IMG/VR virus record: IMGVR_UViG_2711768134_000006
Reading direction: 5' to 3' (one strand)
Length of the DNA stretch: 64,000 bases
Origin: an uncultured virus (IMG/VR IMGVR_UViG_2711768134_000006)
Lineage: Duplodnaviria > Heunggongvirae > Uroviricota > Caudoviricetes
Positions 1 through 64,000 of the stretch are shown piece after piece. The translations under genes and the position numbers were made by a program. Position 1 is the first letter of the stretch; the number at the start of each line of letters is the position of its first letter. The notes beneath the pieces are model-generated. The model was not told where the DNA came from and made no database searches. It saw only the letters and a list, made by a program, of their open reading frames with translations.

Positions 1-135
1 CCCGCCAGTCTGGTGATTCTTTAGTTTTCTAATAGATGCTTTCAAGTTTAAGATTGCATCTATTAGCTTTGTCAAATGATTGATTATTCTTGTAATCATA
101 ATTATCATTATTAAAAACAAAACTAAGTACTCCAT
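1..135 (-). CDS. Putative type I toxin, small hydrophobic peptide, truncated by the window edge (MEYLVLFLIMIIMITRIINHLTKLIDAILNLKASIRKLKNHQTGG...)
   Basis: Hand-translated. ATG at 135 with RBS AAAGGGGGTGAG; extended -10 TGGTATAAT at 214-222 (- strand); CCCC/GGGG hairpin covers the RBS; hydrophobic N-terminus and basic tail; same layout as the modules at 747 and 21035. Confidence 0.6.
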   Translation of the reverse strand, partial: MEYLVLFLIMIIMITRIINHLTKLIDAILNLKASIRKLKNHQTGG

Positions 136-254
136 AGTCTCACCCCCTTTCTTACTGGGGATTTTAACTAAAGAGCCATCACCCTAATAGTCTAAACTGT
201 AGTCTCTAAAAATATTATACCATAATTTTCCAATATGTTAAATTTAATATTATA

Positions 255-360
255 TTGACGACAGGAGTAGAATAAAGATATAATACAGATAACAGAAAAT
301 TTAAAAATTTTACATAAGAATTACTACTTATCTATGCCACCTTAAAAAGTGGCTATTTTT
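255..360 (+). ncRNA. Putative ~70-nt small RNA or leader with sigmaA promoter and terminator
   Basis: TTGACG (255-260), 18-bp spacer, TATAAT (279-284); hairpin GCCAC/GTGGC (336-353) plus T-tract; no ORF between promoter and terminator. Confidence 0.4.
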
Positions 361-393
361 CTATTCTGGTATATATTTAAGGAGGTGTTACAA

Positions 394-549
394 ATGATAA
401 ATAATATAGAAGATTGTAAGCTTCTTATTGAGGCAGAAATAAGAATGAAAGATATAGATGAAAAAGAACTAATATCTCAAAGGGAGATTCTGAAAGACCT
501 AAATATTAATGAAAAAGACCTTGAAGATATTGAAGTGAATTTTGAATAA
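394..549 (+). CDS. Small acidic hypothetical protein (51 aa)
   Basis: AAGGAGGTG RBS before ATG at 394; the ORF-track GTG at 349 lies inside a terminator stem. Confidence 0.6.
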   Translation: MINNIEDCKLLIEAEIRMKDIDEKELISQREILKDLNINEKDLEDIEVNFE

Positions 550-683
550 TGAAATGATTTATAATATACCTATTTTAAATATGTATTAGTTGATATCAGT
601 AATCGTCTTTATCTAGTGATTTTTTATTTATTAACTGTAAACGAATCTGTTTTACAAAAAACGTATCTGTGGTATAATAAAAG

Positions 684-790
684 TAAGGAATTTAATCTAC
701 TTAATACAAAGAGTGATTGTTTCCTTAAAGTTAATTAAAAATTAATTTATCTTTTGAAACCACTCTTATTGGCGTCTGAGTGGTTTTTTG
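684..790 (+). ncRNA. Antisense antitoxin RNA of type I TA module 2
   Basis: TTTACA (651-656) and TGGTATAAT (670-678); terminator AAACCACTC/GAGTGGTTT (757-786) plus T-tract; convergent overlap with the toxin 3' end. Confidence 0.75.
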
Positions 791-863
791 CTTTATCATA
801 TATGTAACAAGCTATTAAACTTGTTGCAATATTTAGGCAAATATTAAACACTACTGTTTCCAT
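747..863 (-). CDS. Type I toxin, 38 aa (METVVFNICLNIATSLIACYIYDKAKNHSDANKSGFKR)
   Basis: Hand-translated. AAGGAGGTGA RBS; TGGTATAAT at 982-990; TM helix plus basic YDK..NH...KSG tail like C. difficile prophage type I toxins. Confidence 0.8.
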   Translation of the reverse strand: METVVFNICLNIATSLIACYIYDKAKNHSDANKSGFKR

Positions 864-1016
864 AAATTCACCTCCTTATAAAAAAATAAAGCGAGGCTCA
901 CCTCCTTCCTTTGAAGAAGTAGGCTAAATACAGAAACAACCACTCTTAGCACTTTCGATTTAAAATTCCTTACTATACTAGATTATACCATAATTTTACA
1001 ATTAATAAAATATTTT

Positions 1017-1041
1017 AGCTCATCTTAATTGATGGGCTTTT
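1017..1041. terminator. Intrinsic terminator
   Basis: AGCTCATC/GATGGGCT stem plus TTT. Confidence 0.5.
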
Positions 1042-1065
1042 CTAATACAAAGAAGGTGATAAAAT

Positions 1066-2781
1066 ATGCATTTTAATGTGAATCTTAAACAGATAAAATC
1101 TGATTACACATTAACCATTCACAAGATGAACAAATCATTTTTAGGTCAAATTCCAATCAACTTTTTAAACTCGATAAAGCGGGAGCTTGGTGGAGTAGAT
1201 GAAATACAACTGACCATTCCAAAATATATTACAGATAGATTTTTATTTAATAAAATAATAAATCCCATTTTTGAAGAAGTAAAAGAAGAACGTCTTATTT
1301 GTCTTAATAATAAAGAGTACTTTGTAATTAAGAATGTTGTAACAACAGATGATAAGTTAAAAGTAGTAACAGCTAAATCTAAAGAAGTTAAACTAGGAAA
1401 AATTGATGTGAATATTGAGGACTATGGATTACAGATGTTTACCAAAGATGAAGAAGCATCTATTATATCTCTTAATGATTATTTAAAACAAGAGACAGGC
1501 TGGAAACTTGGTTATGTGGATGATTCAATTGCTTATGAAACTGATAGTGAAGGTAATAAGAGAGAAAAGGTAAGATGGCAAGAAAGTATTAATTCTAACT
1601 GGTTAGACTATTTTAATAATGAACTAAAAGAACAATTTGAATGTATAGCTGATTTTGATACTTATAATAATTTAGTTAATTTGTATCATATAGATAGTTT
1701 TGGAGATAACATTCAGTTATATTTATCTCATGATAACTACATAAAATCACTTGAAAGAACTACAAATAGTGATGATATAGTAACTAGACTGAAGCTTGAA
1801 GGTAGTGAAGATATGAATGTAATAGGAGCTACAGTTACAGGATATGATTACATTGAGAACTATTCTTATTTCTTAGACAATAAAGAAATGAGTGAAGAAC
1901 TTAGTAGAGCTATAAAGAAATACCAAGAAATGAATGAAATAAGAGAGCCAATTTGGAGAGAACTAATAGATACAAAGCTTAAGAAGCAAAGAGAACGTGA
2001 TAGTAAAAGCAACGAATGGCAAATGGTAATAGAGATGATAAGTAAGAAAAAAGATATAAAAAAGACATATGATAATCCACAGCATAAAGATGAAATAAAT
2101 TCAGCTAAAATAGCAGTAGAGATAAGTGAACTAGAAGATAAAAAAGTCATATTGGATGTTCAAATAAAACATTTAGAAGAAGAAATAGCTAAGTTAAATG
2201 AAAGTATAAAAGATATAAATATTCTTTGTAAGAGGGAGACTTCAACTGATGAGGATGGATATCTAATATTTAATGAGGTTCTATTAGATGAATTAAATGA
2301 GTTCCTCTACTATGACACTTATACAAATGATGCTTTTTTAAAAGTTGAAGATTTAATAGCAGAAGGTAAAAGGCAATTAAGTTTGAAATGTATTCCAACA
2401 CGAGAATGGACTCTGGATGTTATAAACTTCTTAGATAGAATTATAGATATTAATTTTAGACAGCATTGGAAGGGTGATTTGAGCTTAGGAGATATTATAG
2501 TGTTACATAGCAAAGAATCTAAAGAAGAAGAATTAGTATATTTTACATCTTTTACCCAGAATTTAAAAAACGGGAAGTTAGATACTTTAGAATTAACTTT
2601 AAGTAATAAAAAAATAAAAGAAGATGACAAAAGAACTATAGCTGATTATTTGACTAAAGCTGAACACGCAACAAGAACATTGAACTCTAAAAGACATTTA
2701 TTTATTCAGCAACAGAAGAAAAGAATTAACCTACCAGATGAATATATTCCTAAGAAAAATATACAAAAGGAGTTGATGTAG
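1066..2781 (+). CDS. Phage tail spike / tail-tip (prophage endopeptidase-tail-like) protein
   Basis: Motifs DNYIKSLERT..DIVTRL, YIENYSYF and LGDIIVL; central coiled coil; first gene of the tail cluster here. Confidence 0.65.
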   Translation: MHFNVNLKQIKSDYTLTIHKMNKSFLGQIPINFLNSIKRELGGVDEIQLTIPKYITDRFLFNKIINPIFEEVKEERLICLNNKEYFVIKNVVTTDDKLKVVTAKSKEVKLGKIDVNIEDYGLQMFTKDEEASIISLNDYLKQETGWKLGYVDDSIAYETDSEGNKREKVRWQESINSNWLDYFNNELKEQFECIADFDTYNNLVNLYHIDSFGDNIQLYLSHDNYIKSLERTTNSDDIVTRLKLEGSEDMNVIGATVTGYDYIENYSYFLDNKEMSEELSRAIKKYQEMNEIREPIWRELIDTKLKKQRERDSKSNEWQMVIEMISKKKDIKKTYDNPQHKDEINSAKIAVEISELEDKKVILDVQIKHLEEEIAKLNESIKDINILCKRETSTDEDGYLIFNEVLLDELNEFLYYDTYTNDAFLKVEDLIAEGKRQLSLKCIPTREWTLDVINFLDRIIDINFRQHWKGDLSLGDIIVLHSKESKEEELVYFTSFTQNLKNGKLDTLELTLSNKKIKEDDKRTIADYLTKAEHATRTLNSKRHLFIQQQKKRINLPDEYIPKKNIQKELM

Positions 2782-2782
2782 A

Positions 2783-4711
2783 TTGATATTAGATAATTCA
2801 CCAGCGGATAGCTGGATAAGAATTACTGGAGTAATTGTTACTTACAATAACACACTTTATCAAGTAGTAGATAAAGAGACAAATAAAAAATATATATACT
2901 GGGATGCTGATAATCCAGGGACATTGAAAGTTTCTAATGTAAGATTACCAGAAGGAAATACACAATTTTTAGTAGTTGTAAATGATAATGGAAAGCATAC
3001 AGAAGTTCCTACAAACTCATCAATATTCAATATATCTTTTGATGGTAATTCAAGAAAAAATACTGAAGAACAAATCTGGGGATTGTATGAAACAGATGAA
3101 AAACACAATGAAAAGTTTGTAGTTATTGAAAAAGATATTGATGGAATACATCAAACAGTTTTAGAGGTACAAGAAGATGCATCTCATATAAAAGAAAATA
3201 TGTCTCTTATAGACCAGAGAGCTGAAAATGTAAATATATTAGTAAAAGAAGTAACTAAAAATTTTGGTGGTTCACAAGAAAATATAACATTAAGAGAAAA
3301 CATAAATAAGGCTATAATTAAGTTAAATACAGACTTAGGAACATTTAGCTCTAATATGTCTAATTATTTTAACGATAATGAGATTACAGATGAAGAAAAA
3401 GAAAAGATTGATATTGAACTTAATTTATTAGATACAGACAAAGCAAGTTTATATACAGAGCTACAAAAACTTATTGATAGAACTACTGGAGTAGACTTAG
3501 TAGCAATAAACACTTCAAAAACAGCATTGGATGCAGCAAGTACCAATCTAAACTCTATAATTGATTCAGTTATTTCAGATAGTATAATTACACCTTCAGA
3601 CAGAATTTTAGCTATAAATGCAAATGCTCAATATAACTTAAAGATAAATGAACTTAAAAATACAGTGGATAGAATTTATATAACAGGTATGGGTGGAAGT
3701 ATATCAGAGGAATTTTCACAGATAAATGCTACAGCTAAAGAAATAAAATTAGAAGTAGCAAAAGTTGATGGTGCAACTAAAACAAATGCTGCTGAAATTA
3801 AATTAACTAAAGACGATATAACAATGATGGTTACAAGGAATAATTCTGGCTCAATTGTAGGAATTAAACCTGATAAAATTGAATTTGGATTCAATGATAT
3901 ATCAAATTATGTAGAGATAAGCAGGAGTGGTCTAACAGTAAATCAAGGAGCTATAGCATGTGATATATTAACTACTCCATCTGGTCATGAACCAATAATC
4001 AGATTATTTGGAAGTAGTAGGTCTGGATTTGCAATAGATGCAAGAAGGTCTGATGGTTCTAGTCAAGCCTCAGCAATAAGATTAAAATATGATAGCAATA
4101 ATTATTTTTGGGTAGGATATGATACTGCTGAGATTTATGTTGATGGAGAAGAACACTTTATTGTTGAAAGAGATGATACTTTTGTAAGATGTGGAGGAGC
4201 TACATTTACATTTACAAATGGAGATAGTTTAGGTATAGGATATTCATTTTATCCAGAGCGTTCATCAACTGATTTAGGTTGTGATGATTATAAATGGAGG
4301 TATTTATATTCACGTTCTACTCTAAGTGAATCTGACAAAAAGTTTAAAGAGAATATAGTATACATAAAAGATATTAAGAATAGAACTCGTTCAAGTATAA
4401 CGCCAACACCATTTTTAGATTTTATAAAAGATGAATTTAAACCAGCAACATTTGATTATATTGTATCAGCAGAAAAAGATAGAACAATTGCAGACAGTCA
4501 AATAGGGTTTATAGCTAATGATTTTAAAGATAGTTATGTTGGAAAAACATTTCTATATGATTATGGAGAAGAAAATGGATTAATGTTTAGCCCATCTGGT
4601 TATACAACTGTTGTAGCAACTGCACTTCAAGAGGAAATACAAAAAAGAGAAGAATTGGAAATGATAGTTAGTGAATTAAATGAGAAAATTAATAATTTAG
4701 GAGGATATTAA
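2783..4711 (+). CDS. Tail fibre/spike protein with C-terminal intramolecular chaperone (Peptidase S74-like)
   Basis: Coiled coil, then beta-rich region, then S-D-KKFKENI cleavage motif, QIGFIA and a terminal coiled coil. Confidence 0.75.
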   Translation: MILDNSPADSWIRITGVIVTYNNTLYQVVDKETNKKYIYWDADNPGTLKVSNVRLPEGNTQFLVVVNDNGKHTEVPTNSSIFNISFDGNSRKNTEEQIWGLYETDEKHNEKFVVIEKDIDGIHQTVLEVQEDASHIKENMSLIDQRAENVNILVKEVTKNFGGSQENITLRENINKAIIKLNTDLGTFSSNMSNYFNDNEITDEEKEKIDIELNLLDTDKASLYTELQKLIDRTTGVDLVAINTSKTALDAASTNLNSIIDSVISDSIITPSDRILAINANAQYNLKINELKNTVDRIYITGMGGSISEEFSQINATAKEIKLEVAKVDGATKTNAAEIKLTKDDITMMVTRNNSGSIVGIKPDKIEFGFNDISNYVEISRSGLTVNQGAIACDILTTPSGHEPIIRLFGSSRSGFAIDARRSDGSSQASAIRLKYDSNNYFWVGYDTAEIYVDGEEHFIVERDDTFVRCGGATFTFTNGDSLGIGYSFYPERSSTDLGCDDYKWRYLYSRSTLSESDKKFKENIVYIKDIKNRTRSSITPTPFLDFIKDEFKPATFDYIVSAEKDRTIADSQIGFIANDFKDSYVGKTFLYDYGEENGLMFSPSGYTTVVATALQEEIQKREELEMIVSELNEKINNLGGY

Positions 4712-4712
4712 T

Positions 4713-4868
4713 ATGGAAGTAAATTTACAAAAAGCATATACAGTAGCATTTGAAGAGATAAAAAGTTTATATAATGAACTAATACTTTATAAAGCACTTA
4801 ACATGCAACAACAAGAAGAAATTGAGAACTTGAAAAAAGAACTAGAAGAACAAAATAAAGAACAATAG
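4713..4868 (+). CDS. Small coiled-coil protein (51 aa, MEVNLQKAYTVAFEE...)
   Basis: Hand-translated; AGGAGG RBS; fills the gap between two tail genes. Confidence 0.7.
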   Translation: MEVNLQKAYTVAFEEIKSLYNELILYKALNMQQQEEIENLKKELEEQNKEQ

Positions 4869-4879
4869 GATGTGATACT

Positions 4880-6955
4880 TTGAAAAATTATGAAATAAAG
4901 AATCATACCATAGAAGTAGATTTTAGTAATTATAGAATAAATAAAAGGTTACTAGACTATTTTATTTATAATGAAAATGATGTTAAAACAGCTTATATTG
5001 AAGCAATATTGAAAAATAAAGATGAAATAATAGATTTATCTGAATATGATAGAGTTTTAGTTAGCATTACAAAAAGTGATGGACAAAAGGTTAATGGTGA
5101 ATGTGAAGTTGTAGATGCAGAAAATGGTGTTGTAGAGATAGAACTTAGTCGACAAGCACTTGCAAGTGTTGGTATAAATACATTTCAACTATCCCTTGTG
5201 AAAGAGGGAACTCTACTTAATACTACAAATCTTTATTATAGAGTTGAAGAGGGTATGATTAATGATGATGATATCACCTCAACTGATGAATATGGAGTAT
5301 TATTGGTAATAATAGCCCAAGCAGAAGAGATTATAAAAAACAATAAAGAGTTAACTAAAAGAGTTGAACAACTTGAAATAACTATCTTAGGAAATGAAGA
5401 AGTTAGGGATAAAGCAGAGCAGATTAGGATTTATAATGAAGATATAAGAAACATACAAGAAGAAGAAAGAGAGTTTAATGAGTTAACACGTCAAAACCAA
5501 GAAGCAAATCGTGAAGAATCCATTCAGAATATGCAAATCCAAGTTGATGATAAACTTACTGATTGTCAACTCCAATTAGATGAAATGATAGATGCCAAGT
5601 CTGAAGAAATAGACAATATTGTTGATGATAAAATGCTTGATGTCCAAGCTCAAACAGATAAGAAATTTCAGGACTTAGATACTAGAGCTAATAATATTTT
5701 TGATTTATATGATAAGACATTTGAAGATAAGCTTACAGACAACCAAGAACAAATTGATTATAAACTTGATGAAGTAAATCAGGCTATATCTAATGTAGAA
5801 GATTGTATTGATAAAAGTACTACAAAATTAGATACAAAGATAAAAGAAATAGATGACAAAATAGTTGAAGTAAATACTGCTAAGACAGATATGACAACAA
5901 CTGTATCTAACAAAATAACTGAATTTGAAAATAGATTTAGTGAATTAGAAAGTCTTGATGCTAGAGGCGAGTTAATACAAGCTAGAGAAACTATTGATGG
6001 AAATGTAAAGGACACTTTAAAGGATAGATTAACATATGATTTTGAGAAAGTTAATGAGAAAATTGCTGAGATGACTTCTGCTGCAACTAATGTAGCTTTT
6101 AGTAAATCTTATGTTGAATCGGATTGGGTTGCTGATGGAGAATATTTTAAACTTATAGTTAATCATAATTTAGTTACAGAAAATATATTTGTAGCAATAT
6201 TAGATGAAGCAACTAAGAAAAGTATGACTAATTCTTATACTATAGTAGATTCTAATACGATAGAAATATTTAATGAAAGTAACATAAATGTAAGAGTAAC
6301 TGTTGTAAATGGTAATACAAACAAAGAAGTTATACAAGCTACAATAAATGATAACATAACAACACTAGATAGTACTTATTCTAGTGTTAAAATTGATGCA
6401 AAAATTGATGAGAGTCTAATTAAGATAAATGAAAATAAAAGTAATATAGCTACTAACTTAGAGAAGATAAATCTAATACAAAATAAAGTTGGTTCAAGTG
6501 AATTAAGTACAATATCTAAAAATATATCAGATGCAGTAAATGAATTAGATGCTAGTGTAAAAATTCTTGAGGCTGGTGGAAACTTAGGTCAACAATTAGA
6601 CAGTTTAAAAGCCAAGTATGACGCACTTTCTAATAAAGTCTTAGATATAGCAGTTTATTTGGAATTGGAATCTGGCTTACTTCCAGATGAAGTAGGACAC
6701 TGGTTTGATGGTTTGTCTGATGATAAAGCGATATTATCTATTGATGGAGATTTAAAACTAGATACAGAAAATAGGAAAATACAAGGTGCTACTGGTAGTG
6801 TTACATTCAATAGAATAACAATTCCTTTTGAATGTAAAAAATTAAGATATATACATGAACTAAATGATAATTATATAGAAACTGTATCTGATAAGAATAT
6901 ATCTATTGGTACAACTATAATAGATTTAGACAAATATTCTTACGAAATTAAATAA
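4880..6955 (+). CDS. BppU-like baseplate upper protein with long coiled coil
   Basis: N-terminal ITKSDGQKV..DAENGVVEIEL (BppU N-terminal style); TYSSVKID fibre motif. Confidence 0.7.
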   Translation: MKNYEIKNHTIEVDFSNYRINKRLLDYFIYNENDVKTAYIEAILKNKDEIIDLSEYDRVLVSITKSDGQKVNGECEVVDAENGVVEIELSRQALASVGINTFQLSLVKEGTLLNTTNLYYRVEEGMINDDDITSTDEYGVLLVIIAQAEEIIKNNKELTKRVEQLEITILGNEEVRDKAEQIRIYNEDIRNIQEEEREFNELTRQNQEANREESIQNMQIQVDDKLTDCQLQLDEMIDAKSEEIDNIVDDKMLDVQAQTDKKFQDLDTRANNIFDLYDKTFEDKLTDNQEQIDYKLDEVNQAISNVEDCIDKSTTKLDTKIKEIDDKIVEVNTAKTDMTTTVSNKITEFENRFSELESLDARGELIQARETIDGNVKDTLKDRLTYDFEKVNEKIAEMTSAATNVAFSKSYVESDWVADGEYFKLIVNHNLVTENIFVAILDEATKKSMTNSYTIVDSNTIEIFNESNINVRVTVVNGNTNKEVIQATINDNITTLDSTYSSVKIDAKIDESLIKINENKSNIATNLEKINLIQNKVGSSELSTISKNISDAVNELDASVKILEAGGNLGQQLDSLKAKYDALSNKVLDIAVYLELESGLLPDEVGHWFDGLSDDKAILSIDGDLKLDTENRKIQGATGSVTFNRITIPFECKKLRYIHELNDNYIETVSDKNISIGTTIIDLDKYSYEIK

Positions 6956-6971
6956 ATAGAGGTGGAAAAAC

Positions 6972-9900
6972 TTGAAAGAAAATAAATTAATACAGCGTGG
7001 AAGATATTTTGATACTATTTATGAGATTGAGGATTTTGAACCAGAATTTGATAAATATGATTTTGTTAAAATGTTTACTTCAAAATATATAGACTGTACA
7101 TATGGTTTGAAATCTGATGAAACATTGTGGGTAACAGGAAATAATCAAGTGGTTGGAAAATATAGTCCAAGAAATAATAACATTTCACGTAGAGTAGATA
7201 CATTTACAAAAATTGATGGGGTATCCAATATAAAAGATATTGCAATAGGAAGTGAGCATACTGTAATTTTAAAAAAAGATGGAACTTTATTAGGTGTTGG
7301 TCAAAATTCAAATGGAGCATTAGGGCTTGGGGGAGATATTACAGTAGCAACAACTTTTACTAAACTACCTATAGAAGATGTTGTGAAAGTTGTTGTTGGA
7401 AGTGGACTTACTATAGCATTAAAATCTAATGGAGAGTTGTATTTTACTGGTTATAATGGTAGTCAACAATTTGATAACTTAGAGAATACAAATACTTTTA
7501 TTAAATTATCAATAACAGATGTAAAGGATATAGATTGTGGTGATGGTTTTACTTTTATATTAAAAACTAATGGGGAATTATATTCATGTGGTAGTAATTC
7601 ATATGGACAATTAGGACTAGGAGACAATACTAATAGAAATACTTTTACTAAAGTTAATATAGATAATGTAAAAGAAATATCTTGTGGTAGATACAATTCA
7701 TTTATAATAAAAAATGATGATTCTTTATATGGATGTGGATACAATACAGAAGGTCAATTAGGATTAGGTGATATTACCAATAGAAATGTATTTACCAACA
7801 TGGCTCTTAATGTAAAAAAAGTTGTATATGGAATAAATTCTACTATAATTCTAAAAAATGATGATTCTTTATATGGATGTGGACGAAATACATATGGACA
7901 ATTAGGTTTGAGAAATGTTCCTAATCCTAAAACATTCATTAAAATTGGTATAAATAATATAAAGGACATATATTGCGGAAATAATCATACGATTATGATA
8001 AGAAATGATAATAAACTTTTATTCTGTGGAACTAATAGAGAATCACAAATAGGCAATCCAAATAATATAAATTATCCTGTAGACGTATTTACAGAATATA
8101 AAAGTGCTGAGGTGTTGGGATATAATAAATCTGTTACCATGAACAATAAAAACTATCTTATAAAAGAAAATGGGGATTATATTTGTTATGGAAACATAAA
8201 AAAAATTGTATCTGTTGAAGGTTCGACTTATGCATTACTAGAAAATGGTGAACTATGGGTATCTGGGAATAATACAGATGGACAATTAGGATTAAATCAT
8301 AAAGTAACTCAAAATTATTTTACTAGAGTTCCAATAGATAATATAAGAGATGTTGTTTGTGGTGCTTACTATGCTTTTATAATAAAAAACGATGATACTG
8401 TATGGGTGACTGGACTTAATAATTCTGGGCAATTAGGAACTGGCAATACTTCTCAACTACAAAAATTTACAAAAATCTCCATAGATAATGTAAAAAAAAT
8501 TGCATGTGGTCGTTCTCATGTTTTAATATTAAAAAATGATAATAGTATATGGGGTGCAGGAGCAGGTTATTATTTAGGAATAGGTACTACTAGTAGTACA
8601 GGTATAACATCCTTTACAAAAGTTCCTATAGATGATGTAAGAGATATAGCATGTGGATATGAATGCTCTATAATATTAAAAAATGATAATAGTATATGGG
8701 GTGCAGGAGCAAATCATAGTGGTCAATTAGGGAAAACCTCAAATAATAGTGTGGAAAAATATTTTATAGAATTATCTATAAATAAAGCAGTAAAGGTGAA
8801 AGAAATATATTGTGGGATTTATCATACATTAATATTGAAAACTAATGGAGAATTATATGGATGTGGTAGTAATACACAAGGACAATTAGGAAGAAGGATT
8901 TCTACAGACAAATTAGAACAATTTACTTTAATAGAAACTGATACCACTCATATATGTAACAATCATTGCGAATCATATAATACACTTATAATAGATTCTA
9001 TCGGAAGGTTAAAAGCTACTGGTCAAAATAATTATAATCAATTAGGTTTAGAAAATAATAAAACTACACTAATAGAAAGTTTTACTCCTACAAATATTGT
9101 AATCGGACAAGGTAATAATAGATATATTGCTGGTGGTAGTGATTGTACATTTTTAGTAAAAACTGATGGTAAAGTGTATGGTATAGGAAATAGACTTAAT
9201 GGAAGGTTTGGTACAGGTTCAGATAGTGTAGCAGCATCTACATTTACAAGAATTGGTTTTGAATTTAATAGTACAGAAATAGACTATAATAATGATTTTA
9301 GGATAGCAACTACTAATGTAAATGATTATATGAGTGTCTTTTTAAAAAAAAGTAATGGAGAATTATATGGTGTGGGGAATAACACATATGGTCAATTAGG
9401 TATCGGAAACAATTCTACATGTCATTACTTTTATCCAATAAATATAAAAAATATAAAAGATGTGATATGTGGATTAAATTATACCTTAATATTAAAAAAA
9501 GATGGAGAGTTATTAGTTACAGGTAATACTTCAAGTCAAAAAGCATTAGACACCAAAACCTTGTTAACTAGTGAACCGTATAGATTTAATCAAGTGAGTA
9601 CTATAAGTAATGTAGAAAAGGTTGTATGTGGTTCACTAATTGTTTTTGCGTTACTTGGTGATGGAAGATTATATAGTACAGGAACTAATACATATGGTCA
9701 ATTAGGATTAGGTGATATTGCCAATAGAGATAGTTTTGCAAGGGTCAATATAAATAATGTAAAAGAAATTGCGTGTGGGATAAGTCATACATTAATATTA
9801 ACAAGTAATGGAGAATTATATGCCACAGGGAGAAATGATGAAGGTCAATTAGGACTAGGAGACAATACTAATAGAAATACTTTTACTAAAGTTAATATAA

Positions 9901-11855
9901 ATAATGTAAGAAAAGTAATATGTGGTGCTTATTACACATTGGTGTTAACAAATGATGGAGAATTATATGCTACTGGAAGAAATAAAGAGGGGCAGTTGGG
10001 ACTAGGTGATATTGTTAATAGAGATACTTTTACTAAAGTTAATATAGATAATGTGAAGGAAATATCCTGTGGTCTTGACCATACATTAGTATTGAAAAAT
10101 AATGGAGAATTATATGGATGTGGGAGTAATGGACAGGGGCAATTAGGATTAGGAGATAACACTGGCAGAAATACTTTTACTAAGATTAATATAGATAATG
10201 TTAAAGGTATTAATGCAGGTGGTCGTTCATCTTATATTTATAAAAACGATGGAAGTGTTTTTTCTACTGGACAAAATACATATGGATTATTAGGATTGGG
10301 TGATGTTACTAACAGAAATATTTTTACTAAGGTTAATATTAAAATTTTTGACTTTGAAAAAATAACAGATTGTATAGTCAATAATAATTTTAATTTAGTA
10401 AATAATAAATTTTTAATACCTACAAAAGATACTAAATATCAACATTATGTAACTTCGTCTGATGATTTTAATTACAACGAAATACTAGGCTCTCAATATC
10501 CTGTTTCACCTTATGCTAATGAAGTATTAGAATTGCCTTTCAATAATATAAAAGAATTTTGGATGTCTAAAACACATTCTTTAATTGTTAATACTGATGG
10601 AGAATTATATGGATGTGGTAAAAATACTTATGGACAATTATTAAATCCATTAACAACAACTTCTTTGCTAGAGTTTACTAAGTTAAACTTTGATAATATT
10701 AAACAAGCTTCATGTGGAAATGGATTTTCATATTTTGTTAGAAATGATGGAGCTTTATTTTCTTGTGGTTTAAATTCAAATGGTCAATTAGGACTGGGTC
10801 ATAATAATGATGTTTCTGAACCTCAACTGATTACAACAATATCTAATGTAAAAAAAGTAATGTGTGATAATAATTTTACATTAGCTTTATTAAATAACAA
10901 TGAATTGTATGCACAAGGATACAATAGATTTGGTAACTTTGGTTTAGGTGAAGAGAAAAAAGATACTATAATACCTTTATTCACTAAAATTGCTACAAAT
11001 GTGGAAGATGTAGAAATAGGCACTAATTATATTTTACTTAGAAAAACAGATAATACAGTTTATATTAGTGGTAGAATAAGAGATTGTTATAATATAGAAG
11101 AAAACAATATATATGTTTTTAATGAAATTAAAACACCTTCTAGTATATACAAAGAAAATTTAGTATGGGTTAATCCTGTAAATGATGAAACTGTATCTTT
11201 AATTTATAAAGTAAATTCAGTTAATTCAACTATTGAAATTATTGAAAAAACAATCTCTGGAATAAAGTTAAAAATAAATGATGATGGTAATGAAATTATA
11301 AAAATAGAAATGTATATAAATAATGAGTTGATTACTACTATGACAGAATTTACAAATAAATATTCTCAATTTACCATACCATTAGATAAATTAGTTCTTG
11401 GGAGAAATAATATTGTATTTAAAGGATATGATAATTTTAAAGGAAATATATATACTTCTTTGACAATAAATAAAGAAAATAATTCTATATATGTATCTGA
11501 AAATTCAAGTTTATTAATTAATGGAAAAAGATATACTGTTCAATCTGTTTCAGAATCTGAGGGTAAGGTCACAGTAAATTTAGATAGAGGTTTAGAAGGA
11601 AATGTTAATGTGGGTGATATAATATATCAATTAATCAATAGGTTAAATGTTCAAATAAAAACTAATAACACTGGTATGCATAAAGATGCTAAATTGCTAG
11701 AAATGAAAAAAGTTGACACAGGTTATCAAGAAATATATGAGTTTAAAGAAAATGGAATTAAAGAAGTAGAACCTAAAATTATTGTAAATGGAAATGAAGA
11801 TACAGCAATAAAAAGACCATCTATGATATTTTCTATAGATGAGACTACACTTTAG
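6972..11855 (+). CDS. Giant RCC1/BLIP-II repeat beta-propeller protein, probable receptor-binding tail appendage
   Basis: More than 20 repeats of CG..HTL.L..dGeLY..G.N..GQLGLG; Ig-like C-terminus. Confidence 0.85.
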   Translation: MKENKLIQRGRYFDTIYEIEDFEPEFDKYDFVKMFTSKYIDCTYGLKSDETLWVTGNNQVVGKYSPRNNNISRRVDTFTKIDGVSNIKDIAIGSEHTVILKKDGTLLGVGQNSNGALGLGGDITVATTFTKLPIEDVVKVVVGSGLTIALKSNGELYFTGYNGSQQFDNLENTNTFIKLSITDVKDIDCGDGFTFILKTNGELYSCGSNSYGQLGLGDNTNRNTFTKVNIDNVKEISCGRYNSFIIKNDDSLYGCGYNTEGQLGLGDITNRNVFTNMALNVKKVVYGINSTIILKNDDSLYGCGRNTYGQLGLRNVPNPKTFIKIGINNIKDIYCGNNHTIMIRNDNKLLFCGTNRESQIGNPNNINYPVDVFTEYKSAEVLGYNKSVTMNNKNYLIKENGDYICYGNIKKIVSVEGSTYALLENGELWVSGNNTDGQLGLNHKVTQNYFTRVPIDNIRDVVCGAYYAFIIKNDDTVWVTGLNNSGQLGTGNTSQLQKFTKISIDNVKKIACGRSHVLILKNDNSIWGAGAGYYLGIGTTSSTGITSFTKVPIDDVRDIACGYECSIILKNDNSIWGAGANHSGQLGKTSNNSVEKYFIELSINKAVKVKEIYCGIYHTLILKTNGELYGCGSNTQGQLGRRISTDKLEQFTLIETDTTHICNNHCESYNTLIIDSIGRLKATGQNNYNQLGLENNKTTLIESFTPTNIVIGQGNNRYIAGGSDCTFLVKTDGKVYGIGNRLNGRFGTGSDSVAASTFTRIGFEFNSTEIDYNNDFRIATTNVNDYMSVFLKKSNGELYGVGNNTYGQLGIGNNSTCHYFYPINIKNIKDVICGLNYTLILKKDGELLVTGNTSSQKALDTKTLLTSEPYRFNQVSTISNVEKVVCGSLIVFALLGDGRLYSTGTNTYGQLGLGDIANRDSFARVNINNVKEIACGISHTLILTSNGELYATGRNDEGQLGLGDNTNRNTFTKVNINNVRKVICGAYYTLVLTNDGELYATGRNKEGQLGLGDIVNRDTFTKVNIDNVKEISCGLDHTLVLKNNGELYGCGSNGQGQLGLGDNTGRNTFTKINIDNVKGINAGGRSSYIYKNDGSVFSTGQNTYGLLGLGDVTNRNIFTKVNIKIFDFEKITDCIVNNNFNLVNNKFLIPTKDTKYQHYVTSSDDFNYNEILGSQYPVSPYANEVLELPFNNIKEFWMSKTHSLIVNTDGELYGCGKNTYGQLLNPLTTTSLLEFTKLNFDNIKQASCGNGFSYFVRNDGALFSCGLNSNGQLGLGHNNDVSEPQLITTISNVKKVMCDNNFTLALLNNNELYAQGYNRFGNFGLGEEKKDTIIPLFTKIATNVEDVEIGTNYILLRKTDNTVYISGRIRDCYNIEENNIYVFNEIKTPSSIYKENLVWVNPVNDETVSLIYKVNSVNSTIEIIEKTISGIKLKINDDGNEIIKIEMYINNELITTMTEFTNKYSQFTIPLDKLVLGRNNIVFKGYDNFKGNIYTSLTINKENNSIYVSENSSLLINGKRYTVQSVSESEGKVTVNLDRGLEGNVNVGDIIYQLINRLNVQIKTNNTGMHKDAKLLEMKKVDTGYQEIYEFKENGIKEVEPKIIVNGNEDTAIKRPSMIFSIDETTL

Positions 11856-11868
11856 AAGGGATTAAATT

Positions 11869-12195
11869 ATGAACGTAAATATAAATGAAGAAAAAATTGA
11901 AAAGCTTAAGCAGAAAAAGAAAATAAGTAATTTAAATATAAGTCAAAAAACGCAAGATAATGACATTACAGATTTAATGTTAGCAACTGCTGAAATATGT
12001 GAAATGGTATTAAGTAGTCAACAGACATCTACTATGTCATTAAGAAATATAAAATTAAATGAAGGAGGAAGTAGTATGGCAGCAATTTATGTGGGATTGA
12101 TAGAGAGAGGTTTAAAAACAATTGACCAAGTACCTGTAAAATACAGAGAAGAAGTAAGAAAAATGTGTGAAGCATTAGAGATTTCATTATCATAG
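11869..12195 (+). CDS. Tail-associated protein; C-terminal 39 aa are XkdX/CD1375-like with their own start at 12076
   Basis: Y..LI..G.KTI.QVP..YREEV motif; internal GAAGGAGG RBS before an in-frame ATG at 12076. Confidence 0.65.
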   Translation: MNVNINEEKIEKLKQKKKISNLNISQKTQDNDITDLMLATAEICEMVLSSQQTSTMSLRNIKLNEGGSSMAAIYVGLIERGLKTIDQVPVKYREEVRKMCEALEISLS

Positions 12196-12273
12196 AATTG
12201 TAAGAGTTCTTTTTTTATGTTCAAAATAGAGAGTTACTAATGTAGCTCTCTAACTTAAAAAGAAGGTGATAAA

Positions 12274-12603
12274 TTGTTAAATGAAGAGGTAGTAAAAAAA
12301 TTAAAGAATGTACCTAGCGACACTAATAATGCAATAGAAACTGCTAAAACAGAGATTAACAACAAAATAGGTGATACAACACAACTTACTACAACAGATA
12401 AAACAAATATAGTTAGTGCATTAAATGAGGTAAAAACTAGCGTAGATAGCATAGAAACAACAGCAGAGAAAACAAGTTATAATAATGCAACAAGTAATCT
12501 TACTGCTACAAATGTTCAAGGGGCGATTGATGAAGTTGTTAGAAAAATAGAAAATTTTAATGAGGTTAATATATCTATACAAAATGATATGTTACCTATT
12601 TAA
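12274..12603 (+). CDS. Short tail-fibre-like protein
   Basis: IGDTTQLTTTDKTNIVSALNEV and ATNVQGAIDEV fibre repeats. Confidence 0.6.
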   Translation: MLNEEVVKKLKNVPSDTNNAIETAKTEINNKIGDTTQLTTTDKTNIVSALNEVKTSVDSIETTAEKTSYNNATSNLTATNVQGAIDEVVRKIENFNEVNISIQNDMLPI

Positions 12604-12619
12604 GATAGGAGAGTGAAAA

Positions 12620-14335
12620 ATGGCTATAGTTTATGAATTTAATTATACAGGTGCTGAACAAAGTGTAGTGTTGCCACCTGGTAAATATAAGTTTGAATGT
12701 TTTGGTGCTTGTGGTGGTAATTATTATGATTTTGTACAGTGTGCAAAAGGTGGCTATACTGCTGGTTCTTTAATATTGAAAGAAAATACTACATTACATG
12801 TTTACGTTGGGCAAAGTGGTTATTGTAAAGGTGTTAATGGTATTGAGACTTGTAGAAGTGGTTTTAATGGTGCGGGTGGTATAACCACTTATAAAAGTAC
12901 TTCTGATGGTTATTATAGTCTTGCAGGTGGTGGAGCTACTGATATTAGACTTATTGGTGGTAACTGGGATAATTTACAAAGTTTGCTATCTCGCATAATT
13001 GTTGCAGGTGGTGGTGGTGGTGGAAGCGGAAATTCACATGATAGTATTGGTCATGGTGGTGGTACAAAAGGTAAAGATGGTATTTCTATAGCAAATAAAT
13101 ATTTTGCAGGCGGTGGAAGCCAATTTCAAGGCGGTTTAACTTTTAATAGTCTTTATAATGGTTCTTTTGGTGTAAGCGGTGCTGGAGATGGCATTAGTGG
13201 TGTTGGTGGCGGTGGTGGTTGGTATTGTGGTGCAGGTAGTTTTTATGCTGAATTTGGTGGTGGTGGAAGTGGATATATTCTAACAAAAGATAGTTATAAG
13301 CCAGCAAATTATAGTCCATCTTCTAAATATTATTTTAGCGATATAAATAGCGTTGTAGGTGGAAATACTACGAAACAAGATGGTTATGCTAAAATAACAT
13401 TACTCCAAGCATTACCTTTTTTAACTATATCCTCTTATAATTCCACTACAGCTACATTTAAAGCTGACCACACAGACCCTACATTGCTTACAAAAATAGA
13501 ATATTTTATAGATGATGTACTAAAAGAAACTATAACAACAGATTTAACAACAGAGAAAATAATTAACTATACATTAGAAGATAATACACTACACACACTT
13601 AAGATAGTTGTCACAGACAGCGCTAATGCTACAGCAGAAAAAGTTGTAAGTATAAGCAAAGGAATTGCACCTCTTCCTGCTGGTTCTACAACAGATGAAG
13701 TTACAAGTAAATGGATAGAAATTAAAGATGCATTTAAAAGTGGCAAAACAAGTATTATAAACACTTTAGCATTAAAGAATATAGAAGCAAGTTTAAATAA
13801 TACGCTAGTTGAATTATCAGAGAAAATAAAAACAAGTTTTGACAGTTCTGACGCTAGTGTGCAGGATTTGATGAACCAGTTAACACAAGCTAATAACACT
13901 ATAAGTCAGTTAAATTCTAAATATAAATATGCCAGTGGTACTATTGATGTTGTTAAAAATAGTTCTTTAATGGCTAATTTATATGGAGAGTCCTTTGGTA
14001 GACAACCTGGTACTTGGCTTAAGATTGATAATTTAGGTTTTATTCCTAATATTTTTGTTGCTGAATGCCAATATGTTACTTCTAATAATTATTTTTTTAA
14101 ACATATTGTTATTGCTACTTGTAATATAAATTGGTTTTGGGATAAAAAAGATTTTTCAGCTAGAATTGTATTTACTAAAGAAAAAAATTCTAATCAAGAT
14201 TTTAGTGGAAGTGGAATTATTTATTCAAATAATGAGTGTGATGTATATATAAATAATAAAGGCATTAATGTTCCTGCAAGTAGTCCTAATGTTTCTAGTT
14301 ACCTACATTCTTGGCATGCTATAAAATTTATATAA
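12620..14335 (+). CDS. Glycine-rich-domain tail / receptor-binding protein
   Basis: F.YTG..Q, GGGATDIRL, RIIVAGGGGG and GGGGSGY glycine-rich domain; Ig-like middle; variable C-terminus. Confidence 0.75.
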   Translation: MAIVYEFNYTGAEQSVVLPPGKYKFECFGACGGNYYDFVQCAKGGYTAGSLILKENTTLHVYVGQSGYCKGVNGIETCRSGFNGAGGITTYKSTSDGYYSLAGGGATDIRLIGGNWDNLQSLLSRIIVAGGGGGGSGNSHDSIGHGGGTKGKDGISIANKYFAGGGSQFQGGLTFNSLYNGSFGVSGAGDGISGVGGGGGWYCGAGSFYAEFGGGGSGYILTKDSYKPANYSPSSKYYFSDINSVVGGNTTKQDGYAKITLLQALPFLTISSYNSTTATFKADHTDPTLLTKIEYFIDDVLKETITTDLTTEKIINYTLEDNTLHTLKIVVTDSANATAEKVVSISKGIAPLPAGSTTDEVTSKWIEIKDAFKSGKTSIINTLALKNIEASLNNTLVELSEKIKTSFDSSDASVQDLMNQLTQANNTISQLNSKYKYASGTIDVVKNSSLMANLYGESFGRQPGTWLKIDNLGFIPNIFVAECQYVTSNNYFFKHIVIATCNINWFWDKKDFSARIVFTKEKNSNQDFSGSGIIYSNNECDVYINNKGINVPASSPNVSSYLHSWHAIKFI

Positions 14336-14348
14336 ATGAGGTGATAAA

Positions 14349-14642
14349 ATGAATAGAGCAAATAGAATTATATGTGACCAAACCGGGAAAATATTACTCC
14401 AAACTGGAGAAGCAACAGGGGATATATTAGAACATGATGAAATAACGGAATTACATTTTGTTGATATTCCGTATGGAAGTGTAGATTATACTAAAAGCAG
14501 AATTGTAAGCATAAATATAGAAACAAAAGAACCTATCTTAGAAGAAATACCAGTATTTGTTTCAGAAGAAGAAAAGAGAATACAAGAGTTAGAAAATCAA
14601 TTACTAATTGCAGAAAATGAAAAAGTAGGAGGAATTTTATAA
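14349..14642 (+). CDS. Tail fibre assembly/chaperone-like protein
   Basis: Follows the RBP gene; RIQELENQLL C-terminus common in C. difficile phage tail chaperones. Confidence 0.55.
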   Translation: MNRANRIICDQTGKILLQTGEATGDILEHDEITELHFVDIPYGSVDYTKSRIVSINIETKEPILEEIPVFVSEEEKRIQELENQLLIAENEKVGGIL

Positions 14643-14824
14643 TGAATATAAATAATGTTGTAGTAAGAATATTAGCAGAGAGAATATTAAACGGAGGGTT
14701 AAACCCATTGAAAAATAGAGAATTTCAGTTAGATGACGTGACTAACATAGGGTACAGAAAAGCAGTAGAGGATTATATTATAGAGCATAGTGGAGTAGTC
14801 GAAGAAGCAGAACCAATTGTATAG
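14642..14824 (+). CDS. Small tail-associated protein (60 aa)
   Basis: TAATG overlap with the previous gene; GGAGG RBS. Confidence 0.6.
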   Translation: MNINNVVVRILAERILNGGLNPLKNREFQLDDVTNIGYRKAVEDYIIEHSGVVEEAEPIV

Positions 14825-14858
14825 AAGGTTCTTTTTTAGATTATTTAATAAAAACATA

Positions 14859-14876
14859 TTAAAATCATAATTTTAA
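14859..14876. repeat. Junction site TTAAAA-TCATAA-TTTTAA
   Basis: Perfect copy of the dispersed motif, between the tail and lysis modules. Confidence 0.55.
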
Positions 14877-14893
14877 TTAGAAATTTAGTGAAT

Positions 14894-14920
14894 AAGAGCC
14901 TTGTTTTATAGGCTCTTTTT
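14894..14920 (+). terminator. Intrinsic terminator
   Basis: AAGAGCCT/AGGCTCTT stem plus T-tract. Confidence 0.7.
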
Positions 14921-14949
14921 ATATTAATTATTTAAAAGGAGTGGTAATT

Positions 14950-15765
14950 TTGAATATAAAAACATTAACAATTCATGCAGGACACAACCCAGATGGTAAA
15001 GTAGGTTCTGGAGCAGTAGGAAATATAAAAGAATCTACAGAAGCAAGAAATGTACTAAAAGAGTTAATACCTTTATCTCAAAAGGAATGTAAAGTTTATG
15101 ATTGTACATGTAACAATGGAACTTCTCAGAGTGATATATTGAATAAGATTATAGATAAATGTAATTCATATAACACAGATTTAAATGTAAGTATCCATTT
15201 CAACAGTGGTGGTGGTCGAGGAGTAGAAGTTTTAGTGTATAATTTAAATGACAAAGAAACTGTTGAAATAGCATCAAGAATATGTAAAAAAATAACTGAA
15301 ACTTATCATGCAAAAGGTGATAAAGATTTTAAAAATCGTGGAGTTAAAGAAAAGAAAACTCTAGCATTTTTAAGAAGAACGAAGGCAAAGTCAATTTTAG
15401 TCGAGTGCTGCTTTGTAGACACATCTGATACTAAAAAATATAATGCTAAAGATATGGCCATAGACATTTACGAAGGAATATTTAATAAGTCTGTAGCTGG
15501 TAAACCACAAGATAACAAAGTGAAATACGCAATAGTTTATGAAGGTGAAGTAGATAAAGTTATAGCCCAATTAATGGCCATGAATTATAAATCTAATGAA
15601 GTCTCTATATGTGAGTTGAAAAATTATGTTCCTGGACATTGTGAAAACCTATATGTGATTGGTAGAGCATCCAGTAAAATTAAAACTAGCGAGAGATTCA
15701 CTAAGTTACAAGGTGATGATAGATGGGCTACACTTCATAAAGTGTTAGATTTTATAGGCAAGTAG
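14950..15765 (+). CDS. Endolysin, N-acetylmuramoyl-L-alanine amidase (Amidase_3) with CD27L-like C-terminal domain
   Basis: HAGH, E, SIHFN and LVECCFVD zinc-amidase motifs; YAIVYEGEVD and G.DRW.T C-terminal domain; TTG at 14950 fits the AGGAG RBS. Confidence 0.9.
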   Translation: MNIKTLTIHAGHNPDGKVGSGAVGNIKESTEARNVLKELIPLSQKECKVYDCTCNNGTSQSDILNKIIDKCNSYNTDLNVSIHFNSGGGRGVEVLVYNLNDKETVEIASRICKKITETYHAKGDKDFKNRGVKEKKTLAFLRRTKAKSILVECCFVDTSDTKKYNAKDMAIDIYEGIFNKSVAGKPQDNKVKYAIVYEGEVDKVIAQLMAMNYKSNEVSICELKNYVPGHCENLYVIGRASSKIKTSERFTKLQGDDRWATLHKVLDFIGK

Positions 15766-15776
15766 GAGGTAATGAA

Positions 15777-16394
15777 TTGAATATATTAGATAAATCAACA
15801 GCTACATTAGAACAAGTCTTTTCGTATTTAGACACATTAAAAAATAACTCTAATCCACCACATTTTTTATGCAGAGCTATAGTACCAATTATATATAAAG
15901 AAGCAGAGAAAAAAGGTGTAAATCCAGTTATTGCAATTGCTCAAGCATTTGTAGAAACTGGATATTTTAATTTTGGTAGAGTTTTAAATCCTTCTTATTG
16001 CAATGTGTGTGGTCTTAAAGGAAATAAAGGTGGAGGAGATTTAGACCCAACAGCTCATACAAGATTTAATTGTTGGGAGGATGGAGTATCAGCATTTATT
16101 GACCATCTAGCATTATATGCTGGAGCTAAGGGATATCCAAAATATAGTGAATTAGTTGGTAAAGTTGAATATAAAGTAAATGGAACTACATTAGACCCTA
16201 GACATTTTCCATATTTACATGGAGAAGCTAAAACAGTAGAAAGTTTATCAGGCAAATGGTGTCCAGATATGAATTATGGCCAAAACATAATAAATATATG
16301 TAATAAGATAAGTTCAATGAAGGTAGAAAACAATGATGTAAAATTAGAGCAAATAAAAACTAAAGTAAAAGAATTAAATGAGATTCTTGGATAG
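15777..16394 (+). CDS. Glucosaminidase (GH73-like), second peptidoglycan hydrolase
   Basis: AIAQAFVETG, N.CGLK, F..WEDGV.A and GKW....NYG motifs. Confidence 0.8.
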   Translation: MNILDKSTATLEQVFSYLDTLKNNSNPPHFLCRAIVPIIYKEAEKKGVNPVIAIAQAFVETGYFNFGRVLNPSYCNVCGLKGNKGGGDLDPTAHTRFNCWEDGVSAFIDHLALYAGAKGYPKYSELVGKVEYKVNGTTLDPRHFPYLHGEAKTVESLSGKWCPDMNYGQNIINICNKISSMKVENNDVKLEQIKTKVKELNEILG

Positions 16395-16405
16395 GAGGAA
16401 ATCAC

Positions 16406-16657
16406 ATGGATATAATGCAATTTATACCTGAAAATTTAATAATGTTAATAGGTGGGCTTTACATATTAGGAACATTTATAAAAGAATCTAATATTAAAAA
16501 TAAATACATACCTTTTATATTGTTAGTTATAGCAATGATAAGCAGTTGTTTGTTTATGAAAGAGCTGTCAATAGAAGCTGTTTTTGAAGGTATTTTATGT
16601 TGGGGAGCATCTATAGGAATAAATCAAATACAAGTACAAAACAGAAAGGAAAAGTAG
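16406..16657 (+). CDS. Holin
   Basis: Three hydrophobic segments; IKNKYIPFILL; basic C-terminus; lysis module. Confidence 0.8.
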   Translation: MDIMQFIPENLIMLIGGLYILGTFIKESNIKNKYIPFILLVIAMISSCLFMKELSIEAVFEGILCWGASIGINQIQVQNRKEK

Positions 16658-16969
16658 ATGTTATCTAAAGAAATGATTGAATTATTAAGCCAATATGGAT
16701 ATACAGCCATACTACTTACAGTAGTAATGTTATGGTTTGGCAGATATTTAGAAAAGAATAGACAACTAGAGCAGGATGATAGAAAAAAAGAAAGAGCTTA
16801 TTTTTCAAGAGAAATTAAAGAGCAGAGAACTTTATTTGGTAATACAATAGATAAGTTTGATGATAAATTAGATAAATTTGCTGAAGCATTAAATACTAAT
16901 AACAGTAGACTTGAAAGAGTTGAAACAGACATAACAAAAATTAAAGATAAATTAGAGACTAGAGATTAA
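16658..16969 (+). CDS. Holin-like protein (one TM helix plus coiled coil, BhlA/UviB-like)
   Basis: N-terminal TM helix, coiled coil ending RLERVETDI; adjacent to the holin. Confidence 0.6.
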   Translation: MLSKEMIELLSQYGYTAILLTVVMLWFGRYLEKNRQLEQDDRKKERAYFSREIKEQRTLFGNTIDKFDDKLDKFAEALNTNNSRLERVETDITKIKDKLETRD

Positions 16970-16986
16970 TTTCTCTAGTCTTTTTT
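16956..16986 (+). terminator. Intrinsic terminator ending the lysis operon
   Basis: AGACTAGAGA/TCTCTAGTCT stem plus T-tract. Confidence 0.75.
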
Positions 16987-17003
16987 ATAAGGAAGTGAAG
17001 TAT

Positions 17004-17939
17004 TTGGCAAAACAACGCAGTAAAAGAATAAGCATAAATGGAGAACTAAATCCAGAGAATATTAAATTATGGAAGCAATACAAAAGAGCAAAACAAATAG
17101 CTGGGAAAAGTGAAAAAACAATATATAATTATGAATGTGATATAATGCAATTTTTTAAGTTTTTAAATATAGAATGTTTTGATGCATTACTAACTGATAT
17201 AAATGAAGAAGAAATAGAAGCTTATATAGGTTATTGTATGGAACATGGAAATAATGAAAAAAGAATTAGACGTAGAATAAGTTCAATTTCATCATTACTA
17301 TCCTTTTTAAAGAAGAAGAGGAAAATTACTGACAACTGGTGTGAAATGATAGAAAGACCAGGAACAGGCGAAGAAGTTCAGAAAAGAACTTTTTTAACTG
17401 AAGAACAGTTAAGCAAATTAAAAGAAAAGCTTTCAGAGCAAGACAATTTACAGTTAGAAGTTTATATAAATTTAGGATTGGCTACAATGGCTAGAAGTAA
17501 TGAGATAAGTCAATTTAGATGGGACAATATAGATTTAGATAATAGATGGATTCATGGTATTACAGCCAAAGGTGGAGTTTCAAGAGATTTTAGATTTTCA
17601 GAAGAAGTCCAGCATCTATTAATAGAATGGAAGGATTATCTATCTCAAAATAATATAGATTATCCGTATATATTCTTTACAAGATATGGAGGCAAATACA
17701 ATCAAGTCAATTCAAATGTCTTAAGTTCATGGGTTAAAAAAGCTTTCAGGTTAATTGGTATAGAAGGTGGATATAATCATGACCTTAGACATAGTATGTC
17801 TAATCTTTTAAAAGACAGAGGAGTTCCAATAACTACAGTTTCAAAATTGCTTGGCCACAGTGGGGTTGATGTAACTATAAATCACTACACAATAGAAAAT
17901 AAAAATAAATTAGCTGAGGAATATGATAAGTTTATGTAA
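17004..17939 (+). CDS. Tyrosine recombinase (XerC/D-like, no arm-binding domain)
   Basis: Full catalytic set: R (ARSNE), K (AKGG), HDLRH, LGH, HY; TTG at 17004 fits the AAGGAAG RBS. Confidence 0.9.
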   Translation: MAKQRSKRISINGELNPENIKLWKQYKRAKQIAGKSEKTIYNYECDIMQFFKFLNIECFDALLTDINEEEIEAYIGYCMEHGNNEKRIRRRISSISSLLSFLKKKRKITDNWCEMIERPGTGEEVQKRTFLTEEQLSKLKEKLSEQDNLQLEVYINLGLATMARSNEISQFRWDNIDLDNRWIHGITAKGGVSRDFRFSEEVQHLLIEWKDYLSQNNIDYPYIFFTRYGGKYNQVNSNVLSSWVKKAFRLIGIEGGYNHDLRHSMSNLLKDRGVPITTVSKLLGHSGVDVTINHYTIENKNKLAEEYDKFM

Positions 17940-17958
17940 ATTGAAAGGAGGTGGTATC

Positions 17959-18000
17959 ATGGCATGTAAAGGTCGTAAAAAAGGTAAGAAAAAGAGATAG
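17959..18000 (+). CDS. 13-aa highly basic micro-ORF (MACKGRKKGKKKR)
   Basis: GAAAGGAGGTG RBS before ATG at 17959; followed directly by a long terminator. Confidence 0.55.
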   Translation: MACKGRKKGKKKR

Positions 18001-18006
18001 ATAAAT

Positions 18007-18065
18007 AATAAAGCCCTTTAAGGATTACTCTTAAATGAGTTTTCTTTAAAGGGCTTTATTTTTTT
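18007..18065. terminator. Long intrinsic terminator
   Basis: AATAAAGCCCTTTAA...TTAAAGGGCTTTATT stem plus T-tract. Confidence 0.8.
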
Positions 18066-18095
18066 GTCTAAAATAGCTTCTTATTAAATATATAC

Positions 18096-18164
18096 ATACT
18101 TATATAACATATTTTTAATAATATTATATGTTATATAAGTATATTTTTGACATGTATAACATAT
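18096..18164. promoter_or_regulatory. Operator-like 17-bp inverted repeat and TTGACA upstream of the XRE gene
   Basis: ATACTTATATAACATAT (18096-18112) / ATATGTTATATAAGTAT (18126-18142); TATAACATAT again at 18155 and 18628. Confidence 0.6.
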
Positions 18165-18200
18165 CATTAAGATAAATAAACTAATATAATCTAATAAGGA

Positions 18201-18563
18201 ATGATAAAAATGTTAGAAGAAGATGAAATATATAATGTAATTGGTAAAAGAATAAGAAATTATAGAAGAAAAGCAGGGTATAATCAAAATACATTAGCAA
18301 AAAAGACTGGTTTATTTCCTGCTTATATTGGTCAAATTGAAAGAGGTGAAAGTAAAGCATCACTTCGTTCAATTTTTAAAATTGCAAATGCATTAGAGAT
18401 ACCTTTAGAAGTTTTATTTGAAAATATTATACAGAATGAAAATGATGTTGAAACTCTTTCGTCTGAAGCTTATGAGTTAATTGATAGTTTAACAGTAAAA
18501 GAACAAAAAGCGATAATTAGATTGATAAAAGAAATAATTGAATATCGAAAATTTGAAGAATAA
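18201..18563 (+). CDS. XRE-family HTH transcriptional regulator
   Basis: IGKRIRNYR...Q..LA...YIGQIERGE...SL..I.KIA.AL HTH_3 signature. Confidence 0.9.
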   Translation: MIKMLEEDEIYNVIGKRIRNYRRKAGYNQNTLAKKTGLFPAYIGQIERGESKASLRSIFKIANALEIPLEVLFENIIQNENDVETLSSEAYELIDSLTVKEQKAIIRLIKEIIEYRKFEE

Positions 18564-18572
18564 AAATTTAAT

Positions 18573-18607
18573 AAAGAAGATGTCTTAAGATTGAGACATC
18601 TTCTTTT
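18573..18607 (+). terminator. Intrinsic terminator
   Basis: AAAGAAGATGTCT/AGACATCTTCTTT stem. Confidence 0.75.
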
Positions 18608-18700
18608 ACTTTATGTTAATATATACTTATAACATATATTTTATTATTTTAATGTCTATATATGTTGATATTTTAATTGCAGAAAGGAATGTACATATCC

Positions 18701-19021
18701 ATGCAAAAAATACCACAAGCTGAATTAAAAGTTATGAAATTCATATGGAATAAGAATGATATAGTAACATCAAAAGAAGTTATGGAAGCTATGGAATTAG
18801 AATATAACTGGAAGGCGACAACTACACTAACTCTTCTTTCAAGACTCACTATTAAACGTTTTTTAGATTCTGAGAGGATAAAAAGAATTACACATTATAC
18901 AATACTTATTACAAAAGAAGAATATAAAATATTTGAAACAAAGAGATTTTTAGAAGAAGTACATTCTAATTCTATAGAAAGCTTAATTAGTTCTTTAGAG
19001 GATTGTTATAAGAATAAATAA
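18701..19021 (+). CDS. BlaI/MecI/CopY-family winged-helix regulator
   Basis: AELKVMKFIW...W..TT..TLLSRL..K.FL signature; likely ATG at 18701. Confidence 0.85.
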   Translation: MQKIPQAELKVMKFIWNKNDIVTSKEVMEAMELEYNWKATTTLTLLSRLTIKRFLDSERIKRITHYTILITKEEYKIFETKRFLEEVHSNSIESLISSLEDCYKNK

Positions 19022-19113
19022 AGAAGTGAACTTTTATTATATACAAAAAGTTTTCGTAACGATATAATTAATACAATTTATTCTTATATATATAATAAAA
19101 TATACATAGAGAG

Positions 19114-19142
19114 TTGACAACTAAAATAATATACACTATCAT
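19114..19142 (+). promoter_or_regulatory. SigmaA promoter of the surface-protein gene
   Basis: TTGACA-N17-TATCAT. Confidence 0.6.
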
Positions 19143-19175
19143 TCATAGTATAAAAGGATGGGAGGATTTTACAAT

Positions 19176-20438
19176 ATGAAATTCAAAAGAAAAGCATTAA
19201 CCTTAGCTATAATATCTTCTATTGTCATGTCTAGCACATTATTAGTTTCAGCTAAAGAACTAAAATTTAGACCTCCAGCTCATAGAATACAAGGAGCAAA
19301 TAAGTATGAAACAGCAGGTTTAATAGCAGACAGAAGAAAATACACCCAAGCAATAATTATAAACACAGATAAAAGTCTTGCAGATGGGTTGAGTGCTAGT
19401 GGTTTAGCTGGAGCTTCTAACTCGCCAATATTACTTGCTAAACAAAATTCTATACCAAATTCTACTCTTAAAAGATTAGATAAATTTAAAAAAATCTATT
19501 TAATAGGTGGAGTTAATTCTATAAGCAAAAATGTAGAAAATATACTAAAAAACAAAAAAATAAAGGTTATTAGGATAGAAGGAAAAGACAGAATAGACAC
19601 AAGTTATAATGTTGCAAAAGAAATACGCAATCTAAAAAAGGTTGATGAAGTATATCTTACAAATGCTTACCAAGGAGAGGCTGATTCTATAAGTATATCT
19701 CCAGTTGCTGCTAAATATAAAAATCCAGTTGTATTAACAAATGGAAAGAATATACCATTTAAAACAGATGGGGTAAAAACATATGCTATTGGAGGAACAG
19801 CATCAATAAACGACTCTTTAGTGAACAGTACAAAAGCAACTAGAATTGGTGGTGTTGATAGACTTGACACTAATGAAAAAATAATTAAGCATTTTTATAA
19901 AGATGAATTAAAACATCCAAATCAAATATGTATTGTAAGTTCTGATAATTTAATAGATGCACTATTATCTTCTACAATACACAAAGAATATCCTGTATTT
20001 TTAGTAAATGAAACTAATGACAAATCATTAGTTACTAGTGCTAATTTCCCAATAATAATAGGTGATATAAAAAATGAAATTTTAGACCAATGCTTAACTC
20101 CAGATTATATGTTAACTGGTAATACTAAAAGAAGTGACATCTCAAAAGCTTTAGATGCTATATATAAAGCAAAAGGTTCAAAAGCACATGAATATTGTTA
20201 TACATATAATTATGGTAACTCAAGATATAAAAAAGCTGAAAATATAGATTTTCCACACTATGAGTTTGAAATAATCAGTGTTAAAAATGTTAAACAAGAT
20301 GAATCTAGCACTGATGGTTCTGATACTTATACTGATAAAGAAGATAGCATTAAAACAGTAGGAACTCTAATTGTAAATTCTGAAACATTAGAAGTATATG
20401 AGTATAGTTTTGATACACAAAAGTTAACTAAAATATAA
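19176..20438 (+). CDS. Secreted cell-wall protein with three CWB2 (cell wall binding repeat 2) domains
   Basis: Signal peptide; RIQGANKYET, RIEGKDRIDTS and RIGGVDRLDTN; PILL/PVVL/PVFL motifs; unique C-terminal domain. Confidence 0.85.
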   Translation: MKFKRKALTLAIISSIVMSSTLLVSAKELKFRPPAHRIQGANKYETAGLIADRRKYTQAIIINTDKSLADGLSASGLAGASNSPILLAKQNSIPNSTLKRLDKFKKIYLIGGVNSISKNVENILKNKKIKVIRIEGKDRIDTSYNVAKEIRNLKKVDEVYLTNAYQGEADSISISPVAAKYKNPVVLTNGKNIPFKTDGVKTYAIGGTASINDSLVNSTKATRIGGVDRLDTNEKIIKHFYKDELKHPNQICIVSSDNLIDALLSSTIHKEYPVFLVNETNDKSLVTSANFPIIIGDIKNEILDQCLTPDYMLTGNTKRSDISKALDAIYKAKGSKAHEYCYTYNYGNSRYKKAENIDFPHYEFEIISVKNVKQDESSTDGSDTYTDKEDSIKTVGTLIVNSETLEVYEYSFDTQKLTKI

Positions 20439-20449
20439 TCAATTATAAA

Positions 20450-20489
20450 ATAAGGCTCTTTAGTTAATATTGAAAAGAGTCTTATTTTT
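20450..20489 (+). terminator. Intrinsic terminator
   Basis: ATAAGGCTCTTT/AAAGAGTCTTAT stem plus T-tract. Confidence 0.7.
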
Positions 20490-20705
20490 GTATGTTAGAG
20501 TTGATTAAAGAAATTATATTAAAATTAAAATTTCAATTATTCTTTAAATTCCCATTTAAGGAATAGTATATATAAAACATAGAACTTATTAAAAGTACTC
20601 TCTTTCATAGTATGTAATTAAAAATAAGTTATTTTGTACATTATGATTTCTTATATTTAATGGTATAATAAGATTAAATATAAGAATGTTGAAAGGAATG
20701 ATATT

Positions 20706-20927
20706 ATGAAATTGCCTGAATTAGAGATTAATATAAGTATATCAATACCAATTTTTTTAGTTATCTCTTATTTGGCTATAGTTTCTATAGTAATGCTAGG
20801 GATATCAGCTTTAAATAACTTTACTAATACAACATCAGTACCTATAAATGCTTTAGGTTCAACAGTTGGATTTGTTATATTTCAACTTTTAGTTAGTTTT
20901 TTTGAAAATAGAAAAATTACAGATTAA
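20706..20927 (+). CDS. Small two-TM membrane protein with its own promoter
   Basis: Two hydrophobic segments; TGGTATAAT at 20661; GAAAGGA RBS. Confidence 0.65.
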   Translation: MKLPELEINISISIPIFLVISYLAIVSIVMLGISALNNFTNTTSVPINALGSTVGFVIFQLLVSFFENRKITD

Positions 20928-20982
20928 ATGTTATTTACATGAAATTTTGTTTTAATATTCTTAATTTGTGGTATAATAAAAG

Positions 20983-21104
20983 CAAGGAAACATATTTTAC
21001 TTAACTTTGAGTGATGTTTCCAAACTAAATTAGTTTATTTGGATTTTCTTTGGAACTTAATATTAAGTTCCCAGCCACTCTTAGTCGCGTTTGAGTGGCT
21101 TTTT
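20983..21104 (+). ncRNA. Antisense antitoxin RNA of type I TA module 3
   Basis: TGTGGTATAAT (20967-20977); terminator AGCCACTC/GAGTGGCT (21073-21100) plus TTTT; overlaps the toxin 3' end. Confidence 0.75.
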
Positions 21105-21166
21105 AATTTATCGTAGATATAACTAGCTATAACACCAGCTATAATACTCATCATTAGATTTTCCAT
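21035..21166 (-). CDS. Type I toxin, 43 aa (MENLMMSIIAGVIASYIYDKLKSHSNATKSGWELNIKFQRKSK)
   Basis: Hand-translated. AAGGAGGTGA RBS; TGATATAAT at 21257-21265; AGVIAS TM segment and KSGW..IKF tail typical of C. difficile type I toxins. Confidence 0.85.
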   Translation of the reverse strand: MENLMMSIIAGVIASYIYDKLKSHSNATKSGWELNIKFQRKSK

Positions 21167-21305
21167 AGTTTTTCACCTCCTTTCATAAGAAAGTGAGGAA
21201 ATTTCTATGGAAACACCACTCACAGCTTTTTCAAATATTTATTCCTTGCTATGTTTATTATATCATAAATATTGGAAATATAAAATTTTAATATTTTCTA
21301 AAATC

Positions 21306-21365
21306 TGACGCTTTAAACGCCATTCTAAGGCTTTATAAAAATTTACCTTTATATTTGTACCTTTG
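21306..21365 (-). repeat. Dispersed inverted-repeat element, copy A (partial)
   Basis: Reverse complement contains ATTTTTATAAAGCCTTAGAATGGC, matching the copies at 24598 and 51822. Confidence 0.6.
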
Positions 21366-23193
21366 TTTTTTTATCATACAAATTATATATTGGATATAAT
21401 TTAAATTTATTCAATAATTCTTTACTCATATTATTCATATTATTTTTAGCTTCTTCATACTTTTCAATTAATATATTTATCGCACATTGAATCATTATGT
21501 CTTTTGAGTTTTTTCTTTTAATATTATCTAAATCAAGTATTTCATCAATGCTAAAATTTCTAATCCTTTTTATTATTTGATATTTATTAATTTTGTTTAT
21601 ATCTACATCAACTTCATTTTCTATCCATTCTAATAACTCTAGTGCCTCAATTAAATATTCTTTAATAAGTATTTTATCATAGTATTTAATTAATTCTAAA
21701 ATATATGACATGACTCTATCTGTATACTCTGGTGTTTTTTTATATTTTTTAATATTTATAGTTGCTTTACTTACATCGAAATTAATACTATCCATATCAT
21801 TATAATTTAAAAGTATATATGGACTGCATTGCATGTCTCCTTCTCTTTGAGTAATAGTAAGGTTATTTTTTTTATCAAAAATATTAATAAGATTCCAACT
21901 ATTATCTGTTTCTATCTTATATAAGATTATTTTCTTTTCATTAATTTTCATATATGCAAATCCTGAATGTTTACTCATATTCTTTTTTTTAATTGTTTTA
22001 TTATTAATAAATATACTTATAAGTGTATTTATCTTCCCATAATCTTCCTGAGACATATTATCTAATAAGAAATTTTCTTGTTTTATTTCAAGCATCTCTA
22101 ATAGATTCTTAAAATCTTCAAAAAATAATATATTTTCTATTAAATCATTTTCTTCGCATGGCATAGTTTTTAAATCTAAATCAATAAGTTTATCTTTTGT
22201 TGAAAATTCTTTTATAAGTACTTTTTTATGTTTAAATATATCTAATAACATCTTTAAATTATTTAAATGACTATCAACAGTTCCACTTGGTTCTTTTATC
22301 GTAAAATTTATATCAATAGACTTATTGATTAATTTCTCATCTAATATACGGTAAATATAAATAACAATAAAATTATTGATAGTTATTTTGTGATTGGTTT
22401 TATTTACTGTTGATATATATTCATTATTTTTATAAATATTATTTTTTATAAAAATATCTACAATAGTTTTTGTATTTAATTCTTTAAGATACAATTTATT
22501 CACACAAGGTAAATCAATTGTATCTAAATCTTCATGTTTAAGTGGTTTGTAAGCATACACACTTCTATTAAATAAATCATATCTATTATCTATTTCTGCA
22601 ATATCTATTGAAATCTCTTTGTCTCTTTCACTTAGTTCTATTTGTTTATCTACTAAATTTTTTGTTTGTTTATTTATATTACGATAAAACGAATTAACTA
22701 TTCTTTCAAAATGATTATTTTCAGGTCTTAGTTCATATAGCTCTACAGACTTGGTCAATTGATTTTTCTTCGTTCTATCTATTTCATTTAATATATTTAT
22801 CAAATCAACTGGAAGTAAATTTCTATAATAAACTTTTATTTTGTTAACACTTTTAATTTCAACAACAAATAAAATAACACCTTCATTATTGTAGTAGTTT
22901 CTTAAATCACTAACATCCATTGAAAAAGTTCTTTTTTTGCCACTTAACTTTTTTACCTCCTTTGCTTTAAGTTGTATATTTATTTTTCTTAATAAATTTT
23001 CTTTTTTATTATCTAAACAATTTTCCTTCTCAATTTTATTTTTTTCATATAAAAATAGTTCTCCGTCCCAAGATGGTGTTTTGTCATTTGATTGAATATT
23101 TGCTTCAATATTTCCCGCAATCGCACATAATTTTTGAATCTCAGCAATAGATAAATTTTCCTTGTGTATATTTGAAATCTTACTTGTTCCCAT
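21349..23193 (-). CDS. DUF4365-like PD-(D/E)xK nuclease-domain protein, candidate anti-phage effector
   Basis: NDKTPSWDG...IQLK...DLRNY....GVILFVV N-terminal domain; helical C-terminus; own TGGTATAAT at 23229-23237. Confidence 0.65.
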   Translation of the reverse strand: MGTSKISNIHKENLSIAEIQKLCAIAGNIEANIQSNDKTPSWDGELFLYEKNKIEKENCLDNKKENLLRKINIQLKAKEVKKLSGKKRTFSMDVSDLRNYYNNEGVILFVVEIKSVNKIKVYYRNLLPVDLINILNEIDRTKKNQLTKSVELYELRPENNHFERIVNSFYRNINKQTKNLVDKQIELSERDKEISIDIAEIDNRYDLFNRSVYAYKPLKHEDLDTIDLPCVNKLYLKELNTKTIVDIFIKNNIYKNNEYISTVNKTNHKITINNFIVIYIYRILDEKLINKSIDINFTIKEPSGTVDSHLNNLKMLLDIFKHKKVLIKEFSTKDKLIDLDLKTMPCEENDLIENILFFEDFKNLLEMLEIKQENFLLDNMSQEDYGKINTLISIFINNKTIKKKNMSKHSGFAYMKINEKKIILYKIETDNSWNLINIFDKKNNLTITQREGDMQCSPYILLNYNDMDSINFDVSKATINIKKYKKTPEYTDRVMSYILELIKYYDKILIKEYLIEALELLEWIENEVDVDINKINKYQIIKRIRNFSIDEILDLDNIKRKNSKDIMIQCAINILIEKYEEAKNNMNNMSKELLNKFKLYPIYNLYDKKTKVQI

Positions 23194-23237
23194 AGAATAT
23201 AGCCACCTCCTTTGATAACCTATTATATATTATACCA

Positions 23238-24350
23238 TTAATTAGCTTTGAATAAATTTTCAGATATTCTATCTGAAGCTTCTTTATCCATTTCTTTAAG
23301 TACATGAGAATATACATTAAGAGTAGTATTAATATTTGAATGTCCCACCCTTTCAGATATAACCTTTATAGGTACTTTAGAATTTATAAGTAAAGTAACA
23401 TGTGAATGTCTTAAGTCATGAAATCTAATATGAGGTAAATCATTGTTCTCTAAGAATTTTCTAAATTTCTTACTCATTACATCTTCAGCAATTGGATTCC
23501 CTTTTCTATCAAAAAATAGTAAGTTATATTCATTTCTAACAATACTTCTCAATAACTTCTTATTCTGCTCCAGCCTATAATTTTTTAGTAAATTCATAAG
23601 CTCTATTGGTGCAAATATTTTTCTAACAGAGCTTTCTGTCTTTGGCTCTTTAAGTATAACAGAACCATCTAATCTACTAGTTATCTTATTTACTGTTATT
23701 GTATTTTCATCAAAATCAATATTATCCCAAGTTAATCCCAAAACTTCTGAAAGTCTTAATCCTAGACCTATAGCTAAACTAATAGGAAGCTCCATATTAG
23801 TTCCTTTAGCTAACTCTAATAATTTTAACATTTGTTCTTTATCATAAATTTCATTTTTAAATTTTTTAATTCTTGGACTTTCTATACCATCTATAATATT
23901 TTCTTTTATTAACTTAATTCTATACGCTCTCTTTATTGCAAGTCTCAATACATTTATATGTACTTTAATAGTTTGAGGGTTTAAGTTACCAGCTAAATCA
24001 TCTACATAATTCTGTATATGAATATTTCTCAACTCTTGAAGACGATATTTTCCAATAGAAGGATTAATATGATTTTTACAAATAGCAATGTAACTTTTAT
24101 ATGTAGATGCCGAAATATTATCTTTATATTTTTCAAGAAAGTCTAATATAAATCCAGCTAGAGTGATTTCATTTGGAACAAGAAAACTATCTTTATATAT
24201 ACTGTCCTTAACTTCAGCCAATCTTTTATTAGCATCTCTCTTTTTATCAAAAGCTCCCATATTCTTTTGTTTTCTTTTTCCTGATTCATCATCTCTAAAT
24301 TCTAAGTACACTACATAATTTTTATTTCTTTTTCTTATAAAAGCGTTCAT
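23238..24350 (-). CDS. Tyrosine integrase with N-terminal arm-binding domain (lambda/Tn916 type)
   Basis: N-terminal IRKR...GKRKQK arm domain; GLRLSE, PKT, FHDLRH, VGH and VYSH catalytic motifs. Confidence 0.9.
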   Translation of the reverse strand: MNAFIRKRNKNYVVYLEFRDDESGKRKQKNMGAFDKKRDANKRLAEVKDSIYKDSFLVPNEITLAGFILDFLEKYKDNISASTYKSYIAICKNHINPSIGKYRLQELRNIHIQNYVDDLAGNLNPQTIKVHINVLRLAIKRAYRIKLIKENIIDGIESPRIKKFKNEIYDKEQMLKLLELAKGTNMELPISLAIGLGLRLSEVLGLTWDNIDFDENTITVNKITSRLDGSVILKEPKTESSVRKIFAPIELMNLLKNYRLEQNKKLLRSIVRNEYNLLFFDRKGNPIAEDVMSKKFRKFLENNDLPHIRFHDLRHSHVTLLINSKVPIKVISERVGHSNINTTLNVYSHVLKEMDKEASDRISENLFKAN

Positions 24351-24405
24351 GGTTATCCCTCCTATGAAAATTCATATACTTATTATACCATACAGAGGAG
24401 GCAAA

Positions 24406-24521
24406 AAATAGTCATTTTAGCTGACTTTCAACTGACTTTTTTAATTCTTTTATTTATATAATTATTGAAATTACTTAGTTGTAAAGAAATAAGACATAGA
24501 ATACACAATTCTATGTCTTAT
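24406..24521. other. Candidate att/arm-site region upstream of the integrase
   Basis: CTGACTTT at 24421 and 24432, inverted AGTCA at 24410, and a perfect 14-bp inverted repeat at 24489-24521. Confidence 0.35.
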
Positions 24522-24550
24522 ACTAGTAATTTATTTATTTTTTATATTTT

Positions 24551-24634
24551 GCGTTTTAAGCAATCGAATTTCTGAATAGGACTAATTATAAGCATTGATT
24601 TTTATAAAGCCTTAAAATCGAATTTAGAAGGTCA
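24551..24634 (+). repeat. Dispersed inverted-repeat element, copy B
   Basis: GCGTTTTAAGCAAT...ATTTTTATAAAGCCTTAAAATCG. Confidence 0.6.
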
Positions 24635-24800
24635 TTTCGTTTTGATAAGTTTTAAATTCTAATTAAGTATTAGGATAATTAGATAGTAAAGAGTTAATCT
24701 GGAATTTATTATATAAAACAACTTTAATAGTGGAAAATATAACTTTAAATGTGGTATAATATTTTATATAATAAATTATAAAAAGGAGGTTGATATATCT

Positions 24801-25643
24801 ATGAAACTTGATTTTAAACCAACAAAAGTACCTGAAATTGAAATACAGGATGCAGCAGGTATAAATTATCTAAACAGAATAGGTACAAAAAATAGTGATA
24901 CTCATTATAAGATTACTAAAAATAGAGTTACTTTTAGAGTAAAAAAAGAAGATATATTTGTTAAATTTTTAGATAATGGTAAAAAAGAACTGAATGAAAA
25001 ATATTACTTATATATCGAATATTTAAAAGAGACTATTTTAAAAGAAGAAGTTGAATCTTTTGAAATAGGATTTGAAAAAGCTAATATTTGGGCTGATAAG
25101 CACTTAAGTGACTTTGAATATTTAAATTCATTAATTTGGGATATTAAAGAAAAGAGACAATCCAAAATATTAGAAGAAGAAAATGTTGACACCCTAGAGA
25201 AGGCTAAAACTGTTAAATTTCCTTGTTTCTCAAAATACTCAGGTGAATATATATATGATGTAATGCAAACTGATTTAGAGCATTGTGTTGCATATTATGC
25301 AGGAAATTTAAACAGTAAAGAATTTAACTTTTCAAGTGTTGGTGTTAATCAGTTAAATTACAATCCATCATCAGAAAGAACTAAAAGTTATAATTGCATA
25401 AAATATTTATTAGATACATTTTATCCTCATATATCAAAAAATTTATTAGCTTATTTTAAAGATATAAGTCTTGATGATGCAAAAAAAATTATTTTTACAA
25501 GTGGAAAATACAAAGGTAAAACAGCATATGATGTTTATAAAGAAAATAGAAGTTATTTAGAATGGTATTTACAAAATACAAAAAAAACTATATATAATAT
25601 TAGAATGATAACAGCTATTAATCTAATTAAAGAATGTGAATAA
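24801..25643 (+). CDS. Hypothetical protein with C-terminal ExoX-C/DUF3820-like domain
   Basis: F..GKYKGK....V......YLEW motif; TGTGGTATAAT promoter and AGGAGG RBS. Confidence 0.6.
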   Translation: MKLDFKPTKVPEIEIQDAAGINYLNRIGTKNSDTHYKITKNRVTFRVKKEDIFVKFLDNGKKELNEKYYLYIEYLKETILKEEVESFEIGFEKANIWADKHLSDFEYLNSLIWDIKEKRQSKILEEENVDTLEKAKTVKFPCFSKYSGEYIYDVMQTDLEHCVAYYAGNLNSKEFNFSSVGVNQLNYNPSSERTKSYNCIKYLLDTFYPHISKNLLAYFKDISLDDAKKIIFTSGKYKGKTAYDVYKENRSYLEWYLQNTKKTIYNIRMITAINLIKECE

Positions 25644-25645
25644 AA

Positions 25646-26956
25646 ATGGATGTATTAAATTTACCAGATTTTGAAGTTATTGATACAATAATAAATGAAC
25701 ACGATATGACTGTAATTGTTAAACCTAAAAAAGAACCCACCATATGTTATGAATGTGGTTGCACTGAATATTATAAGCATGGAAAGTCTACACGTTCTGT
25801 TAAGGATTTAAATATTTTTGACAAACATGTAGTAATAGAAATACATAGTTATAGATATAAATGTAAACATTGTAATTCTACATTCAATCAAAAATATAAA
25901 AGCATTGATGAAAGAGGTAAAATTACTATTAGATTAAGAAAACAGATAGAAAAAGAATCTCTTAAGAAACCATTTTCCAGTATTGCAGATGAATATAGTG
26001 TTTCACCAACCACAGTAAAAAGAATGTTTGAAGTTTATATGAAGGAACTTGAAAAAAATATAGTTTACACTACCCCAATAGTGTTGAGTATAAATGGACT
26101 ATATCTTAAGAACTCAGTAAGAGCTATATATATAGATGTAGTCCATCATAAAATTCTTGATATTCAAGCAACTAGAAATAAAACTGATATCAAAGCATTT
26201 TTAAATAAATTTCCTAATAAAAAACAAATCGAAGTCATAATAATTGATATGTGCAAACATTGTAAAGAAGCAATTTATGAGGAATTACCAAAGGTAAAAA
26301 TTATTATAGATAGATTTCATGTTTTACAATTAATTACAAATGCCCTAGAAAAAGAAAGAAAGTCTTTTAAAGATACTTTAACAATTAAGCAACGCAAAAA
26401 ACTATTAAAAGATAAAATTTTACTATCAAAAAATAGAGAGGAATTAAAAGATGAACAAATACAGAATATGCAAACGATATTCAATGAATTTCCACATTTA
26501 AAATTAGTATATGAGCTTAAGGAACAATTTAGAGATATTTATGGATGTCAAAATAAAGAAGATGCTTTTAAAATATATGAGAAATGGAAATTGTCAGTTC
26601 CTAAAAATATGAAATATTACCAAGAGGTGATAAAAACAGTTGATAGTTGGTACTTAGAGATATTTAACTATTTTGGATATAGAACAGCAAATACTTCTAC
26701 TGAAAGCGTAAATAATTTAATTAAATATATTGAAAAAGCTGGAAAAGGTTATAGATTTGAAATTTTTAGAGCTAAGATATTATTTGAAACAATAGCAACT
26801 AATAAACCTAAATATAACAAATTAACCTCAACTAAAATTGTAAATACCATCAAGTCTTTTAGTTGGGATGATTCATATAATAAAGAAAAATTAATAGAGG
26901 GATTCGGAGTTAATATTCCACAATTACTTGAAGTTTTCAAAAGTGATAGATTTTAA
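25646..26956 (+). CDS. ISL3-family transposase-derived protein with the first catalytic Asp lost
   Basis: CxxC...RYKCxxC zinc finger, HTH, IDM, IDRFH and TES.NN.IK motifs; the usual GIDE motif reads SING; no terminal IRs seen. Confidence 0.8.
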   Translation: MDVLNLPDFEVIDTIINEHDMTVIVKPKKEPTICYECGCTEYYKHGKSTRSVKDLNIFDKHVVIEIHSYRYKCKHCNSTFNQKYKSIDERGKITIRLRKQIEKESLKKPFSSIADEYSVSPTTVKRMFEVYMKELEKNIVYTTPIVLSINGLYLKNSVRAIYIDVVHHKILDIQATRNKTDIKAFLNKFPNKKQIEVIIIDMCKHCKEAIYEELPKVKIIIDRFHVLQLITNALEKERKSFKDTLTIKQRKKLLKDKILLSKNREELKDEQIQNMQTIFNEFPHLKLVYELKEQFRDIYGCQNKEDAFKIYEKWKLSVPKNMKYYQEVIKTVDSWYLEIFNYFGYRTANTSTESVNNLIKYIEKAGKGYRFEIFRAKILFETIATNKPKYNKLTSTKIVNTIKSFSWDDSYNKEKLIEGFGVNIPQLLEVFKSDRF

Positions 26957-27009
26957 TTTGTTCTTTTATTTTTTCAATAATACTTATGTTATATTATTAA
27001 CAGATAAAA

Positions 27010-27035
27010 AAGTCATCTAAATTAATAGATGACTT
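27010..27035. terminator. Hairpin at the convergence of the + and - gene blocks
   Basis: AAGTCATCTA/TAGATGACTT stem with flanking A-tract. Confidence 0.6.
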
Positions 27036-27260
27036 AATCATTTTTATGCTACTTTTTCAATGTATTTTTCATTAACAACATAAGTCTTGAACTTATGTAC
27101 TATCATTATATCCTGCATGTTCTCTAGTGTCATTATAACTCTAATTCATTTTTTCAATAGAAAATCTTAATCCTGTATAGATATTTTCTAAATGATATAA
27201 TGTCATACATTTGTCATCATAATAATAATTATATTTTTCCAGTATTATATATTTATTCAT

Positions 27261-27734
27261 TTATCTTATTCCAGTACTTCCGAAGCCATTCTTGCCTCTT
27301 TGTGATTCAGATAATTCATCTACAACTTTTAATATGGCTCTTGGCACTTGTTGAAATACACCTTGAGCTAATTTGGTATGTTTAGGAATTAGGATTTCAA
27401 AGTCTTCTTCATTATATGTAATTATTTTAATTTCACCTCTATAACCTGAATCAACTGTACCAAATCTTACTGTTGGATATATTCTAGTTGTTTTGGCATT
27501 AAGAAAAAACATTCCCTCAATGCCATTTAAGCTTATACCACTTCTAGGTCTGACTTGCATTTCATACCCAAACGGAATTTCCAATGCTATACCTGTAGAA
27601 ATTGCTACTGCTGACCTAGCTGGAATCACTGTATTTTCTAGTGTGTATAAATCAATCCCACTATCGCCTTCTTTTGCATAAATTGGGATTATCGCATTTG
27701 GACTTAGTTTTTTTATTTTAACATTTATACTCAT
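27261..27734 (-). CDS. dut: Trimeric dUTPase
   Basis: GIDL, RPRSG, GTVDSGYRGE, KLAQ and RG..GFGSTG motifs. Confidence 0.95.
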   Translation of the reverse strand: MSINVKIKKLSPNAIIPIYAKEGDSGIDLYTLENTVIPARSAVAISTGIALEIPFGYEMQVRPRSGISLNGIEGMFFLNAKTTRIYPTVRFGTVDSGYRGEIKIITYNEEDFEILIPKHTKLAQGVFQQVPRAILKVVDELSESQRGKNGFGSTGIR

Positions 27735-27757
27735 TGATTTAATCTCCCTTTTTAAAA

Positions 27758-28252
27758 TTATTTATTAGTATTTATTTTATTTAAATATGCTATTCCAAGA
27801 GCTATAGCATCATATATATCACTACTCTTCGCTTTACAAGTCCTGTCAATATATTCTCCAATATCAATAATATTTTCTCTTACATAAACAGCCACTTCTT
27901 CTTTTTTAGCCTTACCACTATTCATAAGATATTTTCTAATAGATACTGGATACATATATTCAATCTCTATATTATTTAATTTTACAGTCCTCATTATTGC
28001 CCCTAAGAGTTTTCTTAAACTAAGAATTGTTTTAGAATTTCTTGAAGTGAATTGGTCTTCAACTAAGACTATTTGAATATTATGAGTTGTAATTATCTCT
28101 TGAATTGTATTACAGATATAGCACATTCTCTCATCTTCAGACTTGAATTTATCTTTTTTAGTTACTATTTTTCCATATTTTAATACCTTTTTATTTCTAT
28201 TTATAACTGCCCATCCAGTTGAGGACATGGATATATCTAGGGCTAATACCAT
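27758..28252 (-). CDS. ruvC: RuvC-like Holliday junction resolvase
   Basis: LALDIS..STGWAV, VED, AKKEEV and DIYDAIALG motifs. Confidence 0.85.
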   Translation of the reverse strand: MVLALDISMSSTGWAVINRNKKVLKYGKIVTKKDKFKSEDERMCYICNTIQEIITTHNIQIVLVEDQFTSRNSKTILSLRKLLGAIMRTVKLNNIEIEYMYPVSIRKYLMNSGKAKKEEVAVYVRENIIDIGEYIDRTCKAKSSDIYDAIALGIAYLNKINTNK

Positions 28253-28815
28253 TCAATCCCTTCTTTCATATGTATTTTGACTTGCTCCACTGCATTAATT
28301 AGATTAGTGTTGTTTGGTATTGCAATATAACTTTCATTATTTAGAAAATCATTAAATTTAAGTTTATCATCTGCTAATCTTCTCTCTATTTCTTTAGCAT
28401 TATCACCCCTATTAATAAGTCTTTTTCTTAATATATTCTCATCTGTATTTATAAAAAATGGTATTAACTTAGTTTTTGTTCCCATAAAATATTTTTCTAA
28501 CGCCTTATATCCACATGCATCTACTATAGTCAAAGCATATTTTTTATTTTCTAATTCAGATTTATGTATACCATATAGCCAAGTGCTGCCATCATGAACT
28601 ATATATTTTCTCATTTCAATAAAATTATTTTTTTCTTTCTTAAAAAATTTATTATCTACAAAATGATATGTTTTATTGATGATTTCTGATTGGCCACGAG
28701 GAGGTCTTGTTGTATGTGATATTAGAATTGGAATATTGAATTGCTTTGAAATTTCTGTTACTATGCTATCTTTACCTGAACCTGAATATCCTAAAAATAC
28801 AAATATTTTATTCAT
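28243..28815 (-). CDS. gmk: Guanylate kinase-like nucleoside monophosphate kinase
   Basis: GYSGSGKD P-loop, SHTTRPPR, YHFV and RL..RGD motifs. Confidence 0.85.
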   Translation of the reverse strand: MNKIFVFLGYSGSGKDSIVTEISKQFNIPILISHTTRPPRGQSEIINKTYHFVDNKFFKKEKNNFIEMRKYIVHDGSTWLYGIHKSELENKKYALTIVDACGYKALEKYFMGTKTKLIPFFINTDENILRKRLINRGDNAKEIERRLADDKLKFNDFLNNESYIAIPNNTNLINAVEQVKIHMKEGIEWY

Positions 28816-28829
28816 TATATTCCTCCCAC

Positions 28830-29192
28830 TTAACCAAATTTTGGATTATATCCTGCGGGGTCGAAAATCCTTTCATTTTCTTTTTTTTCATTTGTTTCAA
28901 ACATATAAGGATTATCTATAATTACTTGATGAAGCCCTTTAGCTAATACATCCACTAAATATTCCTCATCTTCACTCTCTATGCATCTATCTCTAAATAT
29001 ACAATGAAATAGCTCATGTAAAAATGTAGCTTCTTTTACTCTTTGTGATTGTAAATTATTAGATAATTTTATTGTTTCAGTTCCATAATCAGCTAATCCA
29101 TAACATAATTGATTATTTACTAGAATAGGTTCTTCTGTCTCTTCTATTTTATAGAATAAACCTCCTACTTTTACTTGCTTTGGTATATTCAT
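28830..29192 (-). CDS. Small HExxH zinc-metallopeptidase-like (ImmA/IrrE-like) protein
   Basis: FLHELFH plus downstream EE. Confidence 0.6.
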   Translation of the reverse strand: MNIPKQVKVGGLFYKIEETEEPILVNNQLCYGLADYGTETIKLSNNLQSQRVKEATFLHELFHCIFRDRCIESEDEEYLVDVLAKGLHQVIIDNPYMFETNEKKENERIFDPAGYNPKFG

Positions 29193-29212
29193 TTAAACAC
29201 TCTCCAATCTTA

Positions 29213-29230
29213 TTAAAATTCAAATTTTAT
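29213..29230. repeat. Junction site TTAAAA-TTCAAA-TTTTAT
   Basis: Contains the stop codon (29227-29229) of the methyltransferase gene. Confidence 0.65.
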
Positions 29231-30036
29231 TGTGATTTTGATTTTCTAAAACTCTTGTTTTCCTTGTGTTTACAACCTTCCATTATTAAACTTTCTGTAT
29301 TTCTCATCCTTTTTACCCCCTTATTAAAACTTTCTTCGTTTAATTCTATTCCAATAAACCTTCTATTTGTTTCTAATGCTGCTACTCCTGTTGAAATTAC
29401 ACCAGCAGTAAAATCTAAAATTACATCTCCCTCATTTGAATATGTCATTATTAAATCTTTTAAAAGTGGTACAGGTTTTTCGGTTGGATGTATTGGTGGG
29501 TGAGGTCTAGAATATTTTAGGATTTGTTTAGGATATTTTAAGTTCCCTTCTCTCTCAACTCTTGCAAAATTGCCATAATTGTTATTGTTTTTACATTTAC
29601 TTTCTCCATTAACCTTACCTATACTGTGACTAGGCTTTCCAACTATCATTTGTGGGTTATATACTGGTGGTTTTTCATAAAATATTGCTATCTCTTCAAC
29701 ATTTTTTAAAGGCATTCTTTTAGCATTTAAAAAACCACTTGGTCTGTCTTTTTCCCAATATTTCATTATTTTGAAGTGCTTATCATTACTGCATATTAAT
29801 TTAGATGTAAATGGTTGATTGGTAAATAGTATAATTGGAGTATTTTTATTCCTTCTTAATTTATATAATCTATCCCACATAGCATTAAATGCTAAAGGTT
29901 TATCCCAATTATTTTTAGTTATCCCCTGTGGTATATCAGCAATTATTGCATCTACTTTTACATTTTTTTCAATTAATGTATCCATTATTTTTAAACATTC
30001 ATCATTGTATAACTCATATCTGGTTGTTTTAAGCAA
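29227..30036 (-). CDS. Beta-class N4/N6 DNA methyltransferase-like protein with divergent motifs
   Basis: HPTEKP, ILDFTAG and FIGIEL present; catalytic motif reads DIPQ rather than DPPY/DLPY. Confidence 0.8.
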   Translation of the reverse strand: MLKTTRYELYNDECLKIMDTLIEKNVKVDAIIADIPQGITKNNWDKPLAFNAMWDRLYKLRRNKNTPIILFTNQPFTSKLICSNDKHFKIMKYWEKDRPSGFLNAKRMPLKNVEEIAIFYEKPPVYNPQMIVGKPSHSIGKVNGESKCKNNNNYGNFARVEREGNLKYPKQILKYSRPHPPIHPTEKPVPLLKDLIMTYSNEGDVILDFTAGVISTGVAALETNRRFIGIELNEESFNKGVKRMRNTESLIMEGCKHKENKSFRKSKSQ

Positions 30037-30230
30037 GTTATCACCTCTTATAAACTTTTTAAATTAGGACTGACTCATATCTTACAATTTACCCTGTAAT
30101 GAGAACATAGAGTTTTACAAAAAAAACTGATTACTTTTGTCATCACTTTTGCACCAAACACTCTCATCATTGAAATTTAGCTGTTTTATTTGAGTAACTG
30201 TATCAACAACAAAATCAATTAATTGTTTCT

Positions 30231-30524
30231 CTAGTTCTTTAGTATATTTAATTTACTAAAACTATATAATTTTTTCATTGTATCATTCAGTCTCTCTATA
30301 AGTTTTTCTATCATATCAAATCCAGCTAACATCATAGAAAAGAATATTCCTATAGATGTTATAATATCTAATATATATTCAATTATACATGACGGGCTAG
30401 AATAAAAGCCTACATCTGTATTTCTTCCAAAATATAAACTATATCCCAAATTAAAAATTAAGAAAAATATCATCAAGTATAATGCTCTGTATTTACTATT
30501 AATTATTTTTTTCATTTTCATCAC
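30231..30524 (-). CDS. Hypothetical membrane protein
   Basis: Two hydrophobic segments; co-directional with neighbours. Confidence 0.55.
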   Translation of the reverse strand: MMKMKKIINSKYRALYLMIFFLIFNLGYSLYFGRNTDVGFYSSPSCIIEYILDIITSIGIFFSMMLAGFDMIEKLIERLNDTMKKLYSFSKLNILKN

Positions 30525-30753
30525 TCACCTTTTTTATATCTATTAAATCCCACGCATAGATTGTTTTTTCTGCTGCACTATATTTTTCACTTGTATCTAG
30601 TTGTATAAATTGCTCATCTACATTTTTTAATCTTCCCTTACAAAATTGTTCTTTTATATCTTCTATAGTTTTATATTTTACATTTATAATATCTCCTGTA
30701 TATAAAACTAAACCATTTTTTAACTGCATTTCTTGTCTGACGTTTTGTATCAT
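30499..30753 (-). CDS. Hypothetical protein
   Basis: AGGAGG RBS; co-directional ORF. Confidence 0.65.
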   Translation of the reverse strand: MIQNVRQEMQLKNGLVLYTGDIINVKYKTIEDIKEQFCKGRLKNVDEQFIQLDTSEKYSAAEKTIYAWDLIDIKKVSDENEKNN

Positions 30754-30762
30754 ATATACCTC

Positions 30763-31419
30763 CTAAATATAAAACTCTTTCATATCATCTAATCTTAAAC
30801 AAGCTAATTTACCATTATCAAAACATGCTCCACAGTCTATATCTATAATTCCTTTTTGTTTATATATTTCAGCCTTTTCATAATCTTTAATGTTTTGAGT
30901 TGGTGTATGACCAATAATAATTGTGTATCCTTTTATATGTTTATTAGTATTTAATATTGTTCTATCCCACACACAAATATCTTCTTCTTGTAACTCAATT
31001 ATTTGCTCTATACTGAGATTCTCATAGTTATTTGGAAGGTATAGTCCAGCATGGACTAGTATAAAATTATCTATTATCTCTAAATATGGAAGGTTCTTAA
31101 TATATTTATAAAAATTTTCTTTATATTCATAAGACTTCATTCCTAAATCATAAAATGTATCTTTACCTCCATTATAAAACCAAAGAAAACTACTATTTAC
31201 ATCTGTATAACTTTCTTGAAACATTAACTCATGATTACCTTTTAGAAGAGTTATATTCTTATACTTTCTTATATAATCTATAATCTCTAAAGACTTATCC
31301 CCTCTATCTAATACATCTCCTAAAATATACAAATGGTCATTTGAATTGAAATTGATTTGCTCTAACATTGAAATAAATTTATCATACATACCATGTAAGT
31401 CACTCATTACATATTTAAT
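30763..31419 (-). CDS. Metallophosphoesterase (lambda NinI/PPP-type Ser/Thr phosphatase)
   Basis: SDLHG, GDVLDRG, GNHE, VHAG, GHT and IDCG motifs; start probably ATT at 31419. Confidence 0.9.
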   Translation of the reverse strand: MKYVMSDLHGMYDKFISMLEQINFNSNDHLYILGDVLDRGDKSLEIIDYIRKYKNITLLKGNHELMFQESYTDVNSSFLWFYNGGKDTFYDLGMKSYEYKENFYKYIKNLPYLEIIDNFILVHAGLYLPNNYENLSIEQIIELQEEDICVWDRTILNTNKHIKGYTIIIGHTPTQNIKDYEKAEIYKQKGIIDIDCGACFDNGKLACLRLDDMKEFYI

Positions 31420-31434
31420 AATTACCACCTCCTA

Positions 31435-31452
31435 TTAAAACTAACTTTTTAA
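31435..31452. repeat. Junction site TTAAAA-CTAACT-TTTTAA
   Basis: Lies between the stop of the 31457 ORF and the GGAGG of the phosphatase gene. Confidence 0.65.
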
Positions 31453-31456
31453 TGTG

Positions 31457-31651
31457 TTATTTATTCTGTTTAGAATATATTTCATTTAAATCACAAAGCA
31501 TACTTAGAACCCTAGAAGAAGCATAAATTTCTTTTTCCAAACATATTTTTGTTTCTTCATTTATTCGGATATTATTATTTATTCTATTTAAACTTTGTAT
31601 AAATTTAATTTCTGAATCTTCCATAACTTCTAATTCCTTTTTAAACTCCAT
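31457..31651 (-). CDS. Hypothetical protein
   Basis: ATG at 31651 follows the stop of the upstream small ORF. Confidence 0.55.
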   Translation of the reverse strand: MEFKKELEVMEDSEIKFIQSLNRINNNIRINEETKICLEKEIYASSRVLSMLCDLNEIYSKQNK

Positions 31652-31652
31652 A

Positions 31653-31805
31653 TTATTTTTTCTCTTTTTTAATTTTATCAATAATGTCTTTTATTTCGTC
31701 TATTATTTTAGGAATCATACTAATTGAAACAAGCAAACATGAAAGAAATATAGTTACCATTAATATAGCAATAAATATTATTATTAATAATTCAAATACT
31801 ATCAT
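31653..31805 (-). CDS. Small membrane protein (50 aa, MIVFELLIIIFIAILMV...)
   Basis: Hand-translated; ATGA overlap with the upstream gene. Confidence 0.55.
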   Translation of the reverse strand: MIVFELLIIIFIAILMVTIFLSCLLVSISMIPKIIDEIKDIIDKIKKEKK

Positions 31806-32608
31806 CTACAGCCTTCTTTCATAAGCAAATATATTATCATATCTTTAGATAAATTTTCTTTTGAATATGCAATTGCCTTGTCAAGTATATTCATAGTTCT
31901 ATGTGGATTTATTAAAGGATGATATTCATCAAATAAAACCTGTGAAAAAATATCTGAATAACCAATTTCTTTCATTTTATTTATAAATATTTTATTGTAA
32001 TATTTATAAATACCTAATTTTTTGATAAGATTCCATTCCAGTTCATTGTTTATTTTAGGAAACTTGTCTTGGATATCTTGTTTTAATTCTTCAAAAGTTA
32101 ATTCTCTAAAAAGTATTATTTCTTTAGCACCTATGCTACATTTTGCTCCTGGACGTATTGATGAAAAAGATTGTTCCATCTCATACTTATATTTATCCTC
32201 TCTTCTAACTAAGGCTTTTACTTTGAAAAATCTATTACTTAAATTTAAATTATAACATCTGAAAACATCTTTTAAATCTAAACACAAATGGAATCCATAG
32301 TCATATATATTTATATTTCCTCTATGTATTTCTTCAACACTATAAGTTTTATTTAGTTCATACTGAAAGTTTCTACATTTCATATCTGTATCTGTACCCT
32401 TATATCCTTCAATCCAAATCCATTCTTCACTATTTTTTTTCATTTCTGAGTCTATTTTTATTTTTTCCATTTCTAATAGCTTTCTTTTCATTTCTTTATC
32501 ATATTGTATATTATCCATATCGAAGTTTGGTTGTTTGGGAGGAGGAGAAGGAGGTTCTGCCTCTGTTATTTTTACATTTCTACCATATTTTTTATTGAAG
32601 ATATTCAA
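31802..32608 (-). CDS. Hypothetical phage protein
   Basis: GYKGTD..MKCR.FQYE..GFH.C domain common in Firmicutes phages. Confidence 0.65.
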   Translation of the reverse strand: MNIFNKKYGRNVKITEAEPPSPPPKQPNFDMDNIQYDKEMKRKLLEMEKIKIDSEMKKNSEEWIWIEGYKGTDTDMKCRNFQYELNKTYSVEEIHRGNINIYDYGFHLCLDLKDVFRCYNLNLSNRFFKVKALVRREDKYKYEMEQSFSSIRPGAKCSIGAKEIILFRELTFEELKQDIQDKFPKINNELEWNLIKKLGIYKYYNKIFINKMKEIGYSDIFSQVLFDEYHPLINPHRTMNILDKAIAYSKENLSKDMIIYLLMKEGCR

Positions 32609-32625
32609 TATAATATCACCTCGCT

Positions 32626-33174
32626 TTATTGTTTAGAAGCTATTTTAATTTTATATCCTAATTCATCTTCTATTTCTTCTTTAGTCATTGATTTAAGCTT
32701 ATCTTCTGACCTAATATATAAATTAGTGAAATTAATCAATTGATTTACTCTTCTTCCCCAATCTATTATTTCTCCAAATTCTATTATTACATCTTTCATG
32801 AAATTATCATCCAAATCACTAAAATTGAAATCTTTATTATGTAAAAAACATATTGAATCACAAGATGCTATCTTATCTTTAAATTCTTGAAAATTTTTAC
32901 AATTTATTTCTGCAATATTATCTTTAGATAAATCATCTTTTAAAAATTTCAATTGAATAAATTCATTTTCTAGCTCATCTTCAGTTGGCACACGAATGAA
33001 ACAATACCCTATTGTAGTCCCACCTCTCATTTTATAAAATTGACTTATATATTCTCCAGTACCTACTGTATAAAATTCTCCTTTTTTATAACATTCAATA
33101 TCTTTTATACAATATATCGTATCTCCACCATGTATATCTTTTATTAATAAATTCAACATAAATTTTACCTCCAA
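32626..33174 (-). CDS. Hypothetical protein
   Basis: C-terminal MT.EEIE..LGYKIKI motif. Confidence 0.65.
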   Translation of the reverse strand: MEVKFMLNLLIKDIHGGDTIYCIKDIECYKKGEFYTVGTGEYISQFYKMRGGTTIGYCFIRVPTEDELENEFIQLKFLKDDLSKDNIAEINCKNFQEFKDKIASCDSICFLHNKDFNFSDLDDNFMKDVIIEFGEIIDWGRRVNQLINFTNLYIRSEDKLKSMTKEEIEDELGYKIKIASKQ

Positions 33175-33180
33175 TTCATA

Positions 33181-33198
33181 TTAAAACACATATTTTAT
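33181..33198. repeat. Junction site TTAAAA-CACATA-TTTTAT
   Basis: Contains the stop codon (33195-33197) of the upstream gene. Confidence 0.65.
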
Positions 33199-33440
33199 TT
33201 TATAAATTCTTCCCATAAATAAGAATTATTAGAATCAATATTATATTCTGGGTCTATTTTATCTGCTTTAATATTTTCAACTAACCATTTAATACCTTCT
33301 TCTTCCGAAAAAAATACTATTTTCTCCCCATCTTCATCATATTTAAATCTTTCTGAAGAATACTCATAATAATCATCTGGATATATTGTAAGTAATTTTA
33401 CTTTATTTTCATAGCTTATAAAAGGGTAATATGTAGGCAT
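33195..33440 (-). CDS. Hypothetical protein
   Basis: AGGAGAG RBS. Confidence 0.6.
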   Translation of the reverse strand: MPTYYPFISYENKVKLLTIYPDDYYEYSSERFKYDEDGEKIVFFSEEEGIKWLVENIKADKIDPEYNIDSNNSYLWEEFIK

Positions 33441-33452
33441 AGTCTCTCTCCT

Positions 33453-33584
33453 TTATCTTTTTTTATATTTTTTCCACGCTTTAAATCTAATTTCAGATTT
33501 AAAATTTATAATATCATATTCTAATATTTTTCTTCTTCTCTGCTGCTCTTTAAGAAATTTAGTAATAAATTCTTCTTTGGTCAT
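33453..33584 (-). CDS. Small basic protein (43 aa, MTKEEFITKFLKE...)
   Basis: Hand-translated; GAGG RBS; fills the gap. Confidence 0.5.
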   Translation of the reverse strand: MTKEEFITKFLKEQQRRRKILEYDIINFKSEIRFKAWKKYKKR

Positions 33585-33596
33585 AACAATCATCCT

Positions 33597-33971
33597 CTAA
33601 ATATATTTTTTTATTTCTAATAAATAATTAAGTATAATTTTTTCTGGAAATGTCTTTGCTGTTATTATATCTATTGATTGTATAATTATAAAAACAGCAG
33701 AAAAGATTATAATCAGTAAGCCAATAGTTGCATATACAGGGATATCATCTTCATCATCTTTCCAATCTATATAAATTAATAAAGCACCAACAATTATTCC
33801 AATTACACATATAATTATCCAAAATATACTTATATCTACCTCATAATTAATATATTTAGTAGTTAATGTTTGCAGATATGGAATTACATTCTTGTTAGAC
33901 CAATCAATAGTCATTCCAAATTTATCACTTAGATTATCTAAAATTTTTATAATTTGTTCACTAAACTCCAT
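33597..33971 (-). CDS. Hypothetical membrane protein
   Basis: Two TM helices; GGAGGTG RBS. Confidence 0.65.
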   Translation of the reverse strand: MEFSEQIIKILDNLSDKFGMTIDWSNKNVIPYLQTLTTKYINYEVDISIFWIIICVIGIIVGALLIYIDWKDDEDDIPVYATIGLLIIIFSAVFIIIQSIDIITAKTFPEKIILNYLLEIKKYI

Positions 33972-34008
33972 TTAACTCACCTCCAAAGAGGGAGTAATCC
34001 CTCTTAAT

Positions 34009-36189
34009 TTAATTACATTTACTCCATCCACAATTAGGACAAGTCATACATCCTTCCATCATTTGAATCTCTAGCCCACACTCAGGGCATTTTGGCTTAA
34101 ATTCTTTAAATTCCTCTATTTTTTCTCCTTGTTTTTCTTTAAGAAAATCTTTTACAGCATTTAAAATAGTAATACCACAATGATTTCCTCTATCTAATAT
34201 ATTTCCTTTTGCTCTACTTGTAGCAAAACTAGGACAAGTATTAACACCCCTTAAAGCTTTTTCTATATTATCTAAAGTTCCTCCAAGTCTAAGCATCCCA
34301 GACATTGCTATTGTTGCAGCTTCAAGAAGTTTTTCACACCCACCTGAACCAGCCTTTTTTACATACAACTCTTGTATATCCTTTTCTTTTTCTGAATAGG
34401 ATATAAATAAAATTAATTTACCACATCCAACATATAGCTCTTTTTTGTATGAAACAGTATCACTTGATATAGGTTTCCAGTCTCCTCTCTTAAGCCCTTG
34501 TGTATTGTTTACAGTATTAGTTGTAAGAACTCCTTCGCGCTTACATCCAGCTCTATATATTGTCAATCCTTTTAATCCATTAACCCATGCCAATGAATAT
34601 AATTCTTCGACCTGTTCAACCGTTGCTTCATTAGGTAAATTTACAGTAGATGAGATACTTGCATCTATATGTTTTTGGAAAGATGACTGCATTAAGATAC
34701 GTTCTCTTGGAGTTAGCATTTCTGCTGTTACAAAATAATCAGGAAGGGCTTTTTCATCTTCAATGTTGTTTTCTCTCATATATTTTTTAACTATAGGTGT
34801 GTAAACTTTATAATATTTCTCTTTATCATGTAAACTTTCAGTTTTTCTAGTGTAAGAAAAGGCGAAGATTGGTTCTATTCCTCCAGATATTCCTAACATA
34901 GTTGATATACTTCCAGTTGGAGCGATTGTTAAAAGTTGTGAATTTCTAAGACCATATTTTTCTATTAATTCCAGTGTTTCATGAGATGCATTTTCTTGAA
35001 TAAATTCTGATTTTAAAATACATTCTTTATATTTTGGATATGTACCATATTTTTTTGATAATAATGCTGATTGTTTTAGTGTTTCATCTGCCAGACATTT
35101 ACCTATCACATTACATAATTCAACAGCCATTTCTGAACCATATCTTACATTCATTTTTATGAGCATATCAGCTATTCCCATAACTCCAATACCTATTTGT
35201 CTGTAATTTCTAACTGTATCTTTTTGGATTTTCAATGGATGCAAAGGTAGACCTTCATCTAAAACATCATTCATTGCTTTTACTACTATTTTTATATCTT
35301 TTCTAAAATCATTATAATTAAAAGTTTTATCTTCTTTAACATATTCGCTTAAGTTAAATGAGCCTAAAAGACAACTACCACCTGCTGGAAGCGGTTCTTC
35401 GGCGCAGGGATTTACACCTGCATATTCAAATTCATCATCCTCACTCAATAAATTATAATTATTTATTTTGTCCCAAAATAAAATTCCTGGTTCTGCATAA
35501 TTCCAATTATTTTCACATAGTTTATTAAATAGTTCTTTAGCGTTTATTTCTTTAACTATAATTTCACCAGTTTCTTCTTTTGTAAAAGAACAATTATACA
35601 TTGGATTTGAATCTATTCCTGTAGCCTTTTGCATAAATTCATCTGTTATTCTTACAGATATATTAGCTTTAGTAATTTTGTTTAAATCTGTTTTAATATC
35701 TATAAATTCTTCAATGTCTGGGTGATTAATATCGAGAGATATCATTAAAGCAGCTCTACGACCACTTTGACCTATTGTTTCAGCAACTAAGGAATATGTA
35801 TCCATAAATGAGACTGCACCTGTTGTAGATTTAGCTGAATTATTGACTTTTGCCCCTCTAGGTCTTAACTTAGATATATCAATTCCTACCCCTCCTCCAT
35901 AACTAAATGTTCTTGCAGTATCACTACATGTTTGGTATATATCTTCAATAGAATCACCAGTTGCTAAAACATAACAGTTTGAATAGGTTATTTTTCTTCC
36001 ATCATTCTGTAATCCTCTATTAGCTAATATCCTTCCTCCAAATAAGAATTTTTTTTCTTGTATCAACTGTTTTACTTCTTTATCTCCATTAGACACTCTA
36101 TTGAGCCATTCATCAAAAGTTTCATTATTATTCCTATATTTATTATTCCATATTGCATTTTGCATTTCATTCATTTCCCAACCTGTCAT
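34009..36189 (-). CDS. nrdJ: Class II (adenosylcobalamin-dependent) ribonucleotide reductase
   Basis: SNC, GGGVG, NPCAEEPL, TIAPTGSIS and KGLTIYR motifs; C-terminal CPECG...CPNCGWSKC; no beta subunit nearby. Confidence 0.9.
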   Translation of the reverse strand: MTGWEMNEMQNAIWNNKYRNNNETFDEWLNRVSNGDKEVKQLIQEKKFLFGGRILANRGLQNDGRKITYSNCYVLATGDSIEDIYQTCSDTARTFSYGGGVGIDISKLRPRGAKVNNSAKSTTGAVSFMDTYSLVAETIGQSGRRAALMISLDINHPDIEEFIDIKTDLNKITKANISVRITDEFMQKATGIDSNPMYNCSFTKEETGEIIVKEINAKELFNKLCENNWNYAEPGILFWDKINNYNLLSEDDEFEYAGVNPCAEEPLPAGGSCLLGSFNLSEYVKEDKTFNYNDFRKDIKIVVKAMNDVLDEGLPLHPLKIQKDTVRNYRQIGIGVMGIADMLIKMNVRYGSEMAVELCNVIGKCLADETLKQSALLSKKYGTYPKYKECILKSEFIQENASHETLELIEKYGLRNSQLLTIAPTGSISTMLGISGGIEPIFAFSYTRKTESLHDKEKYYKVYTPIVKKYMRENNIEDEKALPDYFVTAEMLTPRERILMQSSFQKHIDASISSTVNLPNEATVEQVEELYSLAWVNGLKGLTIYRAGCKREGVLTTNTVNNTQGLKRGDWKPISSDTVSYKKELYVGCGKLILFISYSEKEKDIQELYVKKAGSGGCEKLLEAATIAMSGMLRLGGTLDNIEKALRGVNTCPSFATSRAKGNILDRGNHCGITILNAVKDFLKEKQGEKIEEFKEFKPKCPECGLEIQMMEGCMTCPNCGWSKCN

Positions 36190-36254
36190 TAAATCACTCC
36201 TTTGTATTTTATTTAGTTTATAAAAATTTTATAAATTTAATTAAGTTTAATATA

Positions 36255-36283
36255 AGTATAACACTCAACTGGATAAAATGCAA
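36255..36283 (-). promoter_or_regulatory. nrdJ sigmaA promoter containing the operator-like motif
   Basis: TTGCAT-N17-TATACT on the - strand; CAACTGGATAAAATGCAA overlaps the spacer and -35. Confidence 0.6.
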
Positions 36284-36326
36284 TACTAGATTTTAAAAAT
36301 ATTTTTTATTTTTAAAATCTAGTATT
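36282..36326. terminator. 19-bp stem after the DGQHR gene
   Basis: AATACTAGATTTTAAAAAT/ATTTTTAAAATCTAGTATT. Confidence 0.6.
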
Positions 36327-36330
36327 ATCT

Positions 36331-37470
36331 CTATTGTTTTTGCTGCTGAATTGCAAATTGCTCTAAATATATATCTTTTAAGGTTCTTCTTGTACTTGTA
36401 TTATTAATAATACTTAATCCAGAACTTGTTTCTCTCATAACTCTGCTCCAAATAGAACTGCCTTTATCCATATCTATATACTTAATACATTGCATCTTCT
36501 TTTTCCAATTTGAGTGTCTCCATAAATATAAATTATGCGCAAGACCTAGATATGCATAAAACATGAAATTCTCACAAGTTAATGAGATTTCTTTAGACAT
36601 TTTTCTTCCTTCATAAGACATCATCTCAGGATAAATTTTAACTAATTCTTCAAAAAACTCTTTTAAAAATTTAAAACATTCTTCTTCCATATTTTTGTCT
36701 TCGATATCACTAAAAATATTTTTAAATGCTGTTACAAGTGTATTTAAAGTAACAATATTCATCATATCATTTTTTGCAATAGATGTTTTAACCATATCTA
36801 TTTTATTCTTTAATGCCCCTTTTTCATTTAATTTTATCATAATACGATTTACTGCATCTTGTTTATTAAAAGATTCAATTCTCGACTTAGAAAGAGTTTC
36901 GTGCAAGTTTAATTGCCAGAAATGTTCCATTGCAACTTCCATGTTATGACAAGTTATTAGAACAGGAAATTTAAGAGTTTTTAATATTTTTATTATTCTC
37001 TTTTCATCTTCTCCTCCTATTATTTTGGCATCCTGATATATATTATGTATTGCTTTTGTTCTATGTTGACCATCTTGCATACACATTAAACCTAGTATTA
37101 TTGTTAGTTGCGAAGTATATTCATCATATATTACTTTTCCTTCTTTTCCATTTTCATCAAGTATATTTATTGTTAATTGGTCTGGAAAATATTTTTCTTG
37201 TAATATCTTTTTTTGAATACTTTTGACTCTTGTTTTATTAAAAACTGCTTTATATTTAAATGTTCCATCTGCTTGTTTTTTTGCTAATAGACCACGCTGT
37301 GTTGCAGGATAGTATATTATTTTTTGTTCATCCCATAATTTTGCTATTTCATATGCAGAAATATTTATAGTCCACATTTTTTTATATAAGTGGTCTACTC
37401 CTTGAAATGTGTAGTTCTCAGTAAGTTTATGTTCATTAGGATTATATATATTATCAAATGTTATCGCCAA
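36331..37470 (-). CDS. DGQHR-domain (DndB/ParB-like) protein
   Basis: TQRG and DGQHR motifs; F.QLN. Confidence 0.8.
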   Translation of the reverse strand: MAITFDNIYNPNEHKLTENYTFQGVDHLYKKMWTINISAYEIAKLWDEQKIIYYPATQRGLLAKKQADGTFKYKAVFNKTRVKSIQKKILQEKYFPDQLTINILDENGKEGKVIYDEYTSQLTIILGLMCMQDGQHRTKAIHNIYQDAKIIGGEDEKRIIKILKTLKFPVLITCHNMEVAMEHFWQLNLHETLSKSRIESFNKQDAVNRIMIKLNEKGALKNKIDMVKTSIAKNDMMNIVTLNTLVTAFKNIFSDIEDKNMEEECFKFLKEFFEELVKIYPEMMSYEGRKMSKEISLTCENFMFYAYLGLAHNLYLWRHSNWKKKMQCIKYIDMDKGSSIWSRVMRETSSGLSIINNTSTRRTLKDIYLEQFAIQQQKQ

Positions 37471-37626
37471 TTAAATCTCTCCTTATTTTGTATTTTATTA
37501 TATTATTATTATATACCATTTTCAACTGAATAAAAATAGACTTTAAACAATTTATCTGTTTTTTATTTAGTTTATAATTTACTCTAACATCCTTATTTTA
37601 TACATAATCCTAAGTTTTAAATCTTA

Positions 37627-37644
37627 TTAAAATAGTGATTTTAA
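37627..37644. repeat. Junction site TTAAAA-TAGTGA-TTTTAA
   Basis: Contains the stop codon 37641-37643; shares the flank AATCTTA with the 29213 site. Confidence 0.65.
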
Positions 37645-37943
37645 TTACTTTTTTTCTTCTTAGATTCCTCCTCTGTCTTTTTCTTATTTTTTAAATTTCT
37701 TGCTTCCTCTTCTATTAATTCAATCATAGTATCAATAAAGGTTTTTACAAATATTTTTTTATAATTTTTAAATTCTTTATCAGTCAAATCTAACTCTTGT
37801 TCATCTACGATATTTTGGAATCTATCATTCGCAAATTTTTCTAAATATTTTTTTGAATATGTTATAGTAAAACATGCTTTGAATGATTTAGCATATTCTT
37901 TAGTCCAATCTTTTAAATTATTTAATTCTATTCTTAATCCCAT
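37641..37943 (-). CDS. Hypothetical protein
   Basis: AAGGGG RBS. Confidence 0.6.
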   Translation of the reverse strand: MGLRIELNNLKDWTKEYAKSFKACFTITYSKKYLEKFANDRFQNIVDEQELDLTDKEFKNYKKIFVKTFIDTMIELIEEEARNLKNKKKTEEESKKKKSN

Positions 37944-38055
37944 TTGAATCCCCTTTTATTTATAAAAATTTAATTCCTCTATATTTATATATTTTATCTT
38001 TTTTAGATTTTATTTATTCTTTAAAATCACCACTAGAATTTTATTTATGGCATAT

Positions 38056-41000
38056 TTATTCAATTATCCAGTAAGAACTTACCCATATATCAATTCCCTC
38101 TACATCTACATAATCATCATTTATAAATCTCTTTTTTGATTCAGTTCTAGTTTTATTTAAATATACTTTGTCAAACAATTTAATTGGATTGTTTTTAAAT
38201 GTTTTTTTCTTTATCTTACATTCTTTTATTCTTCCAGAGCGTATATTATAAAATGTAATTTTAGGGGAGTACTTAGTATTAATATCTACAGCTATACAAT
38301 GCCTTGGATTTTCATCAGATTTAATAATATTACAACTTCCTACATTTTCATAATGAGCTTTAATTAATTCTTCAATTGGAATATCTTTATTCTCAAAAAC
38401 ATCTTCCATGTATTCACACAATGCTAAAATATTTACATCCATGAACATTTTTTCAGTTTTTCTATTTGCGAATTTTTCTATATATTTCGCATAGATATTA
38501 GTTTTCTTTAATTGTTTTTTTTCATAAAAAGCACTAAATACTTGAACAATATTTAATAATTTAGATGTCTTACCAAACTCTTCAAAAAAGTTTAACTTAA
38601 TTAATATTTCTAATTGTCTACTATTGATATTTTTATTTAAATCAATTAACAATTTAGTAAAAGTATTATATTCATTATTTCTTAATGAATATAAATATTC
38701 AGCAACTTCAGTATTTAAATATTTAATACTTGATATACCTTTATATATAGTATTTGTTTTTTTGTCCATGAAATACTCTGCTCTTGAATATCTAAATTTA
38801 CAATTTTTAACTTCTATCCCATATTCTTTTGCCAACTTTATTCCATTATTCAAATCTTCTTCATTATCTGCCCAATTTAAATATGATGTTGTAAATTCTA
38901 AAGGATAGTAGTATCTTAACATTCCACATATATAACCATTCATAGAGTATCCAGTTGAATGGTTGTATCCAAATTGATATTCTGAAGAATCTGATATTAT
39001 TTGTATAAATTCTTTCGCTTCTTTTTCAGCTATTTCTTTGGGTTTATTTGAGTGTTTACAATAGCCATTTAAAATCTTTGGCAATTGTTTTTCTAATTCA
39101 ACATCATCTTTTTTTCCTATTGCTCTTCTAGTTGTATCAGCTAAAGAGCCATCAAAATCACATATGTCTGTTAAGAACTTTATTGTATCTTCTTGAAATA
39201 CTAAAAACCCATTATTATCTTTTAATAATTCATCTATTTCTTCTGATGGATTTTTATTAAATTCTCTATTTATTAATCTTTCTCTATATGATTTTCCACT
39301 AGGTCTTAAACTTGCATTTACTAAAGACATATCATTTACACATTTTGCTTTATATGTACTTAATAAATCAAAAGCGTAATCACCTTCAAATTGAAAAATT
39401 CCAACATTAATTCTATTTATATCTTCCCAAACATTTTTATCATTCCAATTTATTTCGTGAGCATACTTCCACTCTTTATTTATAAGTCTATACGTATCTT
39501 GAATTATACCTATAGTTTTTAATCCTAATATATCAAATTTCACATAATTCAATGAATCTACTGCTTTCATCGTGCAAAATGATACTGGACTGTTTTCATT
39601 TCCATCTTTATAAAATACACCCAAATTATCATACAAAGTTATTGGGCTACCAATCATCCCTGCTGGATGTGTACCTTTAGAAGTTATTACTCCTCTAATC
39701 CCATCAAAATAATAAAACAAATCCTTATTATGTTCTCTTAACTCATCCCACATTTCTTTTAATTTAATTAATCTTTGTTTTTTCTTATTGTTTCTTATTG
39801 TATGCAAATATAATTCATGGTCTATAAAGTCTGGCGATTTACTTTCTTTGCCTTCTAGCTCTTCTATGTTTATTTCTTCTATAATTATCTTGGAATATTC
39901 TTTAAAGATATTATCAAATGTGTCTTTTATATTTTTAACCAAATTCAAATTATCATAATTTAATCCTTTAGCAAGTACATCTATACTGCCTCTATCCTTT
40001 ATAGTTTGAAATGTTAGTATATATGATACTTTATCTTTTCCAAATCTATTAATTATATATTCATAAACCTTTTGTCTATCTGATGGACTAAAATCTAAAT
40101 CTATATCTCCAAGTGATATTCTATCAGCATTGCAGAACCTTGAAAATGCAGTTTTCCATCTAATAGCATCCACATCTGTTATTCCTGTTATGTATGCTAT
40201 TAAAGAACCACCAACAGAACCTCTACATGGGCTAACATGAATATCATTATCTTTGCACCAATTTACTAATTCAGCTACAAACAGCATGAAACTAGCCATG
40301 CCTTGATTACACATTATTTCATATTCTTCTTGTACTCTTAGTTTATATATATCTATTTTTTCTTTTTCAATAGCATTTACATTTATTAATTTTAAAAGTT
40401 TTTCATCTATGTAATCTTTCCATGTTTGATTGGCATTTTCCCCATATAAATTAGGATATTTAAAAGTTTTATCTAGTGTAAAATCTTCAACCATAGCAGC
40501 TAATTTATTTGTATTATTAATTGCTTCCAATATAATATCAATAGGTAGAATATTTTGTTTTTTAAACTCATCAACTAAATCATCATAATTTTTCCATGTT
40601 AAGTCAAATTCATCTTCTTCTCCATAGAAGCTATTTTTAGATTTTTGAAGCACTTTTCTACATTCTGCTTTATATTCAGATGATGAATGAGTGTCTGTCC
40701 CTGCTATCAATGGTATTCCATATAAGATACTCCACTCATAGAGCATCTTATTATACTCTTTTTGACTATCGCAGTTGTGATATTGTATTTCTAAAAAACA
40801 TCTATGATTATTTTTAGACATCCATTCTAGTAACTCTTGTCTTTTTTTAATATTATAATTATATTTCTCAATACCCTCAATATCTATTATATTTGTATCA
40901 CCTAGCTTCCATAATGGTGATGCTAGACAAGCAGAAGTTATTATTATATTATCGCTTGTATTCATTAATTCATCAAATGATATTCTTGGATTGAAATAAA

Positions 41001-41388
41001 AATGACGGTCACTATTATCTTTTAAAATTCCTTTAGATGTAGCTTTTGACATTAGAGAATTTAACTCTCTAACACCTTTTAAATTTTTTGCATATAAGCC
41101 AATATGCCAACCTCTATTATTATCTTCTAAATTTATGCATGTATATAGTTCTACACCATGAATATACTTTATTTCTGCGTTATCACACGCCTGTTTCTTT
41201 TTTACCCAGTCATAAATACCACCATGATTGCTAAATGCTATTGCTTTCATGTTATTTTCTTTTGCTAATGATATATATTCATCATATTTGCTACATGAGT
41301 CAGCAAAACCATTACAATTAGAAGTATCATCATGTAAGTGGTATACAACATAATTATTTGTTAATATTTCTTTTTGTATTTTATTCAT
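38056..41388 (-). CDS. dnaE: DNA polymerase III alpha subunit (family C)
   Basis: PHP domain (HLH, NHG, TDTH), RGSVGGSL, DIDLD, KFDILGL and FGYNHS motifs. Confidence 0.95.
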   Translation of the reverse strand: MNKIQKEILTNNYVVYHLHDDTSNCNGFADSCSKYDEYISLAKENNMKAIAFSNHGGIYDWVKKKQACDNAEIKYIHGVELYTCINLEDNNRGWHIGLYAKNLKGVRELNSLMSKATSKGILKDNSDRHFYFNPRISFDELMNTSDNIIITSACLASPLWKLGDTNIIDIEGIEKYNYNIKKRQELLEWMSKNNHRCFLEIQYHNCDSQKEYNKMLYEWSILYGIPLIAGTDTHSSSEYKAECRKVLQKSKNSFYGEEDEFDLTWKNYDDLVDEFKKQNILPIDIILEAINNTNKLAAMVEDFTLDKTFKYPNLYGENANQTWKDYIDEKLLKLINVNAIEKEKIDIYKLRVQEEYEIMCNQGMASFMLFVAELVNWCKDNDIHVSPCRGSVGGSLIAYITGITDVDAIRWKTAFSRFCNADRISLGDIDLDFSPSDRQKVYEYIINRFGKDKVSYILTFQTIKDRGSIDVLAKGLNYDNLNLVKNIKDTFDNIFKEYSKIIIEEINIEELEGKESKSPDFIDHELYLHTIRNNKKKQRLIKLKEMWDELREHNKDLFYYFDGIRGVITSKGTHPAGMIGSPITLYDNLGVFYKDGNENSPVSFCTMKAVDSLNYVKFDILGLKTIGIIQDTYRLINKEWKYAHEINWNDKNVWEDINRINVGIFQFEGDYAFDLLSTYKAKCVNDMSLVNASLRPSGKSYRERLINREFNKNPSEEIDELLKDNNGFLVFQEDTIKFLTDICDFDGSLADTTRRAIGKKDDVELEKQLPKILNGYCKHSNKPKEIAEKEAKEFIQIISDSSEYQFGYNHSTGYSMNGYICGMLRYYYPLEFTTSYLNWADNEEDLNNGIKLAKEYGIEVKNCKFRYSRAEYFMDKKTNTIYKGISSIKYLNTEVAEYLYSLRNNEYNTFTKLLIDLNKNINSRQLEILIKLNFFEEFGKTSKLLNIVQVFSAFYEKKQLKKTNIYAKYIEKFANRKTEKMFMDVNILALCEYMEDVFENKDIPIEELIKAHYENVGSCNIIKSDENPRHCIAVDINTKYSPKITFYNIRSGRIKECKIKKKTFKNNPIKLFDKVYLNKTRTESKKRFINDDYVDVEGIDIWVSSYWIIE

Positions 41389-43081
41389 TTACAACACTAC
41401 TTTCAACATCTATTATATCTATATAAGAATATCCATTTTCATTGTTTTTAATAGAAAATAATATATTCATTATTAAATCCTTAGATTTAAGATTATTATT
41501 ATCTTCGTTAATCATTTTGCTAAAAAATTTTTTACTACAAAAATCTTTTTTAAATAAAATTTTATCTTTCATAAAACTATAACTAGCATTCCCATATTTT
41601 TTTATATCCATTGTATTTATTCTTAAGTCTTTAATTATAAATTTAGGTCTTTCAATTGTCCCACACCAAATATCTTCTAATTCTCCTATACATATTAAAT
41701 CATTTATGTTTATATTGCTGTCAAATACAAAATCTACTTCTACATTACTTGTTATTGTTATATTTTTAAATTTATCATTTGTATATTTTATAAACTTACT
41801 TATATTTTCTTTGGGAAACTCATATCCAAAACTAGATTCATGTCCTTTACACCAATTGAATAATTTGCTGTCTACACAAATAGATTTAAAATTATCTATA
41901 TAATTAGGGCATCTTACTGAACCTGTATAATTATTTTTATTGTCAGATTCTCTTATCATAAGTATTGGCTTGTTGAATACATTCATAAATTTATTTGCTA
42001 CCAATCCTGTTACTTTTGCATCTATACTATTTGAATCAATTAATACAACCTTATCATTCTCCACTGAAAATAGTTTTACATTTCCCTTTATTGCTTTATC
42101 AGTTATATCTTTTTGCTTTCTTTTATAGTTTTTACCTATCCTTATAATAGCATCTTGTAATTTCTGTTTTTTAATTTCTCCTTTTGATTTATATGTAATT
42201 GTTTTTTCTTCACCTATAAAAGCTCTAAACAACAATTCTTTATCTTCTATTGTTCCATTTCTAATTATTGCATTTATTATGGGTGAAATACCCCAAACAA
42301 CATTGTCTATCTTTAAATAATTTTTTATTTTTAAATCATGAACAAATGATAATATTAAGGGATTAGTTATATGGTTTACTTGCTTACCTATATTGAATAT
42401 ATATCTGTTTTCTAGTGACCTCATATCCATAGAATCACTTATATTTGCAACATTAGCCAAGTCAATATATTTATATCCTATATCTAAATTTACTTTATCT
42501 ACTATGTATCTTATGAATTTATATGTAACCATCGCCCCACTACCATCTATATTTTCTACTTCTCCATTTTTATTATTAATTATTATGCTTGTATCTGGCA
42601 CTTTAGTTAAATCATACATATGATGGTCTAATGCAATGAAATCTATTCCATTCCTATTCAATTCTATTTGTTCTTTAAAATTTTCTGATGAGCTATCTGG
42701 AGTAATCAATAGTTTTGTGTTGTCTTCAATTACTTTATCCATAACCTCTTTTGTTAGTCCATGAACTTTTGCCTTTTCAGTATGTTGTATATAATACACA
42801 TTGTCATATTGTAAGTCAAATTTAATAAACATATATATTATTGAAGAACTACAATAACCATCAACATCTGTATCCACTAGTATACCTATTTTATTATTAT
42901 TTCTAATATTTTTTAATAAACAATTGTAGGCTCTATCAATATTGGTGTAATTATTATAATCTTCCCAATTTAAAATATCTGCATTTAAAAGCCAATTTAT
43001 TTTTTGATTATCAAGACCTCTATTTTTTAAAACAGTATTTAATACTGTATCTTCTATATGGTTTTTTAGTTCCCATTCCAA
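41381..43081 (-). CDS. recJ: RecJ-like DHH ssDNA exonuclease
   Basis: DTDVDG, ITPD, LDHH, GSVR and GH motifs. Confidence 0.85.
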   Translation of the reverse strand: MEWELKNHIEDTVLNTVLKNRGLDNQKINWLLNADILNWEDYNNYTNIDRAYNCLLKNIRNNNKIGILVDTDVDGYCSSSIIYMFIKFDLQYDNVYYIQHTEKAKVHGLTKEVMDKVIEDNTKLLITPDSSSENFKEQIELNRNGIDFIALDHHMYDLTKVPDTSIIINNKNGEVENIDGSGAMVTYKFIRYIVDKVNLDIGYKYIDLANVANISDSMDMRSLENRYIFNIGKQVNHITNPLILSFVHDLKIKNYLKIDNVVWGISPIINAIIRNGTIEDKELLFRAFIGEEKTITYKSKGEIKKQKLQDAIIRIGKNYKRKQKDITDKAIKGNVKLFSVENDKVVLIDSNSIDAKVTGLVANKFMNVFNKPILMIRESDNKNNYTGSVRCPNYIDNFKSICVDSKLFNWCKGHESSFGYEFPKENISKFIKYTNDKFKNITITSNVEVDFVFDSNININDLICIGELEDIWCGTIERPKFIIKDLRINTMDIKKYGNASYSFMKDKILFKKDFCSKKFFSKMINEDNNNLKSKDLIMNILFSIKNNENGYSYIDIIDVESSVVNE

Positions 43082-44143
43082 TCAATCACCTACTTTAATT
43101 TTATTTTTTAACAATTTTTCAAAAACATCTTTCCCTTTATCTATTGGAGAGTCTTTGTAAGACAATAAATTCTCTACATCCCATAACACATATACATCTA
43201 CTAACCCAGATAGATTTTTAGTCATTTTTTTTATTTTATTCCACCATTTAGTACAATCATCATCTTCTAGTTCTTGAAATTGTCTATCATATGCTATTAT
43301 GATTTCTGTTACTCCTAAATCCAAAATCATTTTTTTCTGATAATTAGAAAATGAACTTCCACAGGTCGCAACTGCTATATTATTTTTAGGATATATGGTC
43401 TCAAACTTTAATACTGATTTTTCACCTTCAAATATAAAAACTTTTTTCTTATGTCTTATATTTTCTTTGTTTTTATTTAATCCATACAAATTCTTTCCTA
43501 ATGGATGGTTATATCCTTTATCATCTAACCATAATGGATAATATTTTCCATATCTTTTCGTTAGATATTTATTAAATGCTCTTACTCTTATGCCTACAAC
43601 TTCATTATTAATATTCATATGTGGAATTACAACCCTATTGTTCTCTATATCATACCTTACATCAAAATTTTTTATAGCTTCAAATGATATTCCTTCCTCT
43701 TCCCATTGCTTAATGCGTTTTTGTGGGTACGTCCTGTGTAAAAAAGGCTTATCTATACGATTTAATATTTCAACTTCTATATCTAATATGGATTTGCTTT
43801 TAGTTAGATTAAGTGTACCAAAACCTATTTTTGGTTCGTAACAATATGTGCATTTCACTATATCTGTGATGAATTTAATGGAACTTTTAAAATCTATATT
43901 TTTAGATGCCATAACCAAATCAAATAAAGACATATTTCCACAATTAGTAAAACAAGTAAACAACTTTGAATCTTTATGATAATATAATTTATAGCTACAC
44001 TCATCATTTGGATTATTGTGACATATTGTTTTAAATATTAATTCTTTGTCATTACTTCTTTCAGATAAATCACTTCCAAGTTCACTAAGTATTTTTATTA
44101 TATCTTCTTCAGTTATGCTTTTTAAAAGCTCTTTCGCATCTAT
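43082..44143 (-). CDS. dnaG: DNA primase (zinc finger plus TOPRIM), non-canonical ATA start
   Basis: The frame stays open 60 codons upstream of the ORF-track start and adds the CH half of the zinc finger; GGAGGTG lies before ATA at 44143; IFEGEKS and AYD motifs. Confidence 0.85.
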   Translation of the reverse strand: MDAKELLKSITEEDIIKILSELGSDLSERSNDKELIFKTICHNNPNDECSYKLYYHKDSKLFTCFTNCGNMSLFDLVMASKNIDFKSSIKFITDIVKCTYCYEPKIGFGTLNLTKSKSILDIEVEILNRIDKPFLHRTYPQKRIKQWEEEGISFEAIKNFDVRYDIENNRVVIPHMNINNEVVGIRVRAFNKYLTKRYGKYYPLWLDDKGYNHPLGKNLYGLNKNKENIRHKKKVFIFEGEKSVLKFETIYPKNNIAVATCGSSFSNYQKKMILDLGVTEIIIAYDRQFQELEDDDCTKWWNKIKKMTKNLSGLVDVYVLWDVENLLSYKDSPIDKGKDVFEKLLKNKIKVGD

Positions 44144-44156
44144 ATATAATCACCTC

Positions 44157-45749
44157 CTAATAGGTTAATTGCCCAACAAATACGTTATCACAATATGCTT
44201 TTTCTATAAATCTTCCTGACCTTCCATCCATTTCATACAATAATATTTTATTATCGTCATCACCAGACCTAGTTTTATTTACAAATAATAAAATGTGTTT
44301 TTTTCTAATATCTATACAATTTTTGTCAAACTCTCTTTCTTTTCCTTCTTTTGTGGAACTATCTATAATCTCTAAATATGACTTTTGAAGCTTCCCTTCT
44401 AACCTACCTTTTTTCCATCTGTACGGTTTTAAAAAATATCTATCTTTTTCGGGATTTAGTTCATCTGGTATTATTTTTCTCATCAATGTTATTGTATGCC
44501 CCACCTCTTTAATTTGTTTTGCATTTGATATACAAGCAGCAGTCAAATAACTGACTTTCCCTTCAGTATAAGTTGCTAATTGTATAGGAAAAATTATCCT
44601 CATCCTCATTTGTTTTCCAAACTTATCAAAATCTCTAGCTGCTTCATTCATTTCACCTGTAGAATTTCCTGATGAGGCATCTTCAGCTTTGAAAGTATCA
44701 AGTATCAAAGTATCATAACCTTCACTCAAACTTAATTTTTTGGCTATTTTTTTTATTTTTTCAGTGTTAAAATCATACATTGATATAAATTTAAGTTTTC
44801 CTGGTATTGAATATTTCTCTTCAATAAATTTATTTGCTAAGTAGAAAGTTTTTTCTTCTTCAATTGTAAAATCAAAATTTTTAACTTTTCTTCTAGTCAT
44901 TGTATGACAATTAAATATAGCATTTGATATATATGTTATTAATATCTGTTTGTAGTATTCACTTTGTTGTTCGTTACTTATTATCAAGACTTTACAATCA
45001 GATTCTACTAGCCCCATAGCCATATTTAAAGTAAAAGTTGTTTTTCCAGTGCCACTATGACCTGCTATAAAATATATACCATTTGAATGCCCTACTCCAT
45101 CTATTATGTTACTCAACATAGGCATACCCTGAACATATCTTTCTTCTCCAGTATCAGTTTGCCATCTTAAAGCTATTGCAAAACTAGCTGAGTTATCATC
45201 TTCATTATTTTTCTTTTTTAATATTTCTTCTGAAGTATAATGCAAGTCTTCTATAACAACATCATTTCCAACTAAATTAATACTACTATCTGCTAATAAC
45301 ATTTCATAAAAATCATGAACTTGAGATGCAGTCATAGAAGGAAATAAGTCTATTGGTTTTACTTTTACACCTTCCACTTCAATTTCCTTATCTATATTAA
45401 AGCCTTTACTTTCTAGCCTTATTATAAGATTAGATTTTTCTAAATCATCTATATATTTTTTTTGATTGTGTATATTTCCTAAATCTCTAACTTTTTGTAT
45501 GCTTTCCCAACCACCATATTTTTCATATAATTCATTTAATGAAGGAGACATTCCTACAAATGCTGATACCGTCACTTCATCTATCTCTTTATATTTTGTA
45601 CTTAATTCTCTTATGAGATTGTAAAAAAATTTAGTTTTCGGAAAAGTAAAGTCATTTTCAGATAGAGGATAGTCAGCAATTATACTTATATCTTGCAACA
45701 GAACCGATATCACAAGGCTTTCAATATTCCCTCTATTTTCTAATACCAT
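44157..45749 (-). CDS. dnaB: Replicative DnaB-like helicase
   Basis: GHSGTGKT, SNEQ, ILDT, QL and NKTR motifs; ATG at 45749 fits AGGAGG. Confidence 0.85.
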   Translation of the reverse strand: MVLENRGNIESLVISVLLQDISIIADYPLSENDFTFPKTKFFYNLIRELSTKYKEIDEVTVSAFVGMSPSLNELYEKYGGWESIQKVRDLGNIHNQKKYIDDLEKSNLIIRLESKGFNIDKEIEVEGVKVKPIDLFPSMTASQVHDFYEMLLADSSINLVGNDVVIEDLHYTSEEILKKKNNEDDNSASFAIALRWQTDTGEERYVQGMPMLSNIIDGVGHSNGIYFIAGHSGTGKTTFTLNMAMGLVESDCKVLIISNEQQSEYYKQILITYISNAIFNCHTMTRRKVKNFDFTIEEEKTFYLANKFIEEKYSIPGKLKFISMYDFNTEKIKKIAKKLSLSEGYDTLILDTFKAEDASSGNSTGEMNEAARDFDKFGKQMRMRIIFPIQLATYTEGKVSYLTAACISNAKQIKEVGHTITLMRKIIPDELNPEKDRYFLKPYRWKKGRLEGKLQKSYLEIIDSSTKEGKEREFDKNCIDIRKKHILLFVNKTRSGDDDNKILLYEMDGRSGRFIEKAYCDNVFVGQLTY

Positions 45750-46290
45750 TTTCTCCAACCTCCTTTATTAAATCCTTTAAGGTTGTTGTTCTTTTTTTTC
45801 TCGCTACTGGAATTTTCATTGTTTCTTCAGGTATGTCCACTAAATCCATCTCAGTTTCTTTTTTCTCTTTTCTTTGTATATTTTTCTTTACAACTGTAAC
45901 ATCTCTTATATTATTTTTTAATATTGTAAATATATAGCATAGTTTTTGATATTCATTTTCTATATCTTTTCTAAACTCTAAAGCGTCAATTATTTGATTT
46001 TTCATTTCTAAAATACAATTATAAACATCTTCTCTTGTATAACCGTTATCTAACATCTCTTTTATCATTTTAGTCTTATTTTTTGCGATACATTTGTAAC
46101 CAATAATACTATCTATTCCTAATAAAATTTGATTCCATAGCCATTTCTCTCTTTCTTCTAATCTATAGTGTAATTCACAACAATAATTTCGTTTTTCTTC
46201 TCTACCCGTTTTAGTAATATGAATCACTGAGTATATATCTTCAGCTAGAAATTTTTCTTTACAGTATCTACAAGTTATTTTTCTTCCCAA
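45733..46290 (-). CDS. Zinc-binding replication-associated hypothetical protein
   Basis: CRYC...YCC..H; directly upstream of the helicase. Confidence 0.6.
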   Translation of the reverse strand: MGRKITCRYCKEKFLAEDIYSVIHITKTGREEKRNYCCELHYRLEEREKWLWNQILLGIDSIIGYKCIAKNKTKMIKEMLDNGYTREDVYNCILEMKNQIIDALEFRKDIENEYQKLCYIFTILKNNIRDVTVVKKNIQRKEKKETEMDLVDIPEETMKIPVARKKRTTTLKDLIKEVGENGIRK

Positions 46291-46320
46291 TAATTCTCCT
46301 CCTTCTTATTGTTGATGTTA

Positions 46321-46348
46321 AAAAGTCGCCCTAATTGAGCGACCTTTT
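46321..46348. terminator. Terminator-like hairpin
   Basis: AAAAGTCGC/GCGACCTTTT. Confidence 0.55.
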
Positions 46349-46356
46349 AAATTATT

Positions 46357-46932
46357 CTATATTCTTCCAGAACGCTTAGGTTGGGTACTTTGAATATCTT
46401 GAGATGTATTTTTTTTACTAGGAGGTTTAACTTGAGAATTGCCATCATCATCCTCGCAAAATGATAATTGAAGTAGGCTGCCTAGTGCATAACGCTTACT
46501 ATATGTTTCTGTTGCTCCATATCCTTGAATATCTAATTTACTCGGTTTTATAGGTACACTATCAGACTCCATAAACTGACCGCTAGAATGCCATAATACA
46601 GTTTTAATTGATACTGAATTGTTTCCACCAGAAATGGGAAATTGAGTTATACATAAATCAAATTTTGCTAATATTGGTCTTATTGTTGTTAGAATATCAT
46701 CTAAATTTGCATATTTGCTATTATAAAATGGATTATTAGAACTCTTTTCAATACTTTCTACCTCTTTTTGAAAATCAACTAAACTTACTAATAAATCTTT
46801 TATATTTTCACTTCTGCGAAATGGTATTAATGAATCTTTATTCTCATTTTCTTTTAAATCTCCAACCATTTTTCTTATTACATCTTTTAATTGTTTTACT
46901 TCGCTCTCTATGTTAGCTATTTGTTCTTCCAT
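46357..46932 (-). CDS. ERF-family single-strand annealing protein
   Basis: NPF..SKYA.LDDI, H.SGQ, G...TY.KRY.L and DDDGN motifs. Confidence 0.85.
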   Translation of the reverse strand: MEEQIANIESEVKQLKDVIRKMVGDLKENENKDSLIPFRRSENIKDLLVSLVDFQKEVESIEKSSNNPFYNSKYANLDDILTTIRPILAKFDLCITQFPISGGNNSVSIKTVLWHSSGQFMESDSVPIKPSKLDIQGYGATETYSKRYALGSLLQLSFCEDDDGNSQVKPPSKKNTSQDIQSTQPKRSGRI

Positions 46933-46972
46933 AAAACCCTCCTTTTAATTTTATTCAGTTTATAAATATTAA

Positions 46973-47818
46973 TTAAAATGGTAAATCTGATTCTTCAATA
47001 TTTATGTTATTTTTTTGTGCATCTTTTTCTTTCATGGCATTTTCTTTTTCTTCCATTTTATCTATCATGGCTACTATATTATCCTTATAGAATGGATTAG
47101 GCTTCCCATCTTCACCAAAATCATTTTCTTTTGATATCTTATTTCCTGAACCTCCAGTTATTCTAAGATATTTTATTATTTTATCTTTTTTCCCTGTACC
47201 AAATCCACCAGTTCCTTCTATTATCTCAGTTACTATATCTCCTTCTAATTGTGGTACATCTCCCACTTTATATAGCTTTTCAAATTCTTTTATTACTTCT
47301 GTATTATCAATTACAAGTCTAACTCTAAATCCATTATCATTGTATTTATTCATTATTCCTATTACTTCTAATCCCTCTTCTATTTTTATTATTTCCTCCA
47401 AGTATACATATGCTCTCCATAATATACCTGCCTTTATAGGTAGTTTTGCATCTTTTTGTCTGTTACAAAATTTACCTTGTATTCTAAATCCTTCATGTTT
47501 TTCTCCATCACTATAATATGTATTGTCATCTAATTGACAGGTGCATCTAACTATTTCTCCTCTACCCTCTTCTGCTCTAGTTACAATATCATTCACAACT
47601 GTTTCTAATCCCTGTGATATCTTATTAACTCCTCCAGCAGATGTGTATATGCTTCCATAATAATCAACTATTTCATTCTTATCTTGTGATATAGCAACAT
47701 TAAGTTTAAACTTTATTGCTTCTTGTGGAGTTCCTTCTTTTACTCTTTCTGCTGCTAATATATCTAACACTTCCCCACTAACAAAAACTTCATTGTAATT
47801 TACATTTTTTTTCGCCAT
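46973..47818 (-). CDS. Single-stranded DNA-binding protein-like
   Basis: Acidic DLPF C-terminus; next to the ERF gene. Confidence 0.65.
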   Translation of the reverse strand: MAKKNVNYNEVFVSGEVLDILAAERVKEGTPQEAIKFKLNVAISQDKNEIVDYYGSIYTSAGGVNKISQGLETVVNDIVTRAEEGRGEIVRCTCQLDDNTYYSDGEKHEGFRIQGKFCNRQKDAKLPIKAGILWRAYVYLEEIIKIEEGLEVIGIMNKYNDNGFRVRLVIDNTEVIKEFEKLYKVGDVPQLEGDIVTEIIEGTGGFGTGKKDKIIKYLRITGGSGNKISKENDFGEDGKPNPFYKDNIVAMIDKMEEKENAMKEKDAQKNNINIEESDLPF

Positions 47819-47937
47819 AAATATTCTCCTCTTTTATTTTGTATTTTATTCAGTTGTAATCATTCTTAATTTTTCTATATACTTATAATAACATGTTCTA
47901 TTTATTATTTCAATACTTATTTTTAATTTTATTTATT

Positions 47938-48108
47938 TTAACTAAAAAATCCTCCCCAATACAATAAACCAAAAATTACTAGCTTTGAAATTGTAGATAC
48001 TCCAAAACTTATTTTCATTTCTTTTACCTTTCCATTATTAGCTAAAGACACTCCTAATTGCATAACGTATATTATTATTACTAAAATTTGTGGTATTCCT
48101 AATTTCAT
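47938..48108 (-). CDS. Small membrane protein (56 aa, MKLGIPQILV...YWGGFFS)
   Basis: Hand-translated; AGGAGAGG RBS. Confidence 0.6.
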   Translation of the reverse strand: MKLGIPQILVIIIYVMQLGVSLANNGKVKEMKISFGVSTISKLVIFGLLYWGGFFS

Positions 48109-48130
48109 TTAACCTCTCCTTTTAATATGA

Positions 48131-48796
48131 TTACATCATTAATTCTTTATATTTTGGTAATGTTTTAAAGAAATCACATAAAATCCTCCATTCTTCCATT
48201 TTATGATTTTCTCTTTGATTTATCATAGATTTTATTTGTAGATAATTTAATGTAACTCTTGCAGTTAACATTAATCCTGATGGGCAATTTGATATTATAA
48301 TTTTCCAAAGAGTTTCCTTTGTGGCTCTAATATTTTCTCCATTTCTAAGAGTGACTTCATCAGATGCGGTTAATTTTAATTCCTGAAAATTATTATAATC
48401 GTAAATCAATTCATTCAGGAAGTTTATTGTATTTTTAACAACATACTTATTACACATATCATCAATATTAAATTTGGTTAATCTGTGCATTTTACTTTGA
48501 CTAGATACATAGTCATTATGATGATATCTATCCCACTGTCTCCACATATATTCTGACCATTGCAAATCCATTTGGACAATAATTCCTTTAGAGAAGCAAT
48601 CATGGCCTGAACCTTGTTTTGATTTGCCTAATTGACATGCTCGTTGTAAATCTTTTTCTGAAATATTTACTTCTCTCATATCTTTAATCTGTTGCTGCAT
48701 AGGATAACCACTCGAAATTATACTTTCTTTAATTCCATAAACACACACATTTGATACATCAATAATTCCTGGTATTTTTATTCCATTTACTTTCAA
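48131..48796 (-). CDS. Divergent ThyX-like (flavin-dependent thymidylate synthase fold) protein
   Basis: GH.., W.Q.DRY......S.S.MH and NY..I...I.QR..H...EW pattern; the canonical RHRxxS motif is not exact. Confidence 0.5.
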   Translation of the reverse strand: MKVNGIKIPGIIDVSNVCVYGIKESIISSGYPMQQQIKDMREVNISEKDLQRACQLGKSKQGSGHDCFSKGIIVQMDLQWSEYMWRQWDRYHHNDYVSSQSKMHRLTKFNIDDMCNKYVVKNTINFLNELIYDYNNFQELKLTASDEVTLRNGENIRATKETLWKIIISNCPSGLMLTARVTLNYLQIKSMINQRENHKMEEWRILCDFFKTLPKYKELMM

Positions 48797-48807
48797 TTTA
48801 TCAACTC

Positions 48808-49380
48808 CTAACCTTCCACAATAATATAACCTTCTTTATAATGTCTTCCCATATTGTTCACCCTTTTATAATACTTATAATCACTCTCCCCTTTTATTCT
48901 TGGCACAAATACATCTATTGCATTAGAATTTCCAAAATATTTATTAGAACCTCTGTCTTTGACTACCTTTAAATTTCCATCAACTAATATTTTAGTTCCG
49001 AATTTAAGATGATTATTGGCCACAAACCCATATTGTAATTTTTCTCCTGTAGCTGTAATAGCTCCATATTTACTATTTTCACAGTTTAAAGAAGTATAGT
49101 AACTTACTTCCCATGTTACAGGAATTAATTTTTCTATTTTTATTCCTAAGTCCTTTTCTAAATTAATTCTCTTGATTTCTAATTTATATTCAGAACTATT
49201 TTTGTGTTGCTCCCACTCATATTTATACATTAAGTTAATATTTTTAGCTGTATCTGCTACAATATTTTTATCCATCCTGCTAGTACTCATTTCTTTAGTA
49301 TTAGCAAATATATGTATGCTACTACCCATTACTAAAACACTTGTTACTAATATATTTCTCCACCTCATAAAGACCTCCAA
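48808..49380 (-). CDS. Secreted 3D-domain (MltA-like) protein
   Basis: Signal peptide; ITATG, FGTKI, V.DRG and IDVF motifs. Confidence 0.8.
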   Translation of the reverse strand: MEVFMRWRNILVTSVLVMGSSIHIFANTKEMSTSRMDKNIVADTAKNINLMYKYEWEQHKNSSEYKLEIKRINLEKDLGIKIEKLIPVTWEVSYYTSLNCENSKYGAITATGEKLQYGFVANNHLKFGTKILVDGNLKVVKDRGSNKYFGNSNAIDVFVPRIKGESDYKYYKRVNNMGRHYKEGYIIVEG

Positions 49381-49385
49381 TCATA

Positions 49386-49403
49386 TTAAAATGATAATTT
49401 TAA
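49386..49403. repeat. Junction site TTAAAA-TGATAA-TTTTAA
   Basis: Intergenic; flank CCTCCAAT(T)CATA shared with the 33181 site. Confidence 0.65.
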
Positions 49404-49411
49404 ATACTTAT

Positions 49412-49567
49412 TTATTCTTCAAGAGCATCATCTAACTCTTCGTCTGTTGGCTTTCTCCCTTCTCCATTCCATTCAAAAGCATCTTCTAAATATGCATTTG
49501 GATTATAACAACAATAATCGCAATCTCTATTTTTATTCTCACATCTTTCTTTAAATTTACAACTCAT
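49412..49567 (-). CDS. Small Cys-rich protein (51 aa, MSCKFKERCENK...)
   Basis: Hand-translated; AGGAGG RBS. Confidence 0.6.
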   Translation of the reverse strand: MSCKFKERCENKNRDCDYCCYNPNAYLEDAFEWNGEGRKPTDEELDDALEE

Positions 49568-49576
49568 TCTAACCTC

Positions 49577-50008
49577 CTAAATTTCTTTATTATTTATTTT
49601 ATCTAATACTAAATTCACCTGTTTATTTGCTTTTTTAACTTCAATTCTTGCTAGACATAACTCAACACCTTTATTTAAATTAAATTCATCTGTATCATGG
49701 CAAGTAGAGGATGCTTTAAAATTTCCTTTTCTAACTTCTACTTTTTTCCCATTTGTTCTATATAGATATGCTCCAGAGAAATCTCCTCTTATAGACCATG
49801 CACCCCATTCATATTTTTTCTTTTGTTGAACAATTTCAAAATATGCTTCAAATTCACTATAGTTCATAAAACCTATTCCATAATCTGTTTTAAAATGTAT
49901 AGCTCCATTATTTCCCACAGATGTAATAATAAATATATCTCCTATTTTTAACATCTCAAAACCTTGTATTTCTTTCATTAATCTTATTTTAGTTCCTTCT
50001 ATTAACAT
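49577..50008 (-). CDS. Hypothetical phage protein
   Basis: S.CH..DEF....G..L...R motif. Confidence 0.65.
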   Translation of the reverse strand: MLIEGTKIRLMKEIQGFEMLKIGDIFIITSVGNNGAIHFKTDYGIGFMNYSEFEAYFEIVQQKKKYEWGAWSIRGDFSGAYLYRTNGKKVEVRKGNFKASSTCHDTDEFNLNKGVELCLARIEVKKANKQVNLVLDKINNKEI

Positions 50009-51123
50009 ATTTTCTTCATCCTTTCTATTCTATTATTATATTTATCAATTGCTTCTTGCTCTCTTTCATTGACATCTCTATTATATTTACCTTTAGCTTG
50101 GACTATTTTGCCATTTCTAACTTCAATTGTTACTAAACTTTTACTTGGATTATCCTTTTTTCTCATAAATAATATATGACATTTTCCATCTATAACATTT
50201 TGAATATAACTACTTACACAATTATTTTGTTGTACTGCTTCATCTTTAATTTCATTTGTATTTTTAGGGTATATAAATTTATAATCTTGATATGAATATT
50301 CTAGTGACTTGTCTATTCTTTTATTAAATACTTCTTCTTCAAATTGAGTTTTAAGACGATTATAATTTCGAGATGCTATTTTATGAGTTGTTAAGAAATG
50401 TCTTGGATATTTTTCATATTTATCACTTATTACACTCATCATAACAACATAGTCATATAATTCGTTTAGAGTGCTTTCAAGCCCATTTAATGCTTCATAT
50501 GTCATCAGATTATCTATATAATTTATAAGTGATTGAGGTTTATATTTATATATGTCTATTAATCTATCAAATATCATTCTATCATAACCAGAATCAAGAA
50601 TTGAAATTAAATTAGTTTTTCTTATTGAATTCAATTCTAAGCTTAATAAATTATTATATAAATTTGGGTTTTTACTATACCCTTGTATCAATCGGTCACT
50701 CAAAGTAATACTATGATTCCTACAGATAGAAATAAGACCTTTAGGTATACTCTTAATATCACAATGTATCGGATAAATTATTTTTTTTAATCCTGCTGAG
50801 AATAATTGTTCATACTCAGAATAATTATTTATTTCATTTAAAAAACTTCCTATATTTCTTATTCTTTCAACTCTCCTTCCCCAAGTTCTGCTACTCTTAC
50901 TTCTATTTACTCTTCCGTCTACAAAATTTAAAAAACACTTATAATTTTCATCTTCAAAAGAATTTATTACCTCATGTAAATCATATCCTCTAAGCTGAGT
51001 GCATACATCTTTTACAATCCTTCCAGATTTACCAATACATTCTCCTGTTGCTAAATTATATTTTACATTCTTCCCATCTTCAAATTCAAATACTAAAAAC
51101 TGTTTTTCTTTATAAGATTTCAA
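50002..51123 (-). CDS. PcfJ-like domain protein
   Basis: E...Q.NCV.SY...C.ILFMR...SLVTIEV...VQA.G..N C-terminus. Confidence 0.8.
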   Translation of the reverse strand: MKSYKEKQFLVFEFEDGKNVKYNLATGECIGKSGRIVKDVCTQLRGYDLHEVINSFEDENYKCFLNFVDGRVNRSKSSRTWGRRVERIRNIGSFLNEINNYSEYEQLFSAGLKKIIYPIHCDIKSIPKGLISICRNHSITLSDRLIQGYSKNPNLYNNLLSLELNSIRKTNLISILDSGYDRMIFDRLIDIYKYKPQSLINYIDNLMTYEALNGLESTLNELYDYVVMMSVISDKYEKYPRHFLTTHKIASRNYNRLKTQFEEEVFNKRIDKSLEYSYQDYKFIYPKNTNEIKDEAVQQNNCVSSYIQNVIDGKCHILFMRKKDNPSKSLVTIEVRNGKIVQAKGKYNRDVNEREQEAIDKYNNRIERMKKIC

Positions 51124-51201
51124 ATATTAATCACTACCTCCTTTACATCTTGATGACAATTGTATGACATAAGTTATTTTTCCACCTATGTAATAATCAT
51201 T

Positions 51202-51510
51202 TTAGATTTTTTTAGAATTTATATATTTTTCTTTTAAACCTTTATTACCTCTTGTTTCCATAATTTTATTTATAGATTTTATATAGTTTATATCATTAGA
51301 AATTCTCTTAAGACTTGTTATAAAGTAGACAGAATAGCTTCTTGGTATCTTCTTTTTGATAGCTAAATCAATTACTGTTCTAGCAGCATTGTAACTTTTT
51401 AAATGAGTATGCCCTTCTTCAAATTTTTTATTTGTATTATAAACAATATATCCAGTTTTACATTTGATAATAATATATTCTTTTTTCTCATATATTTTAT
51501 TTGTATCCAT
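51202..51510 (-). CDS. Hypothetical phage protein
   Basis: YIVYNT.K.F..GHTH motif; coupled to the upstream ORF. Confidence 0.65.
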   Translation of the reverse strand: MDTNKIYEKKEYIIIKCKTGYIVYNTNKKFEEGHTHLKSYNAARTVIDLAIKKKIPRSYSVYFITSLKRISNDINYIKSINKIMETRGNKGLKEKYINSKKI

Positions 51511-51761
51511 TACAAATCCTCAATTTTATGCCATATCATTTCTAACTTTCCATGTTTTCTATTTAGCCTTCTTCTAATTTCATATGCAGATTTAATTTCT
51601 TCTTTTACATTTTGCCACTTATCTAAAACTTCTTCATATTCTTTATTCTCTTCTTTTAAAAATAGTATTTCTTCATTCAATTCACTAATTTTGATATTTA
51701 ACTCTCTGTTCTTTTCTAATAAATTATAATATCTTTGTTCATCTATAAGTATTGAAATCAC
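51510..51761 (-). CDS. Hypothetical coiled-coil protein
   Basis: Co-directional ORF. Confidence 0.55.
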   Translation of the reverse strand: MISILIDEQRYYNLLEKNRELNIKISELNEEILFLKEENKEYEEVLDKWQNVKEEIKSAYEIRRRLNRKHGKLEMIWHKIEDL

Positions 51762-51776
51762 TACCTTTCACAAACT

Positions 51777-51853
51777 TCGTATATGCCATTTTAAGCAATA
51801 AAGGTATAAACACAAGCAGTCATTTTTACAAAACCTTAGAATGTCATATACGA
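51777..51853 (+). repeat. Dispersed inverted-repeat element, copy C
   Basis: TCGTATATGCCATTTTAAG / CTTAGAATGTCATATACGA, 19-bp arms with 2 mismatches. Confidence 0.65.
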
Positions 51854-51869
51854 GACCATGTTTTTTAAT

Positions 51870-51887
51870 TTAAAACTGACATTTTAT
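51870..51887. repeat. Junction site TTAAAA-CTGACA-TTTTAT
   Basis: Contains the stop codon 51884-51886. Confidence 0.65.
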
Positions 51888-52093
51888 AGTTTATATTTTC
51901 CATCATCCCTTGGATATAGAAATTTTATATCTTTAAGGTCTAAACCATTTCTCTCGTAATAATTCTTTGCTCTTATACATTCTCCTGGCGACACTCCATA
52001 TAATTTAATTAAATCTCTAAAATTTATAAAATGTTTTTGGCCATCATTTTTTGATGTAATCTCCCATTCAAATACAACGTATTTAACTTTCAC
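51884..52093 (-). CDS. Hypothetical phage protein
   Basis: S.NDGQ.H.I...L..LYGV...EC...L.PR..G.Y pattern. Confidence 0.65.
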   Translation of the reverse strand: MKVKYVVFEWEITSKNDGQKHFINFRDLIKLYGVSPGECIRAKNYYERNGLDLKDIKFLYPRDDGKYKL

Positions 52094-52107
52094 TTTACAC
52101 CTCTATT

Positions 52108-52701
52108 TCATTGACTTATTAATACTTTTAACTGAGAAAATTTTGGATTATACCCCTTCTGCCATACAAAATGAGCATATTCTATGCTATCTGTCTTTTT
52201 ATCATCTGTAAAACTCATTCTTTTGTTGTGAACAAATATGTATTTAGGCATATTATTTCCCCACAGTCTTTGTCTTACTTTTTCTCCAAGATAATTTAAT
52301 CTTAGCAACATAATAACGAAACCACCTTCTCTTACATCATTTAAAGCTTTATTAATTATATCCAAGCTTAAATTAAAGGGAGGATTAGTAATAATTACAT
52401 CGTATTTTTCTTTGGGCTGAAACTTTAAATAATCTTGCTTTACATTTGCCCTTGAATCATCTCTTATATCTACTGTATCTATTGAAATATCTTGATTTAA
52501 AAATTCTTGAATTGCAGTTGGATAACTCATTAGATTTGTATTATCTCCACCTGCACATGGGTCTAATATTTTTATATTTGAATTGAGTATATTTTCATAT
52601 CTACTGAACTCAGTTAAAAACTCTTTGATTTTAGTAATTGGAGTTCTATAATAATCACTTACATGAAAATCTCTAGCATTACTTCTATTTGTACTACTTA
52701 T
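52108..52701 (-). CDS. N6-adenine DNA methyltransferase
   Basis: Y.TP, ILDPCAG, ITNPPF and MLLRL motifs; start probably ATA at 52701. Confidence 0.85.
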   Translation of the reverse strand: MSSTNRSNARDFHVSDYYRTPITKIKEFLTEFSRYENILNSNIKILDPCAGGDNTNLMSYPTAIQEFLNQDISIDTVDIRDDSRANVKQDYLKFQPKEKYDVIITNPPFNLSLDIINKALNDVREGGFVIMLLRLNYLGEKVRQRLWGNNMPKYIFVHNKRMSFTDDKKTDSIEYAHFVWQKGYNPKFSQLKVLISQ

Positions 52702-52799
52702 AAATATCACCTCTACTTATTTACCACTTTATCTATTGTTTTGTTTACTAATATTTCATTTATAGTAGCAACAACAAATATAAGTATATCCTCAATATT

Positions 52800-53126
52800 T
52801 TAATCTTGTTTTCCAAAATATTCTTCTAGTGCCTTTATAAATAAATGCTCTTTATTTTTAGCATTTTTTATTATGTTTTTAATATCTTCTACAGTACAAA
52901 CATATTCGTCGCCCCACGAATCCCATCCATTTTGATATGTATGGATTAAAATATATCCATATTCTTTTAACTTCTCATCTATCTCTACTAAATTATATTG
53001 AGCATCATATAGTCTATATTGGTCGAATTGATTTACATCTTTACTGTGATTCATTGATATAGCACATATAATGTTATAATTTTTTATCTCAAATTTTTCG
53101 TTTTCTAATACATTTACTTTTCTCAT
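52800..53126 (-). CDS. Hypothetical protein
   Basis: AAGGAG RBS directly after the junction site. Confidence 0.6.
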   Translation of the reverse strand: MRKVNVLENEKFEIKNYNIICAISMNHSKDVNQFDQYRLYDAQYNLVEIDEKLKEYGYILIHTYQNGWDSWGDEYVCTVEDIKNIIKNAKNKEHLFIKALEEYFGKQD

Positions 53127-53138
53127 ATATGTATCTCC

Positions 53139-53156
53139 TTAAAATAATACTTTTAA
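53139..53156. repeat. Junction site TTAAAA-TAATAC-TTTTAA
   Basis: Contains the stop 53153-53155 and abuts the RBS of the next gene. Confidence 0.65.
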
Positions 53157-53287
53157 TCTAAGTCATTATTCAATAATAATAATGCTATAAGACAAAATCC
53201 ATTAAGTAGTATCCCATTAGTATTATCTTGCAAGTAATTAGCTACCATACAACCTAAATTAAAAATTGCAGCAATATTTAAAATCAA
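53153..53287 (-). CDS. Small hydrophobic protein (44 aa)
   Basis: Hand-translated; TTG start with AAGGAG RBS. Confidence 0.5.
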   Translation of the reverse strand: MILNIAAIFNLGCMVANYLQDNTNGILLNGFCLIALLLLNNDLD

Positions 53288-53304
53288 ATTAATACTCCTT
53301 TCTT

Positions 53305-53472
53305 TTATTCTTTTTTGTCAATATATATACTACTTGATGGTATAAGAATCCAGATTAGCAACCATGCTAAGGTATTGATTGGATATGTTGTATCTAAGAA
53401 TTGAAATTGTGGGAAGTTTAAAATATCTACTACCCAAATTATTATAAGAATTGTTTTTAAGACTTTAAACAT
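53305..53472 (-). CDS. Small membrane protein (55 aa, MFKVLKTILIIIW...)
   Basis: Hand-translated; AGGAGAG RBS. Confidence 0.6.
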   Translation of the reverse strand: MFKVLKTILIIIWVVDILNFPQFQFLDTTYPINTLAWLLIWILIPSSSIYIDKKE

Positions 53473-53483
53473 TTAACTCTCCT

Positions 53484-53768
53484 TTATTTATTAGATGAAT
53501 TTTCTTCTATTACTACATGAGCATTACATATAATCACCCTTTTACCATCAAAATCTAGTGTTATAGTACCACCATCTCCATCTTTAACTCTCATGCTTTT
53601 ACTTGTATATGTTTTTAATACCTCGCCATTATCTGAATATACATTTACAGTTCTATTAAGCCCTGATACATCACTTTCAGCATCTTTCATTGAGCTTTGT
53701 ATCCCTGTACATCCAGACATTCCTATTAACATTGTTCCTAATACCCCTATTAATAAAAATCTTTTCAA
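53484..53768 (-). CDS. Putative lipoprotein
   Basis: Signal peptide with lipobox MSGC; GL.R.V.VY..NG motif. Confidence 0.7.
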   Translation of the reverse strand: MKRFLLIGVLGTMLIGMSGCTGIQSSMKDAESDVSGLNRTVNVYSDNGEVLKTYTSKSMRVKDGDGGTITLDFDGKRVIICNAHVVIEENSSNK

Positions 53769-53867
53769 TATAATTTCACTCCTTTATTTTTAATTGAATT
53801 GTAAATAAGAATATATATTTAGAATTTTTGAATTGGTTAAATGAATTTCTTAGAATTGAAATTTTGA

Positions 53868-54321
53868 TTAATCATTTACAACATTATATTTATCATCTTC
53901 TCTCCATCCAAAATTATATGGTTTTATAATATTACATATTATATCTTTGCATAAACACATATAGTCTTCAATACTATCTTCAGAGTCACTATCTTGTATA
54001 TTTATTAATGTATCACAGCCACTACAGCTTCCATAACCAACATATGTCATAAGATATTCATATTCATTAGGTTGGTATGTTTTTTTAGGTATTAAATATA
54101 ATAAAGTACCTTGATAATGTCCATTATCTATTTCACTTATATTGTCGACATCCCACTCATCATCTTCATTTATATTGTCATTCAAAATATGTTTTACAGA
54201 TAATTTAACCAAATCTTCATAGCTACAGTAACTATCACGATTAATGAAATCAGACTCTAACAATGCTTCATGTAATCTTGTTTTATTTTTTTATCCACTT
54301 TTCTTTACAATATTTTATCAT
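53868..54321 (-). pseudogene. Hypothetical gene split by a +1 frameshift in an A7 run
   Basis: RBS and ATG at 54321 give MIKYCKEKWIKK-stop; removing one A joins this to the 131-aa ORF. Confidence 0.55.
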
Positions 54322-54332
54322 TTAGCTCTCCT

Positions 54333-54683
54333 TTAAATATTATTTAGATTTTCTATTTGAATTGTTCCAGTAGCACAATCTATATGTTGCCCAAGAATAG
54401 ATGTTAAGCAACAATCTATATCATCTACTACTATTTTTATATGAGGGTCTATTTTTAAAGATATTCCATTTATGGCTTTTGTATCATATATTTTACTTCC
54501 ATTAAACATGTATTCTTTAAAGGTTCTTGGGTTTATTATATCTAAATTCATTGTTTTTGCTAAACTAATTATGTAATTTTTATTAGCAATAGAATGACAT
54601 AATATAAGTGCATTATTTTCATAAGCATACTTTATTAATGCAGTAGTTTTCCCACTACTTCTGTTTCCATTTATTAATTTCAT
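54333..54683 (-). CDS. Small P-loop NTPase-like protein
   Basis: GNRSSGKTT and IVVDD motifs. Confidence 0.65.
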   Translation of the reverse strand: MKLINGNRSSGKTTALIKYAYENNALILCHSIANKNYIISLAKTMNLDIINPRTFKEYMFNGSKIYDTKAINGISLKIDPHIKIVVDDIDCCLTSILGQHIDCATGTIQIENLNNI

Positions 54684-54699
54684 AATTATTTTTCTCCTA

Positions 54700-54717
54700 T
54701 TAAAATATTTATTTTAA
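54700..54717. repeat. Junction site TTAAAA-TATTTA-TTTTAA
   Basis: Overlaps the stop of the 54709 ORF and abuts the next RBS. Confidence 0.6.
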
Positions 54718-56294
54718 TTCTATTACTACCTTGTCACCTTCATCATTAGTTACAGTTAATTCATATCTTAATTTTATCCAATCTTGAATGCCTCTAAGTA
54801 TACCATCCTCATCAAAAAATGTTACATACTTTAAGTCGCTTGATGGATGCTCCTTATTAGTCCTCATATCATAAGCCATTGTCTTAATCATTAGTACCTC
54901 CTTTAAATTTAACTTCCTCCTGATTTAACAATTCTTTTAGCAATTTATTATATAGTTCTCTACTTATATACTTAAATTCTGGTTTCCCTCCTATTTGCCT
55001 AAGACCTATACTATAACTATCTGTTTTTATATCATTAACTAACGTAACTTGTAAGTTACCATTTTTTAATATAACATTTCTTTCAAAATCCATAGCTCCC
55101 TCCAATTAAATATTATTTTACTCTTTCATTATACTTACCTCTTAGGTAATGTAAATCTTTCCATGCCCTATCAAACTTACTATCTCTTTTAAATATGTAT
55201 TTTCCTTCTTCATTTTTTGTATATTCAAATCCTAACCAGACTAAAAAATCAGCAACATTTCTATAATTAACAATTCTTGTCTTTTCCATTTTATAATTCT
55301 TCCTCCAATTTGTTTATTCTGCATCATATATTTTCATATCAATTTTATTTGTCTTAGGATGTACTTTTTCAAAATCTGTATCTATTTCAAATTTAGGTCT
55401 AAAATCACCATCTCCATCTGAGTAAATACCTACTATTTTACTAGAACCTACATCTCCTAAATTTTCCATCATTTTAAGCATAGAACAAAAATCATTAATC
55501 CATCTTTCTTCCATTTTAATTTTTATTGTTATTTCTTTTTCCATAATATACTCCTTCTTTTTTAAAAACGTTTCTTTCTATATGATTTAATGTTTAATCC
55601 ATAATATTCATCAACTGTAGTTATGCTTTTATAATCATCTCTATTTTTTACTTCATTTAATAATTCAATTATAGTTGACATATCCTTATATGTTAATTTA
55701 GAGTTTATATTCCAATCATGAAATAAGTTATTTATAGATTCAATATGCATGTTTCGTATATCTATTGTATCTCTTCTTTTATTTTCTTCAATTATCTCAA
55801 TTATTTTAGCAGTACATTTTTCGCATACTGGAGTAGAAACAAATAACTTATCATATACATCACATTTATTACTATTTGTTTTACAAAATGCACATTCTTC
55901 CCATTCTTCACTATAATGTCCCATTTAATCATCTCCTTAATTATTTTTTATATTCCCATTCATCAAATTCTTCTTTATCTTCATAAGCACACATTTCTGA
56001 CCAACCACAATCACAATGTAGTGGTTCATAGCAAAATCCTACGCCTACATCTATACCATCTGCATAAGCAATCCCTCCACATCTAAAACTCATACACATC
56101 ACTCCTTCTTAATTTTATTTAAATCTTTGAATCTTAATATCTTGTCTTAGATGTTCTACCATATTGACTATTTCTTTTTCTGAATATTCCTTTCCATATA
56201 TTGTATCCATATAAAATTGAAATTGCTCTTTGTCATAATGAACAAATCCTATCATATACATTATTAAACCTATCTGACTATCATCTAATCTCAT
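54709..56294 (-). CDS. Run of small hypothetical genes (54709-54891, 54884-55105, 55113-55289, 55314-55544, 55562-55924, 55941-56093, 56115-56294)
   Basis: Each has a GGAG-type RBS and all are co-directional; three were hand-translated. Confidence 0.6.
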
Positions 56295-56446
56295 AATTAC
56301 TCCTATATAACAAAATCTTAATTCTAATCATTTATATAATTAAATTATATTTTAATATTTTTTGTCATATACAATTCCCACCTCCACCATATATTTCTTT
56401 TATTTCACTTATTTTCACTCAATATATATACTCTTTCATATTGTCC

Positions 56447-56611
56447 TCATTTCTTTATTATTGTAATATCATTTAAATCGATTTTACATGTATTTAAACT
56501 CTTCATATAAGAAACTATAGGTTCTACTATATTCTCAATGTCTTCATATTAGACTCTAACTATATCGCAATTATCATTTTCTTCATTATCTATAAATTCA
56601 ACATAAATTAA
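56447..56611 (-). pseudogene. Decayed paralog of the middle of ORF 62734-63270
   Basis: DIENIVEPIVSYMKSLNTCKIDLNDITI versus DIEDVVKPIIHYIKSLNKNSLDLNGITI; internal stop; no start. Confidence 0.7.
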
Positions 56612-56660
56612 TTAGGCATATCTTTTTTTATCCTTTTGATTTTATTTAAATAACAAGATT

Positions 56661-57914
56661 CTAATTGCTTTTAAAATTATAAATTGGCTTTAACACCTCC
56701 ATTATCTCAATAGTATCTCCTATATTGTTTAAGATGTCCTCTATAGGTTTGTATGCTTGTGGTGCTTCATCTAGTGTTGATTGACCTACGCAAGTTGTAA
56801 ATATTTCTTTCATAGATTCTTCAAATTCATCTAAAGATATTTTTTCTTTAGCTTTTCCTCTTGATAAAATTCTTCCTGCTCCATGTGGTGCTGAATAATT
56901 CCACTCAGAATTACCTTTACCTTTTCCTAATATAATCCCATCTCTCATGTTTACTGGAATTATTACTGTTTCATCTTTATTTGCAGAAATTGCTCCTTTT
57001 CTAAGTATTTTACTATCCATATCTATATAGTTATGAATACATTCTATAACATCACATTTAATATCTCTTATAAAATGGTCATAATTTACATCTAGGCTGT
57101 TATATTTAAACAATATATCCGCAATTATAACCATTCTATTTGCAACAGCGTATTTTTGAGCTATACTCATATCATGTAAATAATCTTCCATTAAATCATT
57201 TTCTAAATAACATAAATCATCATGTGGCTTATTCAATTTTCTATCACTAAGGTCTTTCAAATATTTATTTATCAAATGTTCTTTATTGTCTTTTTTTAGA
57301 GTAGATATTAAAAACTCTTTTGCATCATCATATGACTTTTTATATTTTTCAATACAATATTTTATAGCTTTGTCTTGGTAATAATCAGCTATTTGTTTTC
57401 CTAAATTTCTTGAACCTGTATGAACAGTAAGATACATTTGACCTTTTTCACTTTTATCAACTTCTATAAAGTGATTGCCTCCACCTAAAGTTCCTAACGA
57501 CATATATGCTCTATTTTTATTCACCTCGCATCTAAGATTATTTATGTCTATATTAAATAAATTCTTTAATAGTTTTTCTCTTGACTTATTATGTATTTTA
57601 AATCCATGAGGAATATAATCTCTTATAATCTTATCTAATTTTGTATAATTTATATTATTAATATATTTTTCTAATGGAATAGTAGCCATTCCACAACCTA
57701 TATCCACCCCTACCAGATTTGGCACTACTTTATTACTTATAGTCATTGTCGTTCCTATTGTACATCCTTTACCAGCATGACAATCAGGCATAATTCTTAT
57801 ACTAGATTCTTTAAATTCCTTTTGATTACATAAATTTATTATTTGACTTATTGTTGTACTATCTACATTATCTGTAAATATTTTTGCTTTATTATATTTT
57901 CCTTTAATTTCCAT
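56661..57914 (-). CDS. rtcB: RtcB RNA ligase
   Basis: MPDCH, VGVDIGCG, LGGGNHF, HTGSR, HNY, RKGA, HGAGR and DEAP.AYK motifs. Confidence 0.95.
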   Translation of the reverse strand: MEIKGKYNKAKIFTDNVDSTTISQIINLCNQKEFKESSIRIMPDCHAGKGCTIGTTMTISNKVVPNLVGVDIGCGMATIPLEKYINNINYTKLDKIIRDYIPHGFKIHNKSREKLLKNLFNIDINNLRCEVNKNRAYMSLGTLGGGNHFIEVDKSEKGQMYLTVHTGSRNLGKQIADYYQDKAIKYCIEKYKKSYDDAKEFLISTLKKDNKEHLINKYLKDLSDRKLNKPHDDLCYLENDLMEDYLHDMSIAQKYAVANRMVIIADILFKYNSLDVNYDHFIRDIKCDVIECIHNYIDMDSKILRKGAISANKDETVIIPVNMRDGIILGKGKGNSEWNYSAPHGAGRILSRGKAKEKISLDEFEESMKEIFTTCVGQSTLDEAPQAYKPIEDILNNIGDTIEIMEVLKPIYNFKSN

Positions 57915-57966
57915 TTATTCTCCTTCCAATCCTTTTTTAACATATCTACACTCCTTTAATAATCTT

Positions 57967-58398
57967 TTAAGATATCTCGACCCCCTTTAAAATAAATTCG
58001 GATTTATCATCGCTTAAACTAATGTACCAATTATCATATTTCTCTTTAATATGACAATTGTCATACCATAGTATTTTTCCTATAACTTGGTTATCTACTA
58101 TTGCTACATCCATTATAATTCCTACAACTTCATCTTTATAAAAATCATTTACTCTATCAGCATCTCTATAATCTGATAATTCTTGATTTGGATTATATAT
58201 AACTGGTGCATTTTTAAAAGTATGTATAGATTTTTCAACCATAGCTTTAGTTATTTCTATATTATGGCCTTTGGATATATCCATAACAATCATATTTGTG
58301 CTTACATAATTAGTATTAATATTCATCATATTCTCCTTTTTAATTTTATTTAAATAGTAAAACTCCATGAAAAGGCTTATATTCTTTTTTATATACAT
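57967..58398 (-). CDS. Hypothetical protein (start uncertain)
   Basis: An AAGGAG RBS near 58335 suggests a later ATG than the ORF track gives. Confidence 0.55.
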   Translation of the reverse strand: MYIKKNISLFMEFYYLNKIKKENMMNINTNYVSTNMIVMDISKGHNIEITKAMVEKSIHTFKNAPVIYNPNQELSDYRDADRVNDFYKDEVVGIIMDVAIVDNQVIGKILWYDNCHIKEKYDNWYISLSDDKSEFILKGVEIS

Positions 58399-58813
58399 TC
58401 ATAAAAAGTAAGACTAGTTTTATTTGCTCTGTAATGAAATTTTGGATAGTTTTATTTGAAGTGTTTACATCTACTATTACACATTCACCCCTGTACCCTC
58501 TCAACTCCTGATAATTTATATCCCTATCAAATATTAAAAATTTTATTAATCTATCTGTGTTAAGAACTTTTAACTCTATTTCTATATTGTGTTTGATTCT
58601 ATTTCTATGCTTTATTAGAGTATATTTATTTTTTATAGCTGCTCTTATTAATTCTTTGTAGACAAGTTGTTTGTTTGTAGTAAAAATTATTATTGTTTCT
58701 CCTTGTTTAATATCATCTTCATGAGTTTCGTTAGAAAAACTATTTATCAATGTATCATAAATATTTTCATTGTTGTATTTGAATATTTCTTTATTTATTA
58801 TCATATCAAACAT
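58346..58813 (-). CDS. Hypothetical protein
   Basis: AAGGAG RBS; LRGYRG...VD motif. Confidence 0.6.
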   Translation of the reverse strand: MFDMIINKEIFKYNNENIYDTLINSFSNETHEDDIKQGETIIIFTTNKQLVYKELIRAAIKNKYTLIKHRNRIKHNIEIELKVLNTDRLIKFLIFDRDINYQELRGYRGECVIVDVNTSNKTIQNFITEQIKLVLLFMNVYKKEYKPFHGVLLFK

Positions 58814-58901
58814 GTTTTATCTAAGCTCCTTTCTTGTAAAATCTAAACTATTTATTCTTGTCAAATTTACCATCAATAGCTATTTCTCACTTTTTCATTT
58901 C

Positions 58902-58986
58902 AAATTATAATACTATAAAAATAACTCCTAGTATTATAATTTCATATTAATAATATAAGTCAATTTACACTTATATTATTAATGTG
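58902..58986. repeat. Two abutting long palindromes
   Basis: 14-bp perfect arms (58902-58942) and 18-bp arms with 1 mismatch (58943-58986). Confidence 0.7.
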
Positions 58987-59004
58987 CTCATTTTTAATTA
59001 AATC

Positions 59005-59367
59005 CTATTCTTCTAAAATCATCAAATTATCTATGTAATTCTCAAAATCAATACTTTCACTACTTAATTTTTCCCCACATAAGAAACAATATTTAAATGG
59101 TATTCCTCCTGCAAATCTATCCACATTTAACTTTATATTTTGATTTGAATCTTTGACAATTAGATTGTGTTCTACTGATAAATTTATATTCCCTTCTTTA
59201 AATTTATAAAAACTAATATCAAAATACTCTTCCTGGTCTAAAAGTTCTGTACTCTCATAAGTAGTATCTTTTCCTTTGATTCCTACAGAAGAAATTCTTA
59301 CTCTTCTAGTTTCATGTTTTTTCATATCTTTTATACTGTCACAAAATTTACACATATTTACCTCCAA
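59005..59367 (-). CDS. Zinc-ribbon-like hypothetical protein
   Basis: CKFC...YCFLCGEKL. Confidence 0.65.
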   Translation of the reverse strand: MEVNMCKFCDSIKDMKKHETRRVRISSVGIKGKDTTYESTELLDQEEYFDISFYKFKEGNINLSVEHNLIVKDSNQNIKLNVDRFAGGIPFKYCFLCGEKLSSESIDFENYIDNLMILEE

Positions 59368-59485
59368 CTAATAATTATATCACCCTTTTACTTATATTCA
59401 TTTTAGCATATTCCAAAACTTTTATTATAAAACTAGCACTAAATTTTCTATTGATATTAAATCCTGTATTTTAACTTGTTATTTG

Positions 59486-59899
59486 TTATCCCTTTATTAA
59501 ATCCTGTACGTCTACAGCCACCGAACCTTTTCTTTCGAGTTTTATAAAATTTTCCATTAGTATTTCAGGAAGTATATTCTCCCCATACTCTTCTTTTATT
59601 TTATCTTTTATTAAATTTATAATATATTCCTCCATTTCTTTATCTGTCATATTAAGATATTTATCCAGGTCATAAATGACGAGTTGTTCTATATCTCTTC
59701 GATAATGGCATAGTATATCTTTTAAAAATATTTTTTTTATTATCTTAATTCTTTTTTCATAAATCAATAATTCTAAATTAAAATATGTTCTTTTTTCTTT
59801 GATTCTTATTTCATATTCAAAAATTCTTTCTAATGGTTTTATTGATTCGTTATTTTTTATATATTTTGACTTTATTAATTTCTTAAAAGAGTTAATTAT
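59486..59899 (-). CDS. Hypothetical protein, probable ATA start
   Basis: Frame open 44 codons upstream of the ORF-track start, up to an ATA below AAGGAG. Confidence 0.5.
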   Translation of the reverse strand: MINSFKKLIKSKYIKNNESIKPLERIFEYEIRIKEKRTYFNLELLIYEKRIKIIKKIFLKDILCHYRRDIEQLVIYDLDKYLNMTDKEMEEYIINLIKDKIKEEYGENILPEILMENFIKLERKGSVAVDVQDLIKG

Positions 59900-59927
59900 A
59901 TTTGCTCATCTCCTTCCATTTTAAGTT

Positions 59928-60374
59928 TTATATTCCATACATATTAAAACTAAATTCTACCCCTTCATCATCCTCAAATTCTTCATTGAAGACTTCTTCT
60001 ACTGTTTTATCCTTAGAGATAACTATATGTAAATAACCTCGTTTACTAATAAAAGAAGTTTGATAAAGATTATCTAAACCCAAGAAATCCCCTTCTTGTT
60101 TATAAGGTACATATATATCCTCCACACTTCCGTCTTCGTATTCTATCTTTACATTTGTAATATCCTTATAATCATGCAATCTTTGAATTTCATCAACACG
60201 TTTATGTATTTGTATATGTAAATAATCTGCCTGTTTGCATTTACCTATATAACTCAAAGTAAATCCTCCAATAATTTCATGTATATTATCTAAATAAAAA
60301 CCTCCTACATCTCCAATACCCAACTCTACATTCTCTAAGTTATCTAATCCTAAAATTATTTTCTTTATTTTCAT
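59928..60374 (-). CDS. Hypothetical protein
   Basis: GGAGG RBS. Confidence 0.65.
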   Translation of the reverse strand: MKIKKIILGLDNLENVELGIGDVGGFYLDNIHEIIGGFTLSYIGKCKQADYLHIQIHKRVDEIQRLHDYKDITNVKIEYEDGSVEDIYVPYKQEGDFLGLDNLYQTSFISKRGYLHIVISKDKTVEEVFNEEFEDDEGVEFSFNMYGI

Positions 60375-60400
60375 AACTCATTCCTCCATTAATTAAACTC

Positions 60401-60556
60401 TTAAAAATTATTGATGACGTCACACTTAGAGCATTTCCATCGTTTCTTTAATTTATAATTATCAAAATAAGAATTAAAATATCCTACAAATTCTTGAAAT
60501 TCTATCCTTTCACATTGATAACACCATACTTTTACTACATCACCTTTAGAATACAT
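60401..60556 (-). CDS. Small zinc-ribbon protein (51 aa, CYQC...CSKC)
   Basis: Hand-translated; AAGGAG RBS. Confidence 0.6.
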   Translation of the reverse strand: MYSKGDVVKVWCYQCERIEFQEFVGYFNSYFDNYKLKKRWKCSKCDVINNF

Positions 60557-60571
60557 TTATTGTCTTTCTCC

Positions 60572-60952
60572 TTAATATAATCTCAATCTTTTAATTGTAG
60601 ATGGTATTTCATCCTCATTAAATATTCCTAAGTTAACACATGTTATGCTATTTTTAGGAATTTCTGTTAATCCTCTATCCACTATAGTTAAATAACCTTT
60701 TTCTTTAAATTTTAATAATTGTGCCTCTTTAGCTTTCAATATACATATTGTATCCCCATTATTCTTAAATGACGTTAAATCACATTTTAAATCTATTAAT
60801 TCATGTGCTATTGTTTCTGTTTCATAAGAGCAAGAAACAGTGTCTAAAATTTTGTCATACAAATAATCATAAACTGCATGTGCAACTTGTGCTCCAACTT
60901 TGCCTGGACTCATATTTAAGTCTGAATTAATTGCTATGTACATTTTTTTCAT
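60572..60952 (-). CDS. pth2: Peptidyl-tRNA hydrolase type 2
   Basis: L.MS.GK..AQ.AHA, I.D.G.TEI, T....G and L.LY motifs. Confidence 0.85.
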   Translation of the reverse strand: MKKMYIAINSDLNMSPGKVGAQVAHAVYDYLYDKILDTVSCSYETETIAHELIDLKCDLTSFKNNGDTICILKAKEAQLLKFKEKGYLTIVDRGLTEIPKNSITCVNLGIFNEDEIPSTIKRLRLY

Positions 60953-60973
60953 TATTATAAACCTCCAAATAAA

Positions 60974-60991
60974 TTAAAATTATTATCTTAA
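60974..60991. repeat. Junction site TTAAAA-TTATTA-TCTTAA
   Basis: Contains the stop 60988-60990; precedes the pth2 RBS. Confidence 0.55.
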
Positions 60992-63900
60992 TACCAATAC
61001 ATAATAATTAAACTATGTTTTTCAAAATCAATTATGTTTAACATTTTTTGAAATTCTTTTAATACTAAATCCCAAAACTCCTGTGTATACCTATCATCAA
61101 CTGTTACTTTTTTATCATTTTTATAATAATACTCTTTATCCTTATTGTATATCTTAGAATTTATATCTTTTTGTTTAAGAAAAGGAATTATATAATCTTC
61201 CAAATCTTCCTTTGTAATAAGTATGGCTTCATCTTCATAACTTTCATAACCTTTTTCCCATTTGGCTTTATATATCATACGAATAACTGACCAATCTTCT
61301 AAAGATATATCAATATCTAATAATTCTTCAAACTTATAAAACTCTTCTTCATCATTATTCAATTCCTTATATTTCTCACCTCTTGTTTTATTTAAATAAG
61401 TATCTAAATCTGTAACTTTTGTTTTTACTGAATAAAAACCTAAATCTAATCCCATATGTATCACCTCGCTAATTAAAACTGTTTTAATTAGATTCTAAAT
61501 TCACTTTTTCTTTTATGATGTTTAATAAAGGTTTATAATTATCAATACCTATTGCTCTCATTACTCCATTATCTACATGTTTAATATATTTCATTAAATA
61601 CCTCACTTATTATTTTTAATTCATCACAATCATGCTCATTTTCTAATTTATTTTTTATAAATTCTGCTACCTCCTCTTCTTTTAACTTTTCTATATCTTC
61701 TTGATGATTTAAGATAACCTTCATAATAGATGACAAAGACATCCCATAATCATACATCGACTCATCTCTTATAATATCCTTCTTTTTATTCTTATATATT
61801 ATCATTAAGTCTGTTGTATAGCAGCTGCCATAGTCACACGTTTCACATCCACTCGAATATTCTTGCTCTGTTGTTATGTCTATTATTGCTCCATTCGTTA
61901 ACTGTATTAATACCTTATCATCCATATTTATTAATTCTCCTTTTTAATTTTATTTATTTAAAACTGTTATTTTATTTAAATTTCATTTGACTGTAAATAC
62001 TCAAGATTTATAATATCTAATGATTTTAATATTCAACTTTATACTCACCAGATATTTCAATACCTTCATTTTTTAAAATAATATTTCCATCTACAAAAAC
62101 TGTTATTGTAACATTTTCTAATTCTACTTCCCCACTGCTTAATTTACCTTCAATAGAAACACAATACGTTCCCTCTTTAAGTATCTTAAAAACTTTTTTA
62201 AGTATTTCTCTTTTATCCTCATTTTCTAGAATTAAGTTAAATTTAACATTATGTTTCTTAGATGGATAAATTATAAGATTAATTCTATCTTCTATTTTAT
62301 ATTCAGTCATTCAAACCTCCTTTTGATATAACACTATAGCTATTTTATTCATTTATAATATTTAATTTGGATAGATTTATTTTATATTTATCTAAATAAG
62401 AATTTCCTTTGACCACATCAACTGCTTCATACCATAAATAATCTATATCTTCTTCAGATATTTTTAATTGTTCAATAGACTCTTCTTTCATTCTATCCAT
62501 CCAGTTCTTAGCTTCTTTTTCTGTACAAACCCTATGCATATACACATGTATAAATTCGCCTTTACAAATTAATTCTTCTGCGATGTAATATAACCTTACT
62601 TCTTTATCATCTAAATCTTGTTTATTTTCTGATTCTTCCAAAGCTGATATTAGTCTTTCTGCTGCTTTCTCATCTTTTATATCTATATTTTTTAATATAG
62701 TTTTTGTAGACATGGTTTCTCTCCTTATTATATTTATTTTTTAATCCAACCTTCTGGATAATCATTTCTTAAAACTCTTAACCCTAATACTTGTTGAGCT
62801 TGATGTATAGCATTTTGAAAATCTCTTAACTCAGAAGGATGCTGTCTTTTTAATTTGCAAAATCCATTCCATGCATTTATCAAATTGTCCATAACCACTC
62901 CTTCTTCATAATTTAATCCATCAAGTCTTTTTCCTTCTCTATTACCATTCATTGTTATTGTAATCCCATTTAAATCTAAACTATTTTTATTTAAACTTTT
63001 TATGTAATGTATTATGGGTTTTACTACATCTTCAATATCTGCATTTACCTTTCTAAGTAAACTATAATCACCACAATCATATTCAACATAAGCTAATTGG
63101 TTTGTATCACTATCAAAACCTAATGATAATTCTGTTTTACTAGCTATAGGTATTAAATCTCTTTTGCAATTAGGACATACTATTACATCTTCATTTAAGA
63201 AATAATAGTATTCTTGTAATGTTTCTTCTACATTGAAGTATTTATTACAATTCTCACACCAAAACCTCACAGTATCACTCCTTTTATATTTATAACATAG
63301 ACTCTATTTTATTTATCTCTAATTCAACCTTCTTTTCATTAGATAATAATTCCATTAATTTTATTTCCATCTCTTCAAGTTTACTTCTTTCCTCATTTAT
63401 AGTTAATATATCTAATTTACTTTTTATATCATCTATCCAATCTTGTACATCATAACCACTCATTACAAGATTGAAGCCTAAATTTTTAGATGACATATTA
63501 TAAGAATGTAACATAGATGCTAATAATATTAATTCATCTTTTTTTAGTACTTGTATATTAATTTTCTTATTATTCCAATTCAATATACAATTAGTTTTTG
63601 GTGTAAATTTTTTTATTGAATCTAACTTTTCTTTTTTTAATTTTATTTGTTCTTTTAAAGTTATTATTTTATTATCACTATTCATTAATTATTTCCCCTC
63701 TCTATATAATCTTCCATTTAATAAATATGTGTTTAAATATTGTGGTCTTATTTTGTTATATAATTCTTCTAAATTGTTATATTTTTCTTCTCTATAACCA
63801 TAAGTATAGAGTGTGCTACGTCCTTTTAAATATTTAATTCTACCATCAGAATATATTCTTACTTTTTCTCTATTTGCATAAAATTCAATTCCCCAACATG

Positions 63901-64000
63901 TTTTATCATCTTTCATTTTTTCTTTAAATTCTTCTAATGAATACTCTATATATTCATTTTTGGATTCATCTATTGGTGAATAAAAATAACTTCCTTCCAT
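60988..64000 (-). CDS. Run of hypothetical genes (60988-61455, 61484-61594, 61581-61925, 62026-62310, 62345-62713, 62734-63270, 63290-63685, 63689->64000)
   Basis: Co-directional ORFs, the complete ones with an RBS; the last probably starts beyond the window. Confidence 0.6.
61958..61975. repeat. Junction site TTAAAA-CTGTTA-TTTTAT
   Basis: Intergenic; the related 3-nt-spacer copy TTAAAACTGTTTTAA is at 61473-61487. Confidence 0.6.

Follow-up and report, generated by a model that had tools for sequence, protein, structure and literature searches.

Gene junctions in the window, a stretch of 64,000 nucleotides that forms part of the sequence of Clostridioides phage LIBA6276, carry copies of a short palindrome, TTAAAA-N6-TTTTA. 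The copies, together with the recombination genes that bear on their interpretation, are:

1059..1079, + strand: atypical exact copy whose spacer contains the start codon of 1066..2781, a tail gene
14856..14879, no strand assigned: complete palindrome in the late/lysis arm, whose genes are on the + strand, 35 nt after 14642..14824
14894..14917, + strand: hairpin resembling a terminator, 18 nt past the 14859 copy
16995..17939, + strand: tyrosine recombinase, XerC/D type
20516..20536, no strand assigned: one-mismatch copy between + strand genes, indistinguishable from background
23238..24350, − strand: tyrosine integrase with arm-binding domain, 93–99% identical in all six genomes
27758..28252, − strand: RuvC-like resolvase
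29210..29230, − strand: junction element, PWM 18.3
31432..31452, − strand: junction element preceding 30763..31428, a metallophosphatase gene
33178..33198, − strand: junction element, left arm overlapping the stop of 33195..33440
37624..37644, − strand: junction element with perfect 8-bp arms, overlapping the stop of 37641..37943
46357..46932, − strand: ERF-family single-strand annealing protein, candidate enzyme for short-homology exchange
46932..46948, − strand: atypical exact copy, erf ribosome-binding site (RBS) in the spacer, erf start codon overlapping the right arm
49383..49403, − strand: junction element upstream of 48808..49380
51867..51887, − strand: junction element overlapping the stop of 51884..52093
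53136..53156, − strand: junction element directly adjoining the RBS of 52800..53126
54697..54717, − strand: junction element with a stop codon in the spacer, upstream of 54333..54683
59454..59474, − strand: recombinant copy with one right-arm mismatch, from comparison with relatives
60971..60991, − strand: copy with one mismatch (TAAGA as left arm) that overlaps the stop of 60988..61464
61955..61975, − strand: junction element upstream of 61581..61925

The ten exact copies listed in the earlier note (14859, 29213, 31435, 33181, 37627, 49386, 51870, 53139, 54700 and 61958) were all confirmed at those coordinates on the + strand, and none of them extends more than 9 bases into coding sequence, in agreement with its assignment of them to gene junctions. 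Both strands together give 18 matches, since six of the ten sites are full 18-bp palindromes and are counted twice; dinucleotide shuffles of the window give 2.01 (sd 1.64, maximum 7) and reached 18 in 0 of 100 cases. When considering intergenic DNA of the whole phage, TAAAA-Nk-TTTTA occurs 16 times at k=6 compared to 0–3 times at any other k from 0 to 14, and an order-3 Markov model predicts 2.0±1.3 copies (maximum 7 in 200 simulations). Coding DNA shows no enrichment under the same model (2 observed, 5.65 expected). The motif is thus enriched intergenically only, and a chance origin of the intergenic copies is excluded. Outside the window the same gene arm holds five further intergenic copies, and within the window two atypical copies, at 46932–46948 (−) and 1060–1076, had been overlooked. 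The previously listed near-matches are as described, with one mismatch each at 20519, 59457 and 60974, two at 53850, three at 56310 and a 3-nt spacer at 61473, yet one-mismatch variants as a class are not above background (66 unique intergenic sites at N6, 64 at N5 and 111 at N7); orthologues in relatives that match exactly lend support to 59457 and 60974 alone. The spacer rule also holds, with a pyrimidine first in 15 of 15 and A last in 13 of 15, as does the fixed register of the upstream stop at 29227, 33195, 37641, 51884 and 60988 (open reading frame list) and at 53153 (annotated CDS). The reported co-orientation is seen, but it simply follows transcription, since all genes between 27 and 64 kb lie on the − strand.

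The motif is an autonomous unit of ~24 nt, with the sense strand A(T/A)TAAAAT-N4-R-TTTTAA-TAnGA. In a logo built from 52 non-redundant sites both 5-nt arms are fixed and spacer positions 7–10 carry no information, while the flanks favour A-2 (41/52), T6 (39/52), A17 (47/52), G21 (36/52) and A22 (42/52). The element is asymmetric, with the TAnGA extension present on the RBS side only, and the combination T6–G11 is seen 11 times and its mirror, C6–A11, 0 times. In the usual setting the upstream stop codon adjoins the element and the next RBS comes after it; for instance, at 29210..29230 the left-arm TAA is the stop codon of the methylase gene 29227..30036, and the RBS and start of 28830..29192 come next. 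The upstream stop lies within −8..+2 in 45 of 71 copies, an RBS and start codon are at most 40 nt away in 54 of 71, and stop codons occur in at least two frames in 68 of 71 copies with their immediate flanks. Transcribed junctions of co-directional genes hold 71 of the 81 intergenic copies, the other 10 being at about background level. The element is independent of a downstream RBS: the 14859 copy is followed by a tool-called terminator instead, and in pCD1602_4 and ES-S-0173-01 the copies that precede xerC have, by eye, a hairpin and T-run behind them.

The element belongs to the early/accessory gene arm of large C. difficile phiCD211-like phage-plasmids. Five such relatives hold 23, 21, 12, 17 and 17 copies at k=6 compared to 0–11 at other spacers, and the motif is the top intergenic palindrome found de novo in five of six genomes. 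The unrelated C. difficile phage phiC2 has 0 copies, which points to a factor of the phage lineage rather than of the host. Exact arms and the fixed 6-nt spacing are kept across genomes with 10–25% flanking divergence while the inner spacer drifts, which argues for sequence-specific selection. ES-S-0173-01 shares the backbone and has only ~5 true junction copies; motif-less junctions there precede dnaE and the homologue of 48808..49380, and the element is thus dispensable at individual genes. The atypical copy at 1059..1079 is kept in pCD1602_4 and is found with changes in ES-S-0173-01.

The element persists through gene swaps on either side. Where the upstream gene is the same and the downstream gene differs, spacers are identical in 9 of 13 pairs, and in the converse situation in 16 of 21; more than one partner is found for 5 of 13 upstream and 8 of 12 downstream gene families. 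For instance, behind one upstream gene and the element at 53136..53156, four relatives carry three downstream gene families, and the 16-mer of 54697..54717 recurs identically with three upstream and three downstream families. The element at 31432..31452 forms the right-hand end of a 98.6%-identical module common to phiCD211, AR1086-1 and LIBA2945. At 33178..33198 the downstream gene is replaced in pZ1322PCD0028-2, with homology stopping right after ...TTTTAATATGA, and a DndB-like gene lies ~150 nt downstream of 37624..37644. Directly after 49383..49403 phiCD211 has one extra small gene, and directly after 51867..51887 a block of 3.4–3.6 kb (a small gene and dnaE) is found in phiCD211, AR1086-1, ES-S-0107-01 and pCD1602_4, the element itself being a tandem double copy in phiCD211 and AR1086-1 (a 24-nt insertion behind 51880). 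At 59454..59474 the left half and spacer are those of the exact copy preceding rtcB in relatives and the right arm has been replaced here by a three-gene 1.5 kb block (57920–59456). The counterpart of 60988..61464 in ES-S-0107-01 ends in an exact copy with another spacer and another neighbour (rtcB).

As the earlier note had supposed, the sites coincide with gene gain, loss and replacement more than other junctions do. Comparing the window to five relatives, an HSP ends at 9 of 11 motif junctions and 20 of 47 others (p=0.04), and across six genomes adjacency is broken at 39 of 57 motif junctions compared to 149 of 305 others (OR 2.3, p=0.009). Motif junctions are thus a modest hot spot, with about twice the breakpoints of other junctions, about half of the motif-less ones being broken as well. 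Breakpoints fall inside the motif at 59457, 49386 and 60974. Crossover points are, however, spread over element positions −2 to +22 with no single fixed point. On one side homology stops at about −2, on the opposite side directly behind the GA at +22. Many events are one-ended, only one of their two breakpoints lying at the element. Among 22 non-redundant early-arm indels, 13 have no motif at any boundary, and an empty site with a copy at both ends is found for one (two allowing one mismatch). The only indel in ~27.6 kb of 99.9%-identical sequence is a 161-nt deletion ending in the left arm of 49383..49403 in LIBA2945 and pZ1322PCD0028-2, which joined that arm to a motif-less junction via AT microhomology, leaving the motif damaged and its left arm mutated.

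These data bear directly on the proposal that the sites are tyrosine-recombinase cores (of 16995 or 23238) delimiting cassettes that, like those of an integron, move by conservative site-specific recombination. The geometry, two arms in inverted orientation with 6 bp between them, fits such a core, as do the enriched breakpoints (some within the motif), the identical 16-mers between unrelated gene pairs, the flanking of 60988..61464 by copies with a different order in ES-S-0107-01, and the three tyrosine recombinases that the phage encodes. However, we consider this very improbable given the scattered crossovers, the broken motif-less junctions, the rarity of the cassette signature among mostly motif-free indels, the lack of a motif copy at the far end of the phiCD211 dnaE block, and the motif-less partner used in the recent 161-nt deletion. 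Essential replication genes lie between co-oriented sites, which would make frequent excision lethal. Across the genomes compared, the distribution of the recombinases does not follow that of the motif: integrase 23238 is 93% identical in ES-S-0173-01 despite the ~5 copies there, the counterpart of 16995 is just 43–44% identical in phiCD211, pCD1602_4 and ES-S-0173-01, though the arms stay identical in the first two, and the third recombinase is absent from pCD1602_4. None of the three is an integron integrase: with the model for that family, which has a cut-off of 265 bits, they score 44–67. It is unlikely, if somewhat less so, that the element has no regulatory role and is a structural or fragile AT palindrome, or a pure linker, persisting because it promotes template switching or recombination or provides an upstream newcomer with stops in several frames. 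DNA with A and T tracts in phase, spaced by one turn of the helix as here, is intrinsically bent, and the stops in at least two frames and the one-ended events fit. Against this stand the arms and spacing kept while the spacer drifts, the one-mismatch copies at background level and the small hot-spot effect, and evolvability alone is weak selection.

Operators or RNA hairpins, which the earlier note had itself named as alternatives, have become the leading interpretations. A phage-specific early or middle promoter, used by host RNA polymerase with a phage factor and needing no −35 box, seems as unlikely as a linker. The left arm TAAAAT, one base off the canonical −10 hexamer, would be the −10-like element with transcription starting in the right arm, and a 58-kb one-directional arm needs internal promoters; the 61958 site alone also has a −35-like hexamer at 17 nt. 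Repeated intergenic motifs are described as promoters for the PeSLs of T4-type phages (PMC2839356) and for halovirus HF2 (PMC8707807). However, −35 positions carry no information, a TG extension is lacking, with mostly A at −2, the region has 144 sigma-70-type matches, no more than the 153.8 of shuffles, and a scan of 130 phage ORFs revealed neither a sigma factor nor an RNA polymerase. Taking the right arm as −10 would put starts past the RBS at several sites, the 14859 copy leads straight into a terminator, and the conserved palindromic right arm is left without a role. More credible, though still doubtful, is an RNA-level intercistronic element, in which a phage protein would recognise an A-U hairpin with a 3′ AAUAnGA tail on the polycistronic early mRNA, this structure serving as translational operator or as processing or stability signal and controlling the cistron with the following RBS. 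The one-sided A17, G21 and A22, the closing-pair U-G seen without its antisense-compatible C-A, the confinement to transcribed co-directional junctions, the nearby stops and starts, and the RBS (46932) or start codon (1060) in the loop of the atypical copies all favour it, though stop and RBS closeness is expected anyway from very short intergenic gaps. The predicted hairpin is very weak (mean MFE −1.0 kcal/mol vs −0.22±0.59 for shuffles), the closing pair 6–11 forms in 30 of 52 sites compared to ~33 expected from column composition, Rfam has no match for the element, and copies at 14859 and upstream of xerC precede terminators or hairpins rather than an RBS. Moreover, invariant stems with free loops are the opposite of typical protein–hairpin recognition.

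We tentatively favour, at somewhat less than even confidence, a regulatory junction cassette that is recognised by a protein, its likeliest form being an operator or roadblock on duplex DNA, and that secondarily provides microhomology for module shuffling. The fixed half-sites and free centre of the logo, with arm centres 11 bp apart, are the pattern expected from dimeric DNA binders; in RNA hairpins, by contrast, the stems usually covary and the loops are conserved. We infer protein binding, DNA rather than RNA as the target, and regulation of transcription. Selection would keep the element since a lineage-specific protein recognises it, most probably a dimeric phage-encoded protein acting on duplex DNA at a multi-site operator or transcriptional roadblock. 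A phyletic profile for the motif gave 17 candidate genes, five with a Pfam match (a BlaI-like repressor, two DNA methyltransferases, RtcB and ribonucleotide reductase), none being an evident binder of the palindrome. Promoter regions of the phage's own HTH regulators hold other palindromes and not the motif, so a classical immunity repressor is unlikely as the binder. Some observations sit less easily with a duplex dimer: the TAnGA and T6–G11 asymmetry fits a strand-specific (RNA or single-strand) reading better, the two atypical copies enclose an RBS or start codon as translational operators do, most copies are near an RBS and start, and ES-S-0173-01 has few copies.

With the duplex-DNA operator or roadblock, gene shuffling would be a by-product needing no dedicated site-specific recombinase. 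The element and RBS, 17–35 nt repeated at many junctions, would serve as shared homology, which would account for unrelated genes being joined about twice as often there, and phage ERF/RuvC recombination or microhomology-mediated illegitimate recombination may join such genes at the copies. A similar example is found in the PeSL cassettes of T4-type phages, where shuffling is likewise a by-product of a repeated junction cassette.

The window is identical to part of the Clostridioides phage LIBA6276 (MF547662.1; 134,243 bp, circular), with no mismatches over the 13,483 and 46,001 bases compared; the available text of one report (PMC5786514) places this phage among the phiCD5774/phiCD211-type "big plasmidial" siphoviruses. 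Record positions are window positions plus 36,517, and whole-phage counts use the public record. From about 27 kb onwards every gene in the window lies on the - strand, and this early arm, which extends to record position ~121.7 kb, carries replication, nucleotide-metabolism and RNA-repair genes together with numerous small genes of unknown function. Phage-plasmids of the phiCD211-like group are common in C. difficile, and their accessory early genes are numerous and turn over quickly.

The earlier note had claimed ten exact copies of TTAAAA-N6-TTTTA for the window; every one is there at its coordinate, six of them as full 18-bp palindromes. Counting both strands, there are 18 matches compared to 2.01 expected, and at least 18 were reached in none of 100 shuffles. 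In the whole phage the intergenic core TAAAA-Nk-TTTTA, where k is the spacer length, occurs 16 times at k=6 and 0–3 times at each other k from 0 to 14. Against a Markov background the motif is enriched in intergenic DNA (16 copies vs 2.0±1.3 expected from an order-3 model trained on intergenic sequence, with a maximum of 7 in 200 simulations) and not in coding DNA (2 copies vs 5.65 expected). Beyond the window the same arm holds five extra intergenic copies, while the late arm outside the window has only two, each within a gene. The near-matches that had also been reported are present, but variants with one mismatch are as a class no more frequent than background, a wobble test on them giving background equal to signal, and only those at 59457 and 60974 are supported, by exact orthologous copies in relatives. 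A pattern scan of viral contigs gave mostly single chance matches among the matches listed, and an Rfam scan of the window gave no match.

We compared five relatives, three of them whole (ES-S-0107-01, pCD1602_4 and ES-S-0173-01) and two as 50-kb stretches (AR1086-1 and phiCD211). At k=6 these have 23, 21, 12, 17 and 17 copies of the core, respectively, compared to 0–11 at other spacers. When all 5-mer palindromes are counted de novo, this motif comes first in the intergenic DNA of five of the six genomes, and no other palindrome family is prominent among the six. Five genomes have 12–17 intergenic copies each and ES-S-0173-01 fewer than six, its true junction copies numbering only about five. 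In the 50 kb examined of phiC2, an unrelated C. difficile phage, there is no k=6 copy; the motif is a trait of the phage family, not of the host. In phiCD211 (L014 31141-31180) and AR1086-1 (L013 32674-32713) a tandem pair of elements 24 nt apart is found where the window has a single one (51880).

The six genomes contain 109 exact cores, 81 intergenic and 28 in coding sequence, and 71 of the 81 lie between co-directional genes. We built a sense-strand logo from 52 non-redundant sites, and its conserved positions give a unit of ~24 nt, whose core is palindromic and whose 3′ extension is asymmetric.

Positions of the unit in the sense-strand logo (52 non-redundant sites)
Position -2: A in 41 of 52
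Positions 1-5: TAAAA, fixed
Position 6: T in 39 of 52
Positions 7-10: any base, no information
Position 11: A in 23, G in 17, C in 10, T in 2
Positions 12-16: TTTTA, fixed
Position 17: A in 47 of 52
Position 18: T in 31 of 52
Position 21: G in 36 of 52
Position 22: A in 42 of 52

The placement described in the earlier note, with the upstream stop codon in the site and the RBS close behind, is borne out: the stop lies within -8..+2 of the unit in 45 of 71 copies, often as the left-arm TAA itself, and an RBS and start codon follow within 40 nt in 54 of 71. Two copies are atypical, the one at 46932 enclosing an RBS and the one at 1060 a start codon. The copy at 14859 is followed by a tool-called terminator in place of an RBS. 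In pCD1602_4 and ES-S-0173-01 the orthologous copies lie upstream of xerC, and by eye a hairpin and T-run come after them. About a fifth of early-arm junctions are marked by the element.

The element is not tied to one neighbouring gene. Where the same upstream gene is followed by different downstream genes the spacers are identical in 9 of 13 pairs, and where the same downstream gene is preceded by different upstream genes they are identical in 16 of 21; more than one partner is seen for 5 of 13 upstream and 8 of 12 downstream families. Unrelated gene pairs share identical 16-mers, sometimes with a further ~12 nt of the RBS region. At orthologous junctions the arms are constant while the inner spacer drifts, and the element persists when either neighbour is replaced. 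This behaviour fits an autonomous, selected unit that doubles as shared sequence for exchange.

Between the window and its relatives, 71 of 108 ends of matched alignment segments (HSPs) fall in gene junctions, and such an end is found at 9 of 11 motif junctions compared to 20 of 47 others (p=0.04). We also tested gene adjacency across the six genomes. Motif junctions are broken in 79 of 133 genome-pair comparisons (59%) vs 292 of 819 (36%); any break is seen at 39 of 57 motif junctions vs 149 of 305 motif-less ones (OR 2.27, p=0.009), or vs 90 of 179 when the latter are restricted to those with a gap of at least 18 nt (p=0.02), p-values that are optimistic since orthologous junctions are counted once per genome. 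About half of the motif-less junctions break too.

The earlier note had interpreted these sites as the limits of integron-like cassettes, an interpretation that fares poorly on the insertions themselves. Among 31 non-redundant simple insertions, 22 are in the early arm, and 13 of these have no motif at any boundary while 9 have one at some boundary; the integron-like signature, an empty site with a copy at each end, is found for one of the 22, or two if one mismatch is allowed. The 3.4-kb dnaE block of phiCD211 directly follows the 51870 element and has no copy at its far end. Crossover points are not fixed in the 6-bp spacer, where they had been predicted, and range from -2 to +26. When the upstream gene is swapped, homology ends at -2..0, and when the downstream gene is swapped it ends after +17, +18, +20 or +22, or past the RBS; overall, boundaries lie at -2..0, within the left arm, within the right arm, and at +17, +18, +20, +22 and +26, and three events terminate inside the element.

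We examined two pairs for recent breakpoints, one at >99% identity and one at 97–99%. LIBA2945 and the window are 99.9% identical over 36.2–64 kb, and their sole indel is a 161-nt deletion in LIBA2945 of a small gene (49412..49567), which fused the left arm of the 49386 copy, via imperfect AT microhomology, with an RBS junction that has no motif and left that arm with one mismatch. The boundaries of the large LIBA2945/LIBA6276 mosaic, at 24626 and 36187, are both motif-less junctions. Elsewhere, the window has a 1.5-kb three-gene block in place of the right arm of the rtcB-proximal copy, with a 5-nt match in the arm at one edge and an 11-nt match at the RBS at the other. For the 97–99% pair, 6 of 20 HSP ends lie within 15 nt of a motif vs ~3 expected, by a hand count rather than a script. 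The element is a modest hot spot for breaks, and the data do not support a site-specific cassette system.

Nor does the motif follow either of the two tyrosine recombinases that had been put forward as movers, the Xer-like 16995 (16995..17939; 17004 in the earlier note) and the integrase 23238 (23238..24350). The integrase is 93–99% identical across all six genomes, including motif-poor ES-S-0173-01 (93%, about 5 copies). The Xer-like protein is merely 43–44% identical in phiCD211, pCD1602_4 and ES-S-0173-01, and the arms are identical across genomes whose Xer-like recombinases differ to this extent or are missing, so that the site does not co-vary with the recombinase. A third, xerC-like recombinase, encoded beyond the window, is found only in LIBA6276 and ES-S-0107-01 among the six. 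None of the three is an integron integrase by NCBIfam TIGR02249 (46.7, 67.4 and 43.7 bits vs a cut-off of 265). The elements are scattered over ~58 kb of the early arm, 5–95 kb from the recombinase genes. They have the geometry of a tyrosine-recombinase core, with inverted 5–8 bp arms around a variable 4–6 nt centre; the well-studied core sites have longer arms. An ERF annealing protein and a RuvC-like resolvase are also encoded within the window.

The function of the element we infer from these properties. Our tentative preference is for an operator or roadblock acting in duplex DNA, with recombination as a by-product. This reading has the edge over one at the level of RNA because the arms are invariant and the centre free, the RNA hairpin is weak (a pure A-T stem of 6–8 A-U pairs, mean -1.0 kcal/mol), and the closing pair is no commoner than composition predicts. 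Though these points weigh against it, an RNA-level operator or processing site, which we consider unlikely but worth keeping in view, would account for the strand specificity of the 3′ extension, the 11:0 preference for T-G over C-A and the copies that enclose an RBS or start codon. A phage-specific promoter is improbable: at some copies transcription would begin past the RBS, and one copy leads directly into a terminator. A scan of 130 ORFs of the phage gave no sigma factor or RNA polymerase, and a sigma-70 promoter in particular is unlikely, the logo having no -35 or TG signal and promoter-like matches not being enriched. We give as little credence to a linker without regulatory function, or a fragile palindrome. 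UP-element, CodY-type, IHF-type and restriction-site readings do not fit in geometry or distribution, and phiC2 is without copies.

Two readings give recombination the main part, and we rate both lower still. In the first, which is very improbable, a phage-encoded enzyme would recognise the element and cleave it, and so start one-ended capture and loss of genes; the enzyme would be a strand-specific nickase or a recombinase that acts at secondary sites. This reading is compatible with the data since breakpoints are enriched at or inside the element, one-ended events are frequent and the sense strand is asymmetric, with T-G tolerated and C-A never seen; if true, a human pathogen would harbour, on a phage-plasmid of 130 kb, a phage-borne system of cassette exchange unlike integrons that works at ~12–17 junctions. 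The second, a site-specific cassette system, is the least probable of those listed, and the remaining probability goes to something else.

The contig sets of RNA libraries X1 and X3 contain a phiCD211-like relative with the 24-nt tandem-motif insertion and the 3.4-kb dnaE block, while the phage is absent from raw-read runs X14 and X18, which have the same species label. One 31-kb contig of X3 (depth 212) spans the early arm of this relative (window 44000-63999), which may reflect read-through transcription or contaminating phage DNA; as assembled contigs, these data cannot show transcript ends, and the reads examined yielded no informative DNA joints. Only one terminator-like site is found in 45–64 kb, away from the motif.

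A classical immunity repressor is an unlikely binder of the element, since the regulators' own promoter regions carry other palindromes. Those of the HTH regulators (window 18096-18142; stretches L003 27300-27411 and L002 23342-23377) have repeats of their own, namely a perfect 17-nt inverted repeat, three copies of a ~19–28 nt palindrome and a tandem 18-mer, which are probably the true operators of these regulators, and the motif is not found at the regulators' own promoters. By phyletic profile, 17 genes are in all three complete motif-rich genomes and missing from ES-S-0173-01; the hypothetical genes among them all belong to PHROGs of unknown function, and no candidate emerged from the profile. 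A BlaI-like repressor (18677..19021) matches it, with no link to this palindrome found. An HU-like gene cannot be the common factor, because it is present in LIBA6276 only. Discovery of a binding protein would reveal a regulatory circuit with many sites, new for a Gram-positive phage-plasmid, and would also provide a simple sequence marker for module boundaries.

Among known systems, integron attC sites are likewise oriented imperfect palindromes that bound promoterless RBS+ORF units, with a stop that may overlap the site and some strand asymmetry. However, attC sites are much longer than the 17–24 nt of the element, which lacks an IntI and extrahelical-base architecture, is dispersed over 58 kb instead of forming an array beside an integrase gene with an attI and a common promoter, and can remain with the gene on either side instead of travelling with one cassette; most indels ignore it. 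The integron analogy should be dropped, and is not required to explain the element. The intercistronic RNase III sites in early mRNAs of phages such as T7 and SP82 similarly lie between the early cistrons of a polycistronic mRNA and are conserved and able to form a hairpin, though they are long and stable whereas the hairpin here has only 6–8 A-U pairs at about -1 kcal/mol. Stoperators, which are asymmetric, are sites for a monomeric repressor whose targets include the early promoter as well. Like the element, they form a family in which one short repressor-type site recurs many times in the small gaps between genes, commonly at stop codons and oriented with transcription. Unlike stoperators, which are spread genome-wide, the element is nearly confined to one arm, has a palindromic core and is absent from the regulators' own promoters.

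Repeated junction motifs that act in regulation and in recombination are a known kind, including the stoperators of cluster A mycobacteriophages (PMC9283540), the promoter-early stem-loop (PeSL) cassettes of T4-type phages (Arbiol et al. 2010, PMC2839356; Comeau et al. 2014, PMC4122927) and the intergenic repeats of halovirus HF2 (PMC8707807). The PeSLs are the closest described case. They combine an early sigma-70-type promoter with a stem-loop that terminates transcription, flank ORFan indels, and recombine at various internal points, and mini-circles arising from exchange between adjacent cassettes have been shown for them (PMC2839356; PMC4122927). Like the PeSLs as described there, which lie in hyperplastic regions, the element is a short conserved cassette repeated between small accessory early genes, indels or replacements between close relatives end in it (here with an OR of 2.27), and it is an exchange point for unrelated genes with crossovers at differing internal points, element and RBS being shared here by unrelated gene pairs. 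It differs from that description in having no -35 box, TG extension, G+C-rich hairpin or terminator stem-loop, and in belonging to a temperate phage-plasmid of a Gram-positive anaerobe. The HF2 repeats (29 and 58 bp), in the available text, are also AT-rich and intergenic in a viral genome, though they were shown to be promoters by reporter assays (PMC8707807), whereas no promoter features were found in the element.

The element stands apart in its form, a palindrome made up purely of A/T, with a centre fixed at 6 nt and neither promoter nor terminator, and also in its host and phage lifestyle. In a search of the literature other than the main phiCD211 paper (Garneau et al. 2018), we found no description of the motif, and the phiCD5763/phiCD2955 paper has no occurrence of promoter, motif, palindrom or intergenic. 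The element is solid and moderately interesting: it is the clearest handle so far on regulation and gene exchange in the early arm, and extends the PeSL idea, of regulatory cassettes that double as recombination linkers, beyond T4-type phages.

Several features of gene content were seen along the way. The replication module is swapped between the window (38056-46290) and phiCD211 (L014 27778-30849). The DnaE of the window, which lies beside DHH/RecJ-like, primase-like and DnaB-like genes, has 31.6% identity to that of phiCD211, AR1086-1 and the ES phages, in which dnaE is in another location, directly behind the junction that corresponds to 51870. On the + strand, in the interval from the integrase to the early arm (24801-26956), are an ExoX-like gene (24801..25643) and an ISL3-family transposase (25646..26956), a segment with a 98.7% match in phiCD211 that is missing from LIBA2945, AR1086-1 and the ES phages. 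The window has a solitary DndB-like (DGQHR) gene (36331-37470), and a recent LIBA2945 mosaic boundary is the RBS/start of the gene downstream of it, a class II-type RNR in the window and NrdD/NrdG in LIBA2945. Elsewhere in the early arm there is a 798-aa protein with Cas3 HD and Cas3 C-terminal helicase domains (L003 16126-18519). The 97–99% relative pZ1322PCD0028-2 has an annotated IscB RNA-guided endonuclease and a small transposase gene in its early arm (L142 38374-39874), where LIBA6276 has none. An RNA-repair-like set, comprising an RtcB ligase, a PTH2 peptidyl-tRNA hydrolase, a Tpt1/KptA 2′-phosphotransferase and an ATP-dependent ligase (window 56661-57914 and 60572-60952; L003 10124-10720 and 7412-8692), may counter host tRNA or RNA nucleases. 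The third recombinase gene is preceded, at a distance of ~30 nt, by a near-consensus sigma-70-type promoter with 11 of 12 matches (L003 14550-14578), and the motif copy at record position 109,659 lies upstream of this promoter.
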